A DNA stretch of 64,000 nucleotides. Source: Neoechinorhynchus agilis (lineage: Eukaryota; Animalia; Acanthocephala). The notes beneath the pieces were generated by a model. It searched no databases, had not been told where the DNA came from, and saw only the letters and a program-made list of their open reading frames with translations. The position numbers were made by a program, and so were the translations under genes. The stretch spans positions 16,160,784-16,224,783 of the forward strand of contig CM121341.1 in assembly GCA_051530055.1 (NCBI GenBank). The letters are read 5' to 3'. The first letter of the stretch is position 1, and the number at the start of each line of letters is the position of its first letter. Of the stretch, positions 1-64,000 are shown in pieces.

Positions 1-1
1 T

Positions 2-661
2 GAACAATATTACACTCTTTCCACACAAAAAAAATCAGAAAATAATTCCAATAGAAACGAATTTTCACAAAATCAAGAAAATTCACACGTACATCTATCA
101 AAGCCTATTGAACAGCGTAACAACAATTTTGGACAAATTCAACAAAATTATTATCAACAACAGGAGAATGATTTGCAATGTTCAATCAACAGTTGTCCTC
201 AAATAGAGCATGGGAATGAAGTACAATATGATCCGCGTTACAATTATTGGCAAGAGCTTCCAAATGTAATAGTAGAGGGTAGTGCAATGAATATTGAAAA
301 TCATTATATGCAAGTCCACAAATCACAACAAAGTCGACAGATTATGAATGAGCTAACAGTGCCAATAGGAATAATATCCTATAATGAAATTGATGCCGAA
401 AATTTATCAATCGGGCATCAGGAAGTGTCAGTGGAACAGCTACAAATCACCACTCAAGGAAGAGAAAAACGCCCTCGAAAATGGACAAGGCACAATTTCT
501 CAAAAGACGAAAAGGAGGCTCTTGAAGCTGCATTTCAAAAAACCCATCGGCCAAGTGACGAACAAATGAATGCAATTGCTTTTTCCTATAGATTAAGATT
601 CAACTCCGTCAAGTTCTTTTTTCAAAATAGGAGAACAAAATTAAAAAAAGAAAGGCACTAA
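2..661 (+). CDS. Divergent homeodomain protein, 5'-partial (frame is open from position 2; Q/N-rich N-terminus, C-terminal homeodomain)
   Basis: The C-terminus RPRKWTRHNFSKDEKEALEAAFQKTHRPSDEQMNAIAFSYRLRFNSVKFFFQNRRTKLKK follows the homeodomain pattern (R5, F8, L16, F20, F49-Q50-N51-R52-R53). The frame has no stop from nt 2 to TAA at 659-661. Confidence 0.8.
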   Translation, partial: EQYYTLSTQKKSENNSNRNEFSQNQENSHVHLSKPIEQRNNNFGQIQQNYYQQQENDLQCSINSCPQIEHGNEVQYDPRYNYWQELPNVIVEGSAMNIENHYMQVHKSQQSRQIMNELTVPIGIISYNEIDAENLSIGHQEVSVEQLQITTQGREKRPRKWTRHNFSKDEKEALEAAFQKTHRPSDEQMNAIAFSYRLRFNSVKFFFQNRRTKLKKERH

Positions 662-1459
662 TGAATATATTCCGCAAAAGCAAAAAATATTTACAAAATT
701 AATAAAAAAAATCATTTTTGAAAATCCATCAGACCGAAGTAAGAAACAACGTGAAGTGCGCCTAAGAGATAATCAATCGTTTATCATAAATGTATATTTT
801 ATTAATATTTACTACATGTATCCAAACTTCAAAGCTCTAAGACTTTTAAAAAAGTCCTTGAGATTGACAGTACTGACAGGTAATAAATTTTATCGTGCTG
901 ATTAGCTTTAAATTTGAAATAACATAGCATTTTATAGACGTTTTTAATCTGTAAATTAAAAAGTCAAAATCTTAATTTAATTAAAAAAAGAATTTCAATT
1001 TAAAGCATTATTAGAAGAAATAACAAGAATAGCTTTCGTTTATTTCAACTTTGTTTTTTAGATATTCTTTTAAATGAACTATGACCGGCAGAACAATAAA
1101 TATTCGTTAATATTTTTGAAACCCTAAACCATACACATGGTAGTTTAACATTTCAAGTGTAATAAAAGGGTTTAAAATAAGTATGGTAAAATAATTTTTT
1201 GACTTATGAAAACCCGTATAATTTTATGAAAAATAGGAATTGCGACCGGTTTAAAAATCTTTATATAAGAAGCGAATAAGTAAAGATCGAGCAATCCATG
1301 ACGTCGACAATAATCTTTTAAGATACTTTTAATAGGATTGTCGCAATTATATTTTTTTGTCGTAAGAGCTATCAAATTAAAATCTAATCAGATCTTTTAG
1401 AACGTAAATCATTGTCACCACCGAAAGTAAAGTCATCATTTTTCGATACTTGCATTTAA

Positions 1460-2667
1460 TCAAACAAAATTTTCAAGAATAAAATTAGTTATGACTGTGA
1501 GAATATGGTTTACAACATCGTAATCAATGGCATTTTTATTGTCCGAAGGTAGATGCCAGACTTCAGGAAAGGGAATCGATATCAGATGAACAACAGGAAC
1601 GCCTATATGGAGCCGTGAGAATATGATAAAAAGTAAATTTGGAGCACAAAACTACACCGAAATTCAAGGTTTTTGCAACATTATACGTTGTAAAAAACTA
1701 GCCTCTCTTAAACAAAGCAATAGCCTAAACGGACAAAGACTAGCCTCTTTCGACAAATGGTTGATGATCATCTCCAATAATTCCATTTCGTTTGAATGTT
1801 CATCGATTCCACCAACCCATAAACATTCAAACTGGCTAATTTACAGAAGATGTGAAGTGACCACAACTCATGGCAGGCCGAGTCAGTCCTTGTGATATTA
1901 CTTTTTTCTCCATTTCTATTAATCCCGGATATATACCAAGGTTTTCAAGACGAGAATCACGGAATGTCGTAAAGCGATGACCAATCAAATCAAGTAAAAT
2001 CAAAGCGTGCTAGATTATGAATTATCGAGCGTCTGACATCAAACAGTAACTAACCATATCAGAAATATGATCGATTTGAGAATGGGAGGAGACTTTAAGT
2101 GATGACATCACGTTTGCAAGCTTTTTAGCTCCGTAGATTGAGTCCGTATTTGTCCATTCAACGAAAGCTTCTTCGCCATCAAAAAACACTAGTTTCACGC
2201 CTACTTTGGGCAATTCATAGCGCTCAACGTTTGCGATTTTCTTAGCTATACTCAAAAGCATAGCACATGGAACGGCGGCGTCGGTGGCACCGATGAAGTT
2301 AAAATCGAATATTTTTGAGTCATAGTGACATCCAAGATAGATGTTTGGTGAAGACGTACCGATAGATGCGATTATATTTGTGAAATTTCTTTGCCCAACT
2401 ATAGTGTTATGTGTGAAGGATTGTTCAATCACTCTCCACTCCGCCGATTTTAAAAAACCAACAATGTACTAAGTACGTTTGTTGCTTGATAGATGGATGA
2501 AAACGTCTTACCTTTCTAGCGGTGTCATGACCGGCAGTTCCAATCCGACGCTCGATCAACAATGGTTTTAATACTTGCTTAAATTCCTCGTGATCTTCCA
2601 TTAAACTATAAAAACGAACCCATCCAAACGCACACGCCAAAATAATAGGAATTAGAAGTCTCAACAT
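1460..2667 (-). CDS. QPCT: Glutaminyl-peptide cyclotransferase (M28 family), about 5 exons: 2667-2512, 2468-2055, 2009-1845, ~1790-1745, 1602-1460
   Basis: Motifs CHYDSK, GATDAAVPCAML, LVFFDGEEAF, LILLDLIG, DDHQPF and GVPVVHLISIPFPEVWH are present, with the Zn ligands D/E/H retained. There are GT-AG introns of 43 and 45 nt and a GC-AG intron of 142 nt. One junction is non-canonical (see findings). Confidence 0.88.
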
Positions 2668-3179
2668 TTGAGCTTTATTTAAACGAAAGCTTGAAAAACG
2701 GTGCGAAAAACATCTACTTCTACTCACCGTGCGACTCATGCAGTGATGAAAAGATTTTTATGATCCAGTTTTATTCATTCTCTACTTTACGAAAGAAAAA
2801 TATTATTTGTTTTCAGAGATATCCATCAAATGAGCAAACTAAGAACTTGTAATTATTTGAATGGTGCAAGTGCACTTTGTCAAACTTTGCAAATATAAGA
2901 TCCAAATCTTAAAGAGCATTGGTTTATACACAACCCATTATTTAATCATGTATTTAGTCGTCTCTTATGAGATGCTAAATATATTGCGGAACGTGTCAGA
3001 ATTTGATTCGATATTTAACATTTGCATTTATGAAATCTATAGAGATAATAGCGTTGAAATAGCGATAGGAGTGGATGTGCGCATTTCTGAAGGTTTTTGC
3101 ACACTGCAAAACAGAAAATTAAATTCCAAATATTCGAACTGTTAAGTAAGATTTAAAAATTCATTACCAGCTACTAGTT

Positions 3180-5000
3180 TAATTCTAGCCGCAGCAGGCA
3201 CAGCTCGCCGCCGGTCGAGTTAGTGTCCATAATGTTGGCGGTGTTCCCTCGGTGGACAGCCATGTTTATCCCCTGAGGAGCCCGGATAAATGGGGAGGGT
3301 TGGTGCCAGGAAGGGCATCCGACCGTAAAAGAAACCTTGCACCAATAAAACCAAAATGAACAGTCTAACAAACACACAAACAAGAATGAGGGCGTACCCT
3401 GAATGCGACACGCAGAGAACTCTTCTGAATTCTTTGAATAAATTATCAAATGGACAAAGACCCAAACGCGAACAAAAACTAAGAGTTGGATCTTTAAACG
3501 TCAGAACAATGACGGGTAAATCATTGGAAGTAGTGCACATGATTAAGAGAGTGTCCAGGAGCTGAAATGGAAAGGAGTCAAAGCACGCGATCTTGGAGAC
3601 GGCTTCAAGCTATTTTATAATGGTTCATTTTTTGGTCGAAATAGAGTTGGAATTGTCTTGAGTGATAAACATGCAGATGGAGTCATGGAAAAGTGCTAGG
3701 ATAATGTGGATGCGGATAGATCTTGGAGGGCAATGCTTGGTGATCGTTTCTTGTTATGCCCCATAAGCTGGACTCACGCAGCAGGAGAAAGACCAGTTTT
3801 GAGAATATCTATATGATGTGGTCCATGAAAACAAGGAAAAAATGTATAATATGTGGAGATCTCAACGGTCATATTGGCGCGGAAAACTCGAGCTGGTGTC
3901 AAGCACACGGTGGAAGAGGCTTTAGAACCTGAAATGCAGTGGGAGAAAGCATTTTGGACTTTGCGTTGGCAAATAGACTTCGGATCACGAACAGTTACTT
4001 TAAGAAAGCAGAACGACAACTTGTGACTTACAGCATCAGCGGCGAGAGGAAAACGCAAATCGATTATATCCTCTATCCAAAAGAAAAATGGAGAAGTGAA
4101 AAACACAAAAAAACTACCTGGAGAGGCGTGCGCTTCGGAATGCGAAAATGTCCATATCAGAGCAGAGAGTAGTACCGAAGCTGAATTCGCGTTACGCCAG
4201 TTATATGAAAAATGCCATGAAAAACGAAGGGAAATACACAGCGTGATCATCGATCTCGAAAAAGCCTATGACACTGTCCCAAGAAAACTGGTAATTCAAC
4301 TGTCTTAGAAGAAAACACTGCCCGAGACTTAGGTCCGCCATGGAACATGCTTTTCGCCGACGACATCGTCCTCCTGAGAATGGAGGGAAGCTCTGGAAAG
4401 TCAAGGTCTAAAAATTTCCCGGTGGAGAAATTAGTCTACGTAGGAACTGAAAGCATTTCCCTTCAAGAGACAGCCGCAGAAATTTGACAAATTGAAGTAC
4501 CTCGGCTCTATAGTGTCGATGCAAAAAACGATATCACCGATGAGATTTCATCGAGAATAAATAGCGGATGGGTGAAGTGGAAAAGTCTAACTGGGATCTT
4601 GTGTGATAGCAAAGTACCTCTTGTCTTGAAAGGTAGTCTTCAAGATGGCAATCATACCAGCCATGTTATGTGGGGTGGAGACATGGAACACCAATGCCAA
4701 TCACATCAAGCAAATGCAAGGGGCCGAAATGAACATGATGAGGTGGATGTGTGGGGTGACCAGGCAAGAAATGATCCCAAATAATGCGGTCCTGGGCACA
4801 GCGAAGGTGGAGGACGTGAAGGAAGCTATCGCGAAACGAAGGATCCAATGGAGCGATATGGTGAAACATGACGAGAAGAATCGATTCATTCGAAAAGTTG
4901 AGGAAATCGAAATCTAAGGGTCCAGGAGGTGCGAAACGTCGAGAAAACAATAAAAAATTGTGTGGCTGAGGACCGACGTTTGACAGAAACGGGGCGGAGG
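3180..5000 (+). mobile_element. Decayed, internally deleted RTE-clade non-LTR retrotransposon
   Basis: APE start KLRVGSLNVRTMTGKS, then DFALANRLRITNSYFKK...TQIDYIL, IDLEKAYDTVPR, MLFADDIVL-like and KYLGS segments, and thumb region WKSLTGILCD / AEMNMMRWMCGVTR. Many stops and frameshifts. The 5' UTR carries the typical RTE motif GGAAGGGCATCCGACCGTAAAA. Confidence 0.85.
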
Positions 5001-5599
5001 GGTGTGTGAAGTCTTAGTACTGCAAGGTTTTGGACGACCCCGAGAATTGAAAAGCATGAAGAAAGTTGTTGTTGAAATCCTGTTGTCGGCGGTCGCTTGC
5101 CTCATTCGACGGCTCAATTCGTAGGATAGTTTAAGGGCGAATTCACCGAGCTCCCCGTATGTCTGGACTCCGAGTGATGGCTCTTGGCTTAATCTGCGTT
5201 TGTTTAACAGTCGATTTTTACATTAGAAGTGCAAATTTAATCGACCATAATGTTCGACCCCGCCTACCCTGCCCCTTAATTAAGCAAGCGAACTTAAATA
5301 CTTTCAAAAGTAAAACATAAAGCTCCAACTATCTGGGAAAAATTATCTCAGAATTCCTATCGTTCAACCCTTTTATTAAGGAATTTAATTGGTACATCAT
5401 TTTGGAAACTGCATTACAAAGTTGAGATTGCGGATACCTACTAAGATCTTAGCTAGAATACAGCTAAGAAAGATAAACACTTAAGAGCCATTTATTTGTG
5501 ACGTTAAAAAATTAGGACGGAATTTAGAAAATAAAAAATTTTGATGTTCGACCGGATAATCACTCTTAGAATGTTCATTTATTTTATAAATCTCCTTAA

Positions 5600-7310
5600 A
5601 TATTTTATGAATGAACATAGTTTCGTTTTCTTCAAATGTTATGTTTGTTCGCCAGCTTCCTTGATGGCCGCGGCATTGCCGCGTTGGATCGCCGCGCTGA
5701 TTCGCTGCAACAGGAAGCTGCTGGATCGCATATCGTCGGTGGCATGTTTTAGCATCCCTCCCAGTCGTGAGAGGAAATAATCGGCTTCTTTGCCGAGACA
5801 TCCCAGTGTTTCCACCGCAATCGGGATGAAAATATATTGATGCCCATCGGGCGAGGAGTACTTCTGCCGCTTCTTTTCCTCGCTGAAGCTGGCGACTGCT
5901 CCCGCCTTTGAGGTGGCATCCCGTAAGTGGGATGCTGCGAGCGTGTTGGGGCAGGTAAAATCCCAAACCAGTATTTTCCCGGAGCACCATGGGAGGAGAG
6001 TCGCTCCATCAGGGCGTTTACCGTCGTTCCGGGAGAGTCCAACTGGTTCGAGTCGAGCTGGAAAACCGGCCGTTGAGAGTGCTTAGCTGATTATGCGGTT
6101 GACTGCTGAGTGCCGTGCGTGGCGAGCAGTTGAACGCTTGCAGTCAAGGCCGTGAGTTCCCGGTCCGTTCACTGTCTCACCGCACCGACACGTATATGAG
6201 CCTGAGAATTCGATGCCCAACCGAAGTCCCACAGCGGCGGTGATGGCCTGATCATCCAGCCTCGTGCCAACAGATGTGATTGGGAAAGCCTTCAAGAAGT
6301 CGCTGGAGTGTGGAGCTGAGACTGCCAAGAGACGAGCTCTATCGTTGGGAGATGAGCATGAGTTAAGAAGCTGCTGATAATACGCAGTGTGGAGCAAGGT
6401 AGTCCAACGTTTTTGGGAGTTTGTTTCCGTTGGAACGACTTGCCCGAACACTGACGTCCATTGAGCGTGCGCTTCGATCAGTTCAGGCGGTGGATGTGAC
6501 TCGTGTCGAATGTGTGGTGGGATGATTCTTAGCACCAGGTCTGAAGAGACCGAGATCGACGACGAAAAGGCAGGAATTGCTACTTCGGTGGCACTCTGGA
6601 TGCCAAGACCACCGAATCGAATGGGAAGGATCGCCTGTTTCCATGCTGTGTCGGACAGACGTAGGTTAAGTACTTCTGACAGGGTTGATCGAACGCAGTT
6701 GTCGAAATCCCTGGTGAGCACTGACTTGAAGCATGGAGAAGTCCTCAGAAGGTACGCAATCTTCGGTAGCGACAGACATCGTGATAATATGAACAGAGCG
6801 TCGTGTCGCGCGATGTGCAAGAGCCTGGAGGCAGTGAGCCGCAATTGATCGATGGCTTTTGAAAGGAACGTTTGCAGGTTAGACAGGTAACCGATTGGAA
6901 ACCCGAGGATGTCAGCTGAGTCGGTTGCAGTTGTCTTTGCTCCGGGCAGTACGATGAGCAGTCTCGATGCATCCTCTTGGTCGTCCGAAATGATTTCGCA
7001 TTTGTCCGTTCTCAGGAATAGTCCGATATCGGCACCCATTTCGGAGATGTTTTTGATGTCGCGAATGAGCTGGTTGATCTCCCCTCCAATGCAACAGTCG
7101 TCGAGGTACCAGATCGACAAATCTGACGAAGAGCTGTGGGCGAGATGATTGATCGTCAATGCGAACAGCAGAGGACCCTCTGCTGATTCGACCTGGAACT
7201 CGCCAAACAGCAGCATGCTGGACTGGTCGTAGCACAAGGACACATACTGGTAGATTTCTGGTATGTGCTGGTGGACAACCTCTGTCATCGAGGTGCGGCA
7301 TTTGCAATGT
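5600..7310 (-). mobile_element. 5'-truncated CRE-clade (RT + restriction-like endonuclease) non-LTR retrotransposon, decayed
   Basis: WYLDD RT motif, FGGLGI, CRCG...HGLDC zinc knuckle, GKRPDG...WDFTC RLE motif read through an in-frame stop at 6083, and C-terminal QRGNAAAI. Confidence 0.9.
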
Positions 7311-7700
7311 AAAATCTTGTTGTGTTTTAAATTAATTGATTCCAAACCGCCCGTGCAAAATTGCTGAAAAAAATTATATACTGTTCGAAATTCGCATTAC
7401 AATATAAAGATTAAAGTTTTAGACAAATGCGAATTATTGCAGACCGTGACACTACTTTAAATGGATTTACTGTGCTCGCTGATTAAGGTATCAACCTATG
7501 ACGATTGAAAAATACTATCAAGCGATAAGGTAAATCGCGTTCGCACTTGTTGGTAACAAATGGATGAACATTCTAATCAAATCTCAAGTAAACTTAATGC
7601 ATTGTCATAAACAAGAGATAATATTTGTCATCGATTGTTGCACGTGGGAATTCTAACCCACCTTTTCATTTGACAAGACTAAACCGTTAGAAAAGGGAAG

Positions 7701-7943
7701 ATGCAGTCTCCGATACCGTCGTCGCGATTGATTTGCAACATTTGTGGATCGGTAAAGCTGGGAGCGGCTTATTTTCACAACCGTAAATGCCTCGTCTGCA
7801 ATAGAAGTGGATGTCCAAAGTGCCAAAATGATGCTCTCCGAAATGGTACTGTAATTTGCTTGGCGTGTCTTACGGGAATGGTTCCCGTTGATATTCTGTA
7901 TCACACGTTGAACAGTTATCAACCTACGGATAATAGAAAATAA
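7701..7943 (+). CDS. Small Cys-rich ORF with four CxxC pairs (FYVE_2/Slp-homology- or PHD-like zinc finger); possibly one exon of a larger gene
   Basis: CNIC-x14-CLVC-x4-CPKC-x11-CLAC spacing resembles rabphilin/Slp-type zinc fingers. Confidence 0.45.
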   Translation: MQSPIPSSRLICNICGSVKLGAAYFHNRKCLVCNRSGCPKCQNDALRNGTVICLACLTGMVPVDILYHTLNSYQPTDNRK

Positions 7944-8419
7944 TGGCAGTCGCTCTAACTAAAGCAATAAATTCTATAGTCCCAATAAATAGTTTTTAGA
8001 TTTTGATAATCGAAGTGTGAAAAATTAACGTATCTTTAAATGTTTTTTATATGCAAAATGTTCGAGTTATTTTATTCTTTGTTGCCTCAACCACAGCGTC
8101 TTACTTAAAGTGGTGTACTGTTTTCGTAGTAATATTTTCTCATGTGAAGGGGGATAATTGCGGAGAAATTATTTCTGTGGCATCAACAGTAAAGTTTATC
8201 ATAAGATTGAATGAGATTTGATTTAAGCGGATCACTGCGTTGAATGAAAAAGGGGTAGGCGTCAAAGACAATGTTTTCAACGTATTTTAAAGTCACTTAG
8301 ACTCTGATGCATACGGTAATGAGTTTGTAAATCCCTCCGGATTCTCAGATACTTCCATTAGGCGGGAATCATCTGTGACTCCGAATACTGGGCATGATTT
8401 TACAAGAAAACCTTAAATG

Positions 8420-8860
8420 GCATGCCCACATTTCATTTACACTCTCTAAAACAAACCCTCGTCTTTAAATCCTCAAACTCCTCCAGCGTCTCGGCGTTTG
8501 CCCTAAACACCTTGCTCACTTTTATCTCTCGGCCACCCTCCCTATACTTACATACGCCTACACCCCACTTTCCTCGCCCTTCCCGCCAATGCTCTCCATT
8601 ACCTCGAAACCTTCCACAAGAGAGCAGCGAGAATATGCGGCACTTCACTCCCTCCTCTCGACGCCCACATCCACTCCATTTTCTCCAAAAACGCCCTCCG
8701 TCTTCTTCAACCCCCTCCACCATTTTCTTCCCTCATCTCTAAATACTCGTCCCTAGTAAACACCCGGAACGCCAACCTTTTTCATCCCCCCTCGCTCGTA
8801 CCACCCTCTACCAAAAATCTTTCCTCCCCAAGCCCAATCTTTCCTTAACAACCGGAGAAC
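8420..8860 (+). mobile_element. 3' remnant of an L2/CR1-like LINE ORF2 (thumb/C-terminal region)
   Basis: One frame reads LETFHKRAARIC...RNANLFHPPRS...AQSFLN, the C-terminal pattern of CR1/L2-group ORF2. The strand is C/T-rich. Confidence 0.5.
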
Positions 8861-9598
8861 AAGGAAAGACTCCCAATCGGTCATCTCCTGTACAAAGCCT
8901 CCGATTACACATTGAAACTCCTTCAAAGACAAGTCCACCTCCCTTGCCTTCAACATCCGTCATCCAGACACCTTCAGCAAAGATAGATGCTGGCAAGTGT
9001 GTGGATCGTGCATTTCTTACATTAATTAATAAAACGTGTTTATATATATTCCTTAAGCGGTATTTCGCCACCTTTCGTTGTACGTCATTGGCGGTAACGG
9101 AGAACATTTAAAGTGTTTTAAAGTATGTATTTGATTGGAAACTGACTTTTGAAGATTATTCCGAAATCCACAGTAAATTTCTATTGCGTAGTTTTAGAAG
9201 CTTGGAGATTTAGTCAGCGAATATTAATCATCGAGAGAGAAATCCTTAAAAGGTTTTAATTGTTTTGATTGTATGGCGTGAATACGCGGGATCGCCATCC
9301 CCGAAACAGCCTTTTATCCGAGATTATGATTGCCACATCTTCAACTCTATTATTCCAAAAGATTTTCTCTCGATGATTGGCAATATTGTTTAGGGTAGCT
9401 CGCACCAGAAAATTCGTTAAAAAAATTTAATTACAAAAATTCGAAACAGCGGTAATGTTAGTACGCCCATTGGTTGAGTTATGACATTTCGTCTGAAAAG
9501 GAGGCGAGGTTTCCTCGTGTAATATTTTCTAATAATAAGAATGGAATCTTGATTCGAGATTATGGTCACACCACCATTCAACACTAAGCTTAATTATG

Positions 9599-9779
9599 AC
9601 TTGTGGTGAAGATAATCCCGCTTACAAATCATTTTATTGTACTGAAATATTTCGGAGGAAACCTCGCCATATGAATCATTGCTTGTAAGTTTTTTCAACT
9701 GTGATGGCGAGGTTTCCTCTTCCGAAATATTTCACTACATCAAAATGATTTATAACCGGGATTATCTTCACTACAAGTT
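9599..9779. repeat. Hairpin element with ~72-bp inverted arms and a 33-nt spacer; related to the PLE 3' end at 36193-36270
   Basis: 9599-9670 is the reverse complement of 9704-9779 with few mismatches. The arm GAAATATTTCA..AAAATG..TAACCGG..ATTAT..TCAC matches 36219-36270. Confidence 0.75.
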
Positions 9780-10349
9780 AAAATCTACCGTCTCGATGTA
9801 TTTTCTCGATATGACTGAGCTTAATATTCGATCAACAAACGGTGATTTTAAACCACAGACGAAATCTTCAGTACTTCGCAAAACCAGAGTATTGTTTGTT
9901 AAATCTTCCCAGTATTTTCGACTATTAGCTGCGTTGGCAGGTTCTTCTGTGTTTTTCCTCACCCGGCGATCGAGTTAAAATTAAATTTAAAAACGTTTGC
10001 TATAGAGACAAAAATGACGTCATAACGATTTTTTAATTTAAAGCAATTCTTTCTGAGCTGAGAAGACCAGCGACAAAAGTTCTAACACTACAAATATCTT
10101 GATGCTTGGATCTAAAACGTACTTTGTATTACGGGTACCGTTTGTTTTTGAGTATTTTCCGTAAGATGTTCTTGGTTTTTTGTACCATGTGTTTGGGATA
10201 TTAGAGAACGTTGCTTTGGTATTTTGTAGCTGCTTTCTTTTGAATTGATATTTTACATAAATTTTGAGCATTAGACACGGAGATTTTTAGACTTGTTCAA
10301 CGATCTCAAATCTTTAAATTTTATACAGTTTGTAATTTATAAAAGTTCC

Positions 10350-13300
10350 GATGTGAACGAAGGAGCATCTTTACCCTCCATTGCCTCAAGGATGCATCCA
10401 GCATTCAATTTCTGAATCGTCGATTCTATGATATAAATAGTTTGCTGCATGAGGTGATGTTGCGACCAACCATTTTACAACGTGCCTGGTCCGACGGAAT
10501 AAATTGTATCAATGGCGAGAGGTTGGAAAATGTAAAACGACGGATCGAGGAATTTGCATTTCTCCTTTTTTCGGTGCCTAAACTGCGAGGGATGATTTGG
10601 TCTTCGATATCGTCTTCGAACAGGCGAAATCCCAAGGAGACGGTTTCTTTCCCAAACCGACTGGCTAGAGGCAAGATGGAATGTCTGTCATCGACGGGAT
10701 TGGTAAAGCTATAAGAAAACCAACGGACCATTTGTTGCGGCCGCGAGTAGGCGTGCTCGTTCTTTGGGGACGGCACAACAACCAAGGAGGTTTTATAGAA
10801 AAGATGGAATCTTTGATTTAGTTGGGTACTTTCGTCAGGAACGCGCATTAAAAACTTATACCTTCTAAATATCGATTTATTTTTCAGAAATGAAATCATA
10901 TGATAGAAACGAATACCTAATAAAGCGAATTCTAAATCCTAGCGACTTTTACGTGGTTCGAAAAGACCTAATCGATTACTCAGTCGAGCCGGACTGCTGT
11001 ACAAATATAATCGATCATGCCGTTCTACCAATTGGTGCAATCGTTGGTTGCTCCATGAGTGATGGCAGAGTGAAACGAGCTCGTGTTATTGGTGTAATTG
11101 GCGAGGAATCTCCACAAATAAGTTTGGAATTGGCAGATACAAGCGAAATGATTGGTGTTATCGATATAAATCGAATATCACGAATTCCGGTATCTGAAAA
11201 GAAAAATCTTGGTGCTACTCACGTATCTTTGCATGGAATAAAACCACTGTCAATGAAAATGGATAATCTTACAGTAAAAGTGGAATTAAAAGAATCCCAT
11301 GAATGGTCCTTGATTGCAATTCGAGCTTTTCGAAGTCTCATTGAAGAGTCCTGCGAGGTCAAAGTTGCATTCGTTGGACTTCACAAAGTACGACTTACGA
11401 TTGTAAGGGATTACGGTAGAAGAATAGACGTTGCTGAGTATTTGTGTGAGAGAAAATTCGCAGTCAAGACTGAAACAGAACACGTTGATTTGAATGTTAT
11501 CGAAGATGAAGGTTATGGAAATCCAAGTGGCGAGGATGACATCGATAACAGAAAAGTGCTTAATTTTAGATTGAATGAGTACGTTAAAATTGTTGACATT
11601 ACGGATAATTTAAGCGTAGATGAGTTGGAAGCAGCACGACCGAGTGGACGTCGATTTCACCTCGACGTTTCAATTGCTTCAAAGGCATACCTACTGCGAC
11701 CACCACAACAATCAGCTGTTCTCACTCGAATGGGACTTCTTCTAATGCGTGGTTTTAGTAATCTTCACGTTATCCATCGCAATGTACACGATTTCTTCAT
11801 TGAATCTACAAAATTCGCGTTAAGTGTAGGAAAATCTTGTTTTGTATGTTCATCTGTTGATCAATGTACAATTCTAAATGATTGGCTGAGAAATAAGTTT
11901 GAGTTCAGGCACCGGTGTTTTGTCGTTAATAGTCAAACAGTCCTAAAAGCACACGAACGTTCTCTTAAAAGTGGATCGTTTAATTTGCTAATCGCCGTAC
12001 CAACAGTTGTAGCCGAATGCGTCAAACAGTGGGAAATAATATTTCGAACGCTAATCATAATTGACACTAATTGTCTCATTGATGAATACAAATCTTCTGC
12101 TGATCAAATGTTCAGATATATTGGTCACATGGACTGTGTAGCCAATGATTTGTTTCGTGATGCAACTCCTGACGATAAGACTACAACGATTATCGTGCAT
12201 TCCAGGGAGTATTATGAGGCCCATGAGAGACAAATTTATCAGTGGTTGTTTCCTAGTCAATTGAAGACCCTTAAAATGAGAAATCGTTCAATAAGTGACA
12301 AGCAGTTACAAATAAAAGGACCAATGCTAACTTTGTTTGGATCAGCAATGAGTGCTGAGTTGCGAAGTCAACGAATGGCAATTATACCTCATTTTATTCA
12401 ATCCATAGATCGCTTAGAAGAACTTAAAATTCTTTTGGGTGCAGCTATTGCCGATCCTCGAAGTGGAATACTGGTTGTGTGCACATCTTTAAGCTCAAAG
12501 ATATTAGTAACAAACGCTATTAGAAAGGAGTTTGGCGTGCTCATAGGAATCGCTGTTTACGGCAAGAGTTTTTGAGTTGATGGGATTAGAGATTTTTAGA
12601 TTTTACTACATTGAAAATTGCATAGCTATAATTACTCGAAATTTAATACTTTCTATATTCAAAAACTCTCGGTTTACTTCGTTGATGAAATTCTCGACAT
12701 CAACCAAGCTCATCGTTCATGGATAATCTATGATCGACCAACCAATCAATCATTTGGTTCTCATTTTGACACAATTATTATGCTGGCAAATGCGTTTCAT
12801 CCATTTCGCATCACATTTCTCCTTGATACTCGAAGGGAGTCTTATGGTAAGGACGAATTAACTGTTGATTCTCTCATCAAAGGCTCACATATCGAGTGGC
12901 CCAGAATGGATTTTAAGGAGTATGAAACTCGGTACATATGCCGTCACATCGCCTTCTTCGGTGAATGCATGAGCAAAACTCGTTGTCGTAATCTTGTCCC
13001 GATGCTGGGCAAATGTGAATTGGTTGACATTTGGCCAAAAGAGGGCACACGAGAGATGAAGATAAAGGTAAAATCAGTTATAAGTCCTAATCTTGTATAC
13101 GGTTTCCCTGTAGATGGATTCGAGCCCGTTGAAGCACCGTCGATGGATGTGGATCTTCAGTTAGCAATGACGAATCCACAAGTTGCCCGCATAACACAGG
13201 CTAACACATGTCTCTACGCTTATCGTGACAACGTTCGTGCTTGGAAACGCGTCAATCTTTTATCTGAAGATGGCCTTTTGGTATTATTGATTGACTCGGG

Positions 13301-16300
13301 TCTCTGTCGTATCCTCAAGTCGACATCGGAGCTATATGAACTTCCCGAGAAATTCCAGCAAATTCCTCCATGTGTGATTGAATGTGTGGTATGTGGACTG
13401 CGACCAGTGGATCAAGGACAATCTGATTGGCCACCAACCACTTCCTTAAACATACACAAGCATTTTTTTAAGAAGACGGTAATGGTCAATGTTATATCCG
13501 CGGTTCGAAATTCTTACAACGCCCTTACCGTTTTTGCGTCTACTTTTTGTGAAGTTCCATCAGTTACACTCGGCCCATCACGACAGACAATTAGTCTCCA
13601 TGGGAAATCCATGCGGCAGTTTCTACTTGAGAATCGATTAGGTATAGATAATCGCGAACCTCATATAAGCGTGATCGAACAGTTGTTCGGTATAAGACGT
13701 GAGTATGACAGAGCGATCGATTTCAACGATACGACCTCTGGGCAACACGATCAAATCGTAAGAATAATCAATTTGTCTGAAAAATCACTACATGTAATTG
13801 ATCAAACTCGTTATGGACAATTTGAGGAACTTAATCGAGAGATACAATTATCAGCCCCCATTACCATTAGTCTTCTAGACGTTCATATCGGACAACTGTG
13901 CTTGGTTCAACGAGGAGACAAACAATGGCTTCGGTGTCGCTTAGTGAGAGATAGGTGCGTAGAAAAAGGTGTAAGAATTTTAAGGTTTGCATCGATCGAT
14001 CTTGGAGACGAATTTGAAATCGAGAAGCGAAGTCACCAATCACTGAAAGATGATGTGAAGCTCCTAACTCCCCGATTTTCAAATATTCCGCCGTTTCACA
14101 TCCTTGTGCCGATTCCGATTCCTATTGCTATTACATCTATTTTTAAAGAACCAAATATGGTCATGCAAAGACACCAGTTTCGTATTGAGCATTCGACTTG
14201 TGTTATGAGATTAATGGATATTGGACTGAACGGAGTCGCAGTTGTACCAAGTGATCTGTTCCTTACTTGTATAGCATTCCACAATTCTAATCGTGTCCGC
14301 GATTATCTTGAACGAGTACAAAAGGTTGATGATGATTTAGAACAGTTTATGTCTCGTGTAGGTCAGGTATCCTCAGTCCTGTGAATTATATTTTGCTTCA
14401 TAATAGTTTTGAATTCAAATGAATATTGTACTAAATGAAAATTAATATACCTTCACTTACAATGAATTCCCGGATGAGAAGTACATCCAAATTGCAAGCA
14501 TGGTGTAAAAATCCTAGAAATTTCAAAGTATGCTTAAAATTCAAGACTAAGTTTTTAACCAAAGGGGTTTAAATATTACGCTTTTCTGATGTTTACTAAA
14601 ATTACATGCGTGCGCCTGGGTCAAAAGTACAACATATTAAGAATTATCGTTACAGTTTCATACTTGTAATTCCACTAAAAAGCAAATGAGGCCGAATGCT
14701 TGCTTTCCCCTGTATTTCTGTCACGATGGAAGATACCTGTAGGAGATCAGAGAGACTATGATGAGCTCGACAGCCTTTCACTTCAAACCTTGTGTCTCAT
14801 GTGTGAATGTCGATGCTTTAACGAGCACTTTATCAAGCACGTGTACGATTCGACAATGTTTCATTACGTTAGTGACAATGCTGAAGATTCACGGTTGATC
14901 CTTGAAGTATCACTTCGACTTATTTCACTTATATTCTCGTACGGTTGTGAGCAATCAACTGGCCATTACATTATAGATTTCCTGATCGACAACAATTCAT
15001 GCTTTATTCCATTACTGACCGAAAACCCAAATTACTTTTCAGCATTATGGAAATCTGCCATTGATTTTGATCGATGTGATATTGTCGGCATAATTCCAGA
15101 AGTAATCAACGGACATTATGCCCGGTGCGTGCTCGAGCACATGAAAACTATCTGTTTAACCGCGAACACGAGTGAAAGTTTGACTGAGGCTTACCAAAAA
15201 CAAACGTCGATTCTTCAATCTATTGCCACTGAAGATGAAAACGATTCGAGCATTGATGACAAAAAGGTCGACTCGGTTGAGCGGATGGATACAATTAGTT
15301 CTGATTTATCGGACGATAGTAGCACGCGAAGCAAGTTTAGTTGTTCATCTGAAGAAGACCGTTATATGGCCAATAAGTTCGCTCGGTCGTATATCAAAGT
15401 TCTTAGGAAGGCGACAAAAAATCAAGTTGAATCCAAGATGGATTTCAATCAACCTGCTGCAAAAGCCCATCTTGAAGACGACGCTCGTATTTACAATGAG
15501 AAAGGCAAGGAACCTCTTCCTTATCCCAATATTTACTGGAGTCAAAAAGGATTCGGTTTACGCCTGAGATTACAAATCAATCTCACTGAAGAACCGCAAA
15601 TTGAATGACATTGATAAAGATGGATGGGGAGGAAGGCGGCTAAGTGCTGGTTATATTCACTATGATATATTGTCTTGACTATTTGCAGTTTTGTCTCAAG
15701 AATCCAGAATTTCCTGTTCAGTTTACTTAGTCATAGACCTTTTGTGCGCAGTTTAAGTATAAGGAATGCAGACGAATTTCCAGAAATCCAAATTTTTCTT
15801 CACTCGACAAAGATAATTAGAAGCGATCGAATACTGCATCTGATTTGATCGACATGAGCAGAATTTTCGTAGCTATGTTCAATCACTAAAATTGTCGAAT
15901 GTGCAAATGGTAACAATTTTAAATCTTCTTACTAAGCGTTTCTTTTACAGATTTCTCTATATCGTTCATCGATGTTCTAATTGATTCTTCGGACAAACGA
16001 ACTTTGACGGTTAAGGCCAAAGGATACGATGTTTTATATGGATTCAGGGTTCGTCTTTATTCAATTGTCTCAAGGCGTTTCAAGATAGTACGAAATCTAT
16101 CTGATTTTATCATTAAATTCAACAAACACAACAAATCTGACTGGCCGTCTCTATGTGACAAGAAATATCGTTTCATTACTTACGACCCGGACGCCGTTGA
16201 TCATACGAGTGGCTCCGATGAGGATGTTGAACAACAATTGGAACTAGCAAATGAAATGTTAAAGAATGCAAAAAGTGACCCGGTTCAAGCCGAAGAAAAC

Positions 16301-16381
16301 AACGATGATGCGATAAGCGATGATGAAGCAGATGGAGAAGATCAGGTGTATGAGGAGCGAGATGCGTTATGGGATTATTAG
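10350..16381 (+). CDS. TDRD12: TDRD12/Yb-family piRNA-pathway protein (Tudor, degenerate helicase, Cys/His motif, Tudor x2, CS domain); multi-exon, 5' end uncertain
   Basis: Extended Tudor folds with 'HGIKP...W' and 'CVVCGLRP...W' SN-like flanks, two RecA-like segments, CRHIAFFGECMSKTRC, and a CS domain split between PNIYWSQ.. (15520-15600) and YGFRVRL..DWPSL..YDPD (16030-16200). This domain order matches TDRD12. Confidence 0.72.
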
Positions 16382-17365
16382 CTCGTTATGATGTCCATAA
16401 AAACAAACATGGAGCCTCTGTACGTTAGTGGCCACTCACCGTGTAATAATAAGCGATATCCCCACTCTCATGCCTCTGTTTTTCGCTTATATCAAAGGGA
16501 GACGATTTTTATTTTTTGTTTCGTTAAATGAAACTATTTTAGGAGATGCAATGAAAGCCCGGGAACCTGTTATAGTTGGCTGTTTTGAGTCAATATGATA
16601 CGACTTTTTTGAATCTCAAATACAATTTTGGCGAATTTCAACAGCGATTTCATTGTAATATAAAGAGAGCGTTACGAAGAAATCAAAATTTCAAAGCAGT
16701 CGTCTTTGATCGCATCAGATTCGAGGATTCGCGAGGGTCTTCGTCTGGATTAGGAAACAAAGCGAACAGTTCTTTTGGCTGGACAATCCGTGTCCTTCTA
16801 ATCCAAAAGAATTGGGATGTCCCTTGCTGCTATCTTAAGCGGGGCATGGTGTTTTTGCAGTTTAGTTCTCAACAACGACGGCGCCCTTGGATGTTTCCCG
16901 GCCGATCCGGGGGACGATGCACCCCATTGTCTGTCTTGATCCATTATATTGGTTTTCATCATAGAATGGAAATGAACGGGGACCGTGCGTGTTACTGAGA
17001 TCTTTTGACTTAATCCCAGATCCGATTGCTCGGGCGTAAATCCACACGGTTCGTAGCAAAACTAGAAGCTGAGGTGATGTGAGTACTGACGGTTACGGTG
17101 ATCGCCAGCCCTAGTCTCCGCTTATTCCGAATCACTGTTGAGTATTTTCATCGTAGACCATGTAGTCTTCAAATGTTTACGGCTCCTAATAGACATGTTG
17201 GGTAACCATAGCGACGAAGAACCCTCGAAGTTCCAACCTGCATAGTTCTGCAAGGTAGTCCCCAACTTTAGCGTTTCCTACTAAGGGGGAAATGGGGCTG
17301 GAGTACTTTTAAACGTTGTGATTTCTCGAATATCAAACACGAAAGTGGCGTACCTTTACTTTCAG

Positions 17366-18076
17366 ATGGATTTTCAGAACCGTCCAGGTGGCAAAACCGG
17401 TAGCGGTGGTTGCGCAAATGCGAGTGAAAGCAATCGCGATCGTCGCGAGCGATTGCGCCAGTTAGCTCTCGAAACCATTGACCTCGCTAAGGACCCGTAT
17501 TTCATGAAGAATCATCTTGGTTCCTATGAATGCAAACTGTGTCTTACTCTCCACAACAATGAAGGCAGCTATTTGGCTCATACGCAAGGCAAGAAGCATC
17601 AGTCTAATCTAAGTAGAAGAGCAGCAAAGGACGCTAGAGATGGACCTAGCTTATTACAACCTTCTCGTCCACAAGTCGATATAAAAAAGTTCATAAAGAT
17701 TGGTCGGCCTGGTTACAAAGTCACGAAGCAGCGTGATCCGGTGACAAAACAGCAAAGTCTATTGTTTCAAATTGATTATCCAGAGATAGCAGAAGGAGTT
17801 GTTCCTCGACATAGATTCATGTCCGCCTATGAACAACACGTGGAACCACCGGATAGGAGGTACCAGTACCTTCTGTTCGCTGCAGAACCTTACGAGACGA
17901 TTGCCTTTAAATTACCAAGCCGGGAGTTGGATAAGGACGGAGAAAAGTTCTGGACTCATTGGAATAAAGAAGTCCAACAGTTCTTTCTTCAATGCACTTT
18001 TAAAATCGATTCGAGAATACCAATGCCAAGTTTACCGACTGCACCACCTACCGCGATGTATCCTACGACGGGGTAA
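17366..18076 (+). CDS. SF3A2: Splicing factor 3A subunit 2 (SAP62)
   Basis: MDFQNRPGGKTGSGG...DRRERLRQLALETIDLAKDPYFMKNHLGSYECKLCLTLHNNEGSYLAHTQGKKHQ is near-canonical. The ATG directly follows a TTTCAG acceptor. Confidence 0.97.
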   Translation: MDFQNRPGGKTGSGGCANASESNRDRRERLRQLALETIDLAKDPYFMKNHLGSYECKLCLTLHNNEGSYLAHTQGKKHQSNLSRRAAKDARDGPSLLQPSRPQVDIKKFIKIGRPGYKVTKQRDPVTKQQSLLFQIDYPEIAEGVVPRHRFMSAYEQHVEPPDRRYQYLLFAAEPYETIAFKLPSRELDKDGEKFWTHWNKEVQQFFLQCTFKIDSRIPMPSLPTAPPTAMYPTTG

Positions 18077-18337
18077 TAAATGAAACTATCATTGTGAGTC
18101 GAAAACGCCTTTAATGTGGAATACCGCATAGTAATAAAAGTGAATCAGAGGATCCGCTGATTTGCCTTTACAACTTGTCTAAAACTTACAGAATCCTTTA
18201 GAAGAGATTATAAATTTGTCTTTCTGAATTGAGACCGTATTTGAAATTGTCTGAGTTATATCAACACCCTTGGCTGTGCGATTCAAGGCAACCATTATTA
18301 AAACCACAAGTAGCTCTCATGTACATGTCTTCCACTT

Positions 18338-20675
18338 TTATTTTTTCATTACCAGTCGTGGATGTAATCCTAGATAATTACACGGTACCAAGCCTCGGTC
18401 GCCATCGCCATTTTCAACCAACCACCACATATTCACTTTTGCTAAACTCTTCTTTTCGCCTTCACCAGACAAACTGTCAGCCTCTTCGATTTCAGCAACG
18501 TACTCTTGATCAAAATCACTCCTTTCTATAACCTTCAAGCGATCGCCTTGCCTAAGCCGCAGTTCATCCGACTGATTTGGATCATAGTCGTACACCGCAT
18601 AAACATATCCGCCATTAGCCTGTCTTCCCATTTTTGCCATCGTGTCCGTCAAAAATGAAACACACTCTTCATAATCATTCTCGCCTGGCTCACATTTATC
18701 AATTGGCATTTCGTCGTCACCGTATTAGTCTGTTGGATTTTTACGAAGATACGAAATTTTATATTTTTCCACTTTAAATTTCAAAACGCAGATTCGAAAC
18801 GCTTATGTACTTTTTCAAAAGCCATGCTAAGCCTTTTAAAAGCGCTCTTAAAAAGGATACATTTTGTCGGTAACCAAAAAACCGATACAAAATTCGTTCG
18901 AAAAATCCTTATCCGACAGACTTTCCAATACGTTTGTGCAAAAACGCAACCGCCAAACTCAACGAGTATTCGCGCGATCTCAACATTGTTGCATGATGCA
19001 GCACAATGAAGTGGTGTCCATCCGTCATGATCTGGATAATTAATATCCGTTCCGTACTTGACCAGAAATCTTGCAACGTCGACATTTCCGGTACATACGG
19101 CATTGTGAAGAGCGGTTATGCCTTCTTCATTAGGTCGTCCAGCATTATCCATTTTCAGAGCAGTCTCGATCACAAGTTGAAGATCTCCCTCTGCGGCTGC
19201 GTCCAATAAGATATCCATAGGGCGAAATGTAACCTTTTTTCCTTCTCTCTTGTTGCTCGCATCGTCACGATCGGCACTAACAGACGAACTCAAAATCGTA
19301 GTACCAACAGCGTTCCCATCCGTACATTTACCAGGAATGATGGTTTGATTATCGTCATCATCGGTTCCATTCATGAATGACGTCCTAGTTATGAATTCCT
19401 CAAGTGAGTGATCATTAGAACTCGAGAGAGTGTCATCTTCATGACGACAACTGCTGTCTACTGAAACTGGAGTTCCGTCATCCTGGTTGTCTTCCTCGTG
19501 AACTTGGAGAGAAGTTCGCGATGCATCAGTGCGTATGAGGATTCCATTAGATAAACCCATAAGGAAACCCTCAAGTGCATACGAACATCAACTCCGTCCA
19601 AGAACGAGTTTCTTCTTTTTACACTATTCACTACATTCGACTGAACCTTTTCCACGTCAATATGGAGACGGCCGTAGTTGCCAGCGTTGCTCAAATCTTG
19701 TTCTTCTTCTGTGCTCTTGTAACGAGCGTTTTCACTGAGATCAAACAATTCTCGATTTACTCGGACGAGTTCATGTTGGCGCTGTACTAAAGCCTGACGT
19801 TGCTCAAGAATCCGAGCACTTTGCTGCTCGTTCAGTCTGTTTCGAATTATAAGTTCCTGTTTGAGTTTGTCGATTTCCGCCTTGTCAAGGTTTCTGGATT
19901 GGGTGTCTGAACGCGCGGGGAAATCCTGAGACGGCGATGACATTTTGAATTTGGCGTTGCTCGCCAACATTGAGTATAGTTCATGTTCCTTCTCGGCACA
20001 GAATTGGCGGACAGCGTCGAGGTCACTTATTGGCTTGTAACCTGTCAACAATGAAACCAGATCAGCATGGAATCACGAATAAAGGTAAAAACAACATGGA
20101 ATGACGTCACTTTTCTACATTCAAGACAGGGATTGCTTTTGTCGTAGACAAGATATCTGTTTGAACATTGAACTATTCATGCTTGTTTATGGCGTAAAAA
20201 TTTAATGAATTCATCAAATCCGATATTTCGGTACAATATCGCTTCTTTATCCAAGTTGTTTGCCGTGCCGAAATATCCGATTTTTTAGATTCCTTCAATT
20301 TTTAAGCAATAAACAAGCAATAATCATTGTAAATAAGCGCAGTAAATTTGAAAGAATCCGATTTAGAAAAATGCACATTTTGCGCAATATTTTTGTTGAA
20401 AATTGCGCTCATTACTTACTCGCCCTGGTGGCCTTATGTTGGTCGATTATCCTTTTCAACGTTTGTAGCTTGCGTACTATCGTATCATCATGTCCGATGC
20501 TGCTGACCGGCGTTGTCGAAGTGATGGCAGCTTTACTCAATTGGTGCCGTAAGAGACGTAATCTTTGTTCTTTTGCTAACAAGATTTGTTCATTGGTGTT
20601 TATTTGCATTTGTTGTCTGTTTATCATTTCTTGCAGTTCCGCTATACTCAGATCCACTTGTTGATGCATTTTCAT
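18338..20675 (-). CDS. ASPP: ASPP-family protein (coiled coil, ankyrin repeats, SH3), about 4 exons
   Basis: N-terminal DLSIAELQEMINRQQMQI...KEQRLRLL, ankyrin segment LLDAAAEGD..EGITALHNAVC..DHDGWTPLHCAASCNN, and SH3 VYAVYDYD..DELRL..WW..GLVPCNYLGLHPR. Confidence 0.9.
20216..20286. repeat. Degenerate small inverted repeat of the 43215-43362 PLE-end family, inside an ASPP intron
   Basis: CCGATATTTCGGTAC and GTGCCGAAATATCCG form an inverted pair matching the helix II-GAAATATC part at 43271-43285. Confidence 0.5.
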
Positions 20676-20877
20676 CTGAAAGTAGTATCATTCTCTTCAG
20701 ACACATGAGCGCGAACGAATCAAGTCCTCCTCGAGACGATCTACAATGGCGCGCTTATAAATTCATGTTTCAAAATGTAAGTTTTCGCCTCTTCAGGAAT
20801 GTCACGTTCTTTCGTATCCAGTGCGCGTTTTTAGACATTTTAAAAAAAGTGATGTCATTTTTTACATTTAGTTACTA

Positions 20878-23800
20878 GTGAAGGACGACGTTCGATTCCA
20901 AAGGTTCTGTAATGCAATCGACAGCTTTAGAAGGCTTACGCAAGTGGAGAAATCCATACGAGAATATAATGAATGTTTTATAAAAGCTCTCAAACGTTGC
21001 ACGTTTTTGGTGGAATTCGAGTCGGCCATGGCGTTGCAACTAGTCAGTATCCTTTCAAGCGTTAAGGGATACCGAGAAATGGCTAGACACGTGATGGAGA
21101 CTATGCGATGTGTCCTAAAGAGAACTACACTTCCAAATAATGAAATTCGCCACCTAGTCGTGGAAGTTCTGGACGACGTTTTCGCATGCAAGGAAGAGCA
21201 GAGAAGTCAAAATGATGATGAATTGAAGAACTCACATGTTGCCCAAAACACAAAATTGTCAGTTTTTGAGCTAGCTAGAGCCGGTAAAGTAACAGAGGTA
21301 CCACCGTGTAATGTAGATCCATGTCCACACGTGGTCCTACCCGAACAGCAGCAGCGTAGGTTGGTACTTTGACTCCTCCAATGGTCGGCGAGGGGTTATC
21401 GTTGAAAACTTAGCAATTCTGGCTACTTTAAACGAACTTCCTAATGAAATCAATTGATTTATGCACATTTTACCTAGAATTCTCGATCATTAGAAACCAA
21501 ATTCGCCTTTTTCCTCCAAAAAGAGTGTTTGTTAAATCAACTCGGCAAAATCACCTTTATCTGCCAGTTTCTATGAATTCTTAATTCGATTAATCACCAT
21601 TTACAAACCTCACATGAACCTGTTCATTCGCTACCACCTATCGGATACGCGTTGCAAGCTACCATCCTTCCGAATATTCAAAATCTTTCAAAAGCTGTTC
21701 TACTTCAATTAATGTTGATTAGATAACAATCGTTTTTAAAAAATTTGCATTACAGTTTGTGTCGCTACTTTTTCCCTTTTGATGGCAATTCGGAGTCAAG
21801 TATCCGCTTGTTAAACGATTAAACCGAAGCGGTTCGTACCACGACGTTCATCCTTGTAATGAACGTGGATCCGTACATTGCCCACAATCTGAGATACCAA
21901 TTTTATCAAGTATAAACCACGATCTCGTTGGGTATTCACATGAGCCATGGACTAGTGCACAACCCAAACACAGTAAAGTACGAGCTAATACGGAGAAGCG
22001 AAGCGCTATGGACTCATTTTATGAGAATGCATTAACAGCAATTGAATCTTCGATACTTTCGCTGAAATACTTCAAAGCTTACCTAGCATGGTTCATCAAG
22101 CGATTTGAGAATCTTGAAGAATCTACAGCCGCTGATTTTATTCTCAGAAACGATCCATTCACATGCCGACAGTACGGTCATCTTCACCGAAAAGCATTGT
22201 TCAGTGTGTACGGAGCCAAATATTACCTGTCAATGAAAAAGGCACTATTACAAAACCCCCGAAAGGCAACTGTAATTATCATGAATCGCCTTGAAGAGCG
22301 AATTATGGAGTGGTCGAAAACGCTATCATTGTACAAGGCGGAATGGGTTAATCGGTCAAAGGATATTCTGGATAGAAGCGATCCAACGGAAAATGCGATA
22401 TGGGATACGCCAATAATAAAATACCTTAGTATACACAGCGTGAATACTAAACGAAGCCGGATCGATATGCTATTAAGATTGGAGAAGGAAGACGATGTGC
22501 TGGCAATCGAGTTACCCGCTAACGACTCTGGGGAAGGCGGTGTACAATTCTGTGGTCTTGCATTAATCGTTGACATACGGAGAACCTGTAGTCTTCTACT
22601 TTCAGAGCAATGGCATTTTGTGTTCTGTCTCTCCAGACATGATACATTCTTACTATATTCTATTTCCTCTTTAATAGCGTGATATCCATGCTCTTATGAG
22701 AGCAAAACCAGCCGGGTCAATCTTGTCCAAAATGTAGTCTTATTGTGCGATTTATCCATGTTTAGTCTGGTTTTTATCACATTTTTGTTATATCGTATTA
22801 CGTTAGTTGCTTCAAATTGTATGATTTAGAAAGATATGGCTATTAATTTTTGGGTTTGTTCGAAAAGGCCTTGCTTCAAATGTACAAGAGACTGTGTTTT
22901 ATTTTTAAGATTGCTTGAAAATCTTAAGGTCATGATTAAGCCAGCAATCCTTTAAATACTCGCAAAGATAAAAATAGGACGTCGCTTTTGTTGTTTTTAA
23001 TATAGGGGCTTCGAAATTGTATCAGAGAAGCATTCAAAAAACTGATACCCTTTTCTAGTTTTTATAGTAGCTCGATTGTTTAAACGTCGAAATGTGGCTC
23101 TCATAATATTTACTTTAGTGATAGGTGTTTAAAATTTATTTTCAAGTTGAGCGTTTGGTGCAACCAAAGAAATGATTGTCAAGATTGCATTAATTTTAGA
23201 TGCATAAATCTATGAAATCTTCTGTAGGATATGCATTAATCGAATATCTCGAAAACAGTAGCTTCATAAATTCAAAACTATTTTCAAATTATTTCTTTCA
23301 ACTTACGGAACTCCCTGTTTCTATCGACACTTCAAAACAATTTCTTCAAATTTGTAAGGGGGTTGGTGTTTTTAAAGGCGTTTGAACGGCCGTAAATAAG
23401 CGTACATAATCGATGATCATCGAGAACTCAGAATTAATTTCAATGATCGGCAATGCGATTATTAAATACATAAACGACGACGATGCCTACCTTATGGTTT
23501 TCGAATTTATACCTTACATCTTCTTAAACCGATCAGAATTGACTATACAAACTATGCTCCCGGTCTATCGCTTTGTCTATACATATAGCGTTTTACTGAG
23601 ATACTTTATGCCGATCGTCGATAAAGAACGCTTCGATGTCATCGAAAAACTCATTGCATATTCACGAGAACTATCGATCAAACCAGCCGATAAGAAGAAT
23701 CAAATTTTAAAAACCCGTATACTCGAATTCGAATTTCTCAATCGATATGGTGCGAAATCCACACGGTGTATAAAACACCTCGTGGAGATAGTTTCTAATC

Positions 23801-25250
23801 TTTACAGATACATAGACGAACTGCTTTCATTGCCCATTGAAATGGGTCACGTAAAGCTTCTTTTGAACCCACATTTTGATATTTTAATAGATCCTGAACT
23901 TGCGCATAGATATCCTGTAAAATTGGAACGGAATGGTAACTCACTAATAGTGAGTGTTTTTGAAAGTGAATATTCGAATATATGTCGACGCCGTTCGTCG
24001 CAATGTAAAGGAAATGTACAGAGTGCGTTCTTATCGAAAGCGATTCTTCGTTTCGAAGATGCCTATTGTTTTCCACATAGGTTCGTAATTTAGGTGATTT
24101 CATATAAGTAGATTTCAATATATAAACTGTAAATTTCTTTTTTCTTTAACGTAGCTTATGAATAACTGTTTAGACGCGATTCGCATCTTTTCTACACATT
24201 GTTTATGTTTACATTTGCCCTAGACTTCACTGAAGCAAGTTCTTGTTTATTGTTTTCTTTGAGCCAAAACTACAAACTGGATACCATCTTCGTTAACAGA
24301 TAATGAAACTGAGATAGCTTGTCGACTATCTCAAATGCATCAATTGCCGTTTAAAGTTGCTTTAAAATTTAATTCTTTGCAAAGTAGTTTGCTTTATAAT
24401 CCACAGTGAATGACAACCATCGAAAAATTCCTTCTCTTTTCGAACCATTCCGATAATTACGCTCTCTCCAAGAAGGAACACATCAGATGAAAGCGATCGG
24501 AGTGATCGAATTGCAGGCACACCGACGTCGAATTACATAGCTGCCGATACCACAACTAGAGCTGATTTTCCAACTCAAGAAACTGTCGATTCCGATGCCC
24601 CTCAAAAGACGACAGATCCAACTGAAGATGAACTCGTGTATAGTGTACAAACGGAAAAGAAACTAGCATCGAATTCTGTGTATTTTCTTAACGATTTTCG
24701 AGTTAGTTCCATAAAATTGTCGAGCACATACTATAGTAACCGGGACATTAAAGTTCTTACGACAAATCGTTTTCGACGATCTCGAATGGAAAAAAGACGT
24801 AAGATTCGAAAAACCTGGCATCTTAAGCGAAAATGTCATAAATCGTATAAAAAGGAGGAAAACAAAACTGAGAAAGTGCACATGAAAGTATCAACCACCA
24901 ATAGGCCGAAAATAACGAAAAGATGTGAACAAATTTATGGATCGAATTTTTTTCCTAATATCAAATTTAATGCGAAACCAGTGATGTATTTGGACGAAAA
25001 TAAGACTAAATGTTATTTTACCAACATTTTAGAAAAAGACGATATCTACAACACGGAGTCAGGTAAAACTCGACGTTATTCGTTTCCTGATTTCGAGAGA
25101 ATAACAACGGAGGAAATTGAAAAGCTTGTAGCGAATTATAACTGTAAAATTTATCATTTGTATGCAAAACCAGGATCAGTCATTTTATATCGGCTGTTAC
25201 CAAACCTAGTCGATGAAGTAAATGATGACTTCAACAAAACTGAAGAATGA
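20878..25250 (+). CDS. SIN3: Highly divergent SIN3-like corepressor (PAH-like, HDAC-interacting domain, C-terminal domain); multi-exon
   Basis: 21820-22400 reads GSYHDV...C...INHDLVG...EKRSAMDSFYENAL.AI and HRKALFSVYG...ALLQNPRKATVIIMNRLEERIMEW...W...LD, which parallels the Sin3 HDAC-interacting domain. Flanking ORFs 20878-21372, 23413-24093 and 24636-25250 are assigned by position and weak similarity only. Confidence 0.62.
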
Positions 25251-25376
25251 GTGCGTGTTTTGCTTATAATGCATAAATGTCTCTAATGAAGACACTTGTG
25301 TTCATGAGTGCAATTCCGAATGCGCTGCTCTGTGCTTACGTACGCAAACCCGTCAAATTGTATCTAACAAAACCCC

Positions 25377-25620
25377 ACGACCATGAATACGATTTATTGC
25401 CTGTGTACGTTTGTGCAATTCTGCATGTTTTGTTCCGTGTTTAGGTACGCAAATTCTTGAAGCATTAAATAATTTATTCTTAACAACAAAGTATCAAAGA
25501 ATACAAAACGAGCTTATGAGCGAATGCGCACTTAGGTCACGCAAAAACGTGACAGTGTAAAGAAACAAACTGACCGAACCCGAATTCGAACCAATCCCTA
25601 CGACCATGAATACGATTTAT
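25377..25620. repeat. 21-bp direct repeat ACGACCATGAATACGATTTAT, copies 223 bp apart
   Basis: Identical copies at 25377-25397 and 25600-25620. Confidence 0.8.
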
Positions 25621-26055
25621 CGAAAAAGTATCCATGAAACATATTCCGTCAAGAAAAGATTAAACTATTTTGCGGCTTGCTTCATATGATCCCAAATAAG
25701 TCGGTAGGGAATATCTAGTGCCTTTCGGATACCCAAATCGCGGGACGACACAGGCAAGGATGCCCGATGCGGCGCCTCGTCCGACAGCTGAGTATTTTAA
25801 ATTTTGTCGAGGCATGCTTTCATCTATTTTTATGTCTAAAAAATGTATTTTGCGCAGCTCATACAGCAATTTTGGAACGAAGAGGGTGCAGAAACATAGC
25901 ACCGTATAAAGGTAATTGATAAACTTGTCCGCACTTCACAGAAAATTGCGGTTAAATATGGGCAATCTCTGCTTCGACATTAGAATCAAAAATACAGCTT
26001 CCTAGAAGACTTAACCGGTCTAGAGTAATCAATTCCATTCCGGGATCACTCTCGT

Positions 26056-26280
26056 GGTCAACGTTCTCTCTCTCATCGTCAACGTTCTCTTTCTCGTCAA
26101 CCTTCTCTCTCGTCAACTCAATCGTTCAACGTTCTCTCTCATCAGCTCAATCGTTCTCTCTCTCGTCAACTCAACGGTTCTCTCTCCCATCAACTCAAAG
26201 GTTCTCTCTCGCGACAACTCTACGTTCCCCCTCTCGTCAACGTTCTCTCTCTCTCTCGACAACGTTTTCTCTCTCGTCCG
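26056..26280. repeat. Imperfect minisatellite of about 11-12 units [TCAAC..GTTCTCTCTC(G)]
   Basis: Repeated TCAACGTTCTCTCTC-like units of variable length are visible directly. Confidence 0.85.
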
Positions 26281-26284
26281 TCAC

Positions 26285-26930
26285 AAACACTTGCAACCAA
26301 TGCCGAGGCCAAAGCGTCCAACCACCCAGCCCAAATATTTGTCGCAAGTACTTGGGCAGCAGGCAGGAAATTCATTTGCGGTTTCTGCACTGCCGCCTGG
26401 CTCAAACCGTGTTCTCCGGTTTCCCACCCCCCCTTCCCAATACTAATCACTCCCAAACCCCTAATCCCCGCCCCTTCCATCTTCAGTTTCCCCACCCCAA
26501 ACCTCCTCTTCTCCCTCGCTTCACTCTTTAAATACTTTCCACCTACCTAGCTGTCGGCGCCCTCAAAGACCCCTATCCACATTCAAATTCGACTTCTCCC
26601 GCATACCCCTCTTCCCTCGTCCCTGCATTCTAAGTCTCACTCTGCTACACCATTAAAACCGAACCCCCTTCCTCCTCGGCCTCATCTAAATCCCCCACCT
26701 CCTCTCTAGCACCCCGTACTGCTAGAAAAAAACCATAAACCCCTCCCATCCTTCTACGATTACGTTTCAGCGTTAGCCCAATCAAAACCTTCTACTTTCG
26801 CTCCCGTACCTCGATTTTCCAGTAAAAAGCACACACCCCTATCATCCTTCAACGACTACATTAAGCATCTCTCGCCTCGTAAACTAACTCCTCCTAAACC
26901 CCTCTCATCCCTGCCTCCACCCGAATATTC
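26285..26930 (+). mobile_element. Probable decayed ORF1 region of a CR1/L2-like LINE (PHD-like cysteines, Pro-rich)
   Basis: TCNQC and FICGFC fragments in different frames, followed by C-rich Pro/Ser coding-like sequence. Confidence 0.35.
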
Positions 26931-27049
26931 AGTCGGGGGATGTCCGTTCGGGTGAGAATATGCCCGTTCGTTCGAGAATATCCGGATGCGTTGGAAGGTC
27001 CGTTCTGGTGGGAATTAGTGGTTATTGTATGCAGGGGCGCTTGTAAGAT

Positions 27050-27360
27050 TGGTCTTTTCTCAGGTTCATTTCAAGTTATGATATCAGAGAAGATTGGGCA
27101 GCATGGTAAAAAGAGCCTAGGTGTAGGGAGGTGCGAGGTGGGTTGATAGGCGTTTTGATTGCTTTATGAAAATAGTATCAAGGCATTCGGTGAGAGGGGG
27201 AAGTCAGTAGTGCAAATTATAGGTGCTTTTTATGAAACATTTCAAGACGACAGATTTGAGATTTGGATAGGTTGCAGAAGACGGGATAACCGTAAGTGAG
27301 GGAGGGTAAATAAAGCAGAAGTAAAATTTGGATAGATCGGGTAAAGGGATTCCTAAATGC
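27050..27360 (-). mobile_element. Decayed 3' ORF2 remnant of an L2/CR1-like LINE
   Basis: The minus strand gives an RLEMFHKK-like segment similar to the 8420-8860 remnant; otherwise full of stops. Confidence 0.3.
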
Positions 27361-27448
27361 CGGAGGCGTCTGACCTCTTTATAGTTGATAAATCGACTAA
27401 TGAATAAGTTTCATTGTTGGAAAGACTAGAGCTTGCTAATTATCATGT

Positions 27449-27781
27449 GGATAGCTCAAATTGAAAAGATATTTCATCATTGTTTTATTCGAGTGGAGAA
27501 AGTAATTAAATTTAATTAAAAATTAAATATTTCGATCCTCTATCTCGGATCTTCTTCAGTATCTGAAAAACACAAACAGGGATTGTCATTCACTTAGTGT
27601 CTAATAATATCCGGCGGAAGTCTCAATCTCAGCTTGAAATCCGACTTGTTGCCATTGAACGTTTCGAAAGCATCTATGTAGAGGGCTTCCACGAGGATAT
27701 TATTAGACACTAAGTGATTGACAATCCCTGTTTGTGTTTTTCAGATACTGAAGAAGATCCGAGATAGAGGATAGCTCAAAT
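27449..27781 (-). mobile_element. 5'-truncated Penelope-like insertion with inverted 3' end, minimal hammerhead and 13-bp TSD
   Basis: 78-bp inverted arms at 27535-27612 and 27695-27772. The minus-strand spacer encodes LVEALYIDAFETFNGNKSDFKLRLRLPPDIIRH*, homologous to the C-terminus of the 40657-41979 PLE ORF. TSD GGATAGCTCAAAT at 27449-27461 and 27769-27781. Confidence 0.85.
27522..27562 (-). ncRNA. Minimal type I hammerhead ribozyme motif
   Basis: CUGAAGA-A-GAUCC-gagauaga-GGAUC-GAA-AUAU-U: catalytic core, 5-bp helix II, palindromic helix III; helix I is only about 2 bp. Confidence 0.65.
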
Positions 27782-27889
27782 CTCATCATCCTTTAAATAA
27801 TGAAAGATGACAATGTGCATTGTTATAGTATATTTAAAATTTAAAAAGTTGAGGTTAGACCTTATGCTTTTTAACATCAGAATTTTTTC

Positions 27890-28700
27890 CTTATTCACGA
27901 AAGTACCATTGGACTCAGCGATCACATTTGCCATTCCCATACTTCAACGCAATGTGGAAGGCTGTAATTAAGCTGAATCTGAATGGAAGCAACTCTTACA
28001 CATGTGCACGAGTAACATGAATTTCAACTTCGACGGTAAGAGCTATGATCAGGTAGATGGATTGCCCATGGGGAGTCCTTTTACACCAGTTATCGCCGAA
28101 TTGTTCATGCGTTGTTACAAGCCTACCGGGTGTGAAATTCTGGCAGAGATACGTTGATGATTCGTTTATCTTAGTCGATGAAACCACAGAACCGGAAAGT
28201 TTTTCTCACGTGCTGAATTCCAAAGCAGAGCAACATCCAATGGACCGTGGACTCGGAGAATCATAATGCGATCCCTTTTTTGGACGTGTTGATAACGCAA
28301 AAAGGAGCGGAATTTGAGACCGCTGTATACAGGACGATTGTTATACCGACTGACATTGCCCCTTTCATTACAATGGCACCAATTGAATGTAAAATAACTA
28401 GGATAAAGTCGCTATTTGATCGTGCATACAACTATTGCTCCAACCAAGATTCCTCAACGAGGAACATGAATTTCTTTGGAGCATGCTCAAAGGAAAGGGC
28501 TATCCAATCTAAATGATAAGAAGAGCTAGTTGCAGGGCCTTCTATGCAAAGAAAAATATGTGCAAGAAATCAAAACAAAAAGCCTTCATAGGTGCACCAT
28601 TCGTCGACGAGTTCTTCACTACAATTAACAACCTGATCAAAGGAGGTGTGTTCAAAGACATCGAGTGTCATATCTACACTGTGAAAAGTGGTATGTGGGC
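27890..28700 (+). mobile_element. Decayed Penelope-like RT remnant
   Basis: YDQVDGLPMGSP, FWQRYVDDSF, AIPFLDVLI and RIKSLFDRAYNYCSN fragments with frameshifts. Confidence 0.85.
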
Positions 28701-28729
28701 TAAACCAACAATTTACAAAGGAAACGGTC

Positions 28730-28990
28730 GAAAGAACGGATGTAGCGATCCCCCGTTGCACAGCCAGGCTTATGTGTTGTAGGAGGAATGCTCCTGCAAT
28801 CGGATCGCCAGTGATTCGTCTGATTCTCTTGGACAATTGTTTGACCAGGTCCTGTGTCGCAGTACAAAACGACCCGAGTGTCTCGACGCCAAAGGAAAGA
28901 AATAATGATTTCGACCCAAGTCCCAGAATTTGGTCTTTTTGCGGTCTTCAGCGGCGTTTGCTGCTATTTTATTACGGTAGTATAACTCAG
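28730..28990 (-). mobile_element. Short 3' fragment of a CRE-clade element (RLE C-terminus)
   Basis: AANAAEDRKKTKF...HYFFP and RITGDPIAGAFLLQHISLAVQRG.ATSVL, frameshifted. Confidence 0.8.
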
Positions 28991-30846
28991 TCACGAACTT
29001 TAGACTGAAAATGGGGAAAAATATGATCAAGAAAGTATCTTCGAATGAGTGCAAGAATCTCAGGAAACGTAACCCTCATTTCATCAAATGAGGTGGCGTA
29101 ATTGTCCAGTTTTTAGAGCTTCAATCAGATTACGTCGATACATAGAGCACGTTGAGCTAAAAACCGTAGCTTCAATCAGCTTATCCAATTTGAACACTAG
29201 TATCGTGAGAAACATAAAAAGTTCATTCGTCGATATAAAATTAAAGTTCGTGTAATACATTTGTTTTGTATCACCACAAATTGTATAGTAAATTTAAGAC
29301 AACAAACATGCTTAATCGCAATATTGGAGCTCAGACGAATGCTAAACGAGAACAGAGTATGAACAATCAAGTGATAAAGTCAAACTTAAGAATTTAGTCA
29401 CCATGTTTTTTCGGTGTATTGCGTATAAGGAGTGCCTTCTGATTCTCATCAACTATTGAAAAACCCAAAATTATTTCTGGTGCTTTAAACGAAGAATAAT
29501 ATGGCGCCTAGATCCATATGGATCCCTTCTTTGAATTTCCGACGAAACTTTCGATAGTACATTTGAGAGGAAAAGTCAATAAATTATAGAATTTTACAAC
29601 TTCGCCTTCCAGTGTGAATGTGGTACAATGTTAAAAACCAGCGATTCTATCGTATTCTTATATAGAAAAGCTATTTTTTGGAATCACAGCCTCCTTTTAT
29701 ACAGAGGATCAATAATCCGTTTTCCCCAATACGCCACTGGCCTATCGTACTCTATGTGTGAACTGATGAATCTTCCATATTTCTCACAGATGCAATTAGT
29801 GGTCATTGCGCTTTGAACGGAAGTTAACTCTCTAACCGCTTGCTTGGCTTTTCTCAAAGCTCCAACTTGAGGATGAGTTCTGTTGTTAATGCCGATTTGC
29901 TCAGTCAGTGACGCTTTATCGATTTGATCGATTACATAGTTAATGTATTCGTCTCTGGCATCATCTACAGATCACCGATTCTAACAGTACGCCAGTGAGA
30001 TTCGATGCTTTAAAGCAAGGATACTTTGTCTAATAACTTCAGATTTGACATCGTGTGCAATCTGGAAGTTACGATCCGGTCGCCCGTGATATCTGATTAA
30101 CAGATAACTAAATTACAATCAATATCTTTAGCAAAAGAGTGTTAGATGTCCTCGTTCATACTTGGCGAATCCTTCGTAGGGTTTTCGAGAGTAACTGCGA
30201 AAGGGCGTTGGGGTTATTCTCCGGCCAAGATTTTCATATTCCCGAATCATTCCGCCATTAGTCACAATGCATTTAGTAACACGCTTAATTGATTCTATAA
30301 GTGCTGGCTATGTGAACATGTTAATGAATGACGTATAAAACGATTCGAATGAAAAGCTTACCCTTTCAAGGTCGGCTATGATGCAAAACATTTCGTAAAA
30401 AACCATAATGATCTGGAATTGATAATCGAGTGAAGTCGAGTAATCAATTTAACACGCAAAATGAGCCAATCATGGACGTGGAAAACAACATTCACAAGAA
30501 CAAAAACTATATAAAAAACGAAGCGAGAAAAGGGTTTTATTCATTCGAATCCAAGGTAATTCATACCATTAGTTTCATACTGCCGTTTACAATACCAGCA
30601 TACTTACTTTGTCTCCGCTCTAAACTACAAACATGAGAAAATTTGAATTACCGCGATTAACATAGAACACAAGCTTTTATGCAACAAAAATAAGCTTGAT
30701 ATAACTAGTGTAAAGGAGATTGAAATTTTCTGAGAAAAACATAATTTGCCGACATAGGCGAAAATATACGAACGCCATTAAGTCTAACGAAAAGCGCCTC
30801 ATGCGACGAAATAGAATACTGAGGCATCCAGGAAAAGCGTAGCATC

Positions 30847-31099
30847 ATTAAGTATTTCTGTAAAGATATTCTCCATTATAGTTTGTTTCAATAGCGAAGA
30901 TTGTATCACTTAAATTTATTGAAAATTTTCGGCCTTTTCGTTGGCCTTCTTCAGTCACTTGTTTCGCAAGTTTTTCACGACGCTGAAGTGAAAAACTTGC
31001 GAAACAAGTGACTGAAGAAGGCCAACGAAAAGCCCGAAAATTTTCATATAATACATTTAATTGATACAATCTTCGCTATTGAAACAAATTAAGTATTTC
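30847..31099 (-). mobile_element. Miniature PLE-end hairpin (~97-bp arms, 9-nt loop) with a hammerhead motif in both arms and a 12-bp TSD
   Basis: 30882-30978 is the reverse complement of 30988-31088 with one divergent patch. Direct repeat ATTAAGTATTTC at 30847-30858 and 31088-31099. Confidence 0.85.
30920..30957 (-). ncRNA. Minimal hammerhead ribozyme motif
   Basis: UGA-CUGAAGA-A-GGCC-aacgaaaa-GGCC-GAA-AAUU-U-UCA: 3-bp helix I, 4-bp helix II, palindromic helix III, then AAUAAA. Confidence 0.7.
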
Positions 31100-32130
31100 A
31101 TAACGAAAAGTTCTAAAGCAACAAAAAACTAAATGACAACACGAAAAATAACAACAAAATTATCAACTTGTACAGCTAATATCTAGTGTGAGAGATAACA
31201 CATTAAAAAAACGATATAAAAACCAAATAGCCAGTAACAATAAAGACGTAAACGAATAGTAAAACATTTGACCACAATAAACTACGGTTTTTTAAACAAA
31301 AAGAAGAATTACAATTTCCGAACGGAAAACGAAAGAAACGAACGCGGAAGAATAAATAAATTAGTGCGCGCATTTGCTTGAAAGGATACATTTCCGATAA
31401 CCCGTATGCGTGGTCGTCCGGTCTTATTCGAGTTCCTGGATCCTAAAATGTGTTTCTATTTTATGTCACGTGTATGCGAAAATAAAGGGGGTTGCGTTTT
31501 CGTATGCTCCTTTTTATGAATTGATGCTTTTAATATGATAATGAATTACTATGCGCTTCAAGCAATTGCGAAGGTATACACAAAACAAAACATCCAGAAT
31601 AATCCAAACGTTCATAATCGATAAATCGTATTTATCATCGTAAGGTTCTGTTTAAAATACTGTTCCGCAAGTTTTCTACTTAATTTCACGTGTATGCGAA
31701 AATTAAGGCGCCTGCCTTTTCACATGCTCGTTTTTATGATTTGATGCTTTGCTAGTAATAATGAATTATCGTGCGCTTCAAGGAATTGCGTAGGAATGCA
31801 CAAAACAAAACATGCAGAATAACCCAAGCGTTCACAATCGATAAATCGTGTTTATCATCGTAAGTTTCTGTTTAAAATACTGTTCCGCAAGTTTTCTACT
31901 CATTTTCACATGTATGCGAAAATTAAGGCGTCTGCCTTTTCACATGCTGGTTTTTATGATTTGATGCTTTGCTAGTAATAATGAATTATCGTGCGCTTCA
32001 AGGAATTGCGTAGGAATGCACAAAACAAAACATGCAGAATAACCCAAGCGTTCACAATCGATAAATCGTGTTTATTATCGTAGGATTTAGTTTTAAAAGT
32101 GCTCAATACTTCATGCGGTTTTCGACGTTG

Positions 32131-33501
32131 ATGGCAGAGGGTGGCAAACGGCCACCCAATTCTTTAAGGATTACTGTGCCTCCCGACAATCGGAGACAAA
32201 TCATCGGCGATTCCATTGATCTTCCGTCAACGGGCGTTGATGAAACAGTGATCTCTGACTCTCCCAATAAATGCGGGGGGTCGGGCCCGACCGAGCAGCG
32301 AGATCAAATGATCTCCCATTTCCAAACAAAAACATATTCAAATGTCTTCTCAGAACATTATCAAGCCCTTCCTTCCAAAGTATGGCCTTTTGTGGTCACC
32401 GTCAAGTCAAACCCTATTCTTCCAAAACAAGTCATGTACGATACTCTCATAGCTCCTTGGGCTCACACACTCAATAACGATGGCATAAAGCGAGTGGATA
32501 AACTAACTTATTTCGCCGGCACCATGCGGATTTATGTCAGCAAATATGAATGGATGTCCAATCTTGTCGAATTCGCCAACTCCAACCTTCCTAATAATCT
32601 CTACACGGTCTCTGCAACCTCGCAAAAGGTCCAATTTCTTGTTCATGGACGCCAACCGGACATGTGCAATGAGGATAGGGATCTTTTCGAATTATCCTTC
32701 GGCTGCACAATTAAATACTTCATCAAATCAAGAAAATCTGGACTTCCAATATCTATTGCAGCGGTTGAGGGTATGAGACATCAGCGTGAGGACGTCTGCA
32801 CCAGCAGACCTCGGGCCTTCAACTGCTTCTCGATCCACTTCACACTGAAATCATTCAGTGAGCAAGGTGATTATGTTTTCCCCCGCTGCAATATATGCCA
32901 GCAATGGGGACACTGGTGCCAAAATTACACAAATCAGACGAATGCCAAATGTTGTCACTGCTCTTGCGTCGAACGCACCTCAGATTGCTGTCCCGATCCA
33001 CTTAAGAGGCATTGCGCCAATTGTCAGGGACCGCACGCTGCTTTCTTCAAAGGTTGCCCAGAGTTCAAGAGATACTGGGCGTGGTTCAAAAATAGGGGTA
33101 ATAATCCCTCTAATTCTCCGGCCCGCAAGTCATTCTATCCAGGCTCCTCTAGCCCGGCTTCAGCTTCGTCTGCTCAGGTCACATCTTTAGTCAATAACCC
33201 AACCTTCACGAATGCGAACTCGACTCCTGTCTCTTCCTACAATCAATTGGTAACCATTGAGCTGCTGGAACGTCGTCTCGAAGAGGCTTGTAACAACATG
33301 CTCACAATTATGCAATCTCGTATTACCGAGGCTTTGGTCACCTTCGAAAGGAAAGTCAGTGTAATGCTAACACGTTTATCGGAACTTCCTATAACACTCT
33401 CCTCGTTTGTCAAGCATCCAAGCTCCTCCGTTCTCAAAAGACCTATATCTATTCAAGACGACGAATTCATATTGCAACGAAAAATGCCCATTCCTTCTTA
33501 G
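32131..33501 (+). CDS. Intact gag-like ORF1 protein with three C-terminal Cys/His knuckles (non-LTR ORF1 type)
   Basis: PRCNICQQWGHWC...KCCHCSC...CC...HCANCQGPHAAFFKGCPEF matches the knuckle array of I/Jockey/R1-group ORF1. ATG at 32131, no stops over 456 codons. Confidence 0.75.
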   Translation: MAEGGKRPPNSLRITVPPDNRRQIIGDSIDLPSTGVDETVISDSPNKCGGSGPTEQRDQMISHFQTKTYSNVFSEHYQALPSKVWPFVVTVKSNPILPKQVMYDTLIAPWAHTLNNDGIKRVDKLTYFAGTMRIYVSKYEWMSNLVEFANSNLPNNLYTVSATSQKVQFLVHGRQPDMCNEDRDLFELSFGCTIKYFIKSRKSGLPISIAAVEGMRHQREDVCTSRPRAFNCFSIHFTLKSFSEQGDYVFPRCNICQQWGHWCQNYTNQTNAKCCHCSCVERTSDCCPDPLKRHCANCQGPHAAFFKGCPEFKRYWAWFKNRGNNPSNSPARKSFYPGSSSPASASSAQVTSLVNNPTFTNANSTPVSSYNQLVTIELLERRLEEACNNMLTIMQSRITEALVTFERKVSVMLTRLSELPITLSSFVKHPSSSVLKRPISIQDDEFILQRKMPIPS

Positions 33502-33524
33502 ACCTTATCATTCACAGAAAATGC

Positions 33525-34271
33525 TTGAACCTGCTAGTTCAAGTAGAGCGACAACGGTCTCTCTTCCACCTAACGGGCCATGATGTCTTAATATGGTCAA
33601 TCGGCTCCAACAATACACTTAGGAGAGTCCTTCATTTGTCTCCTCTGAACATCGCTCTGTTCAGATCGGTTAATTACTCACTTCTCTCTCATCGCTCTGT
33701 TTTAGACAACAATCTAAATTACGCCCTCAGTCATATTAACAGTATTATCAATACCACAGCTTATCTGTTTCTCTACCAGCCACAAAGAGTTTTTCCTAGG
33801 CCTTATGACAGCAAATCTTTTCGATTTATTGGGCGTCAATTATATCAAGCCAAAATTCGTAGAGATGCTTTTCTTGTCAAAATGCGCTCTAGACATTATT
33901 GGGCTGCCCGACGTCGACAACAATTGGCATCCGACCGCGCTGTCCTAAAGTCTTTACAACCATTCTCCTCGATGTGGTGGAATACGGTTTCTAGGAAGAA
34001 GTTTATCAGTTGGAGATCGAGGCTCACCTCCTGGTTGAAAACATCATCTATGGATCATATACTCTCGTCTATCTTTGATTTTCATGCCTCCTCTTCCTCT
34101 AAAAACATCACACCGCCAGTCATTTTTAGGAGACTAATTCGTAATCGATCTGATTTAAATCAATCTCATATTGCCAAAATTTTTCCCTATATCCAAAATT
34201 GTCCTCATCCAACAGCACCTCATGGACCAAATGCAACTCTCTGCTTTCTCGGGATTGCGTCCTCCTTATAG
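33525..34271 (+). CDS. Unknown ~248-aa ORF downstream of the gag-like ORF; no RT or APE motifs
   Basis: Open frame of 747 nt starting 24 nt after the ORF1 stop. The nearest ATG (33521) is in another frame. Weak SGNH-like 'VLIWSIGSNN'. Confidence 0.4.
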   Translation: MNLLVQVERQRSLFHLTGHDVLIWSIGSNNTLRRVLHLSPLNIALFRSVNYSLLSHRSVLDNNLNYALSHINSIINTTAYLFLYQPQRVFPRPYDSKSFRFIGRQLYQAKIRRDAFLVKMRSRHYWAARRRQQLASDRAVLKSLQPFSSMWWNTVSRKKFISWRSRLTSWLKTSSMDHILSSIFDFHASSSSKNITPPVIFRRLIRNRSDLNQSHIAKIFPYIQNCPHPTAPHGPNATLCFLGIASSL

Positions 34272-35479
34272 CGAGTCTGATGTTGAAGTGCTCCCCTTCT
34301 GCCTGGAGAGATATCAACATTTCGAGGCGCATATTCTTGGTTAAAAATAGGAGAAAGTTAGTTCACAATCGATAAATCGTATTTATTATCCTAAGGTTCT
34401 GTTTTAAAAGACTCTTCCGCAAGTTTTCTACTTAATTTCACGTGTATGCGAAAATTAAGGCGCCTGCGTTTTCGTTGTCCGATTCCTCGACCTCCATGCG
34501 ATAGTCATCGTTGTAGTCCGCTATATCGTTAAGCTTCTTAATTTTCGTGTCCCGTGTCTTCCTTTGTGGACCTTTTTGAAGAACACGTTTCTTGGATTTT
34601 TTTAGATTTGGGCTCCCTGAGCAAGAAGGCCAGGAAGCTTGAACATATTGTTAAAGAGCGTGCAAATCTTCCTCTCGAAGGTTGCGGTCGCCTGAGAGAA
34701 ACGAGCTTGCATGGTAGCCAGTTGTTTGTTACATGTCTCGTCCAATCGTTTTCATGATAATCAACAGTTACCGCTTGTGATGAGGTTGAGGGCTCATATG
34801 AAACCTGTACGGATGCTAGGGAATGTCCAATCACGACTTTGTTGACAGGATCAACTACCATTAGCCCGCTCGTAAACCCTGCACTGTACGGTGTGTCCTC
34901 TTGATTTTTACTACGTCACTAGCAGGTAGTTTTACGCTGAAACTCGCTTTATTGCCTGCCATTGTATTGGCCACAGAGATATGTGCAAGACCGCAAGAAC
35001 AAGACGCCTTCGAGGATTCGGCTTTTTCTCTATAAATTCGGTGCCTTCAAAATCTATGCGGTTCGCAGATTAGTTATCAAAACGTCGACAGCTTTGTTTA
35101 TGTTGGTTGACTCTCTTCGGAATGCTCTGCATTGTTTTATCGATGTATACCTTGTCACATCGCCAACGACGCACAACCAAAGGGAACGAAATACCGCTGA
35201 GGGTAGGAAACTCACTTATGATTCCCGCCTCCTGGAGGTATCTGAGGATCCGGAGGAATGTATAAACTCATAACCGTATGGTTCGGGGTATAGAGTGATT
35301 TAATTACTCTGAGCCAGATCCGTGGGCTGTGTGCCCAAGGAAAATTATCAGCCATGGAAAAAGGCCGCACATTGATACTTAATAAAAGTTACCGGCTGGC
35401 CAGTCTTCAAAAGCTGTATTTTATACACCCCACAACGAGTCGGATCATTGTGAAACCTTCTTGAACGTGTTAGCGAGGG

Positions 35480-36050
35480 TGATATCTTTCTTATTGTACA
35501 CTCGAACTCCAACCTCCATCCTCATAATCGAATTGATCATTTGATTTGTTGCATCACCAAAACAAATTCAACTCTTTCCCGGACTCTGAGAGCGGTTTTT
35601 TGTTTTGTGTTCAGTGATTGCTCCTCTTAATACCACAGTCAATAATACACCTAGGATATCCTCTTATTCCCAATTCCCTCGCGATACTATTCCTTTCCTT
35701 CCTCCACGCAAATTTGGTGGATTATACTAGAAAGGCTCTTCGGAAATACGAAGTTACCGCGGAGATCTTGTGCCTCGTTGGTTGATGACTGGACCAGTGC
35801 GGTGGTCCCCAAGGCACGTTGGGCTCGCGAAATAAAGCAGTGCTTACGCTACCTTGTGTTGACCGTTTAATCAGGACGTCCAGGAACGGCATCTTTCCTT
35901 TGTAATTCTCGTTATTAACGGTCCATTGTATGTGCGGATCTTGGCTGTTTAATGCGGCCTTAAATGATTTGTAGCTGTGGTTTGATTCAATCATAATGAG
36001 TACATCATCCACATACCGCCACTAGTGATTAACATTCTTATGATGTGCCA
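35480..36050 (-). mobile_element. Decayed Penelope-like RT remnant
   Basis: VDDVLIM..., HIQWTVNNEN..KMPFLDVLI.R...STALFR, HKISAVTSYFRRAF, then a GYP segment. Confidence 0.8.
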
Positions 36051-36192
36051 AGAAAGTGGACTACCACTCCCGCATGTAGATGTCAGCTGAGGTCGGAGCT
36101 AATGGTGATTTTCGAATTACAAAATGTACTATCGAGATAAAATCTTTCAGGATGATAGAGTTGTAGTTATGGTAGATAAATTAATAAGGCAA

Positions 36193-36229
36193 TGACTGAT
36201 GAAGCTAGGCATCCTCGCGAAATATTTCA
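36193..36229 (+). ncRNA. Minimal hammerhead ribozyme motif with canonical CUGAUGA core, inverted relative to the adjacent PLE remnant
   Basis: UGA-CUGAUGA-A-GC(U)AGG-cau-CCU(C)GC-GAA-AUAU-U-UCA, followed by AAUAAA. Confidence 0.72.
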
Positions 36230-37776
36230 AATCAATAAAATGTGTTTTAACCGGAGAATTATGATCACCAGAACTACGACAAAATGTATAAATGTTGGGA
36301 ATGATTCTGTCATCCGGAGATTGAGTTTTAGTTTTTGATAAGTACGAATATCGAGCATTGTAGTTCAACATTGAATCTGTTCGCGGTTCTTCGTTCAAAT
36401 TTCGTAAACTTTTTCATTGCAAGACGGCTGACCTTAGAGAAACAACGTATTAGCAAAGTAAAGTGTTGGCCAAACCGATAAAAATAATCATTGCTTATAA
36501 GCTTAGAAGCATTTGAAAGTGGATGTTATCATGCGTTCAGTGTGTGGTTTTTGATGTTTTAAAACAACAATGCCCAAACAACTGCCCGCGGAGCTGTTTC
36601 ATTTAGGCCGCTCTTATTCTGATCTCCAAAACAACAAATTAATGTTACAAAATTAAATTTACTTTTAAGGGGTCCACCCATGTGCCGTCTTTCACTAAGC
36701 ACCTCGAATGCAGACGCCGCCGTTCCGGGACTTCACATTAATAAAAGCATCAAATTCTGAATGCAAAATCTTGGTTTATCATTTCTTGGATTTTCGGCGT
36801 CATAAAAGGACGATTTTGATTTCCAAATATTTGCGTCAAAAATTTCTATGTTTTAGTACCCGTGAGATTAATCTAAATGTCCAGAACGGTCCCCATACAA
36901 GAAAATGTCGACCACCGCTATTCTAAGAAATTCATTCATGCTTTTACGTCAACTATGACCGTATTTTCTGTTAAGACAATTTAATGTCATTAAATTCATT
37001 CTCTCTAATTAAACGTAGCGACGACCTCAGAATATAAAAATATATAATCGCTTCTGAAGAATAACCGAAAATATCATTAGAAACAAACGGATTTATTTCT
37101 TAGGTAACGCTATCTGAAAAAATAAAGAAGGACGTGCCAATGATAACTGAGGCAAGTTGAAGCCCTGTTTCTCAAAAATATTTATACTGGAAACGCAGAT
37201 AGATTTTTCATTAAACTTATTAACGCGATTGTCTCCTTGTTATGAGACAAAAACAAGTGAACTTCTTACTCGGCAATAAGCACTGTCCCACTAAAGTTAT
37301 AATCAACTGCGAGTTTGAGGAGAAGCATTAAAACGCCAAGGGGTTCAAAACTAAGCCACAGGAAGGCTTTTGAATATCAATTTTATGTACAGTTCACATT
37401 TCACATCTAAAAGATAAATAAATGGTACGATATTTTTACTGCTTAACTGAAAACTTTTCAGCGTTATTCGACTTGTGCCTAAATATGAATTTTATTTTCT
37501 AATAAGATTAAATCATGATATTCGATTGAGCGTAAGGCCGATCTAAAAAATTAGCATCCTTTCCTCACTTGCATATCAGCTGTTAAATGCTTTGCGTTAC
37601 AAATCCATCAATCGCACATCAACATCTCCTCATTACCCACAAACGAAAAGACACAACTCGCATTTCTTCGTGCTCCCGTGTTCAGAAAATGGCATCAAAA
37701 TGCTCGCAGCTCCAGACGAACAAAAATACGAAAAATGGATACTTTCCTCTGTGTGGAAGCGGGGTAACTTGGATTT

Positions 37777-37840
37777 CCTTATAAGGAAAACTCTTCTTCA
37801 TAAGATTGGCAGGCAATTATGCACAAAAGCCATATAAAAG
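37777..37840 (+). promoter_or_regulatory. Actin promoter: CArG box (37777-37786) and TATA box (~37833-37840)
   Basis: A perfect CC(A/T)6GG site (CCTTATAAGG) and TATAAAAG lie about 105 and 55 nt upstream of the actin ATG. Confidence 0.7.
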
Positions 37841-37889
37841 CAAGCATATTCCCAATCCACATCATAGCGTTATTACTTGACACAATTAA

Positions 37890-39020
37890 ATGGCAGAGGA
37901 CGAGGTCGCAGCAGTCGTGATCGATAATGGATCGGGTATGTGCAAGGCCGGATTCGCCGGGGACGATGCTCCTCGTGTCGTATTTCCGTCGATCGTTGGA
38001 CGGCCCAAATACCAGGCAGTGATGGTCGGAATGGGACAAAAGGACTCTTATGTTGGAGATGAAGCTCAGAGCAAGAGAGGAATATTGACTCTAAAGTATC
38101 CAGTTGAGCATGGCATCATTACAAACTGGGATGATATGGAGAAAGTGTGGCATCATACGTTTTACAATGAACTCCGAGTTGCTCCAGAAGAGCATCCTAC
38201 TCTTCAGACCGAGTCTCCGTTGAACCCAAAAGTGAACAGAGAAAAGATGACTCAAATCATGTTCGAAACTTTCAATTCACCAGCCATGTACGTGGCCATT
38301 CAGGCCGTCCTTTCTTTATACGCCTCAGGGCGAACAACCGGAGTTGTTCTAGACTCTGGGGACGGTGTAACTCATACAGTTCCTATCTACGAAGGATACG
38401 CCCTTCCCCATGCCATTCTCCGTCTGGACGTCGCTGGACGGGAATTGACCGAGTACATGATGAAAATCATGATGGAACACGGTTATGCCTTTGTCTCATC
38501 GGCAGAACGGGAAATCGTGAGAGATATCAAGGAGAAACTGTGTTATGTGGCGCTGGACTTTGAGCAAGAATTGGCTATTGCCGCAAGTTCATCCTCGATT
38601 GAAAAGAGTTACGAGCTTCCTGATGGTCAAGTGATCAGCATTGGAAACGAGAGATTCCGCTGCCCTGAAGCATTGTTCCAACCCTCGTTTGTAGGAATGG
38701 AAATCCTTGGAGTTCATGAAACCACTTTTAACTCAATAATGCGCTGTGATATTGATATCCGCAAAGATCTTTATGCTAATACCGTCCTTTCGGGAGGGAG
38801 TAGCATGTACCCGGGTATTGCTGATCGAATGCAAAAGGAAATGACTGCTCTTGCGCCAAGCACAATCAAAATTAAGATCATCGCCCCACCTGAACGTAAA
38901 TACTCTGTATGGATCGGTGGATCTATTCTCGCATCATTATCAACGTTCCAATCAATGTGGATTTCAAAGGAGGAATACGACGAAAGCGGACCTTCGATTG
39001 TCCACAGAAAGTGTTTCTAA
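37890..39020 (+). CDS. ACT: Actin, intronless, divergent paralogue
   Basis: Complete 376-aa actin ORF ([17 protein letters not shown]...IVHRKCF). Confidence 0.99.
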
Positions 39021-40000
39021 ACATCCGTATTCGCGAAGCGAGATTAGCGTTCAAGGAAATAAATTCTAATTATTTGTTTTTGAAGGCAATTTTGTGAAAC
39101 GCGATTTGAAATCGTTTAAAATACACTTTTGTGCAAATAATTTTTACATGCGGCAGAAATTATTCATTTTTAGGCAGTGATATATGCCAATTATTATTTA
39201 CAATATAAAGGATAAATTGATTAAGTATTTGGAGTAATATGTTGTTGAATGTCAAAAAACCAAATGTTAATGACTTATATTTAGCCTAAAGCAGCTATGG
39301 TGCTCAACGAAAGGGACGAGTTGGCCTCCTCAATAACCTTATTCTAACAACCTTCGTAGATCGCATGCTTTCAGGAACCTGAAAAAAGGGGTAAAACTCC
39401 GAAATATTGGTAAAAAATAAATTTGTTTTCAAAAAATTAGCTTGCTTAAATGAGGATAGTCGAAAAAAGAAGCTTAAATTATAAAGTAATTAATGCACCA
39501 TTTAACAATCTGTTAAAATAACTTCGTACTGATTAGTGCTTGATATTTTTTAGATGCAAAATTTGTCTTAAATGCTATCGTAAAATTTATTTATAAAGTG
39601 AACTGCTGAAAACGCATTCGGAGATTGTTCTTTGATCGAATCAAAAGCTAATACGCTGCTTACAAACAAATAGATTTAAGTCAATCTCAAAGTTAAGATG
39701 ATCCCAAAAATTGCTGAAACCGTCCGATTTACAATTCTTTTATTTCTCGAACATATTCTAAAATATGCTTGGACTATTGTGTCTGAAAGTACGTTTCAAG
39801 AATCTCTGAATTGTTAAACAATGATGTTTCGTCTTGCGAAAATTCTCGTTCGAATTACAGAAGCGAATAAGAGTTGATAATAGATCTTGAAAAGATTACG
39901 ATTAGATGCAAATTAAAACGAGCCTTGATCGTATTAAAGATTGTTTCAAATTTCTTAGCTCGATAGATTTAAGAATTTATCAGACTAGAATATGTCTGTC

Positions 40001-42110
40001 CCTATAAAATATGATAAAATATAGTGAAGAAAATAGGAACTGAGAAATTCAATTTTATTGTGAATTTTCGGCCTTAGCGTAGGCCTTCTTCAGACTATCT
40101 AAAATGTATCAGTCGCAAATCCTATGTCCTTTTGGAACGATATCTGGCGGAACGCGTAGGTGGAGTGTGTAATCGCCCTTGTTGTGCATTGAAGTTCCAT
40201 ATATTAACGAGAATTGGAACTGTAATATTGAAACCTTGGTCAAACGACTCGATGGGAAGAAGGAGTGTGTTCTATATTGCAAGAAGGGACAGACAATGTA
40301 CAGCGTGTCGCAAACTAAAAGAACAGTTGAGGGTGCAACAGAGTGTGTTTATAAAATCCCCTGCACGAATTGTGATCAATCGTATGTAGGACAGACGAAC
40401 AATCTCAAGAGGCGTTTAGTTGAACATAGGAGGGCTGTCTCCAAACAAATGGATACGAAGTCCGCGATTGTACATCATACGATTGAGAGTGATACGAGTC
40501 CGTATTTAGCTGCTCTTTCAACTTCGGGTGCTTCTGGTCCATTTGCAGTCACCATTGAAAGTGAGACCTATCGTAGCTGCACATTAATCCTATAATTACA
40601 AATTATCGCAACTGACCGCAGGGTTTCCTAAAACATGCCTACCGGAGTCAAACAACGTGGTCATATCAGGAGTAGATTTTATCAATCGGCTAAACAGGAA
40701 GTCAATTTATGATTCGTGCATTATGATCTCAGCGGATGTAGTAACCCTCTTCACAAGAATACCAGTGGAAGATGCCATTGAACTTGCTATCCCACTACTA
40801 ATGGAGAGTAGCAGTCAATGGAATCTGTCAGCTGCCAACTGGCGCAAGTTACTTCTCTTTTGTACGAAATTCTCTAATTTCGAATTTGAAGGACAGAACT
40901 TCGATCAGGTTGATGGCCTAGCAATGGGAAGTCCACTTTCTCCGGTCCTAGCTGAGCTGTATATGAGACACTGGGAAGACTCTAATCTATCTAAACTGAC
41001 AGGGATACAATTTTGGTGTCGTTATGTGGATGACACCTTTATCATATTAGACCAAAACGAATGCACCGTTACTCGACTACAACAGGAGCTAAATGAAAGA
41101 GATCCCAACATACAATGGACATGTGAAAGGGAGGATTGTGGAGTTTTACCATTTTTGGATGTGAAAGTTAGTAGGAACCAGGATTGTACATTCTCAACTT
41201 CGGTCTACATCAAACATGGTGTGTCATCTCAAATAGTACCTTGGGTTTCAGCTCAGCCGCGTAAATATAAGATATCGAGAGTTCGATCACTGGTTAACCG
41301 AGCATACAGATATTGCTCGAATGCGTATTACCTAAATGATGAACTAGATCGATTATGGAATGTGTTCAAAAAAGCAGGCTATCCAAGAAAACTATTATTA
41401 TGGACATGGGAAAATGTCCAGCAAACTATCCGACGGCCACCCACAAAAGATCGGGATATCGTTCCTTCAACGAATGCAGACACCCGATATATTGAAGTTC
41501 CATATATTAACGAGAATTGGAACTGTAATATTGAAACCTTGGTCAAACGACTCGATGGGAAGAAGGAGTGTGTTCTATATTGCAAGAAGGGACAGACAAT
41601 GTACAGCGTGTCGCAACCTAAAAGAACAGTTGAGGGTGCAACAGAGTGTGTTTATAAAATCCTCTGCAGGGATTGTGATCAATCGTATGTAGGACAGACG
41701 AACAATCTCAAGAGGCGTCTAGTTGAACACCGGAGGGCTGTCTCCAAACAAATGGATACGAAGTCCGCGATTGTACATCATACGATTGAGAGTGGACACC
41801 AAATCGATTTTGGAGCAACTGAGGTTCTCGCAGAGTGTAGAAACCGACGGGATAGAACGACGATGGAGGCGATGTTTATCCAAACAGTGCGTACATTTAC
41901 GCACAACAAGGGCGATTACACACTCCACCTACGCGTTCCGCCAGATATCGTTCCAAAAGGACATAGGATTTGCGACTGATACATTTTAGATAGTCTGAAG
42001 GCCTACGCTAAGGCCGAAAATTCGCAATAAAATTGAATTTCTCAGTTTCTATTTTCTTCACTATATTTTATCAGCGATGTTAAATATATATTCGATACCT
42101 ATAAAATATG
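40001..42110 (+). mobile_element. Penelope-like element (RT + C-terminal GIY-YIG), 5'-truncated, with an inverted 3' end, a duplicated endonuclease segment and a 13-bp TSD
   Basis: ORF 40657-41979 has GLAMGSPLS, RYVDD, FLDV and CVYKILCRDCDQSYVGQT..RLVEH. 40012-40187 is the reverse complement of 41901-42073, and 40188-40490 directly repeats ~41491-41793. TSD CCTATAAAATATG at 40001-40013 and 42098-42110. Confidence 0.93.
40057..40098 (-). ncRNA. Minimal hammerhead ribozyme motif, intact in the inverted arm; the sense copy at ~41990-42025 has lost 3 nt of the core
   Basis: AUAGU-CUGAAGA-A-GGCCU-acgcua-AGGCC-GAA-AAUU-C-ACAAU: UUC cleavage triplet, then AAUAAA. Confidence 0.78.
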
Positions 42111-42347
42111 TATTTAAATAATCGTTCAGTGCCTTGGATATAAGGAGCATAAAAAGCGGAAAAGGATTTAGGAAGATAAAAAATATAAATTATACCTTTT
42201 TGATAAAGATTGCAAATTGTAAAGAAAGGTGACGCCAAATAGAGAATGACTCAAACGCTCAATTGCCCAAATTGAATTCGTCGAACAGCATCACTATCAA
42301 AAAATTTAAGAATTCATTGAATTAACACGGTTTGGCTTAAGAATCTC

Positions 42348-43913
42348 TTAGAACTCATCGTCACTTTCGACGAAACAGGGTGGTTGTTCATTCTTGTCAA
42401 ACGGTAAAGGCACTCTACCAATTGGTACGACGTCGTCCATTTCTTTGAAAGCATCAGCTTGAATAGTCTCTTCTTTCAATAATTTCCCTTCCCATTTTAT
42501 GATATTTTTTGGCCCGCAATACGATTCTATTTTATCCATACGACGTACTACTACATCGTTACGACACTTATTCTTTTCACAGTGAGGCAAGATAGTTCAA
42601 AGGGAGCAATTTTTGTAGAGCACCAAGATGTTGTACATAGTCATATTTATTTAAAGATTAGAAATTTTGGTGAGGCTTTTAATTTCAAAAGTATTTAGCC
42701 CAGATTCTTACGATATTTTTATGTAATAAATTTTTTTTAACTGTTGTATACATCCCTTCCACGGCTGATAATTTTCTTTGAGCAGTGATGCAATCACTTC
42801 CCTGGCCCAGATAGGCAATATGTGTGCCAAAGGAAAATTATCAGCCTGAATAGAAATGTTCACAAGACTTTAAAAAGTTGTAAAGAGGTTGTTCATGGTG
42901 ATATAGAGATGGATTTATTATTTCCCTTTCACAATATTTTGTCCGACTCGTCGGACTTCTTCAAGTTTAAATGGTAGACCAGGGTGGCTTTATTCTGAGT
43001 TTTAGCCTAGAATAAAGCCATCCTGACCCGACGAGACGGACGAAATATTGTAAAAGTGAAATAATAAATAAATCTCTATATCACCAAACTAAAAAAGTAT
43101 TAAAAATATCCATTAGATTCGTAAAAAGGAATTGTACAGAAAATGAGCAATGCATGAGTGCTGCAAGGTAAGGTGCCGGGAGCTGCGAGTCTTTGATATG
43201 AGTCAATTTCGAATGGAAATGAAAATGGTTGTTTTCTGGCGGAGAAATTAAAATGATTTTATTTTAAAATCCGATATTTCGGCACACTCTTGTGCCTTTA
43301 TCAAGGTTGTTTTGCAAGTGTGACCAAAAAACATTTTAATTTCTCCGCGTGGATATGAAAATCTCGAAGCATTATCTGCGGCTAAAATTCTCCACAATAC
43401 GATAATAAAAGGTACCTAAAAACTTAAACGCTCAAAGACAAAAGTTCACTTTTAGGTCATGGGTATAAAAGGAGTTCAAGGAATAAATGTCTGACTTTCA
43501 TTGGCTAATTGAACACAATAACAGTATCGGAAAATTGGCGACAAAGTGTCAAGTTCGCGTTCTGTGAGAGAATATGCTATTCCGATAAAATTACATTGCA
43601 GACATTGAATCCGTTTGCAGACTTGAACAAGACCACTCTCTTCAATTATCTGTTCGATTTCATCAACAACACAAAACTTCACTTTGTCCAACGCGTCGCT
43701 TTCGTTAATGTTTAATCCGGATCTTATTGAAGGCGTTACAACGCCGATCAATGATTTTTGACGATCTGTGATGAGTTCGAAAATCCAATCTTTAATATTG
43801 TGAGTCCATGTGACCGAAGGAACTTCTTCCGACAATTCAAAATGTATTAGCAAAGATTGTTGTTTCGTTGAGGACGAAAGTGTCCGTCGAACGGCAGGAG
43901 ATAAAATGACCAT
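42348..43913 (-). CDS. Degenerate DEAD-box (eIF4A/DDX-like) helicase gene or pseudogene; exon structure uncertain
   Basis: VILSP (motif Ia-like), VVTPS (Ib-like), LDKVKFCVVDEIEQII (II-like), YVQHLG (VI-like, ~42630-42650) and a C-terminal exon MDKIESYCG at 42348-42590. Confidence 0.4.
42763..43086. repeat. Two adjacent palindromic hairpins (42763-42846 and 42896-43086), MITE-like; partial copy at ~35325-35450
   Basis: GGCTGATAATTTTCTTTG/CAAAGGAAAATTATCAGCC arms, and TGGTGATATAGAGAT...ATCTCTATATCACCA arms with an inner GGCTTTATTCT/AGAATAAAGCC stem. TGTGCC(C/A)AAGGAAAATTATCAGCC and ACGAGTCGGA recur near 35330-35435. Confidence 0.75.
43215..43362 (-). mobile_element. Miniature PLE-end element with 17-bp terminal inverted repeats, a U3-A8 hammerhead variant (43271-43306) and a probable 12-bp TSD
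   Basis: GCGGAGAAATTAAAATG/CATTTTAATTTCTCCGC. Minus strand CC-UUGAUAA-A-GGCAC-aagagu-GUGCC-GAA-AUAU-C-GG. Flanks GGAAATGAAAAT (43215) and GGATATGAAAAT (43351) match at 11 of 12 positions. Confidence 0.68.
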
Positions 43914-44601
43914 TTTTAAAGTATTGATACTGAATGATTTAACCTGGAGAGATGAGGAGTCTTGCGGAAGAAAGATTGTAGTTAAGGAGAAATTTGGAAG
44001 ATGGCTATGCTGTTAAGCACTTGTTTTACTCAATCGAAAGATTTAACTGAGTGTCTCAATTAGTTTGGCGTTTTCGTGACTCACCCTATTGGGAAAAGCA
44101 ATGCTGAAGTTGCCTTTTGAATCTTGAATTCGTTTATAGACGAATTCTTATTTGGTGTTAAACGCAATTAAAGTGATTGGTTAAGTTTGTAAACTGATAG
44201 ACGAATTGCAGAAAATCAAAAGATTCGTGAAATACAAACGGTTTGAATGTGTGATTTGTTTTTATTAGCTAATTTTCTAATCAAGTTGTTCAGATAATGG
44301 ATGAAAGTATGAACTTGACAAAATCCGCAACTTTTTCATTTAGGTCCGCGTTTTAACGCGTTTGAAAACGCGATTGTACCTTAGGTTATTTATGCGCCAT
44401 CATAAATAATAAGTAGTTAAATTTGCACAATTTTGGGCAACGTCCGAACACTAAGGCACAAATATCAACCATTATATTTCCATATGGAACATTCCTATTT
44501 TCTAGAAAAAGCCTCATGGTAGCAGAATGTGAATCATATAGGTGGTAACTATCGAAACCTTCTACGCTCCCTTTACTTCTCTCAACTTCGATTTGAAGAA
44601 A

Positions 44602-45598
44602 ATGCTCCGAGCTCCATCAAAATTGCTTTCTAGCTTTAAAAAATGTGTATATACAAAATCGCTTCCTTACATAAAATTAGCCCGATTAGATCGTCCGGTG
44701 GCCACATTCACTTTAATTTGGCCGGCTTTGTCCGGTGTTGTAATGGGTACTCCCACATGTGTTCCACTCAGCCCAAGGCTTCTCGCAACGTTTGCAACCG
44801 GTGCTGTAGTTATACGTGGCGCTGCGGATACCATAAATGATATAGTAGATACTGAGCCAGATAGCAAAGTGGCAAGAACAAATACAAGACCACTGGTGAC
44901 AGGGGATATTTCTCAACGTCAAGCACTCGTATTTCTAACGGCTCAAATAAGTTTGGCCTTTCTACTTGCTCTTACTTTAATGCCCGTGATGATTTTGTCG
45001 CCTTTTGACGAAATCAGAACGCTCAGTAGACCAAAGAACCATAGTCATTGCTGCGTTATCACTAATTCCGATGACATTTTATCCATTTGCTAAACAATCA
45101 GTACAGTATCCGCAGATCGTGCTAGGTCTCACTCTTAATATTGCCTACATAATGGGCTACAATGCTTCAGCGAACTCCATCATTGAACACCCGTTTGCGA
45201 TGCTAACTATGTACACTGGTTATGTTATATGGTCAGTTCTTTATGACTGCGTTTATGGATGCCAAGATGCCAAAGATGACAGCAAAGCCAACATCCAGTC
45301 AATCACATTGAAATTTTATGATCGTCAAAACGAACGATTCGATGAGAATCGCCTAAAGCGGTTTCTTTACCTATGCATACTTTCAAGTTCGTCTCTGTGG
45401 TCAGCTTCATGCCTTCACCTCCATTGGACTGGTCAGTTGGGTATTCTCGGAAATCTGCTACTTACTTCATATGCGATCAAAGCATTTAACCCAGCCGATA
45501 TGTACTCTTGTCAAACTATGTTCAAACGAAGTGTGGTATTGGGTGGTGGATTTGTTTTCAGTGGATTGTGTGCATCTAGAATCTTTAGTGCATTGTAA
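44602..45598 (+). CDS. COQ2: 4-hydroxybenzoate polyprenyltransferase, 2 exons
   Basis: YIKLARLDRP, TINDIVDTEPDSKVARTNTRPLVTG, YPFAK, YPQIVLG and YDCVYGCQDAKDD UbiA-family motifs, with a basic N-terminal leader. Confidence 0.9.
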
Positions 45599-46064
45599 AA
45601 TATTATTGTTTTAATACGAATGTACATTTTATTCGTCGCGATTAAGACGAACACGAATGCATACTTGTTTATATACCAGTAGTAGTGGCTACCAGGGTGC
45701 GCCATACGAACTCAATCCTAATAACCAGTGGTCGCAACTTCCATTTGTGTCCATCTACTGTATTTTTATTCAGTAAGACGCATGTTGGGCTCCGGAAATG
45801 CACGATAGTTATGATTTCAAAAACCCACAATGTTAGTTTTCTTTACGTTGGTCGATTACGTTCGAAGGAAGTGGAATAATTATTTTCCCGCCGGTAAACC
45901 CATTTTCAACGCTGAATATTTACGAATTGTGTTGCACTTGCGCAGTACATCGCTCAATGTAGATCGTGTTTGAGTCCAAAGTTTTACTGGTCGAAATGCT
46001 TTAATGGCCATAGTTGATAAAGGTATTGAATCTGATCACCCGCAATTGAAACATGCTCTGTAAT

Positions 46065-46177
46065 ATTGTTGTTTAGGTCGCTTGTCGACACCCGAGAGAT
46101 ATCATTAAAGACGAATATATTTCGATTTTTTTCACAGAGTTGAATCTCGGGTGTCGACAAGCGACCTAAACAACAAT
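46065..46177. mobile_element. MITE-like element with 33-bp perfect terminal inverted repeats
   Basis: ATTGTTGTTTAGGTCGCTTGTCGACACCCGAGA at 46065-46097 and its reverse complement at 46145-46177. No clear TSD. Confidence 0.7.
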
Positions 46178-46694
46178 GTATCTAACTACCCGAATGTAAT
46201 CCTCAATAAAATGTTCTGTTATCATCGACACAAAGTCGGAATGTAGGGTTGAAAATTAAGTCTTGCCATTCGGAACGGCATGCGCTGGGATTATCACATG
46301 TGAGGCAAACAGCGGTTACTCTGGTCTAGGTATTTGGTAAATTCAACCCTTCGGGAGATTCTCCTTGTACATTTCTGCATTCGGAATTTTTCCTTGCCGA
46401 TCACATAGTCAGATGATAAAATTTACGAATCTTATAGATATAAGATACGTATATCTTGTTTATTGTGCTGGGTAATTTCTTAGACACAACAACGCTCTTT
46501 TCTCATCTGCCCGTATTTGCGTTGCTTTTCAATTAATTAACATCAATGTTATTGTTAATTAGCATTTACATGTGACGGTTAAGACGAGGTTGAATATCAA
46601 ATTCCATAACGTTTTTTTTATGGCGAAGAAATTTTTTTTTTATAACTTTGATTATCGAATATTTTATAAATAAAAGCACGCACACTATAAATTC

Positions 46695-46821
46695 TATGAA
46701 TGAACATAGTTTCGTTTTCTTCAAATGTTATGTTTGTTCGGCAGCTTCCTTGATGGCCGCGGCATTGCCGCGTTGGATCGCCGCGTTGATTCGCTGCAAC
46801 AGGAAGCTGCTGGATCGCATA
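46695..46821 (-). mobile_element. 127-bp 3' fragment of the same CRE family as 5600-7310
   Basis: Matches 5606-5732 with 2 mismatches; encodes FLLQRISAAIQRGNAAAIKEA. Confidence 0.9.
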
Positions 46822-46932
46822 ATAAAATTTAATTAAATCGTTACCCGGACGCTGACCGCGTTTCCTCGTTGGATTGCGAGGCTTATTCTTTGGATCAGGA
46901 AAATCCTCTCGCGTCGCTCCCCTGTTTGTGCT

Positions 46933-47044
46933 GCGAAATTAAAATGATTTTATTTTAAATCCGATTTTCGGCACAATCTTGTGCCTCTATCAAGGTTGCT
47001 AACTCGGATATTTAAAAACTTACAAGCAACCTTAATAAAGATAC
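46933..47044. repeat. Second, degraded copy of the 43215-43362 PLE-end family; its partial inverted arm abuts the CRE 5' end
   Basis: GAAATTAAAATGATTT...CCGAT.TTCGGCAC...GTGCCT.TATCAAGGTTG is shared with 43244-43309; inverted AAGGTTGCT/AGCAACCTT. Confidence 0.75.
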
Positions 47045-50000
47045 GCCACCACCGCCGTCAACGATGCCACCACCGCCGTCCCCTCGCTCCGCTCAGGCCG
47101 AAATCGATCACCAAACAGACGACCCAGTGACGACCAACCCCACATCAATCACCAGCACCGCTTCCTCTACGCAACGTGACGAAGTACCGACCACCCCGAA
47201 GTCACCGCCTACAACTTTGATGCAAGTTGGCACCTCCCAGCATGCCCCATACGTTCCCACGATTTGCCCCTTCTGCGAACGGGAAATACATTTAACAAAG
47301 GTTGGCCATTTTAGGGTGCATGGGCCCATTGGTTCCCGATGTCCTGGCTCGTACCAACCTCTCCCATCTCGGCCGAGCATTCCTGCATCCTTATCTTTAT
47401 CACGACCGGATAAACCTAACGAGAGCTTGTCGTCAAACTGTCAAACCCCATCTTTGGAATACCTTTCCCGGGTTTTACCAACAACAATTTTAAAGCACAT
47501 TCCCAAGGGGGCAAGAACCCAGGTGGCACAATCATACACAAATCTCTTGCAACGTTGTGCTGAGAACAATGAGGATATTGATTGGGTAAAACTTTTTGCT
47601 TTCACCCGCCTTGTTCTCAGCTCTAGCAACTCAATATCGGGGAATTTGACATCCAACATTAAAAATAGGCTAGTGGAGTTCGACGCGAATTTAAAGAGAA
47701 TGACCGAATCCTCAGCGACTCCCGAAAATTCGTCTAGTAAAAGCCGTAAACAAGGCACAGTTCGACCACTGGGTCAACGCGTATCGGCGAAGCTCGCAGA
47801 CGGGGATGTTCGCGGTGCCGTTCGGCTTCTAGCCTCAACTGAAGATTTTGCGCCAAACCATGGCACTACTTTTGAGGCTCTATTAAAGTTGCATCCGTCA
47901 TCGGAGTCGAACTCCACCAATTTTACACCAACTACTCAGGCTTTCCGAACAAATAGTTTAGAAATAAGGAAAGCTGTGTCTTCCTTCGCCAATGGCTCAG
48001 GACACGGGCCGGATGGCTTGCGTCCACAGCACCTCAAAGACATGATGTCTTTTTCTACAGGTGCTTCGGGAATAGCCCTCGGAACTGCTTTGCTTAAAAT
48101 AGTTGATATTTTCATCGAGGGCTCTATTGGCAATTTGGCTACACATCTTTTCTTCGGCGCCTCTTTGTGTGCTTTGCCCAAGAAAGATGGTGGGATTCGT
48201 CCCATCGCCATTGGCTGCACTTTGCGTAGGTTAGCCGCGAAAGTTTTATGCAGGAGAATCTCCGATAAAACGGGAGAATTTTTGAGACCCTGTCAGTTAG
48301 GTTGCTGCACTCCTTGTAGAGTTGAAGCGGTCGTGCATGCTCTGCGAAAATTTATCCCCCAAAGAACAAAGCCAACAGCAATTCTGAAAGTAGATTTTAA
48401 AAATGCTTTCAATACTTTGAAAAGGGAAACAATGTTAAAAGCGATTGAGGATGTCGTCCCAGAGGCTTACCCCTATTTCTGGAGAGCATATGCTAACCAT
48501 ACGCCACTGCTGTACAACGACAAAATAATTTGGTCGCACAGTGGTGTACAACAGGGAGATCCACAAGGCCCCATAGGCTTCTCCGTCGCAGTAAATGATC
48601 TTGCCCATTCAATGGTTTCTTCTTTCAACGCTTGGTACTTGGACGATGCCACACTCGGTGGCGATCCAAGTGTTGTTTTGAGCGACCTTCAAAGGATCGT
48701 GAATGAAGCGGACCGCTTGGGAATAGAAATAAATCCCCAAAAATGCGAACTTCTCATCCTGAACGCAACTGAAAACGAGCGCTCTCAAATCTCTAGCGAT
48801 TTTGAATCAGTTGCTCCTGGTCTAGGTTTGATCACCCTTGACCAGCTCACACTCCTCGGGAGCTGCGTTCTTGCTGAGAATGTTGCGAAGGACCTGCGCG
48901 CACAAATCCCGAAAATGGAGTTGCTCTGCGGCCGAACTTCTGAGCTTTCGCACATGAGGGTCTCTTCTTGATCAAGAATTGCCTCTATATGCCGAAATTG
49001 CTTCATAAGCTAAGAGCAGCTCCATGTTTCGGAGAAGACAAATTGTTAGGAGAGCTCGACGGGGTAATTCGTAAGCAGCTGGGACATATATTGAATGTCA
49101 AATTTTCTGACACAGGTTGGCGACAGGCTACTTTTCCCACGGCTTATGGTGGTTTGGGAGTTCGCACCACTTCAGACGTCGCTTTACCTGCCTTCCTCTC
49201 CTCTTGCCGGGCAAGTAAAGTCTATGTCGATGCCATTTTAGGCAAATCGCTGAAGGATGCGATCTTTGAAACAGGATTATATCAATGGCATCAATTGACA
49301 GGCATCAACCAGCTCCCCGCAAATGAGTGCAAGCAGTCGTCTTGGGACATTCCTCTCGTTCAGAAGATTCACAACTCTTTCAAAGATTTTCTGGATGAGG
49401 TGTCTCAGGTCCGGCTGGTAGCCTGTTCCACGAAGGAGTCGGGGGCGTGGTTGAATGCTCTCCCTGTAGGGAAACTTGGAACTCTCCTTGCTGACTCAGT
49501 CGTCAGGATCGCAGTATCCTTGAGATTAGGCCTACCGATTTGCATCCCGCATAGCTGCCGCTGCGGCACTATAGTGGACTCTTCGGGGAGACACGGTCTC
49601 ATATGCAAGACGTCATCGGGACGATTTCCAAGGCATGCTGAAATCAATGCCATCCTGAGTAGGACCCTAAAAACGCTTTCCCTTCCAAACATTCTAGAAC
49701 CCACTAATCTTTGTAGATTAGATGGAAGACGCCCTGATGGCGTGGCCGTATTTCCTTGGCGGGAGGGAAAATGTTTGTTGTGGGATGCAACGTGTGTGGA
49801 CACGTTGGCAAACTCCAACATCAGCCACTCGAAAAAAGGTCCAGGAGGAGCGGCGACGGTTGCAGAGGATCGGAAATGCTCAAAATACAGGGAGCTAATC
49901 CGAAATTACTATTTTGTCCCCTTCGGTGTGGAAACGTATGTGGCCTTGGGAGGGTCGGCACTGGCCCTCGTGAAGGAATTGGGGAAACGAATCAACGCGG

Positions 50001-50149
50001 CGACTGGAGAACCAAGATCGACTTCGTTCCTAGCCCAAAAAATAAGCATTGCGGTGCAGCGGGGCAATGCGGCTAGCATTTTGGCCTGCGCCGATGAATA
50101 GGGGCGTCGAAGAAACTATAAATTTATGAATGCTCTTGTTTAAAAAAAA
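47045..50149 (+). mobile_element. Near full-length CRE-clade non-LTR retrotransposon (Zn finger, RT, CCHC, RLE) with one frameshift at ~48955
   Basis: CPFCER..HFRVHG..RCPGS, GPDGLRP, GGIRPIA, VDFKNAFN, GVQQGDP, WYLDD, CRCG..HGLIC, RPDG..WDATC..K..KY, QRGNAAS, and an A8 tail at 50142-50149. Confidence 0.95.
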
Positions 50150-50293
50150 GTTTCATAATTTCGTTGCCATGAAGCAACCAATATGAACAAGTTCAACAAT
50201 CAAACGTAATGTTTTTGTTGCGTGGTAATTACTGAAGTCTGTTGCGTGGTAATTACTGAAGTCGTTGGTGGGATTCACTGGCCTTCAGATAGT

Positions 50294-50366
50294 TGCCTTC
50301 GGAGAGAATTGAACTCACGACCCCTGCTTTACTAGAGCAGTGCTCTAACCACTGAGCTACGAAGGC
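50294..50366 (-). tRNA. tRNA-Thr(AGT)
   Basis: Reverse complement GCCTTCG TA GCTC AGTGGTTA GAGC A CTGCT CTAGTAA AGCAG GGGTC GTGAG TTCAATT CTCTC CGAAGGC A gives a full cloverleaf with one U-U mismatch in the T stem. Confidence 0.93.
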
Positions 50367-51029
50367 TGCGTAGTAAACCAACACGTGTTTTGAGCCATTT
50401 ATCTTTAAAGGATCTCGTTAAATTGCAAGATAAAACCGTTTTAAATAGGCTATGTGTCAACAACATGGAACATCAATAAAGTCTCCACTGCTTCGCATTT
50501 TAAAGAAATTTATGATGCGCGATGTTGACCGAAGTTTACAAAAGATCTAATCATTCGTCCGGATGGATTATCGATATTCATTCCCGGTTTCATACATGCG
50601 AATCATAGGATGAGCACCAAAGTTATAAATGTGAGCAGTGTGGAACCTTAACAGTTACTAACAACGTTTCGCTTTGGAAAAAAGGCAAAGATGGAGCGAA
50701 TTGCACTTATAGAAGTATTATTTAGGTCTTCACCCTGTAAAGAATTTTTTTATTTGGATTAAGAAATAAACGTGTTATTATTACCTCCCATATTAAAATC
50801 TTATTTATGTTGCCTTCATGCGCAAATGCCAAAATTATTTCCTTATTTTGTTAGAGTTTAAGGATAAATCAAGTATTCGATGTAGATCTTGAGCGTCTTT
50901 TAACAACAAACCTTGATAATGTCGGAATTATCCGAGATGTGAAATATCGGAAATAAGTTAGTGAATTTAAATCTGGCGTGGCACAATTACCAAAAGAAAG
51001 TATCTTTTCCCCCAAAGATAATAATCCAA

Positions 51030-51716
51030 CGAGGATCGCAGCATCCTTAAGACTTGGTCTCCCGATATGCACGCCCCATCGCTGTCGATGTGGGTCTTTG
51101 GTTGATGCTTTCGGGCGACACGGTCTCGTCTGCAGAAGATCAGGAGGAAGGTTCTCACGCCATTCTGAAATCAATAACGCAATTTCTCGGGCGTTGAGAA
51201 CGGCGAACTTCCCGAACATCCTGGAACCCGCCCACCTTTGTCGACTAGACGACCGTAGGCCCGATGGAATTTCGGTCTTCCCGTGGCGGGAGGGCAAATA
51301 CCTTCTCTGGGACGCCACGTGTGTGGATACCCTCGCAGGCAGAAACATCCGCTACTCCCTCGATATCGCCGGTGGTGCCGCCAGTGCAGCGGAAGGGAGG
51401 AAAATACGGAACTATATTCACTTATCGAGGGCTCACTATTTTGTCCCCTTTGGGGTAGAGACGTATGGAGCGCTCGGCAGCTCGGCACTCTCTCTGCTCC
51501 AGGATCTCTCGAAGAAATTGAGAGAGGCAACCAGAGACTCAAGAGCAGGCGTATTCCTTCGACAAAATATCTCGCTGGCAGCACAACGAGGCAATGCTGC
51601 CAGCGTGATGGCGACGGTCGAGGAAGTACAAAAGCTGGAATTTGGCGGGAGGTGGTGAGTGTGCTTCAAACAGATTGTTTGAATTGTTAAAAATATATTA
51701 TGGTTTTCAAAAAAAA
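51030..51716 (+). mobile_element. 5'-truncated CRE-clade element (CCHC + RLE only), diverged from the 47-50 kb copy
   Basis: RIAASLRLGLPICTPHRCRCG...RRPDG..WDATCVDTLA..AEGRKIRNY...QRGNAASV in an open frame; A-rich tail at ~51708-51715. Confidence 0.92.
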
Positions 51717-51965
51717 GACATAAAAGCTTTAACTGCAACTAAATATTTGCAAAAGCTTCATCGAGGTTAGATGCCAAAACCAAAATTGTGTTTTAGCTAT
51801 AAGAGCATTACAATTTGATGTGCAGGCGTCTAAACTAAGTAAGCGATGGTATAACAAGGTTCCAAACTCTAAATTTGGCTCCTGTTCATGGAACGGTCCT
51901 GATGAGTCTTTCATGCAAAAGCGGCAATATCTAACAATATAAATCGAACGCTTGATTTTCGCCAA

Positions 51966-53240
51966 ATGGAAAGACTATTGAAGGAGAAGCTCCCTAGCAT
52001 TCGAGCGACCATCGAACCAAGGCAGCAAATAACATCGAAACTGTTCCCAAATGGTCCTCCACAAAAATTGGACATTAAACTTTCTAGGGATGACGAGGCT
52101 TTCGTTAAACGCGAAGTCGACATGTTCACTTTTGAAATGGTTACAACTTTCCCATTCACTCCCGGAATAAAGGAGATTCTCAAAGATGACTGTGGAATAT
52201 ACCTTGACGAAGGTGATATGGAGCTCATTGAAGACGAGCCGAAAAATTTCGGTAGTAGTGATCAATGTTATAGTGTTGGTCAGTCATCGACATCTTCGAC
52301 TGAACTATTGTCATTGCTTAATACTCTTCCACTTGATTCTGTTGTCCGAATCACTGATCTGGTTGCAACTATCGATTATCGTCCCCGCCGTATCTACGAG
52401 GCAATGAACATACTCGAAGGATTGAACATTGTTGAGAAGATTCGAAGGAATGAATTTCGTTTAAAAGGAAAGGATGGTCTCGGATTTACGATGGGAAAAC
52501 TGCAAGTGATGTCTCACGTGCTGGGCTTTACTCAGTTTGCTCAGAACTATTATGAACAATACTATCATCAGTTAGACGATCCACAGGTAAAGAGAAAAAA
52601 AGGCAGAAAATCAGCCGAATCAGACCCGATCGACAATACACTAGGGATTATATGTCAAAAACTACTGATGCTTTGCGTTACTCAAGTAAATGGAAAGATA
52701 CCGATACGCTTCGCTGCACGATTGTTGGCGCATGCGGACCATTCCGCAGGTGTGGAACATTTCAAACGCAGAATCCACGAGACGATGGGCACTCTTGGAC
52801 CTCTTGGAATTTTAAAGAAAATAACAGCCCATCGGGATGGTCGATGGGAACGGATGCTCGTCTACACTGGGCCCGAACCTGAACCTGTCTCAACTGAAAA
52901 GATATTTGATATTATCATTTGTGGAAAAGAAGCATCTAAGCAATCAATAGATCGGTTGGTGCAATCCGCTTATCGGGCAACCGGAAAAATTCCGATATAC
53001 GAGGTTAACCAAGGATGTCTTGTGCCTTCAAACATCCCTCTAAATGATAGAATAACGCTTATGACAAACGGGACCTCGACAAATCGTTCTAAATGTGACA
53101 AATCGCTCAATTTTACTATAAACAAAGAATGCTGTTTTTCAGGATCAAGCAAGAAGCAGCAACACAGTACCGTTAAACACGTAAAATGTCATATCAAGAA
53201 GGGTCTTATGGAAGCCATGGGTGACGCCAGTAGATTGTAA
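51966..53240 (+). CDS. E2F7/8: Atypical E2F (E2F7/8-like) with two divergent winged-helix DNA-binding domains
   Basis: DBD1 RRIYEAMNILEGLNIVEKIRRNEFRLKG and DBD2 TLGIICQKLLML...AARLL...KRRIHETMGTLGPLGILKKI...YTGP parallel E2F7/8. Confidence 0.7.
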   Translation: MERLLKEKLPSIRATIEPRQQITSKLFPNGPPQKLDIKLSRDDEAFVKREVDMFTFEMVTTFPFTPGIKEILKDDCGIYLDEGDMELIEDEPKNFGSSDQCYSVGQSSTSSTELLSLLNTLPLDSVVRITDLVATIDYRPRRIYEAMNILEGLNIVEKIRRNEFRLKGKDGLGFTMGKLQVMSHVLGFTQFAQNYYEQYYHQLDDPQVKRKKGRKSAESDPIDNTLGIICQKLLMLCVTQVNGKIPIRFAARLLAHADHSAGVEHFKRRIHETMGTLGPLGILKKITAHRDGRWERMLVYTGPEPEPVSTEKIFDIIICGKEASKQSIDRLVQSAYRATGKIPIYEVNQGCLVPSNIPLNDRITLMTNGTSTNRSKCDKSLNFTINKECCFSGSSKKQQHSTVKHVKCHIKKGLMEAMGDASRL

Positions 53241-53750
53241 GTGAATGGAGCAAAAATAAACGATTTTGTAACCGATGAAATGACTAAAGCCTTCCGAATG
53301 CTATAGAATTTGAAGCCCCACTACAAATTGCACTTAATCTAGAAAAAATAATACAGACAATTCACGCAGGATTAAAATTTTTGAAACGATGGTGGTAATC
53401 AATCAGATTATTTGTCCACTCTAAATTCGTATTTCCGTCGACTACTCAGCGGTCTCTACTTCTCAACTCAGAAGATAATATTTTGATTTTAATGACAGCA
53501 CGAACTAATGCGCGGCAATGCTGTACAAAAACGTTCATGTATAACTGCAATGTTTTGTATGTTCGAAAGCAATGGCATTGTGCCATAGAAGTTCCGCATC
53601 TATTTTTCCACCTTTTACACTTACACAATTTTTCTCGTTTAACAATCATTTCCTTAACATTTCACATACGCTAAAAGAGAGTCATTTTAGCGAGTGTCTT
53701 ACTCACCTCTTTATACACTGCGCAAATCGCAAAGTGCTCATTGGCTTTCC

Positions 53751-56733
53751 ATGGATTTTCTTTCTCTACATGCAGCCTATTATGGATGGATGATGGCCGT
53801 GAGCATGGTTTCATTTCTTGTTGAAATCGTATTTGCGCACGTTTGTCATTCGCTTCTGCTCAATGTGGATGCCTTGTTTAAAGTCGCCCAGGCTGTTTTA
53901 GCAATGATCCAATTGCTGTCGGCAAATGTGAGTCTTGGTCGCACGAAAATTCCATGTCTATTTCTAACTTAAATAACTTCTCAACTTTACAATGGTGACT
54001 TCTGCTCATTCTATTCTGAATAGCTTACAAACATTCACGCCACCACTCTGGATCACTCAGCTGTCGTCCTGGTGTAAAGTCGCCGTAAAAGTTTCGTAAT
54101 TTCAAGTAAAAAAGTTCCTATATTCAAGGTTCAAGTTTTTTCAACTAAGTCTTTATGCTAAAACCAATTTTAAATAAATCTTAAATTGTATTTACATAGT
54201 CTTTCCCATTAGATCAAATGTGAGCTACCATCACGTCACTTTTTTATATCAACCAGTTAACCTTAGACTTAGAAATAATGTGTGACGAATCTCAATGCCG
54301 ACTCGAATACCTCAATTTCTTAAATGGAACCTTTTCTTAACAAAGAATTAGCCCACTAGATTTGATTTGGAATAATTTCCCAAAGTTGTAAATCTAATTT
54401 CTAATGATCTCCCCATTTTATTTCGTAAAATTGAATGCTTGATTTGTAACATATTCTTTAAAGCACATTAAAACACGGGAGTACCCGCACCATAAATTCA
54501 ACTTTAAATGAAATTTTAGGGTTTGGACCAGTCAACAGAGATAAGCACATTTGGCTTAGGAAGATTAGGATTGATAGCGGAACTTATGAACTGTATATTT
54601 CTATACGCAATGTCGTTTTCATTAATGATGGAGGGCGTTAAGCATATCGTAGGTAAGACTTGCAATTTTGAAGTTCTATAATGGAACCTATTTAACGGCA
54701 AGATAATATACGGTATGAAAAGATTGAAACTAACGAGTACAATAGTTCAAGGTATTCACTTATCGGTGAGATATAAAACGAGTTGAGCATCGTGGTAGTG
54801 AAATCAACGAATTTAGACCACCAGCATTTCAGGTTAAATCGACCAGATCTTGTACTCAAAGTAGCTTATTTTGTGATTTGTGCTAATGTCGCCACTATCA
54901 TTGGACAATTTGGTATGTTTGAATCGATTTGGCGGAATTACTTTCACTGCAATCTTAGCATACCATTATGTAATGTATAACAAGACAAGGAAAATGGCCG
55001 CAGCTGAGCGGCACCAGTGCTACGTAGACAAATATGTATCTACAGGTATCCATTAAAGATTTGACTTACAAAGTTCTCTAAAACCCGATAACACTTATAT
55101 TGTCCAAAAACAAAGACTGTCCCCGATTCGTTAACTTAAAAAACTAAAAGCTATAATGGTGAATTTTGATGCAAAAAGCGGCCAGAGACTCGGGTGGTTA
55201 ATTTCAGGTTGCAACGCGAATATATTGCCCTTTGAACTAAGCTAAATTGCAAAATGTAGAAATCTGAATGTTTTGAATCCACTTTCCTATATCTTCTGAG
55301 AAGAACCTAATATCACTTGGTTTAAAGTTTCAACCAGTTTGGAGAAATAGCGAGCATAAAAACTCACATGATAATAAATTTATATCATCAAATTTAACAA
55401 AAACTGAAAAAACAGCTTTAAAACTAGAAGATAAACTCATATTTTTAAAAATGGGAACTCAAATATAAGAAAATTGCAATCAACAATGAAAATTAATTTA
55501 CCGTTCTGCAAACCATAGTAGAGGTGTTCACATAATAATGTTAATTAATTGGTTTCTTTTGTAAAGAATTTGTAACGTTCAAGGCGGATAGATGTTTTTA
55601 AATCTAAATATCTTTAAACAACGACAATTTGCCGTATTTGAGCAAGTAGAAAAGCATGCACAAGCAGGGAATTTTTGCTCATTCTTGTTAAAGAGCCGTA
55701 TTTATCAACAAAATTATAGTGATTTTAAGAATCACTTAAAAGTAAAAGGGATTTAAATTTTATTTGGTAACAAGCTGCGGCTGGCATTATGTGAAAATAC
55801 AGTGAGATTTTAAAGATGAGATAGTTGCTCACCTCGATTTAAGAGTTTATCTTTTCTTTTAACATTATTTTCAAGACGTAAATACAAATTATTAAGTGAT
55901 AAGATAAATACTTCATCCGCTTCCCATTATTTTAGCGACCCGACTAGTGTCATGGAAGTATATCCTGATTCACACATTCTGCCTTATTGTTAACAGCATT
56001 CTGCTGGCCATTTGTGGAGCAGTAGTTGTCTACAGCAAACACATTATTATATTTTATATCGATACGATATTCGCATTTTTGATGTCCGTTGTTTGCGTAC
56101 TAGCAACCTATCCTATCGGTAAGGAGGCTAGATAAAATTGAAAAGTAATTCAGGCGATAAAATTTAGTAATAAAGGCAATGGAGATATTACTTCAGAGTC
56201 ATTCAATTTCTTTGGACATAAAACAATTAGTAACCAAAATACAAACTGAGGTGAGTTTATTCGTTGCCTCATAAAACTCTCTTATGGGACCTTTTAGGTG
56301 CCAAATATCGCCAACATCCACAATCTCCAAGTTTGGCAGCATGTTCCGTTTGAACAGATCGCAACCGTTCACGTCGTGTTCACAACAACGAAAGGATATG
56401 AGGCAAAATTAAATAAAATTATGAAAATTCTCCAAGAAGCAAATATCAAGCAATTAACTGTACAACCAGAATTTTTAAATGTAACATTTATCGCGAATTT
56501 TTATTGATTAAATTATCAACTTGTAGGAAACAACTGTTCACGAGTATGAATCAGGATGTCTTATGAAATGTCCATGCGATTGTAAACATGAAAAGTATAC
56601 TGATTTTGGGGGATCCGTGGTACGAAGGAGATATAGTGACGAAAAATGCAAATTCGAGGATGCTCGAGTAACGTCCGTTAAGTCCAACGGATCGTTTCGC
56701 TCAGCGATCGCTTATGTTGACGATTGTAAATAA
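53751..56733 (+). CDS. Divergent ZnT/SLC30 (CDF family) transporter-like protein, multi-exon
   Basis: TM1-2 MMAVSMVSFLVEIVFAHVCHSLLLNVDAL, YGMKRLK..IVQG (~54700-54770), a TM4 exon (~54830-54910), TM5-6 ILIHTF..YIDTI, EILLQ, IHNLQVWQ..TVQPEF, and a ZnT1-like CLMKCP tail. The checked introns are GT-AG. Confidence 0.68.
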
Positions 56734-58499
56734 ATTTCGAGCGGTAAGTATTAGAAAGGTTCAAAATGAATAGCAGCTTTCAATGGACGACGTAATTGGA
56801 TTAAATTTAATAAATCCATCTTGCTATAAATTGCAATTGCGCAATGTAAAATAAAGCAATGATATTTTTTGTCTTTGCAATTTTTAAACGTCGAGCAATG
56901 GCCTAAATTCATTCGATGAGGCTTGGAACTTAAGGATGCTCGTCTTCGATCCAAACAATGATTTTGTGAGTTTTCTGATCGAAATCGTGAGGCACATTGA
57001 TTTTATTTATAGCGATGAACAGCAGCAAGCGCTGAGTAAAAGACTGCACAACTTCTATAAAGACGTGTGCACCGTCACCATTAGTGAATAAACCGATTTT
57101 AAACTTTAAATCCATCATGAGCGCCGAAAAAATATGTCAAATGAAAAACGCACTAAAAGTCACCTAATCGCTCAAAATTTTCAACAATCTACTCGACCCC
57201 CACATCCGCACGCATAAATAAATGAATATTAATCACCTCTGCTTTGTAAGAGACGTGCATGTAAAAATATGATATTATTTGCTTATTTTCGTAAACTCCC
57301 CTTTCATTGTTCTGAACATTTTTCACGTCTGAAAATAATAGAAGGCGCAAGTACTCGAAAAAGGTTTTGAATCAAAAAAGAAACCGTCACAAGAAGGTAG
57401 GAGCAGGAATATATCATTTGAATACGGCAAATGAAAATTCATATCCTGCAGTTTCTGCAAAAAAAATTCATCTCTAAATTCAATGAATAAAATGTACTAA
57501 AATAATTATTGTGCATAATCTGCATAAACAATTAATCGCATGCCGCACTTTAAAAATATAACCACCTTGATCAAATGCACTAAGCGCCAGACATTTTGGT
57601 TAAGTATCAAATTATACCGTCTTGTAATCGAAGTAATCGAAGTAATTAGGTTTGAATTATTTACATTGTTGTGCTCGAGTAATATTAGTCGAATGAGCAC
57701 TGCATAGGATGCCTAACTACCATTTTAATCGACCTTGCTCAGACCTTCCTGCGACGGAGAACCGCTGTACGTGATGCTACGAATCATAGTTTAATCGTCC
57801 TATTTTTTTCGGGTTTAGGTCGTCCACTGCTGACTGATTCAGTAACCATTGAAGAATCGAATCCACTTAGCTCGCAATACACCACGGAACACGATCCACT
57901 GTCCACAATCGCCAATAAAACTCCGCTGTACTAAAAGATAAGAAATGTGATGACCGGAGTTTACATTTAAAACTAAAGCCTATCGGACTCTCTCGCCGTA
58001 AGGGATTTGGCTAAGTATTCTACTCTATCGATATTGCACTAAAGCAGTGCTTTGAACGAGTTACTGATACTCTAAGTGAGCAGTTGGTCCAAGTCAAAAA
58101 ATGCAAAGGAAAAATCTAACAGTTCAAAGCAGATGACAAAGCTTCAAAAGGGGAATTCTAAGAAACAAGTTGAAAGTTTACAGAAATCTGCTAGTGGGGC
58201 GGTCACGAAGGATAATGCGTTTTGCGTAAATGCCATCAGCATGTCAAACTCAAAGGAAAATTTGTTGGAAACTAGTGGTGTTCAAAAGATTGCGAATACT
58301 TCGGCGATTATTTGGGTCTGAATTACTACCCTGGTGTTAAAATTATTGTGGAGTAACCTAGTAAGACTTTGATAAAAGATAGCGATAGAAAAAGCGATTC
58401 ACTTCCCGTAACTACTAAAAAGGCTACGGTTGAACAAAGTATCGAAGAAACCTCTGAATAAGTTGAGGCAAGAGCAAAAGGAGGAACAAATAACTATAA

Positions 58500-59590
58500 G
58501 GACATGAGGTTGACCTCAGTACCATCACAATCAATCAACCCTCCGATTCATTTCTGTAATGATACGCCTTCTCCTCCTGCCTATCATCCCTCGCCGCTCC
58601 GAATTCGATCCATCGTGCCATGCATACCTTCCTAAAGGATATAAATCGCATCAGTTTTATTACTGGTATACCGGAAGCCCCTGTTACAGATCCTTTCGCC
58701 GCTGATGCACATCACCGCCACTAAATTCTTCGTATCTCTCAATGCCTTTTCCCACGATATTCACTCTACTATTGCTTCCCCATCAACTGTTATGCGCATT
58801 CCCTCCAAAAATCCCTTTAACCCGAGACCACTTCTCCTCAAAGTAACTTTCATTTCACCACTCGTAGCTTCCCACTTTCTTAACAGGAGACACAGACTCC
58901 TCACTTCACAACTTTCAGTTCGTAACTATTCAAAATATGAACTCATCACAAAATCTTTCCTCTGCCCCTCCAAATTCAACCCATACCTCATCTTCCCAAT
59001 ATAGCCTTTCACTTTTAACGAGCATCCTAGAACATCTTCCACATCCCAATAATCGAAGAGTAGGCGACTTCCCACCTTCTTTGACTACGTGCAACTCCAC
59101 CGGCCCCTAAAAACCATAATGGTAAATCTCCCAGCCCATCCATATAAAACACCCTCTTTTTTCCAAATCAAGTAAATAATTATCACTAGCCTCCTTCCTA
59201 CACTGGATGAAATTTCACTCATTTTATCTATTCAAAAGCCGACGTAGTCATCTTAACAGAAACGTGGCTTAAACCCCTTCAACAGCGTTGCCGCCCTAAT
59301 GCCTCTTGTGCTGAGTCCTCATTGCGTCAACTGGAGTCCATGATAGGGCTCATAAACTCTACAAATTCACATCATTTCTTAATTGCAGGGGACTTCAATA
59401 AACTATTTCCTCTTCCACCCTTTTGCCAGTTGCGTCAACCTATTGACTTTCCAACTCGCCTTGACGCTCACCTCAACAAAGTGTTCACAAATATCGACGC
59501 CTATCCATCCGCCTCTAAACTCCCTCCACGCGAAATTCTGACCACTCCTCTGCCCTTATCACTCAACCCCACCACAGCGTTTAAAATCAT
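58500..59590 (+). mobile_element. Decayed L2/CR1-like LINE 5' region (ORF1 end and APE fragment)
   Basis: DVVILTETWL-like segment, IAGDFN, and DFPTR..AHL.KVFTN APE motifs with frameshifts; C/T-rich strand. Confidence 0.6.
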
Positions 59591-60252
59591 CTCGTTTACC
59601 TGCCTGGGATAAGCGCTTTATAGAAATAAAAACAAAACTTTATTTATAAAAATGTGCATTTAGACGAAGTGATTGCAAATATAAATTCAAACTATTCAAA
59701 TTTTTAAAGGGGAGCAAATTTAAGAACGCGACTTGTTCTCGATGGCGATTGCTGATTTCGTCGTAGCATTTCTTCAAACGCGAATGCAAATTATATGCGT
59801 TGCTTGTGCTGTTTTTCTAACAGATCGATTTGGAAGCACGCTTAAGAAATATTTGGGCAAATCTTGTAGCTAAGAGAACTTTTCAGCGCAAGGTGGAGCA
59901 CGTTTTCGCATAATAATGAAAGACATTAGACAACGTAAAAGATCACATTGCACGTCTTAGTTCCTATAAAAAACTTATCATTCTCCTCGTATCTTAAACC
60001 CGTCATTCTTCGTCACGTCTGATTAGTGAGCACTCGTGTCGCGCCTTTGAGGTGACTCATAAGGCTTAACAGTTCATTCTTTATACACAGTGCAATCATT
60101 AGAGCTGCTTAATGTGAGTAAGCTCACAAATACTACACCTCCTTGCTCACATAGTCGACTTACTCCGCAAAGTCTTTGAGAAATTATTGCGTTGTCTCCC
60201 GTCGAGTTTATATCAGTCATTTTACACCTTGTAGACAAAAAGGAAAAAGAAA

Positions 60253-62320
60253 ATGCTTCAATGTCGGCAGTTGCCCATAATCCTCAGAAAATATCCACAG
60301 ACAGCTCATTTTGTAGCTCGTGGTCTCTCATCCAGTCAGAACGATGCGTCGTTCTTTGAAATGGTTCTTGGTTTCTATGACAGTGCTGCTGCCGTAGTGA
60401 AAGACAATTTCGTCCAAGAAGGACATAAACATTGGGATAAGGCAAAACGCGAGTATCTCGCAGAAGGAATTCTATCGGTCATCAAACCGTGCAACAATGT
60501 TATCCAGCTTTCTTATCCTATAAGGAGAGACAATGGGAAACTGGAGACAATCGAAGCGTGGAGAGTGCAGCACAGTCATCACAGGACACCCTGTAAAGGA
60601 GGTAGGCATTTGGGTAACGATCAAAAACGGTTTCTGTACTTCGGGGTTCGTAGCAATGTTCCGTATACGATTCCTAAGCCTATTTTTAAATGGGTGCGGC
60701 CTAGATGACCACAATTTTTCTACTCAAAATTTCGATAACTAATTACCTTTCGAGTTGTCGACTAGTGACGTCTGCAGTCGATTATAATTCAGATATCAAA
60801 GCACTGCATGAAGAATAATTTGGTTAGTAGGATATTATCGTTTTCATGATGCAAGTATATATACGTGTTTAAATCCCGAAGCTTAAATTGGGCACTGGTT
60901 ATACAAGTTCCAAAGAGAATACCACTATTATCTTTACAGGAATTCGATACAGTCCACAAGTTAATCTTGATGAAGTGAAAGCATTAGCAGCTCTGATGAC
61001 TTTTAAGTGTTCATTGGCTGGAATTCCATTTGGAGGAGCAAAAGGTGGAGTTCGTATTGAGCCACGAGATTATAGTGAGGCCGAACTTGAGAGAATTACA
61101 AGGAGACTAACCGTGGAATTGTGCAAGAAAAACTTCCTCGGGCCAGCTATCGATGTTCCGGCCCCGGATATGGGCACCAGTGGTCGTGAGATGACATGGA
61201 TTGCCGATACTTATTGCACATCATTTGGTGAGCTTAATCACTTTCGGTATCAATAACGTTCGCATTCCTTTTGAATCCAGGTCATCAGGATTTAAATGCC
61301 ATTGGATGCGTCACTGGGAAACCGGTGCTGTTTGGTGGGGTAAATGGTCGTGTGGCCGCTACTGGAAGAGTAAGTTTGGTTTAGTCTCTAAATAGACCAA
61401 TGAATTAATATAAGGGCTTATACCACGCAACTGAACATTTTGTAAATTCTAAATCTGTGGCACGAAAGATCGGATTCACTCCCGGACTTATGGACAAAAC
61501 TTTTATTGTTCAGGTAAAGTAGAAACATTTATTTAATTTTAGAATTGAAAGGCCATTATAAAAGGGTTTTGGAAACGTTGGATCACATGCCGCAATGCAG
61601 CTGCAGAACGCTGGGGCGAAGTTGATCGGCGTTATTGAACACGATTCAATGTACTATGAACCTAAAGGAATAGATGCCCACGATCTTGCCAAATTCATGA
61701 TAAAGCACCAGTCGATTAAGACGTATCCAAAAGTAAAGCCATACAATGGCACTGCTGCCCAACTTATGTGTGAGGAATGCGACATATTCGTACCCGCAGC
61801 AAACGAGCGGCAACTAACTGAGGAAATCGCTAAAAATATGAAAGCTAAAATAGTTTCTGAAGGCGCCAACGGACCAACGACCAATGAGGCTAATAAAATC
61901 TTGTTAGAGCGTAACATTCTCGTGGTACCGGACTTATTCGCGAATGCGGGTGGTGTAATCGTATCTTATTTTGAGTGGCTAAAAAATCTGTCGCACGTGA
62001 GCTACGGTAAACTCACATTCAAGTATCAACGAGATACCAATTATCGAATTCTTGATAGTGTTGAGAAATCTATGGAGAAGCATCTAGGAACCGATGTTGA
62101 AATAAAACCAACTGATGAGTTCCTGCACAATATGTCTGGAGCAGGGGAAGTTGACATCGTGAATTCCGGCCTTGAATACTCAATGGAAAAGGCTGCGTTG
62201 TCAATTGAAGCAGCAGCGAAGGAATTCAATTTGGGAACTGATTTCAGAACGGCTGCTTACGTTAGTTCACTGGAGAAGATCTTCAATGTTTATGTGCACA
62301 GTGGTTTGACTTTTGGCTGA
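60253..62320 (+). CDS. GLUD1: Mitochondrial glutamate dehydrogenase; exons 60253-60601, 60940-61227, 61281-61369, 61415-61513, 61565-62320
   Basis: [73 protein letters not shown]. All four GT-AG introns (338, 53, 45, 51 nt) keep the frame. Confidence 0.97.
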
Positions 62321-63139
62321 GCCTGAAGAAAGATTTCCGTACTTATAACTGACTTATAAGTTTTAAACAATAAATACTTTACATCAAAGGTTCAGAGAGA
62401 ATATTCCAGAAGTATACATCTTTCTTAAACTGCAGTTAGGCATGATTTCGCGGACTGTGACTTGTGTTTGATTACAGAAAAACATATTGAATACCTGACT
62501 TTAAAGGGAACAAAAATACGAGTATGCTGCAGCTTCATAGTCTCAATCTTTTAAATGCATAATTGAACGTTTTGTCCGTTCAAAACATTAATTCTTTCAA
62601 AGACCAAATGAATATGATTTTAAGGTCGAAATCACTGGACGGTAGAAAAGTTACGATGAACAAACCCGATAACAGTTGGTAACTCTTGAGGTAACCACAC
62701 TTTCAAATATCAGAGAAAATCTTTGAAATGGCTGTAACTCGTCAGATCTATGGAGTTACTCACCAAACGAGAATTTAATCTTTTTGCTTTAAGCAAAAAA
62801 TAAATTTTTCAAGTAAAAACCGTTGTGATCATTTAAAGTTCAACGAAACTGCTAAAAGTGAACTAGTAGTATACTTTTAATACTCCTAAAAAATTTAGAT
62901 TTACTTCTGGAACAAAAGTGCCCAGCGTATTCTGTCAAGGCTCCTAACCGAAAAATTAAAGTCTACTTTGCGAGTTTAATTTGGCACTAGTAGGGTGCTA
63001 TTTTGTAATTTGTTTGAATTCTTACAACCAACGATTGCCTTGTTTTGTATTTATAGGTCTCATGGGTACCGACCGTAGCCACCTACACAATCGTTTCCTG
63101 ATTTTTTATCGGTTTATTTCGATAAGGTCGCTATTCGTC

Positions 63140-63810
63140 TCAATTAAAAGAAATGCTTCCAAATAATGCATTGACATTCTTCAACTTATCTTCGACATCT
63201 CCCAACTCCTATAAATCACTGTTAGAAGCGAATACAACAGAACCAGTCTAACTTTCTCAACATTGATTCCTTTATCATAGCTCGCAGGTATAATTCTGAT
63301 GAAATCGGCAAAAGCCTTAATGCGTTCCTTTAGAAATGTATATTCCTGCATTACTTCATCGTACTGACTCGTCGGAATAGTATCGTCACTTTAAAAAATC
63401 ATATTCAAAGTCGTGATCACGTTGTAGTCGAACAAACTTTTTCATTGATTGAATCATTTTTATGTGCTGTTCCCTTATATCGATGTGGCGCTCACGTTCA
63501 GCAAGATCCAGTTCCCACTTTGAAATACGATTTTCAATCTAACGGAAAAAACCGTCGAAAATTATGCGGTGAATCATAGAATACTAACCTTTTTGCTTTC
63601 CGTGAGCAGCGCTTCATTTCTCACTCTCAAATATTTGCAATCACTCATGAGGCGTTCATTCTCCGTTTCAATCTTTGCGTTTAATTCTCGTTCATGCAGC
63701 AGTTGGGCTCGTAAATCGTCAACTAGGCAATTTTTTTCTATGGATATCTTAGCGCTTGACTGCAATTTGAACATTTTATTTTCAAGATTCATGCATTTGT
63801 GCCTTCAAAA
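63140..63810 (-). CDS. Coiled-coil protein, 3' exons (5' part uncertain or outside the window)
   Basis: Exons ...LRAQLLHERELNAKIETENERL..., IENRISKWELDLAERERHI..., DDTIPTSQYDEVMQEY... and ELGDVEDKLKNVNALF* join through plausible GT-AG introns. Confidence 0.55.
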
Positions 63811-64000
63811 CGTTTAGAAGTGGGGATTAGACAACTATAGTTGAGTGCTGCGTTTTATTGCATTATTCAAGGAAGCAAATAATAAAGAGTCTAATTGGCA
63901 ATGCTTAGGTGCTAGTTAGAATCTCGGCAAATCGAACTTTTTCGTGACATGAGCACGTACCGTTCTTAAGAAAAATTAGTTTTCATTTAGCTTTGCTATA

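Follow-up and report, generated by a model that had tools for sequence, protein, structure and literature searches.

Inverted hammerhead-bearing 3' ends as probable truncated PLE insertions in the acanthocephalan Neoechinorhynchus agilis

Introduction

[quoted passage not shown] The minimal hammerheads of these elements show a bulged stem II, a U3-A8 variant and close pairs on opposite strands (PMC4209133). In vitro, a PLE protein cleaves and extends both DNA strands, the tail being the sequence between two RT start sites (PMC11167929). The presence of a hammerhead in the PLE pseudo-LTR (pLTR) is likewise published. In L1 twin priming, both ends of the target DNA are used as primers and inverted segments result, the inverted part coming from an internal region of the RNA. 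Retrocopies, in turn, can record RNA splicing.

Here we describe a series of hammerhead-bearing inverted 3' ends in a 64-kb stretch of the Neoechinorhynchus agilis genome (the window, meaning the whole stretch of DNA analysed), using a comparison set of 276 kb of this genome in all.

Results

Loci and families

A first-pass annotation had listed eight loci with PLE 3' ends (9599, 20216, 27449, 30847, 36193, 40001, 43215 and 46933), belonging to about four to five sequence families. The observation is confirmed as real and correctly described, with all eight loci found at their coordinates. The window contains five families: A (9599, 36193), B (20216, 43215, 46933), C (30847, 40001), D (27449) and E (42896), the last being a ninth hairpin of the same type (42896-43086) absent from the earlier list. 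The 3' module common to all nine is a minimal type-I hammerhead motif followed by about 45-50 nt. [quoted passage not shown] The 46933 locus has a short central palindrome only, its right arm stopping at about 47044 beside LINE sequence. The hairpin at 46065-46177 gave no hammerhead match and has its arms on the wrong side of a GAAA, so it was treated as unrelated.

Table 1. Coordinates of the insertions in the window and of their parts.
Feature	Position	Strand	Details
Family A decayed hairpin	9583..9825	(-)	arms 9593-9659 / 9718-9784
Leader box of 9583..9825	9680-9693	(-)	AAAACTTACAAGCA
Tail of 9583..9825	9785-9813		~29 nt
TSD of 9583..9825	9583-9594 and 9814-9825		ACT[A/G]AGCTTAAT, 12 bp, 1 mismatch
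Family B-like decayed hairpin	20180..20319	(-)	arms 20180-20234 / 20265-20319; right arm begins within stem II; TSD looked for, none convincing
Family D 0.3-kb copy	27449..27781	(-)	TSD GGATAGCTCAAAT, 27449-27461 and 27769-27781, 13 bp
Tail of 27449..27781	27462-27534		73 nt
Hammerhead of 27449..27781	27523-27562	(-)	intact core
Endonuclease C-terminus remnant of 27449..27781	27597-27695	(-)
Inverted partner of 27449..27781	27695-27772		78 nt, without distal half of hammerhead
Family C2 mini-hairpin	30847..31099	(-)	TSD ATTAAGTATTTC, 30847-30858 and 31088-31099, 12 bp; both arms bear variant leader AAACTTGCGAAACA
Tail of 30847..31099	30859-30878		20 nt
Arms of 30847..31099	30879-30978 / 30988-31091		loop 9 nt
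Hammerheads of 30847..31099	30920-30957 and 31009-31046	(-) and (+)
Family A solo copy, without inverted partner	36178..36275	(+)	hammerhead 36193-36229(+); decayed leader-like AATTAATAAGGCA ahead of ATGA
Family C1 5'-truncated PLE	40001..42110	(+)	2.1 kb
TSD of 40001..42110	40001-40013 and 42098-42110		CCTATAAAATATG, 13 bp exact
Inverted 3' end of 40001..42110	40014-40187		174 nt; intact-core hammerhead 40059-40096(-)
Partial tandem duplicate of 40001..42110	40188-40491		= 41491-41794, 97.7%
ORF of 40001..42110	40657-41979	(+)	RVT_1 + GIY-YIG
Sense 3' end of 40001..42110	41901-42073		hammerhead 41992-42026 with 3-nt core deletion
Tail of 40001..42110	42074-42097		about 22-24 nt
Family E hairpin	42896..43086	(-)	arms 42896-42954 / 43028-43086; TSD looked for, none convincing
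Hammerhead-like motif of 42896..43086	42930-42967	(-)	U3; G12-to-A change
Family B copy	43214..43362	(-)	TSD TGGA[A/T]ATGAAAAT, 43214-43226 and 43350-43362, 13 bp, 1 mismatch
Tail of 43214..43362	43227-43239		13 nt
U3-A8 hammerhead of 43214..43362	43270-43307	(-)
Inverted partner of 43214..43362	43333-43349		just 17 nt; pairs with 43240-43256
Family B partial hairpin amid LINE fragments	46935..47044	(-)	hammerhead 46960-46996(-), A9 and helix III decayed
Right arm of 46935..47044	ends ~47044		leader box AAAACTTACAAGCA at start, 47015-47028(+)

PLE identity of the arms

The ORF of the 2.1-kb copy matches RVT_1 (E 1.6e-8) and GIY-YIG (E 1.2e-5), and its GIY-YIG part also matches a solved endonuclease. 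It is devoid of the N-terminal RT motifs, and its nearest database relatives are metagenomic proteins with 26-40% identity (about 32%). The hammerhead arm directly abuts the GIY-YIG coding sequence in families C, C1, D and B', and in family A about 55 nt separate it from a decayed GIY-YIG ORF upstream. The relationship of the arms to PLE termini, which the first-pass annotation had named as a check, is thus borne out by the coding sequence upstream of them. It is probable, as part of the account given in the Discussion, that PLEs with an endonuclease, from at least five families, gave rise to these insertions. Neither a full-length PLE nor an element with two direct pLTRs was found in the 276 kb.

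Three candidate coding regions were rejected. The RT ORF at 47064-48971, considered as the PLE body of the 46933 insertion, is LINE-type, with best matches to R2 proteins and no PLE RT similarity; 6083-7345(-) is LINE-type as well. The ORF that starts at an ATG in a family A hammerhead helix I (L005:1112) is a LINE RT fragment, in frame by chance after the PLE end.

Anatomy of the insertions

The 3' end had been described as mostly duplicated in inverted orientation, and an outward-facing upstream partner is indeed present at seven of the eight listed loci. Arm identity is 87% at 9599, 82% at 20216, 99% at 27449 (27535-27612 / 27695-27772), 91-98% at 30847 and 97% at 40001 (40012-40187 / 41901-42073). 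Among approximately 24 independent loci, a partner is present at approximately 16 and is always upstream and outward-facing. Of the four TSDs reported earlier (13, 12, 13 and 12 bp), the first three stand, whereas the last is 13 bp long with one mismatch (43214-43226 versus 43350-43362). An additional TSD of 12 bp, also with one mismatch, flanks the 9599 hairpin (9583-9594 versus 9814-9825). The tails, given previously as 12-80 nt on the sense side, are one-sided as claimed and measure ~73, 20, 22-24 and 13 nt at the four TSD loci and 29 nt at 9599.

Scoring the TSD together with the one-sided tail gave values of at least 10 for 11 of the 16 inverted-pair loci, a score that about 5% of random placements reach. 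Reproducibility of the TSDs at other copies had been proposed as a check in the first-pass annotation, and the layout recurs at seven loci outside the window, including L003:6955, L006:18652, L007:13328, L008:13036 and L011:1335. The TSDs span 11-20 bp, usually 12-13 bp, abutting one arm and lying 13-37 nt (73 nt once) from the other. The distal end of family B reads ...AGAAA(A/G)CAACC(A) in three insertions and its proximal end ...TTTC(T/C)CC(G/A)C in two, while the proximal end of family C is GGTGAAATT in L008 and L003.

Several hairpins have unequal arms. The L008 hairpin and a 0.6-kb L003 copy are 97-99% identical and have different breakpoints; within one young subfamily, such variation is more in keeping with separate truncated integrations than with a hairpin element of fixed form. 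A 'host gene' at 32131-33501 was considered as a route to an empty site; this segment is itself a 2.25-kb dispersed repeat, and no empty site was therefore obtained there.

The hammerhead motif

In the motif, helix I has 2-4 bp, helix II has 5-6 bp and is preceded by a single bulged base, and helix III has 1 bp and is closed by a 2-nt palindromic loop. The palindromic AUAU/AAUU would allow dimerisation, and with such a helix III the hammerhead could act only as a dimer. In the cross-family alignment 88-90% of the cells form pairs, compared with 27-43% in slid controls. Covariation backs helix I, helix II and the core pair C3-G8/U3-A8, family B having U3-A8 in place of C3-G8. Compensatory changes occur in 24-31 cells, and none of 500 shuffles reached the observed score. 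In helix I, all 10 of 10 sequences form the pairs 1.1-2.1 and 1.2-2.2, with three to four pair types each. The removal of loops and the choice of sequences by the analyst bias these alignments, and both the slid controls and the new matches of the covariance model argue against an artefact. The assignment of the motif as a minimal type-I hammerhead is thus supported by the conserved core and by covariation in helices I and II.

An Rfam search gave no hammerhead family at the gathering score or at E<=10, as expected, since minimal variants needed their own descriptor (PMC4209133); at low stringency the hairpins give only sub-threshold miRNA-like matches. A strict hammerhead descriptor yielded four matches against 1.0 expected. 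These counts alone are not significant, and covariation and a custom covariance model were used instead of such a scan. The model detects the loci with E values between 5e-7 and 0.015, with 20216 just a weak match (E 2.7) and 9599 too decayed for detection. In 212 kb it gives 27 matches at E<0.1, including several outside the training set, and there are more in a further 64 kb, corresponding to a density of about one copy per 8 kb over the 276 kb.

Many of the cores are mutated, the inactivating changes including a 3-nt deletion at 41992, G12-to-A at 42896 and changes at position 8 or 9 in B copies. In a read-through transcript the hammerhead would moreover be locked within a duplex of about 100 bp. 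Both features make the hairpins plausible sources of long dsRNA and not plausible ribozymes.

The leader box

The 14-mer AAAACTTACAAGCA opens the arms in three unrelated families. The 11-mer ACTTACAAGCA has four copies in the 276 kb, compared with 0.2 expected, all of them at arm starts of families A, B and C. Homology to the ORF-side relatives, from which the box is absent, starts exactly after ...tttttAG in family A and ...ttttaAG in family C, and a T-rich tract plus AG is found at the leader junction in all five ORF-side families. The box is similar to the core of the spliced leader (SL) of rotifers, CAACTTACCAAG (PMC3795323). Tentatively, and with more doubt than confidence, the mini-copies could be read as complete cDNAs of a short spliced RNA, in which a leader ...AAAACTTACAAGCA would be joined at a polypyrimidine-AG just upstream of helix I; this template RNA may have been trans-spliced. 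The box could alternatively be a cis-spliced 5' exon of the element, the product of a microhomology-guided template switch, or a cis-element common to non-autonomous copies.

An SL RNA gene would have the leader followed by a GT donor and an Sm site; a leader box followed by GT does not occur in the 276 kb. A rotifer SL followed by a hammerhead had 0 matches in metagenome contigs, and none of 167 SL copies in rotifer genomes lies ahead of a hammerhead, 163 of them being SL RNA genes. A literature search with the leader-box string matched only unrelated primers, and the genome paper of Pomphorhynchus laevis contains nothing on trans-splicing or PLEs. Five intronless actin copies, considered as leader-bearing retrocopies, have promoter elements in common and were rejected as ordinary duplicates.

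Discussion

Proposed integration mechanism

The anatomy of these insertions suggests that the GIY-YIG endonuclease would cut both target strands with a stagger, usually of 12-13 bp (11-20), giving rise to the TSD. Both exposed DNA ends would then serve as primers for reverse transcription, which would begin close to the 3' end of the element RNA at either of two internal start sites. This step is proposed from what the Anolis PLE protein does in vitro; directly visible here are the extra tail on one arm only and the two head-to-head, outward-facing copies. Synthesis of cDNA would mostly halt or switch template shortly past the hammerhead, leaving hairpins of 120-310 bp, and rarer extension into the endonuclease or RT coding region would generate the graded size series. 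The hairpins would accordingly be by-products of integration and not working ribozymes, and this whole account is probably correct. Between abortive integrations and a non-autonomous class, the two alternatives of the first-pass annotation, the differing breakpoints and unequal arms lean to independent truncated PLE integrations.

Several observations count against the account, among them the absence of a full-length element from the 276 kb. The tails are mostly 13-37 nt and once 73 nt, compared with the published 30-40 nt; the tail-less arm at 27449 has its start within the hammerhead, well away from a stereotyped start site; and in at least 10 of 13 hairpins, many of them with the leader box, the inner ends of the arms lie within about 30 nt of the hammerhead, a clustering that random 5' truncation does not predict.

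Alternative explanations

The mini-hairpins could instead be a non-autonomous class, in which the hairpin, or a leader-hammerhead-3' RNA of about 110-130 nt, is copied in trans by a PLE RT and amplified as a unit. The B hairpins at 43215, 46933 and L006:9001-9209 are alike in centre and size, hairpin size is similar (120-310 bp) over at least eight unrelated families, and the box AAAACTTACAAGCA is common to the arm starts of three families. Furthermore, the pLTRs of PLEs suffice for mobilising foreign sequence in trans (PMC3846280) and retrozymes have been reported as non-autonomous PLE derivatives (bioRxiv 10.64898/2026.07.22.740005). The L006 tandem arrays, whose unit is the whole hairpin plus spacer (periods 325 and 248 bp), point the same way, but their units have mutated cores (G12 lost). 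This explanation is unlikely, considering that the breakpoints of L008 and L003 differ despite 97-99% identity, that the arms are often unequal or begin within stem II (20216, L008, 43215), and that just one to three independent copies of each family were available for comparison.

Loss of the ORF by recombination between direct pLTRs, as solo-LTRs form, would leave the hairpins as relics of an inverted pLTR followed by pLTR-ORF-pLTR. Such an origin agrees with the canonical structure, where an inverted pLTR lies beside a direct one (PMC3846280, PMC8557442), with the non-coding terminal module that makes up the arms and with the retention of TSDs and tails. It is nevertheless highly improbable, given that an element with two direct pLTRs is absent from the 276 kb, that a 5' direct pLTR is missing from the sole RT-bearing copy (40001), that unequal arms and arms starting within stem II do not fit, and that the ORF-side copies are without the leader box. 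As for MITEs, which would have arisen by deletion from a cut-and-paste DNA transposon with TIRs and would resemble hammerheads only by coincidence, a size of 150-250 bp and long inverted arms between direct repeats are what they would show. The homology of the arms to sequence directly 3' of RT/GIY-YIG ORFs effectively refutes this origin, against which the covariation of the hammerhead also speaks. 'MITE' is furthermore a misnomer because the ends are asymmetric, with a one-sided tail, and because the TSDs, at 11-20 bp, are not of fixed length.

Significance

Truncated PLE integration, the reading that we prefer, is conceptually not a new finding: the match to the published anatomy (PMC8557442, PMC3846280, PMC4209133, PMC11167929) points to new families of a known kind, which are documented here, together with the scars that such insertions normally leave, for an acanthocephalan genome assembled only recently. 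Because the hairpins are missed by Rfam and easily miscalled as MITEs or miRNA precursors, documenting them is useful for annotation. They also support, from independent genomic data, two conclusions drawn in vitro with a vertebrate PLE, namely the two RT start sites and the use of both target strands. The long dsRNA for which they are likely templates makes them possible triggers or targets of small-RNA silencing.

If the leader-box reading is true, it would link SL trans-splicing to the expression and template choice of a retrotransposon, and would give a sequence-level reason for the abundant tiny hammerhead pairs that were noted without explanation in flatworm genomes. Should the leader be the acanthocephalan SL, PLE transcripts of this lineage would be SL trans-spliced and a short SL-hammerhead-3'-end RNA would be the preferred template, explaining why unrelated hairpins all end a few nt upstream of the ribozyme; the genome would then hold a fossil record of trans-splicing in Acanthocephala.

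Comparison with known systems

Heavy 5' truncation, partial tandem duplication, an adjacent upstream inverted 5'-truncated copy, a tail at one end, a TSD and a hammerhead in the terminal repeat are all shared with canonical EN+ PLEs (Penelope/Poseidon, Neptune; Adineta vaga Pen; P. laevis PLEs) (PMC8557442, PMC3846280). In contrast to these, the N. agilis protein is only ~32% identical to its nearest database relatives, the tails are mostly 13-37 nt rather than 30-40 nt, the TSDs are 11-20 bp compared with 8-10 bp in A. vaga, and mini-hairpins far outnumber ORF-bearing copies. The minimal hammerheads of PLEs (Cervera & de la Pena 2014, PMC4209133) are similarly type I, with a long helix II bearing an unpaired 5' base, a short helix I, a tiny palindromic helix III implying dimer action, and the U3-A8 core covariant. 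The 'Dual min-HHRs ~100-700 bp apart on opposite strands' of that study, ascribed there to truncated PLEs, also have their counterpart here, although the N. agilis copies belong to new sequence families and several have inactivating core changes.

Metazoan non-LTR retrozymes (Cervera & de la Pena 2020, PMC7229834; Li et al. 2026 preprint) are likewise short non-coding repeats with type-I hammerheads, kin to PLE pLTRs, and tandem arrays do exist in the N. agilis genome (L006). Retrozymes, however, consist of monomers in direct tandem, whose hammerheads are intact and which give rise to circular RNAs, whereas the N. agilis unit is an inverted pair; the L006 units are hairpins with mutated cores that have lost G12, and no direct tandem array of the retrozyme type occurs in the window. 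Unlike in L1 twin priming, both N. agilis arms begin at the same 3' terminus. Although the Anolis Poseidon protein studied in vitro (Frangieh et al. 2024, PMC11167929) belongs to a vertebrate element and its tail lengths differ from those found here, its two internal RT start sites would explain the one-sided tail, and its priming from both cleaved strands fits the head-to-head arms of the N. agilis insertions.

PLE termini and arm architecture

The N. agilis sequence examined amounts to 276 kb, comprising the window, at ~16.16-16.22 Mb of chromosome CM121341.1 (19.4 Mb), and ten 21-kb loci of the same assembly, GCA_051530055.1 (L003-L012), reached via conserved or multi-copy proteins. The first-pass annotation had described at least eight loci, from about 4-5 families, with 3' ends (arms) of Penelope-like elements (PLEs), mostly duplicated in inverted, outward-facing orientation. 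This description is accurate: inverted repeats occur at seven of the eight listed, 36193 being a solo copy, and by flanking sequence the window holds five unrelated families, A (9599, 36193), B (20216, 43215, 46933), C (30847, 40001), D (27449) and E, the last represented by a ninth locus, with a hairpin of this type at 42896-43086. When aligned in sense orientation, all arms display one common architecture (Table). The AATAAA-like box is conserved in nearly every family, 6-15 nt 3' of the predicted cleavage site, and could act as a polyadenylation signal; alternatively, it could supply the distal strand of an extended helix I, paired to an upstream T-tract.

The arms had also been read as PLE termini, which is correct: endonuclease or reverse transcriptase (RT) coding sequence lies upstream of the hammerhead at several copies. 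The 2.1-kb copy at 40001 contains a single ORF (40657-41979) with RVT_1 and GIY-YIG domains that stops 13 nt before the hammerhead, and the 82-nt spacer of 27449 codes for ...NGNKSDFKLRLRLPPDIIRH and a stop, which aligns with the ORF ends of 40001 and an L003 copy. A GIY-YIG remnant is kept between a family-B arm pair (L005:11352-11960), a decayed GIY-YIG ORF of family A in L005 ends ~55 nt 5' of the hammerhead, and the L012:1835 copy is preceded by a ...PPDK... ORF end. The families are new, since the closest database proteins show only 26-40% identity.

At L004:880-990 a PLE copy of family A has been internally deleted or rearranged: its hammerhead has no helix I strand and runs straight into coding sequence for the YVDD motif of an RT (...MRYVDDTFIILDR...). 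The 5'-truncated family-C copy L003:7594-8066 starts with a 202-nt inverted repeat (100% identical, 69-nt spacer) located within endonuclease-coding sequence; this repeat is an internal snap-back, not a co-terminal partner, and looks very recent. A 113-bp near-perfect hairpin at 46065-46177, without a hammerhead match and unrelated to the PLE families, gave a sub-threshold miRNA-model match and is a possible MITE.

Identity of the hammerhead motif

An Rfam search of the window returned no hammerhead, even at E<=10, and a strict descriptor gave 4 matches compared with 1.0 +/- 0.9 expected, a count that taken alone is only suggestive. Covariation provides stronger evidence. Using 12 sequences from seven families, aligned in a fixed register with loops taken out, 90.5% of cells were paired, compared with 29-39% when the partners were slid; compensatory changes were present in 24 cells, and none of 500 shuffles reached the observed score. 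The core pair of family B in this alignment is U3-A8 in place of C3-G8. In a second alignment, including helix I and the A15.1-U16.1 pair, all 10 sequences form helix I pairs 1.1-2.1 and 1.2-2.2, each pair being represented by 3-4 pair types. These covariation counts are biased because we chose and trimmed the aligned sequences ourselves, a bias countered by the independent new copies that a covariance model built from them detected (L008:13090, L003:7102, L007:13396/13455, L012:1835 and L011:1392, among others); the model gave 27 matches with E<0.1 in 212 kb, or ~1 per 8 kb.

Target-site duplications and tails

At 11 of the 16 inverted-pair loci the flanking direct repeats reach a score of 10 or more, compared with ~5% of random placements of the same geometry, whose high-scoring cases are inflated by satellite DNA. 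All four target-site duplications (TSDs) reported previously (13, 12, 13 and 12 bp) were recovered, with the last, at 43215, corrected in length (Table), and they are reproducible at other copies, with repeats of 11-20 bp outside the window. The direct repeat directly adjoins one arm in every case and is parted from the other by a tail of 13-37 nt (73 nt at 27449). This tail is element sequence, not filler. Both tail sequence and tail-less termini recur between insertions: the family B tail (C/T)AGAAA(A/G)CAACC(A) is present in three independent insertions, the family B tail-less terminus ...TTTC(T/C)CC(G/A)C is shared by two, and the family C tail-less terminus GGTGAAATT is common to L008 and L003.

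Origin and RNA folding of the hairpins

Around 16 of ~24 independent hammerhead loci have an inverted partner, always upstream and outward-facing, and ~14 of these are hairpins of 120-310 bp. The small hairpins had been proposed to be either abortive PLE integrations or a ribozyme-MITE class. Mobilisation as hairpin units draws support from the similar centres of the B-family hairpins at 43215, 46933 and L006:9001, from the clustering of inner arm ends within ~30 nt upstream of the core, and from tandem arrays in L006 whose repeat unit is the whole hairpin plus spacer. Against it, the L008 hairpin, with a second arm beginning inside stem II, and a 0.6-kb L003 copy, endonuclease-bearing and with a 100% identical internal snap-back, are 97-99% identical yet differ in breakpoints and structure; moreover, arms are often unequal (a 17-nt partner at 43215), and the ribozyme's distal half is missing from the partner at 27449. 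Weighing these differing breakpoints and unequal arms against the unit-like features, independent truncated integrations are favoured, and both modes may occur. Hammerhead cores in the 325-bp L006 array lack G12.

The RNA structures predicted for the hairpins are almost perfectly paired duplexes, at -145 kcal/mol for 30860-31091 (z = -26) and -158 kcal/mol for 27462-27772 (z = -22), and from these predictions their suggested role as dsRNA sources is plausible. A function as working ribozymes is not plausible, because in the predicted structure each hammerhead strand is base-paired with its own antisense copy and several cores are mutated (3-nt deletion at 41992, G12-to-A at 42896, position 8 or 9 changed in B copies). 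Intact cores lie at 27523-27562, 30920-30957 and 40059-40096, together with the U3-A8 core at 43270-43307.

A leader box at arm starts

An identical 14-mer, AAAACTTACAAGCA, is located at the inner 5' arm end in three unrelated families (Table), with related variants at 30847, 43215, L007:13346 and L003:6965. The 11-mer ACTTACAAGCA occurs 4 times in 276 kb, compared with 0.2 expected, always at arm starts. This leader box is absent from ORF-bearing relatives, with which homology starts exactly after a polypyrimidine-AG; a T-rich tract and AG lie 3-12 nt 5' of helix I in all five families with ORF-side sequence. Helix I is adjoined by an intron 3' end in Drosophila virilis (PMC4209133), the leader box is similar to the core of the rotifer spliced leader (SL) GGCTTATTACAACTTACCAAGAG (PMC3795323), and in bdelloid rotifers, close relatives, more than half of mRNAs are trans-spliced (PMC1925144). 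These sequence features suggest that the mini-copies may each be the complete cDNA of a short RNA that had been spliced, possibly by SL trans-splicing; this proposal, unproven, would explain the stereotyped inner ends. No SL RNA gene was found in the 276 kb, nor SL-hammerhead junctions in rotifer DNA. A microhomology-guided template switch is also possible, since the box is loosely similar to native acceptor regions, or the box may be a cis exon of the element. It is the sole feature described here that may be new.

In environmental rotifer contigs (metagenome loci L013-L092) the 23-nt SL exon often occurs in divergent pairs ~158 nt apart, each exon then followed by GTAAAT; presumably these are head-to-head SL RNA gene pairs. 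Non-intron sequence follows the exon in 4 of 167 rotifer copies.

Neighbouring repeats and genes

A 220-bp satellite, whose units include AAACTTGCGGAACA, similar to the variant leader box of 30847, is broken up by a sharp-ended 2.25-kb unit that carries two ORFs, of 477 and 248 aa, without a Pfam match. Copies in L007, L008 and L009 are 81-99% identical and annotated by NCBI as hypothetical-protein paralogs; the unit looks like an unclassified mobile element. LINE-type fragments with an R2-like RT, without GIY-YIG, are also present, as are five intronless actin genes encoding the same 376-aa protein. The latter are gene duplicates, retrocopies being rejected because all five have CArG-like and TATA elements in common in their promoters; L003-L005 represent segmental duplications within one chromosome.

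Features of PLE ends and neighbouring sequence (locations without prefix refer to the window; a slash marks the junction)
Feature	Location	Strand	Family	Description
Arm element 1				[C/U]UGAN[G/A]A, then one bulged base
Arm element 2				5-6-bp stem, then GAAA
Arm element 3				2-nt palindromic loop (UA or AU), then U, then H
Arm element 4				usually AATAAA-like box, 6-15 nt beyond U-H end of core
AATAAA-like box	36233-36240
AATAAA-like box	42011-42017
AATAAA-like box	43254-43262	-
TSD	27449		D	13 bp
TSD	30847		C	12 bp
TSD	40001		C	13 bp
TSD	43215		B	13 bp, one mismatch
TSD	9599		A	12 bp, one mismatch
Leader box	9680-9693	-	A
Leader box	47015-47028	+	B
Leader box	L006:9087-9100	-	B	arm of L006:9001
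Leader box	L006:9110-9123	+	B	other arm of L006:9001
Leader box	L008:13137-13150	-	C
Homology start			A	...catatttttAG / ATGACTGATGA
Homology start			C	...ttccttttaAG / TTGTAGATCTGA
Tandem array	L006:6962-8561			325-bp period, five units; outward-facing PLE hairpin + spacer
Tandem array	L006:20553-21131			248-bp period, >2 units; outward-facing PLE hairpin + spacer
Divergent SL pair	L016:2369-2549			rotifer
Divergent SL pair	L028:728-905			rotifer
2.25-kb unit	32110-34363
Satellite	31453-32098; 34361-34473			2.9 copies, 91% matches; related: 25366-25519
LINE fragment	47064-50101	+
LINE fragment	5481-7345	-
LINE 3' end	46691-46821			131 bp, 97.7% identical to 5602-5732; adjoins PLE locus 46933
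tRNA gene	50294-50366	-		68.8 bits, just 3' of LINE ORFs
Actin gene	37890-39020
Actin genes	L003-L006:10001-11131

Comparison with known PLEs

PLEs make up 8.9% of the genome of another acanthocephalan, Pomphorhynchus laevis (PMC8557442; see also PMC7943196). The first-pass interpretation of the N. agilis loci is sound. Their anatomy is that of PLE insertions as already published, including an earlier observation of minimal hammerheads lying close together on opposite strands. The arrangement of arms, tail and TSD is as published for PLEs, in which a TSD and a tail at one end only accompany an inverted 5'-truncated copy (PMC8557442, PMC3846280). Work in vitro places the tail between two internal reverse-transcription start sites and shows both target strands to be cleaved and extended (PMC11167929). 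The loci are best regarded as new PLE families with a known insertion anatomy. [quoted passage not shown] The U3-A8 core variant is also already known among them (PMC4209133).
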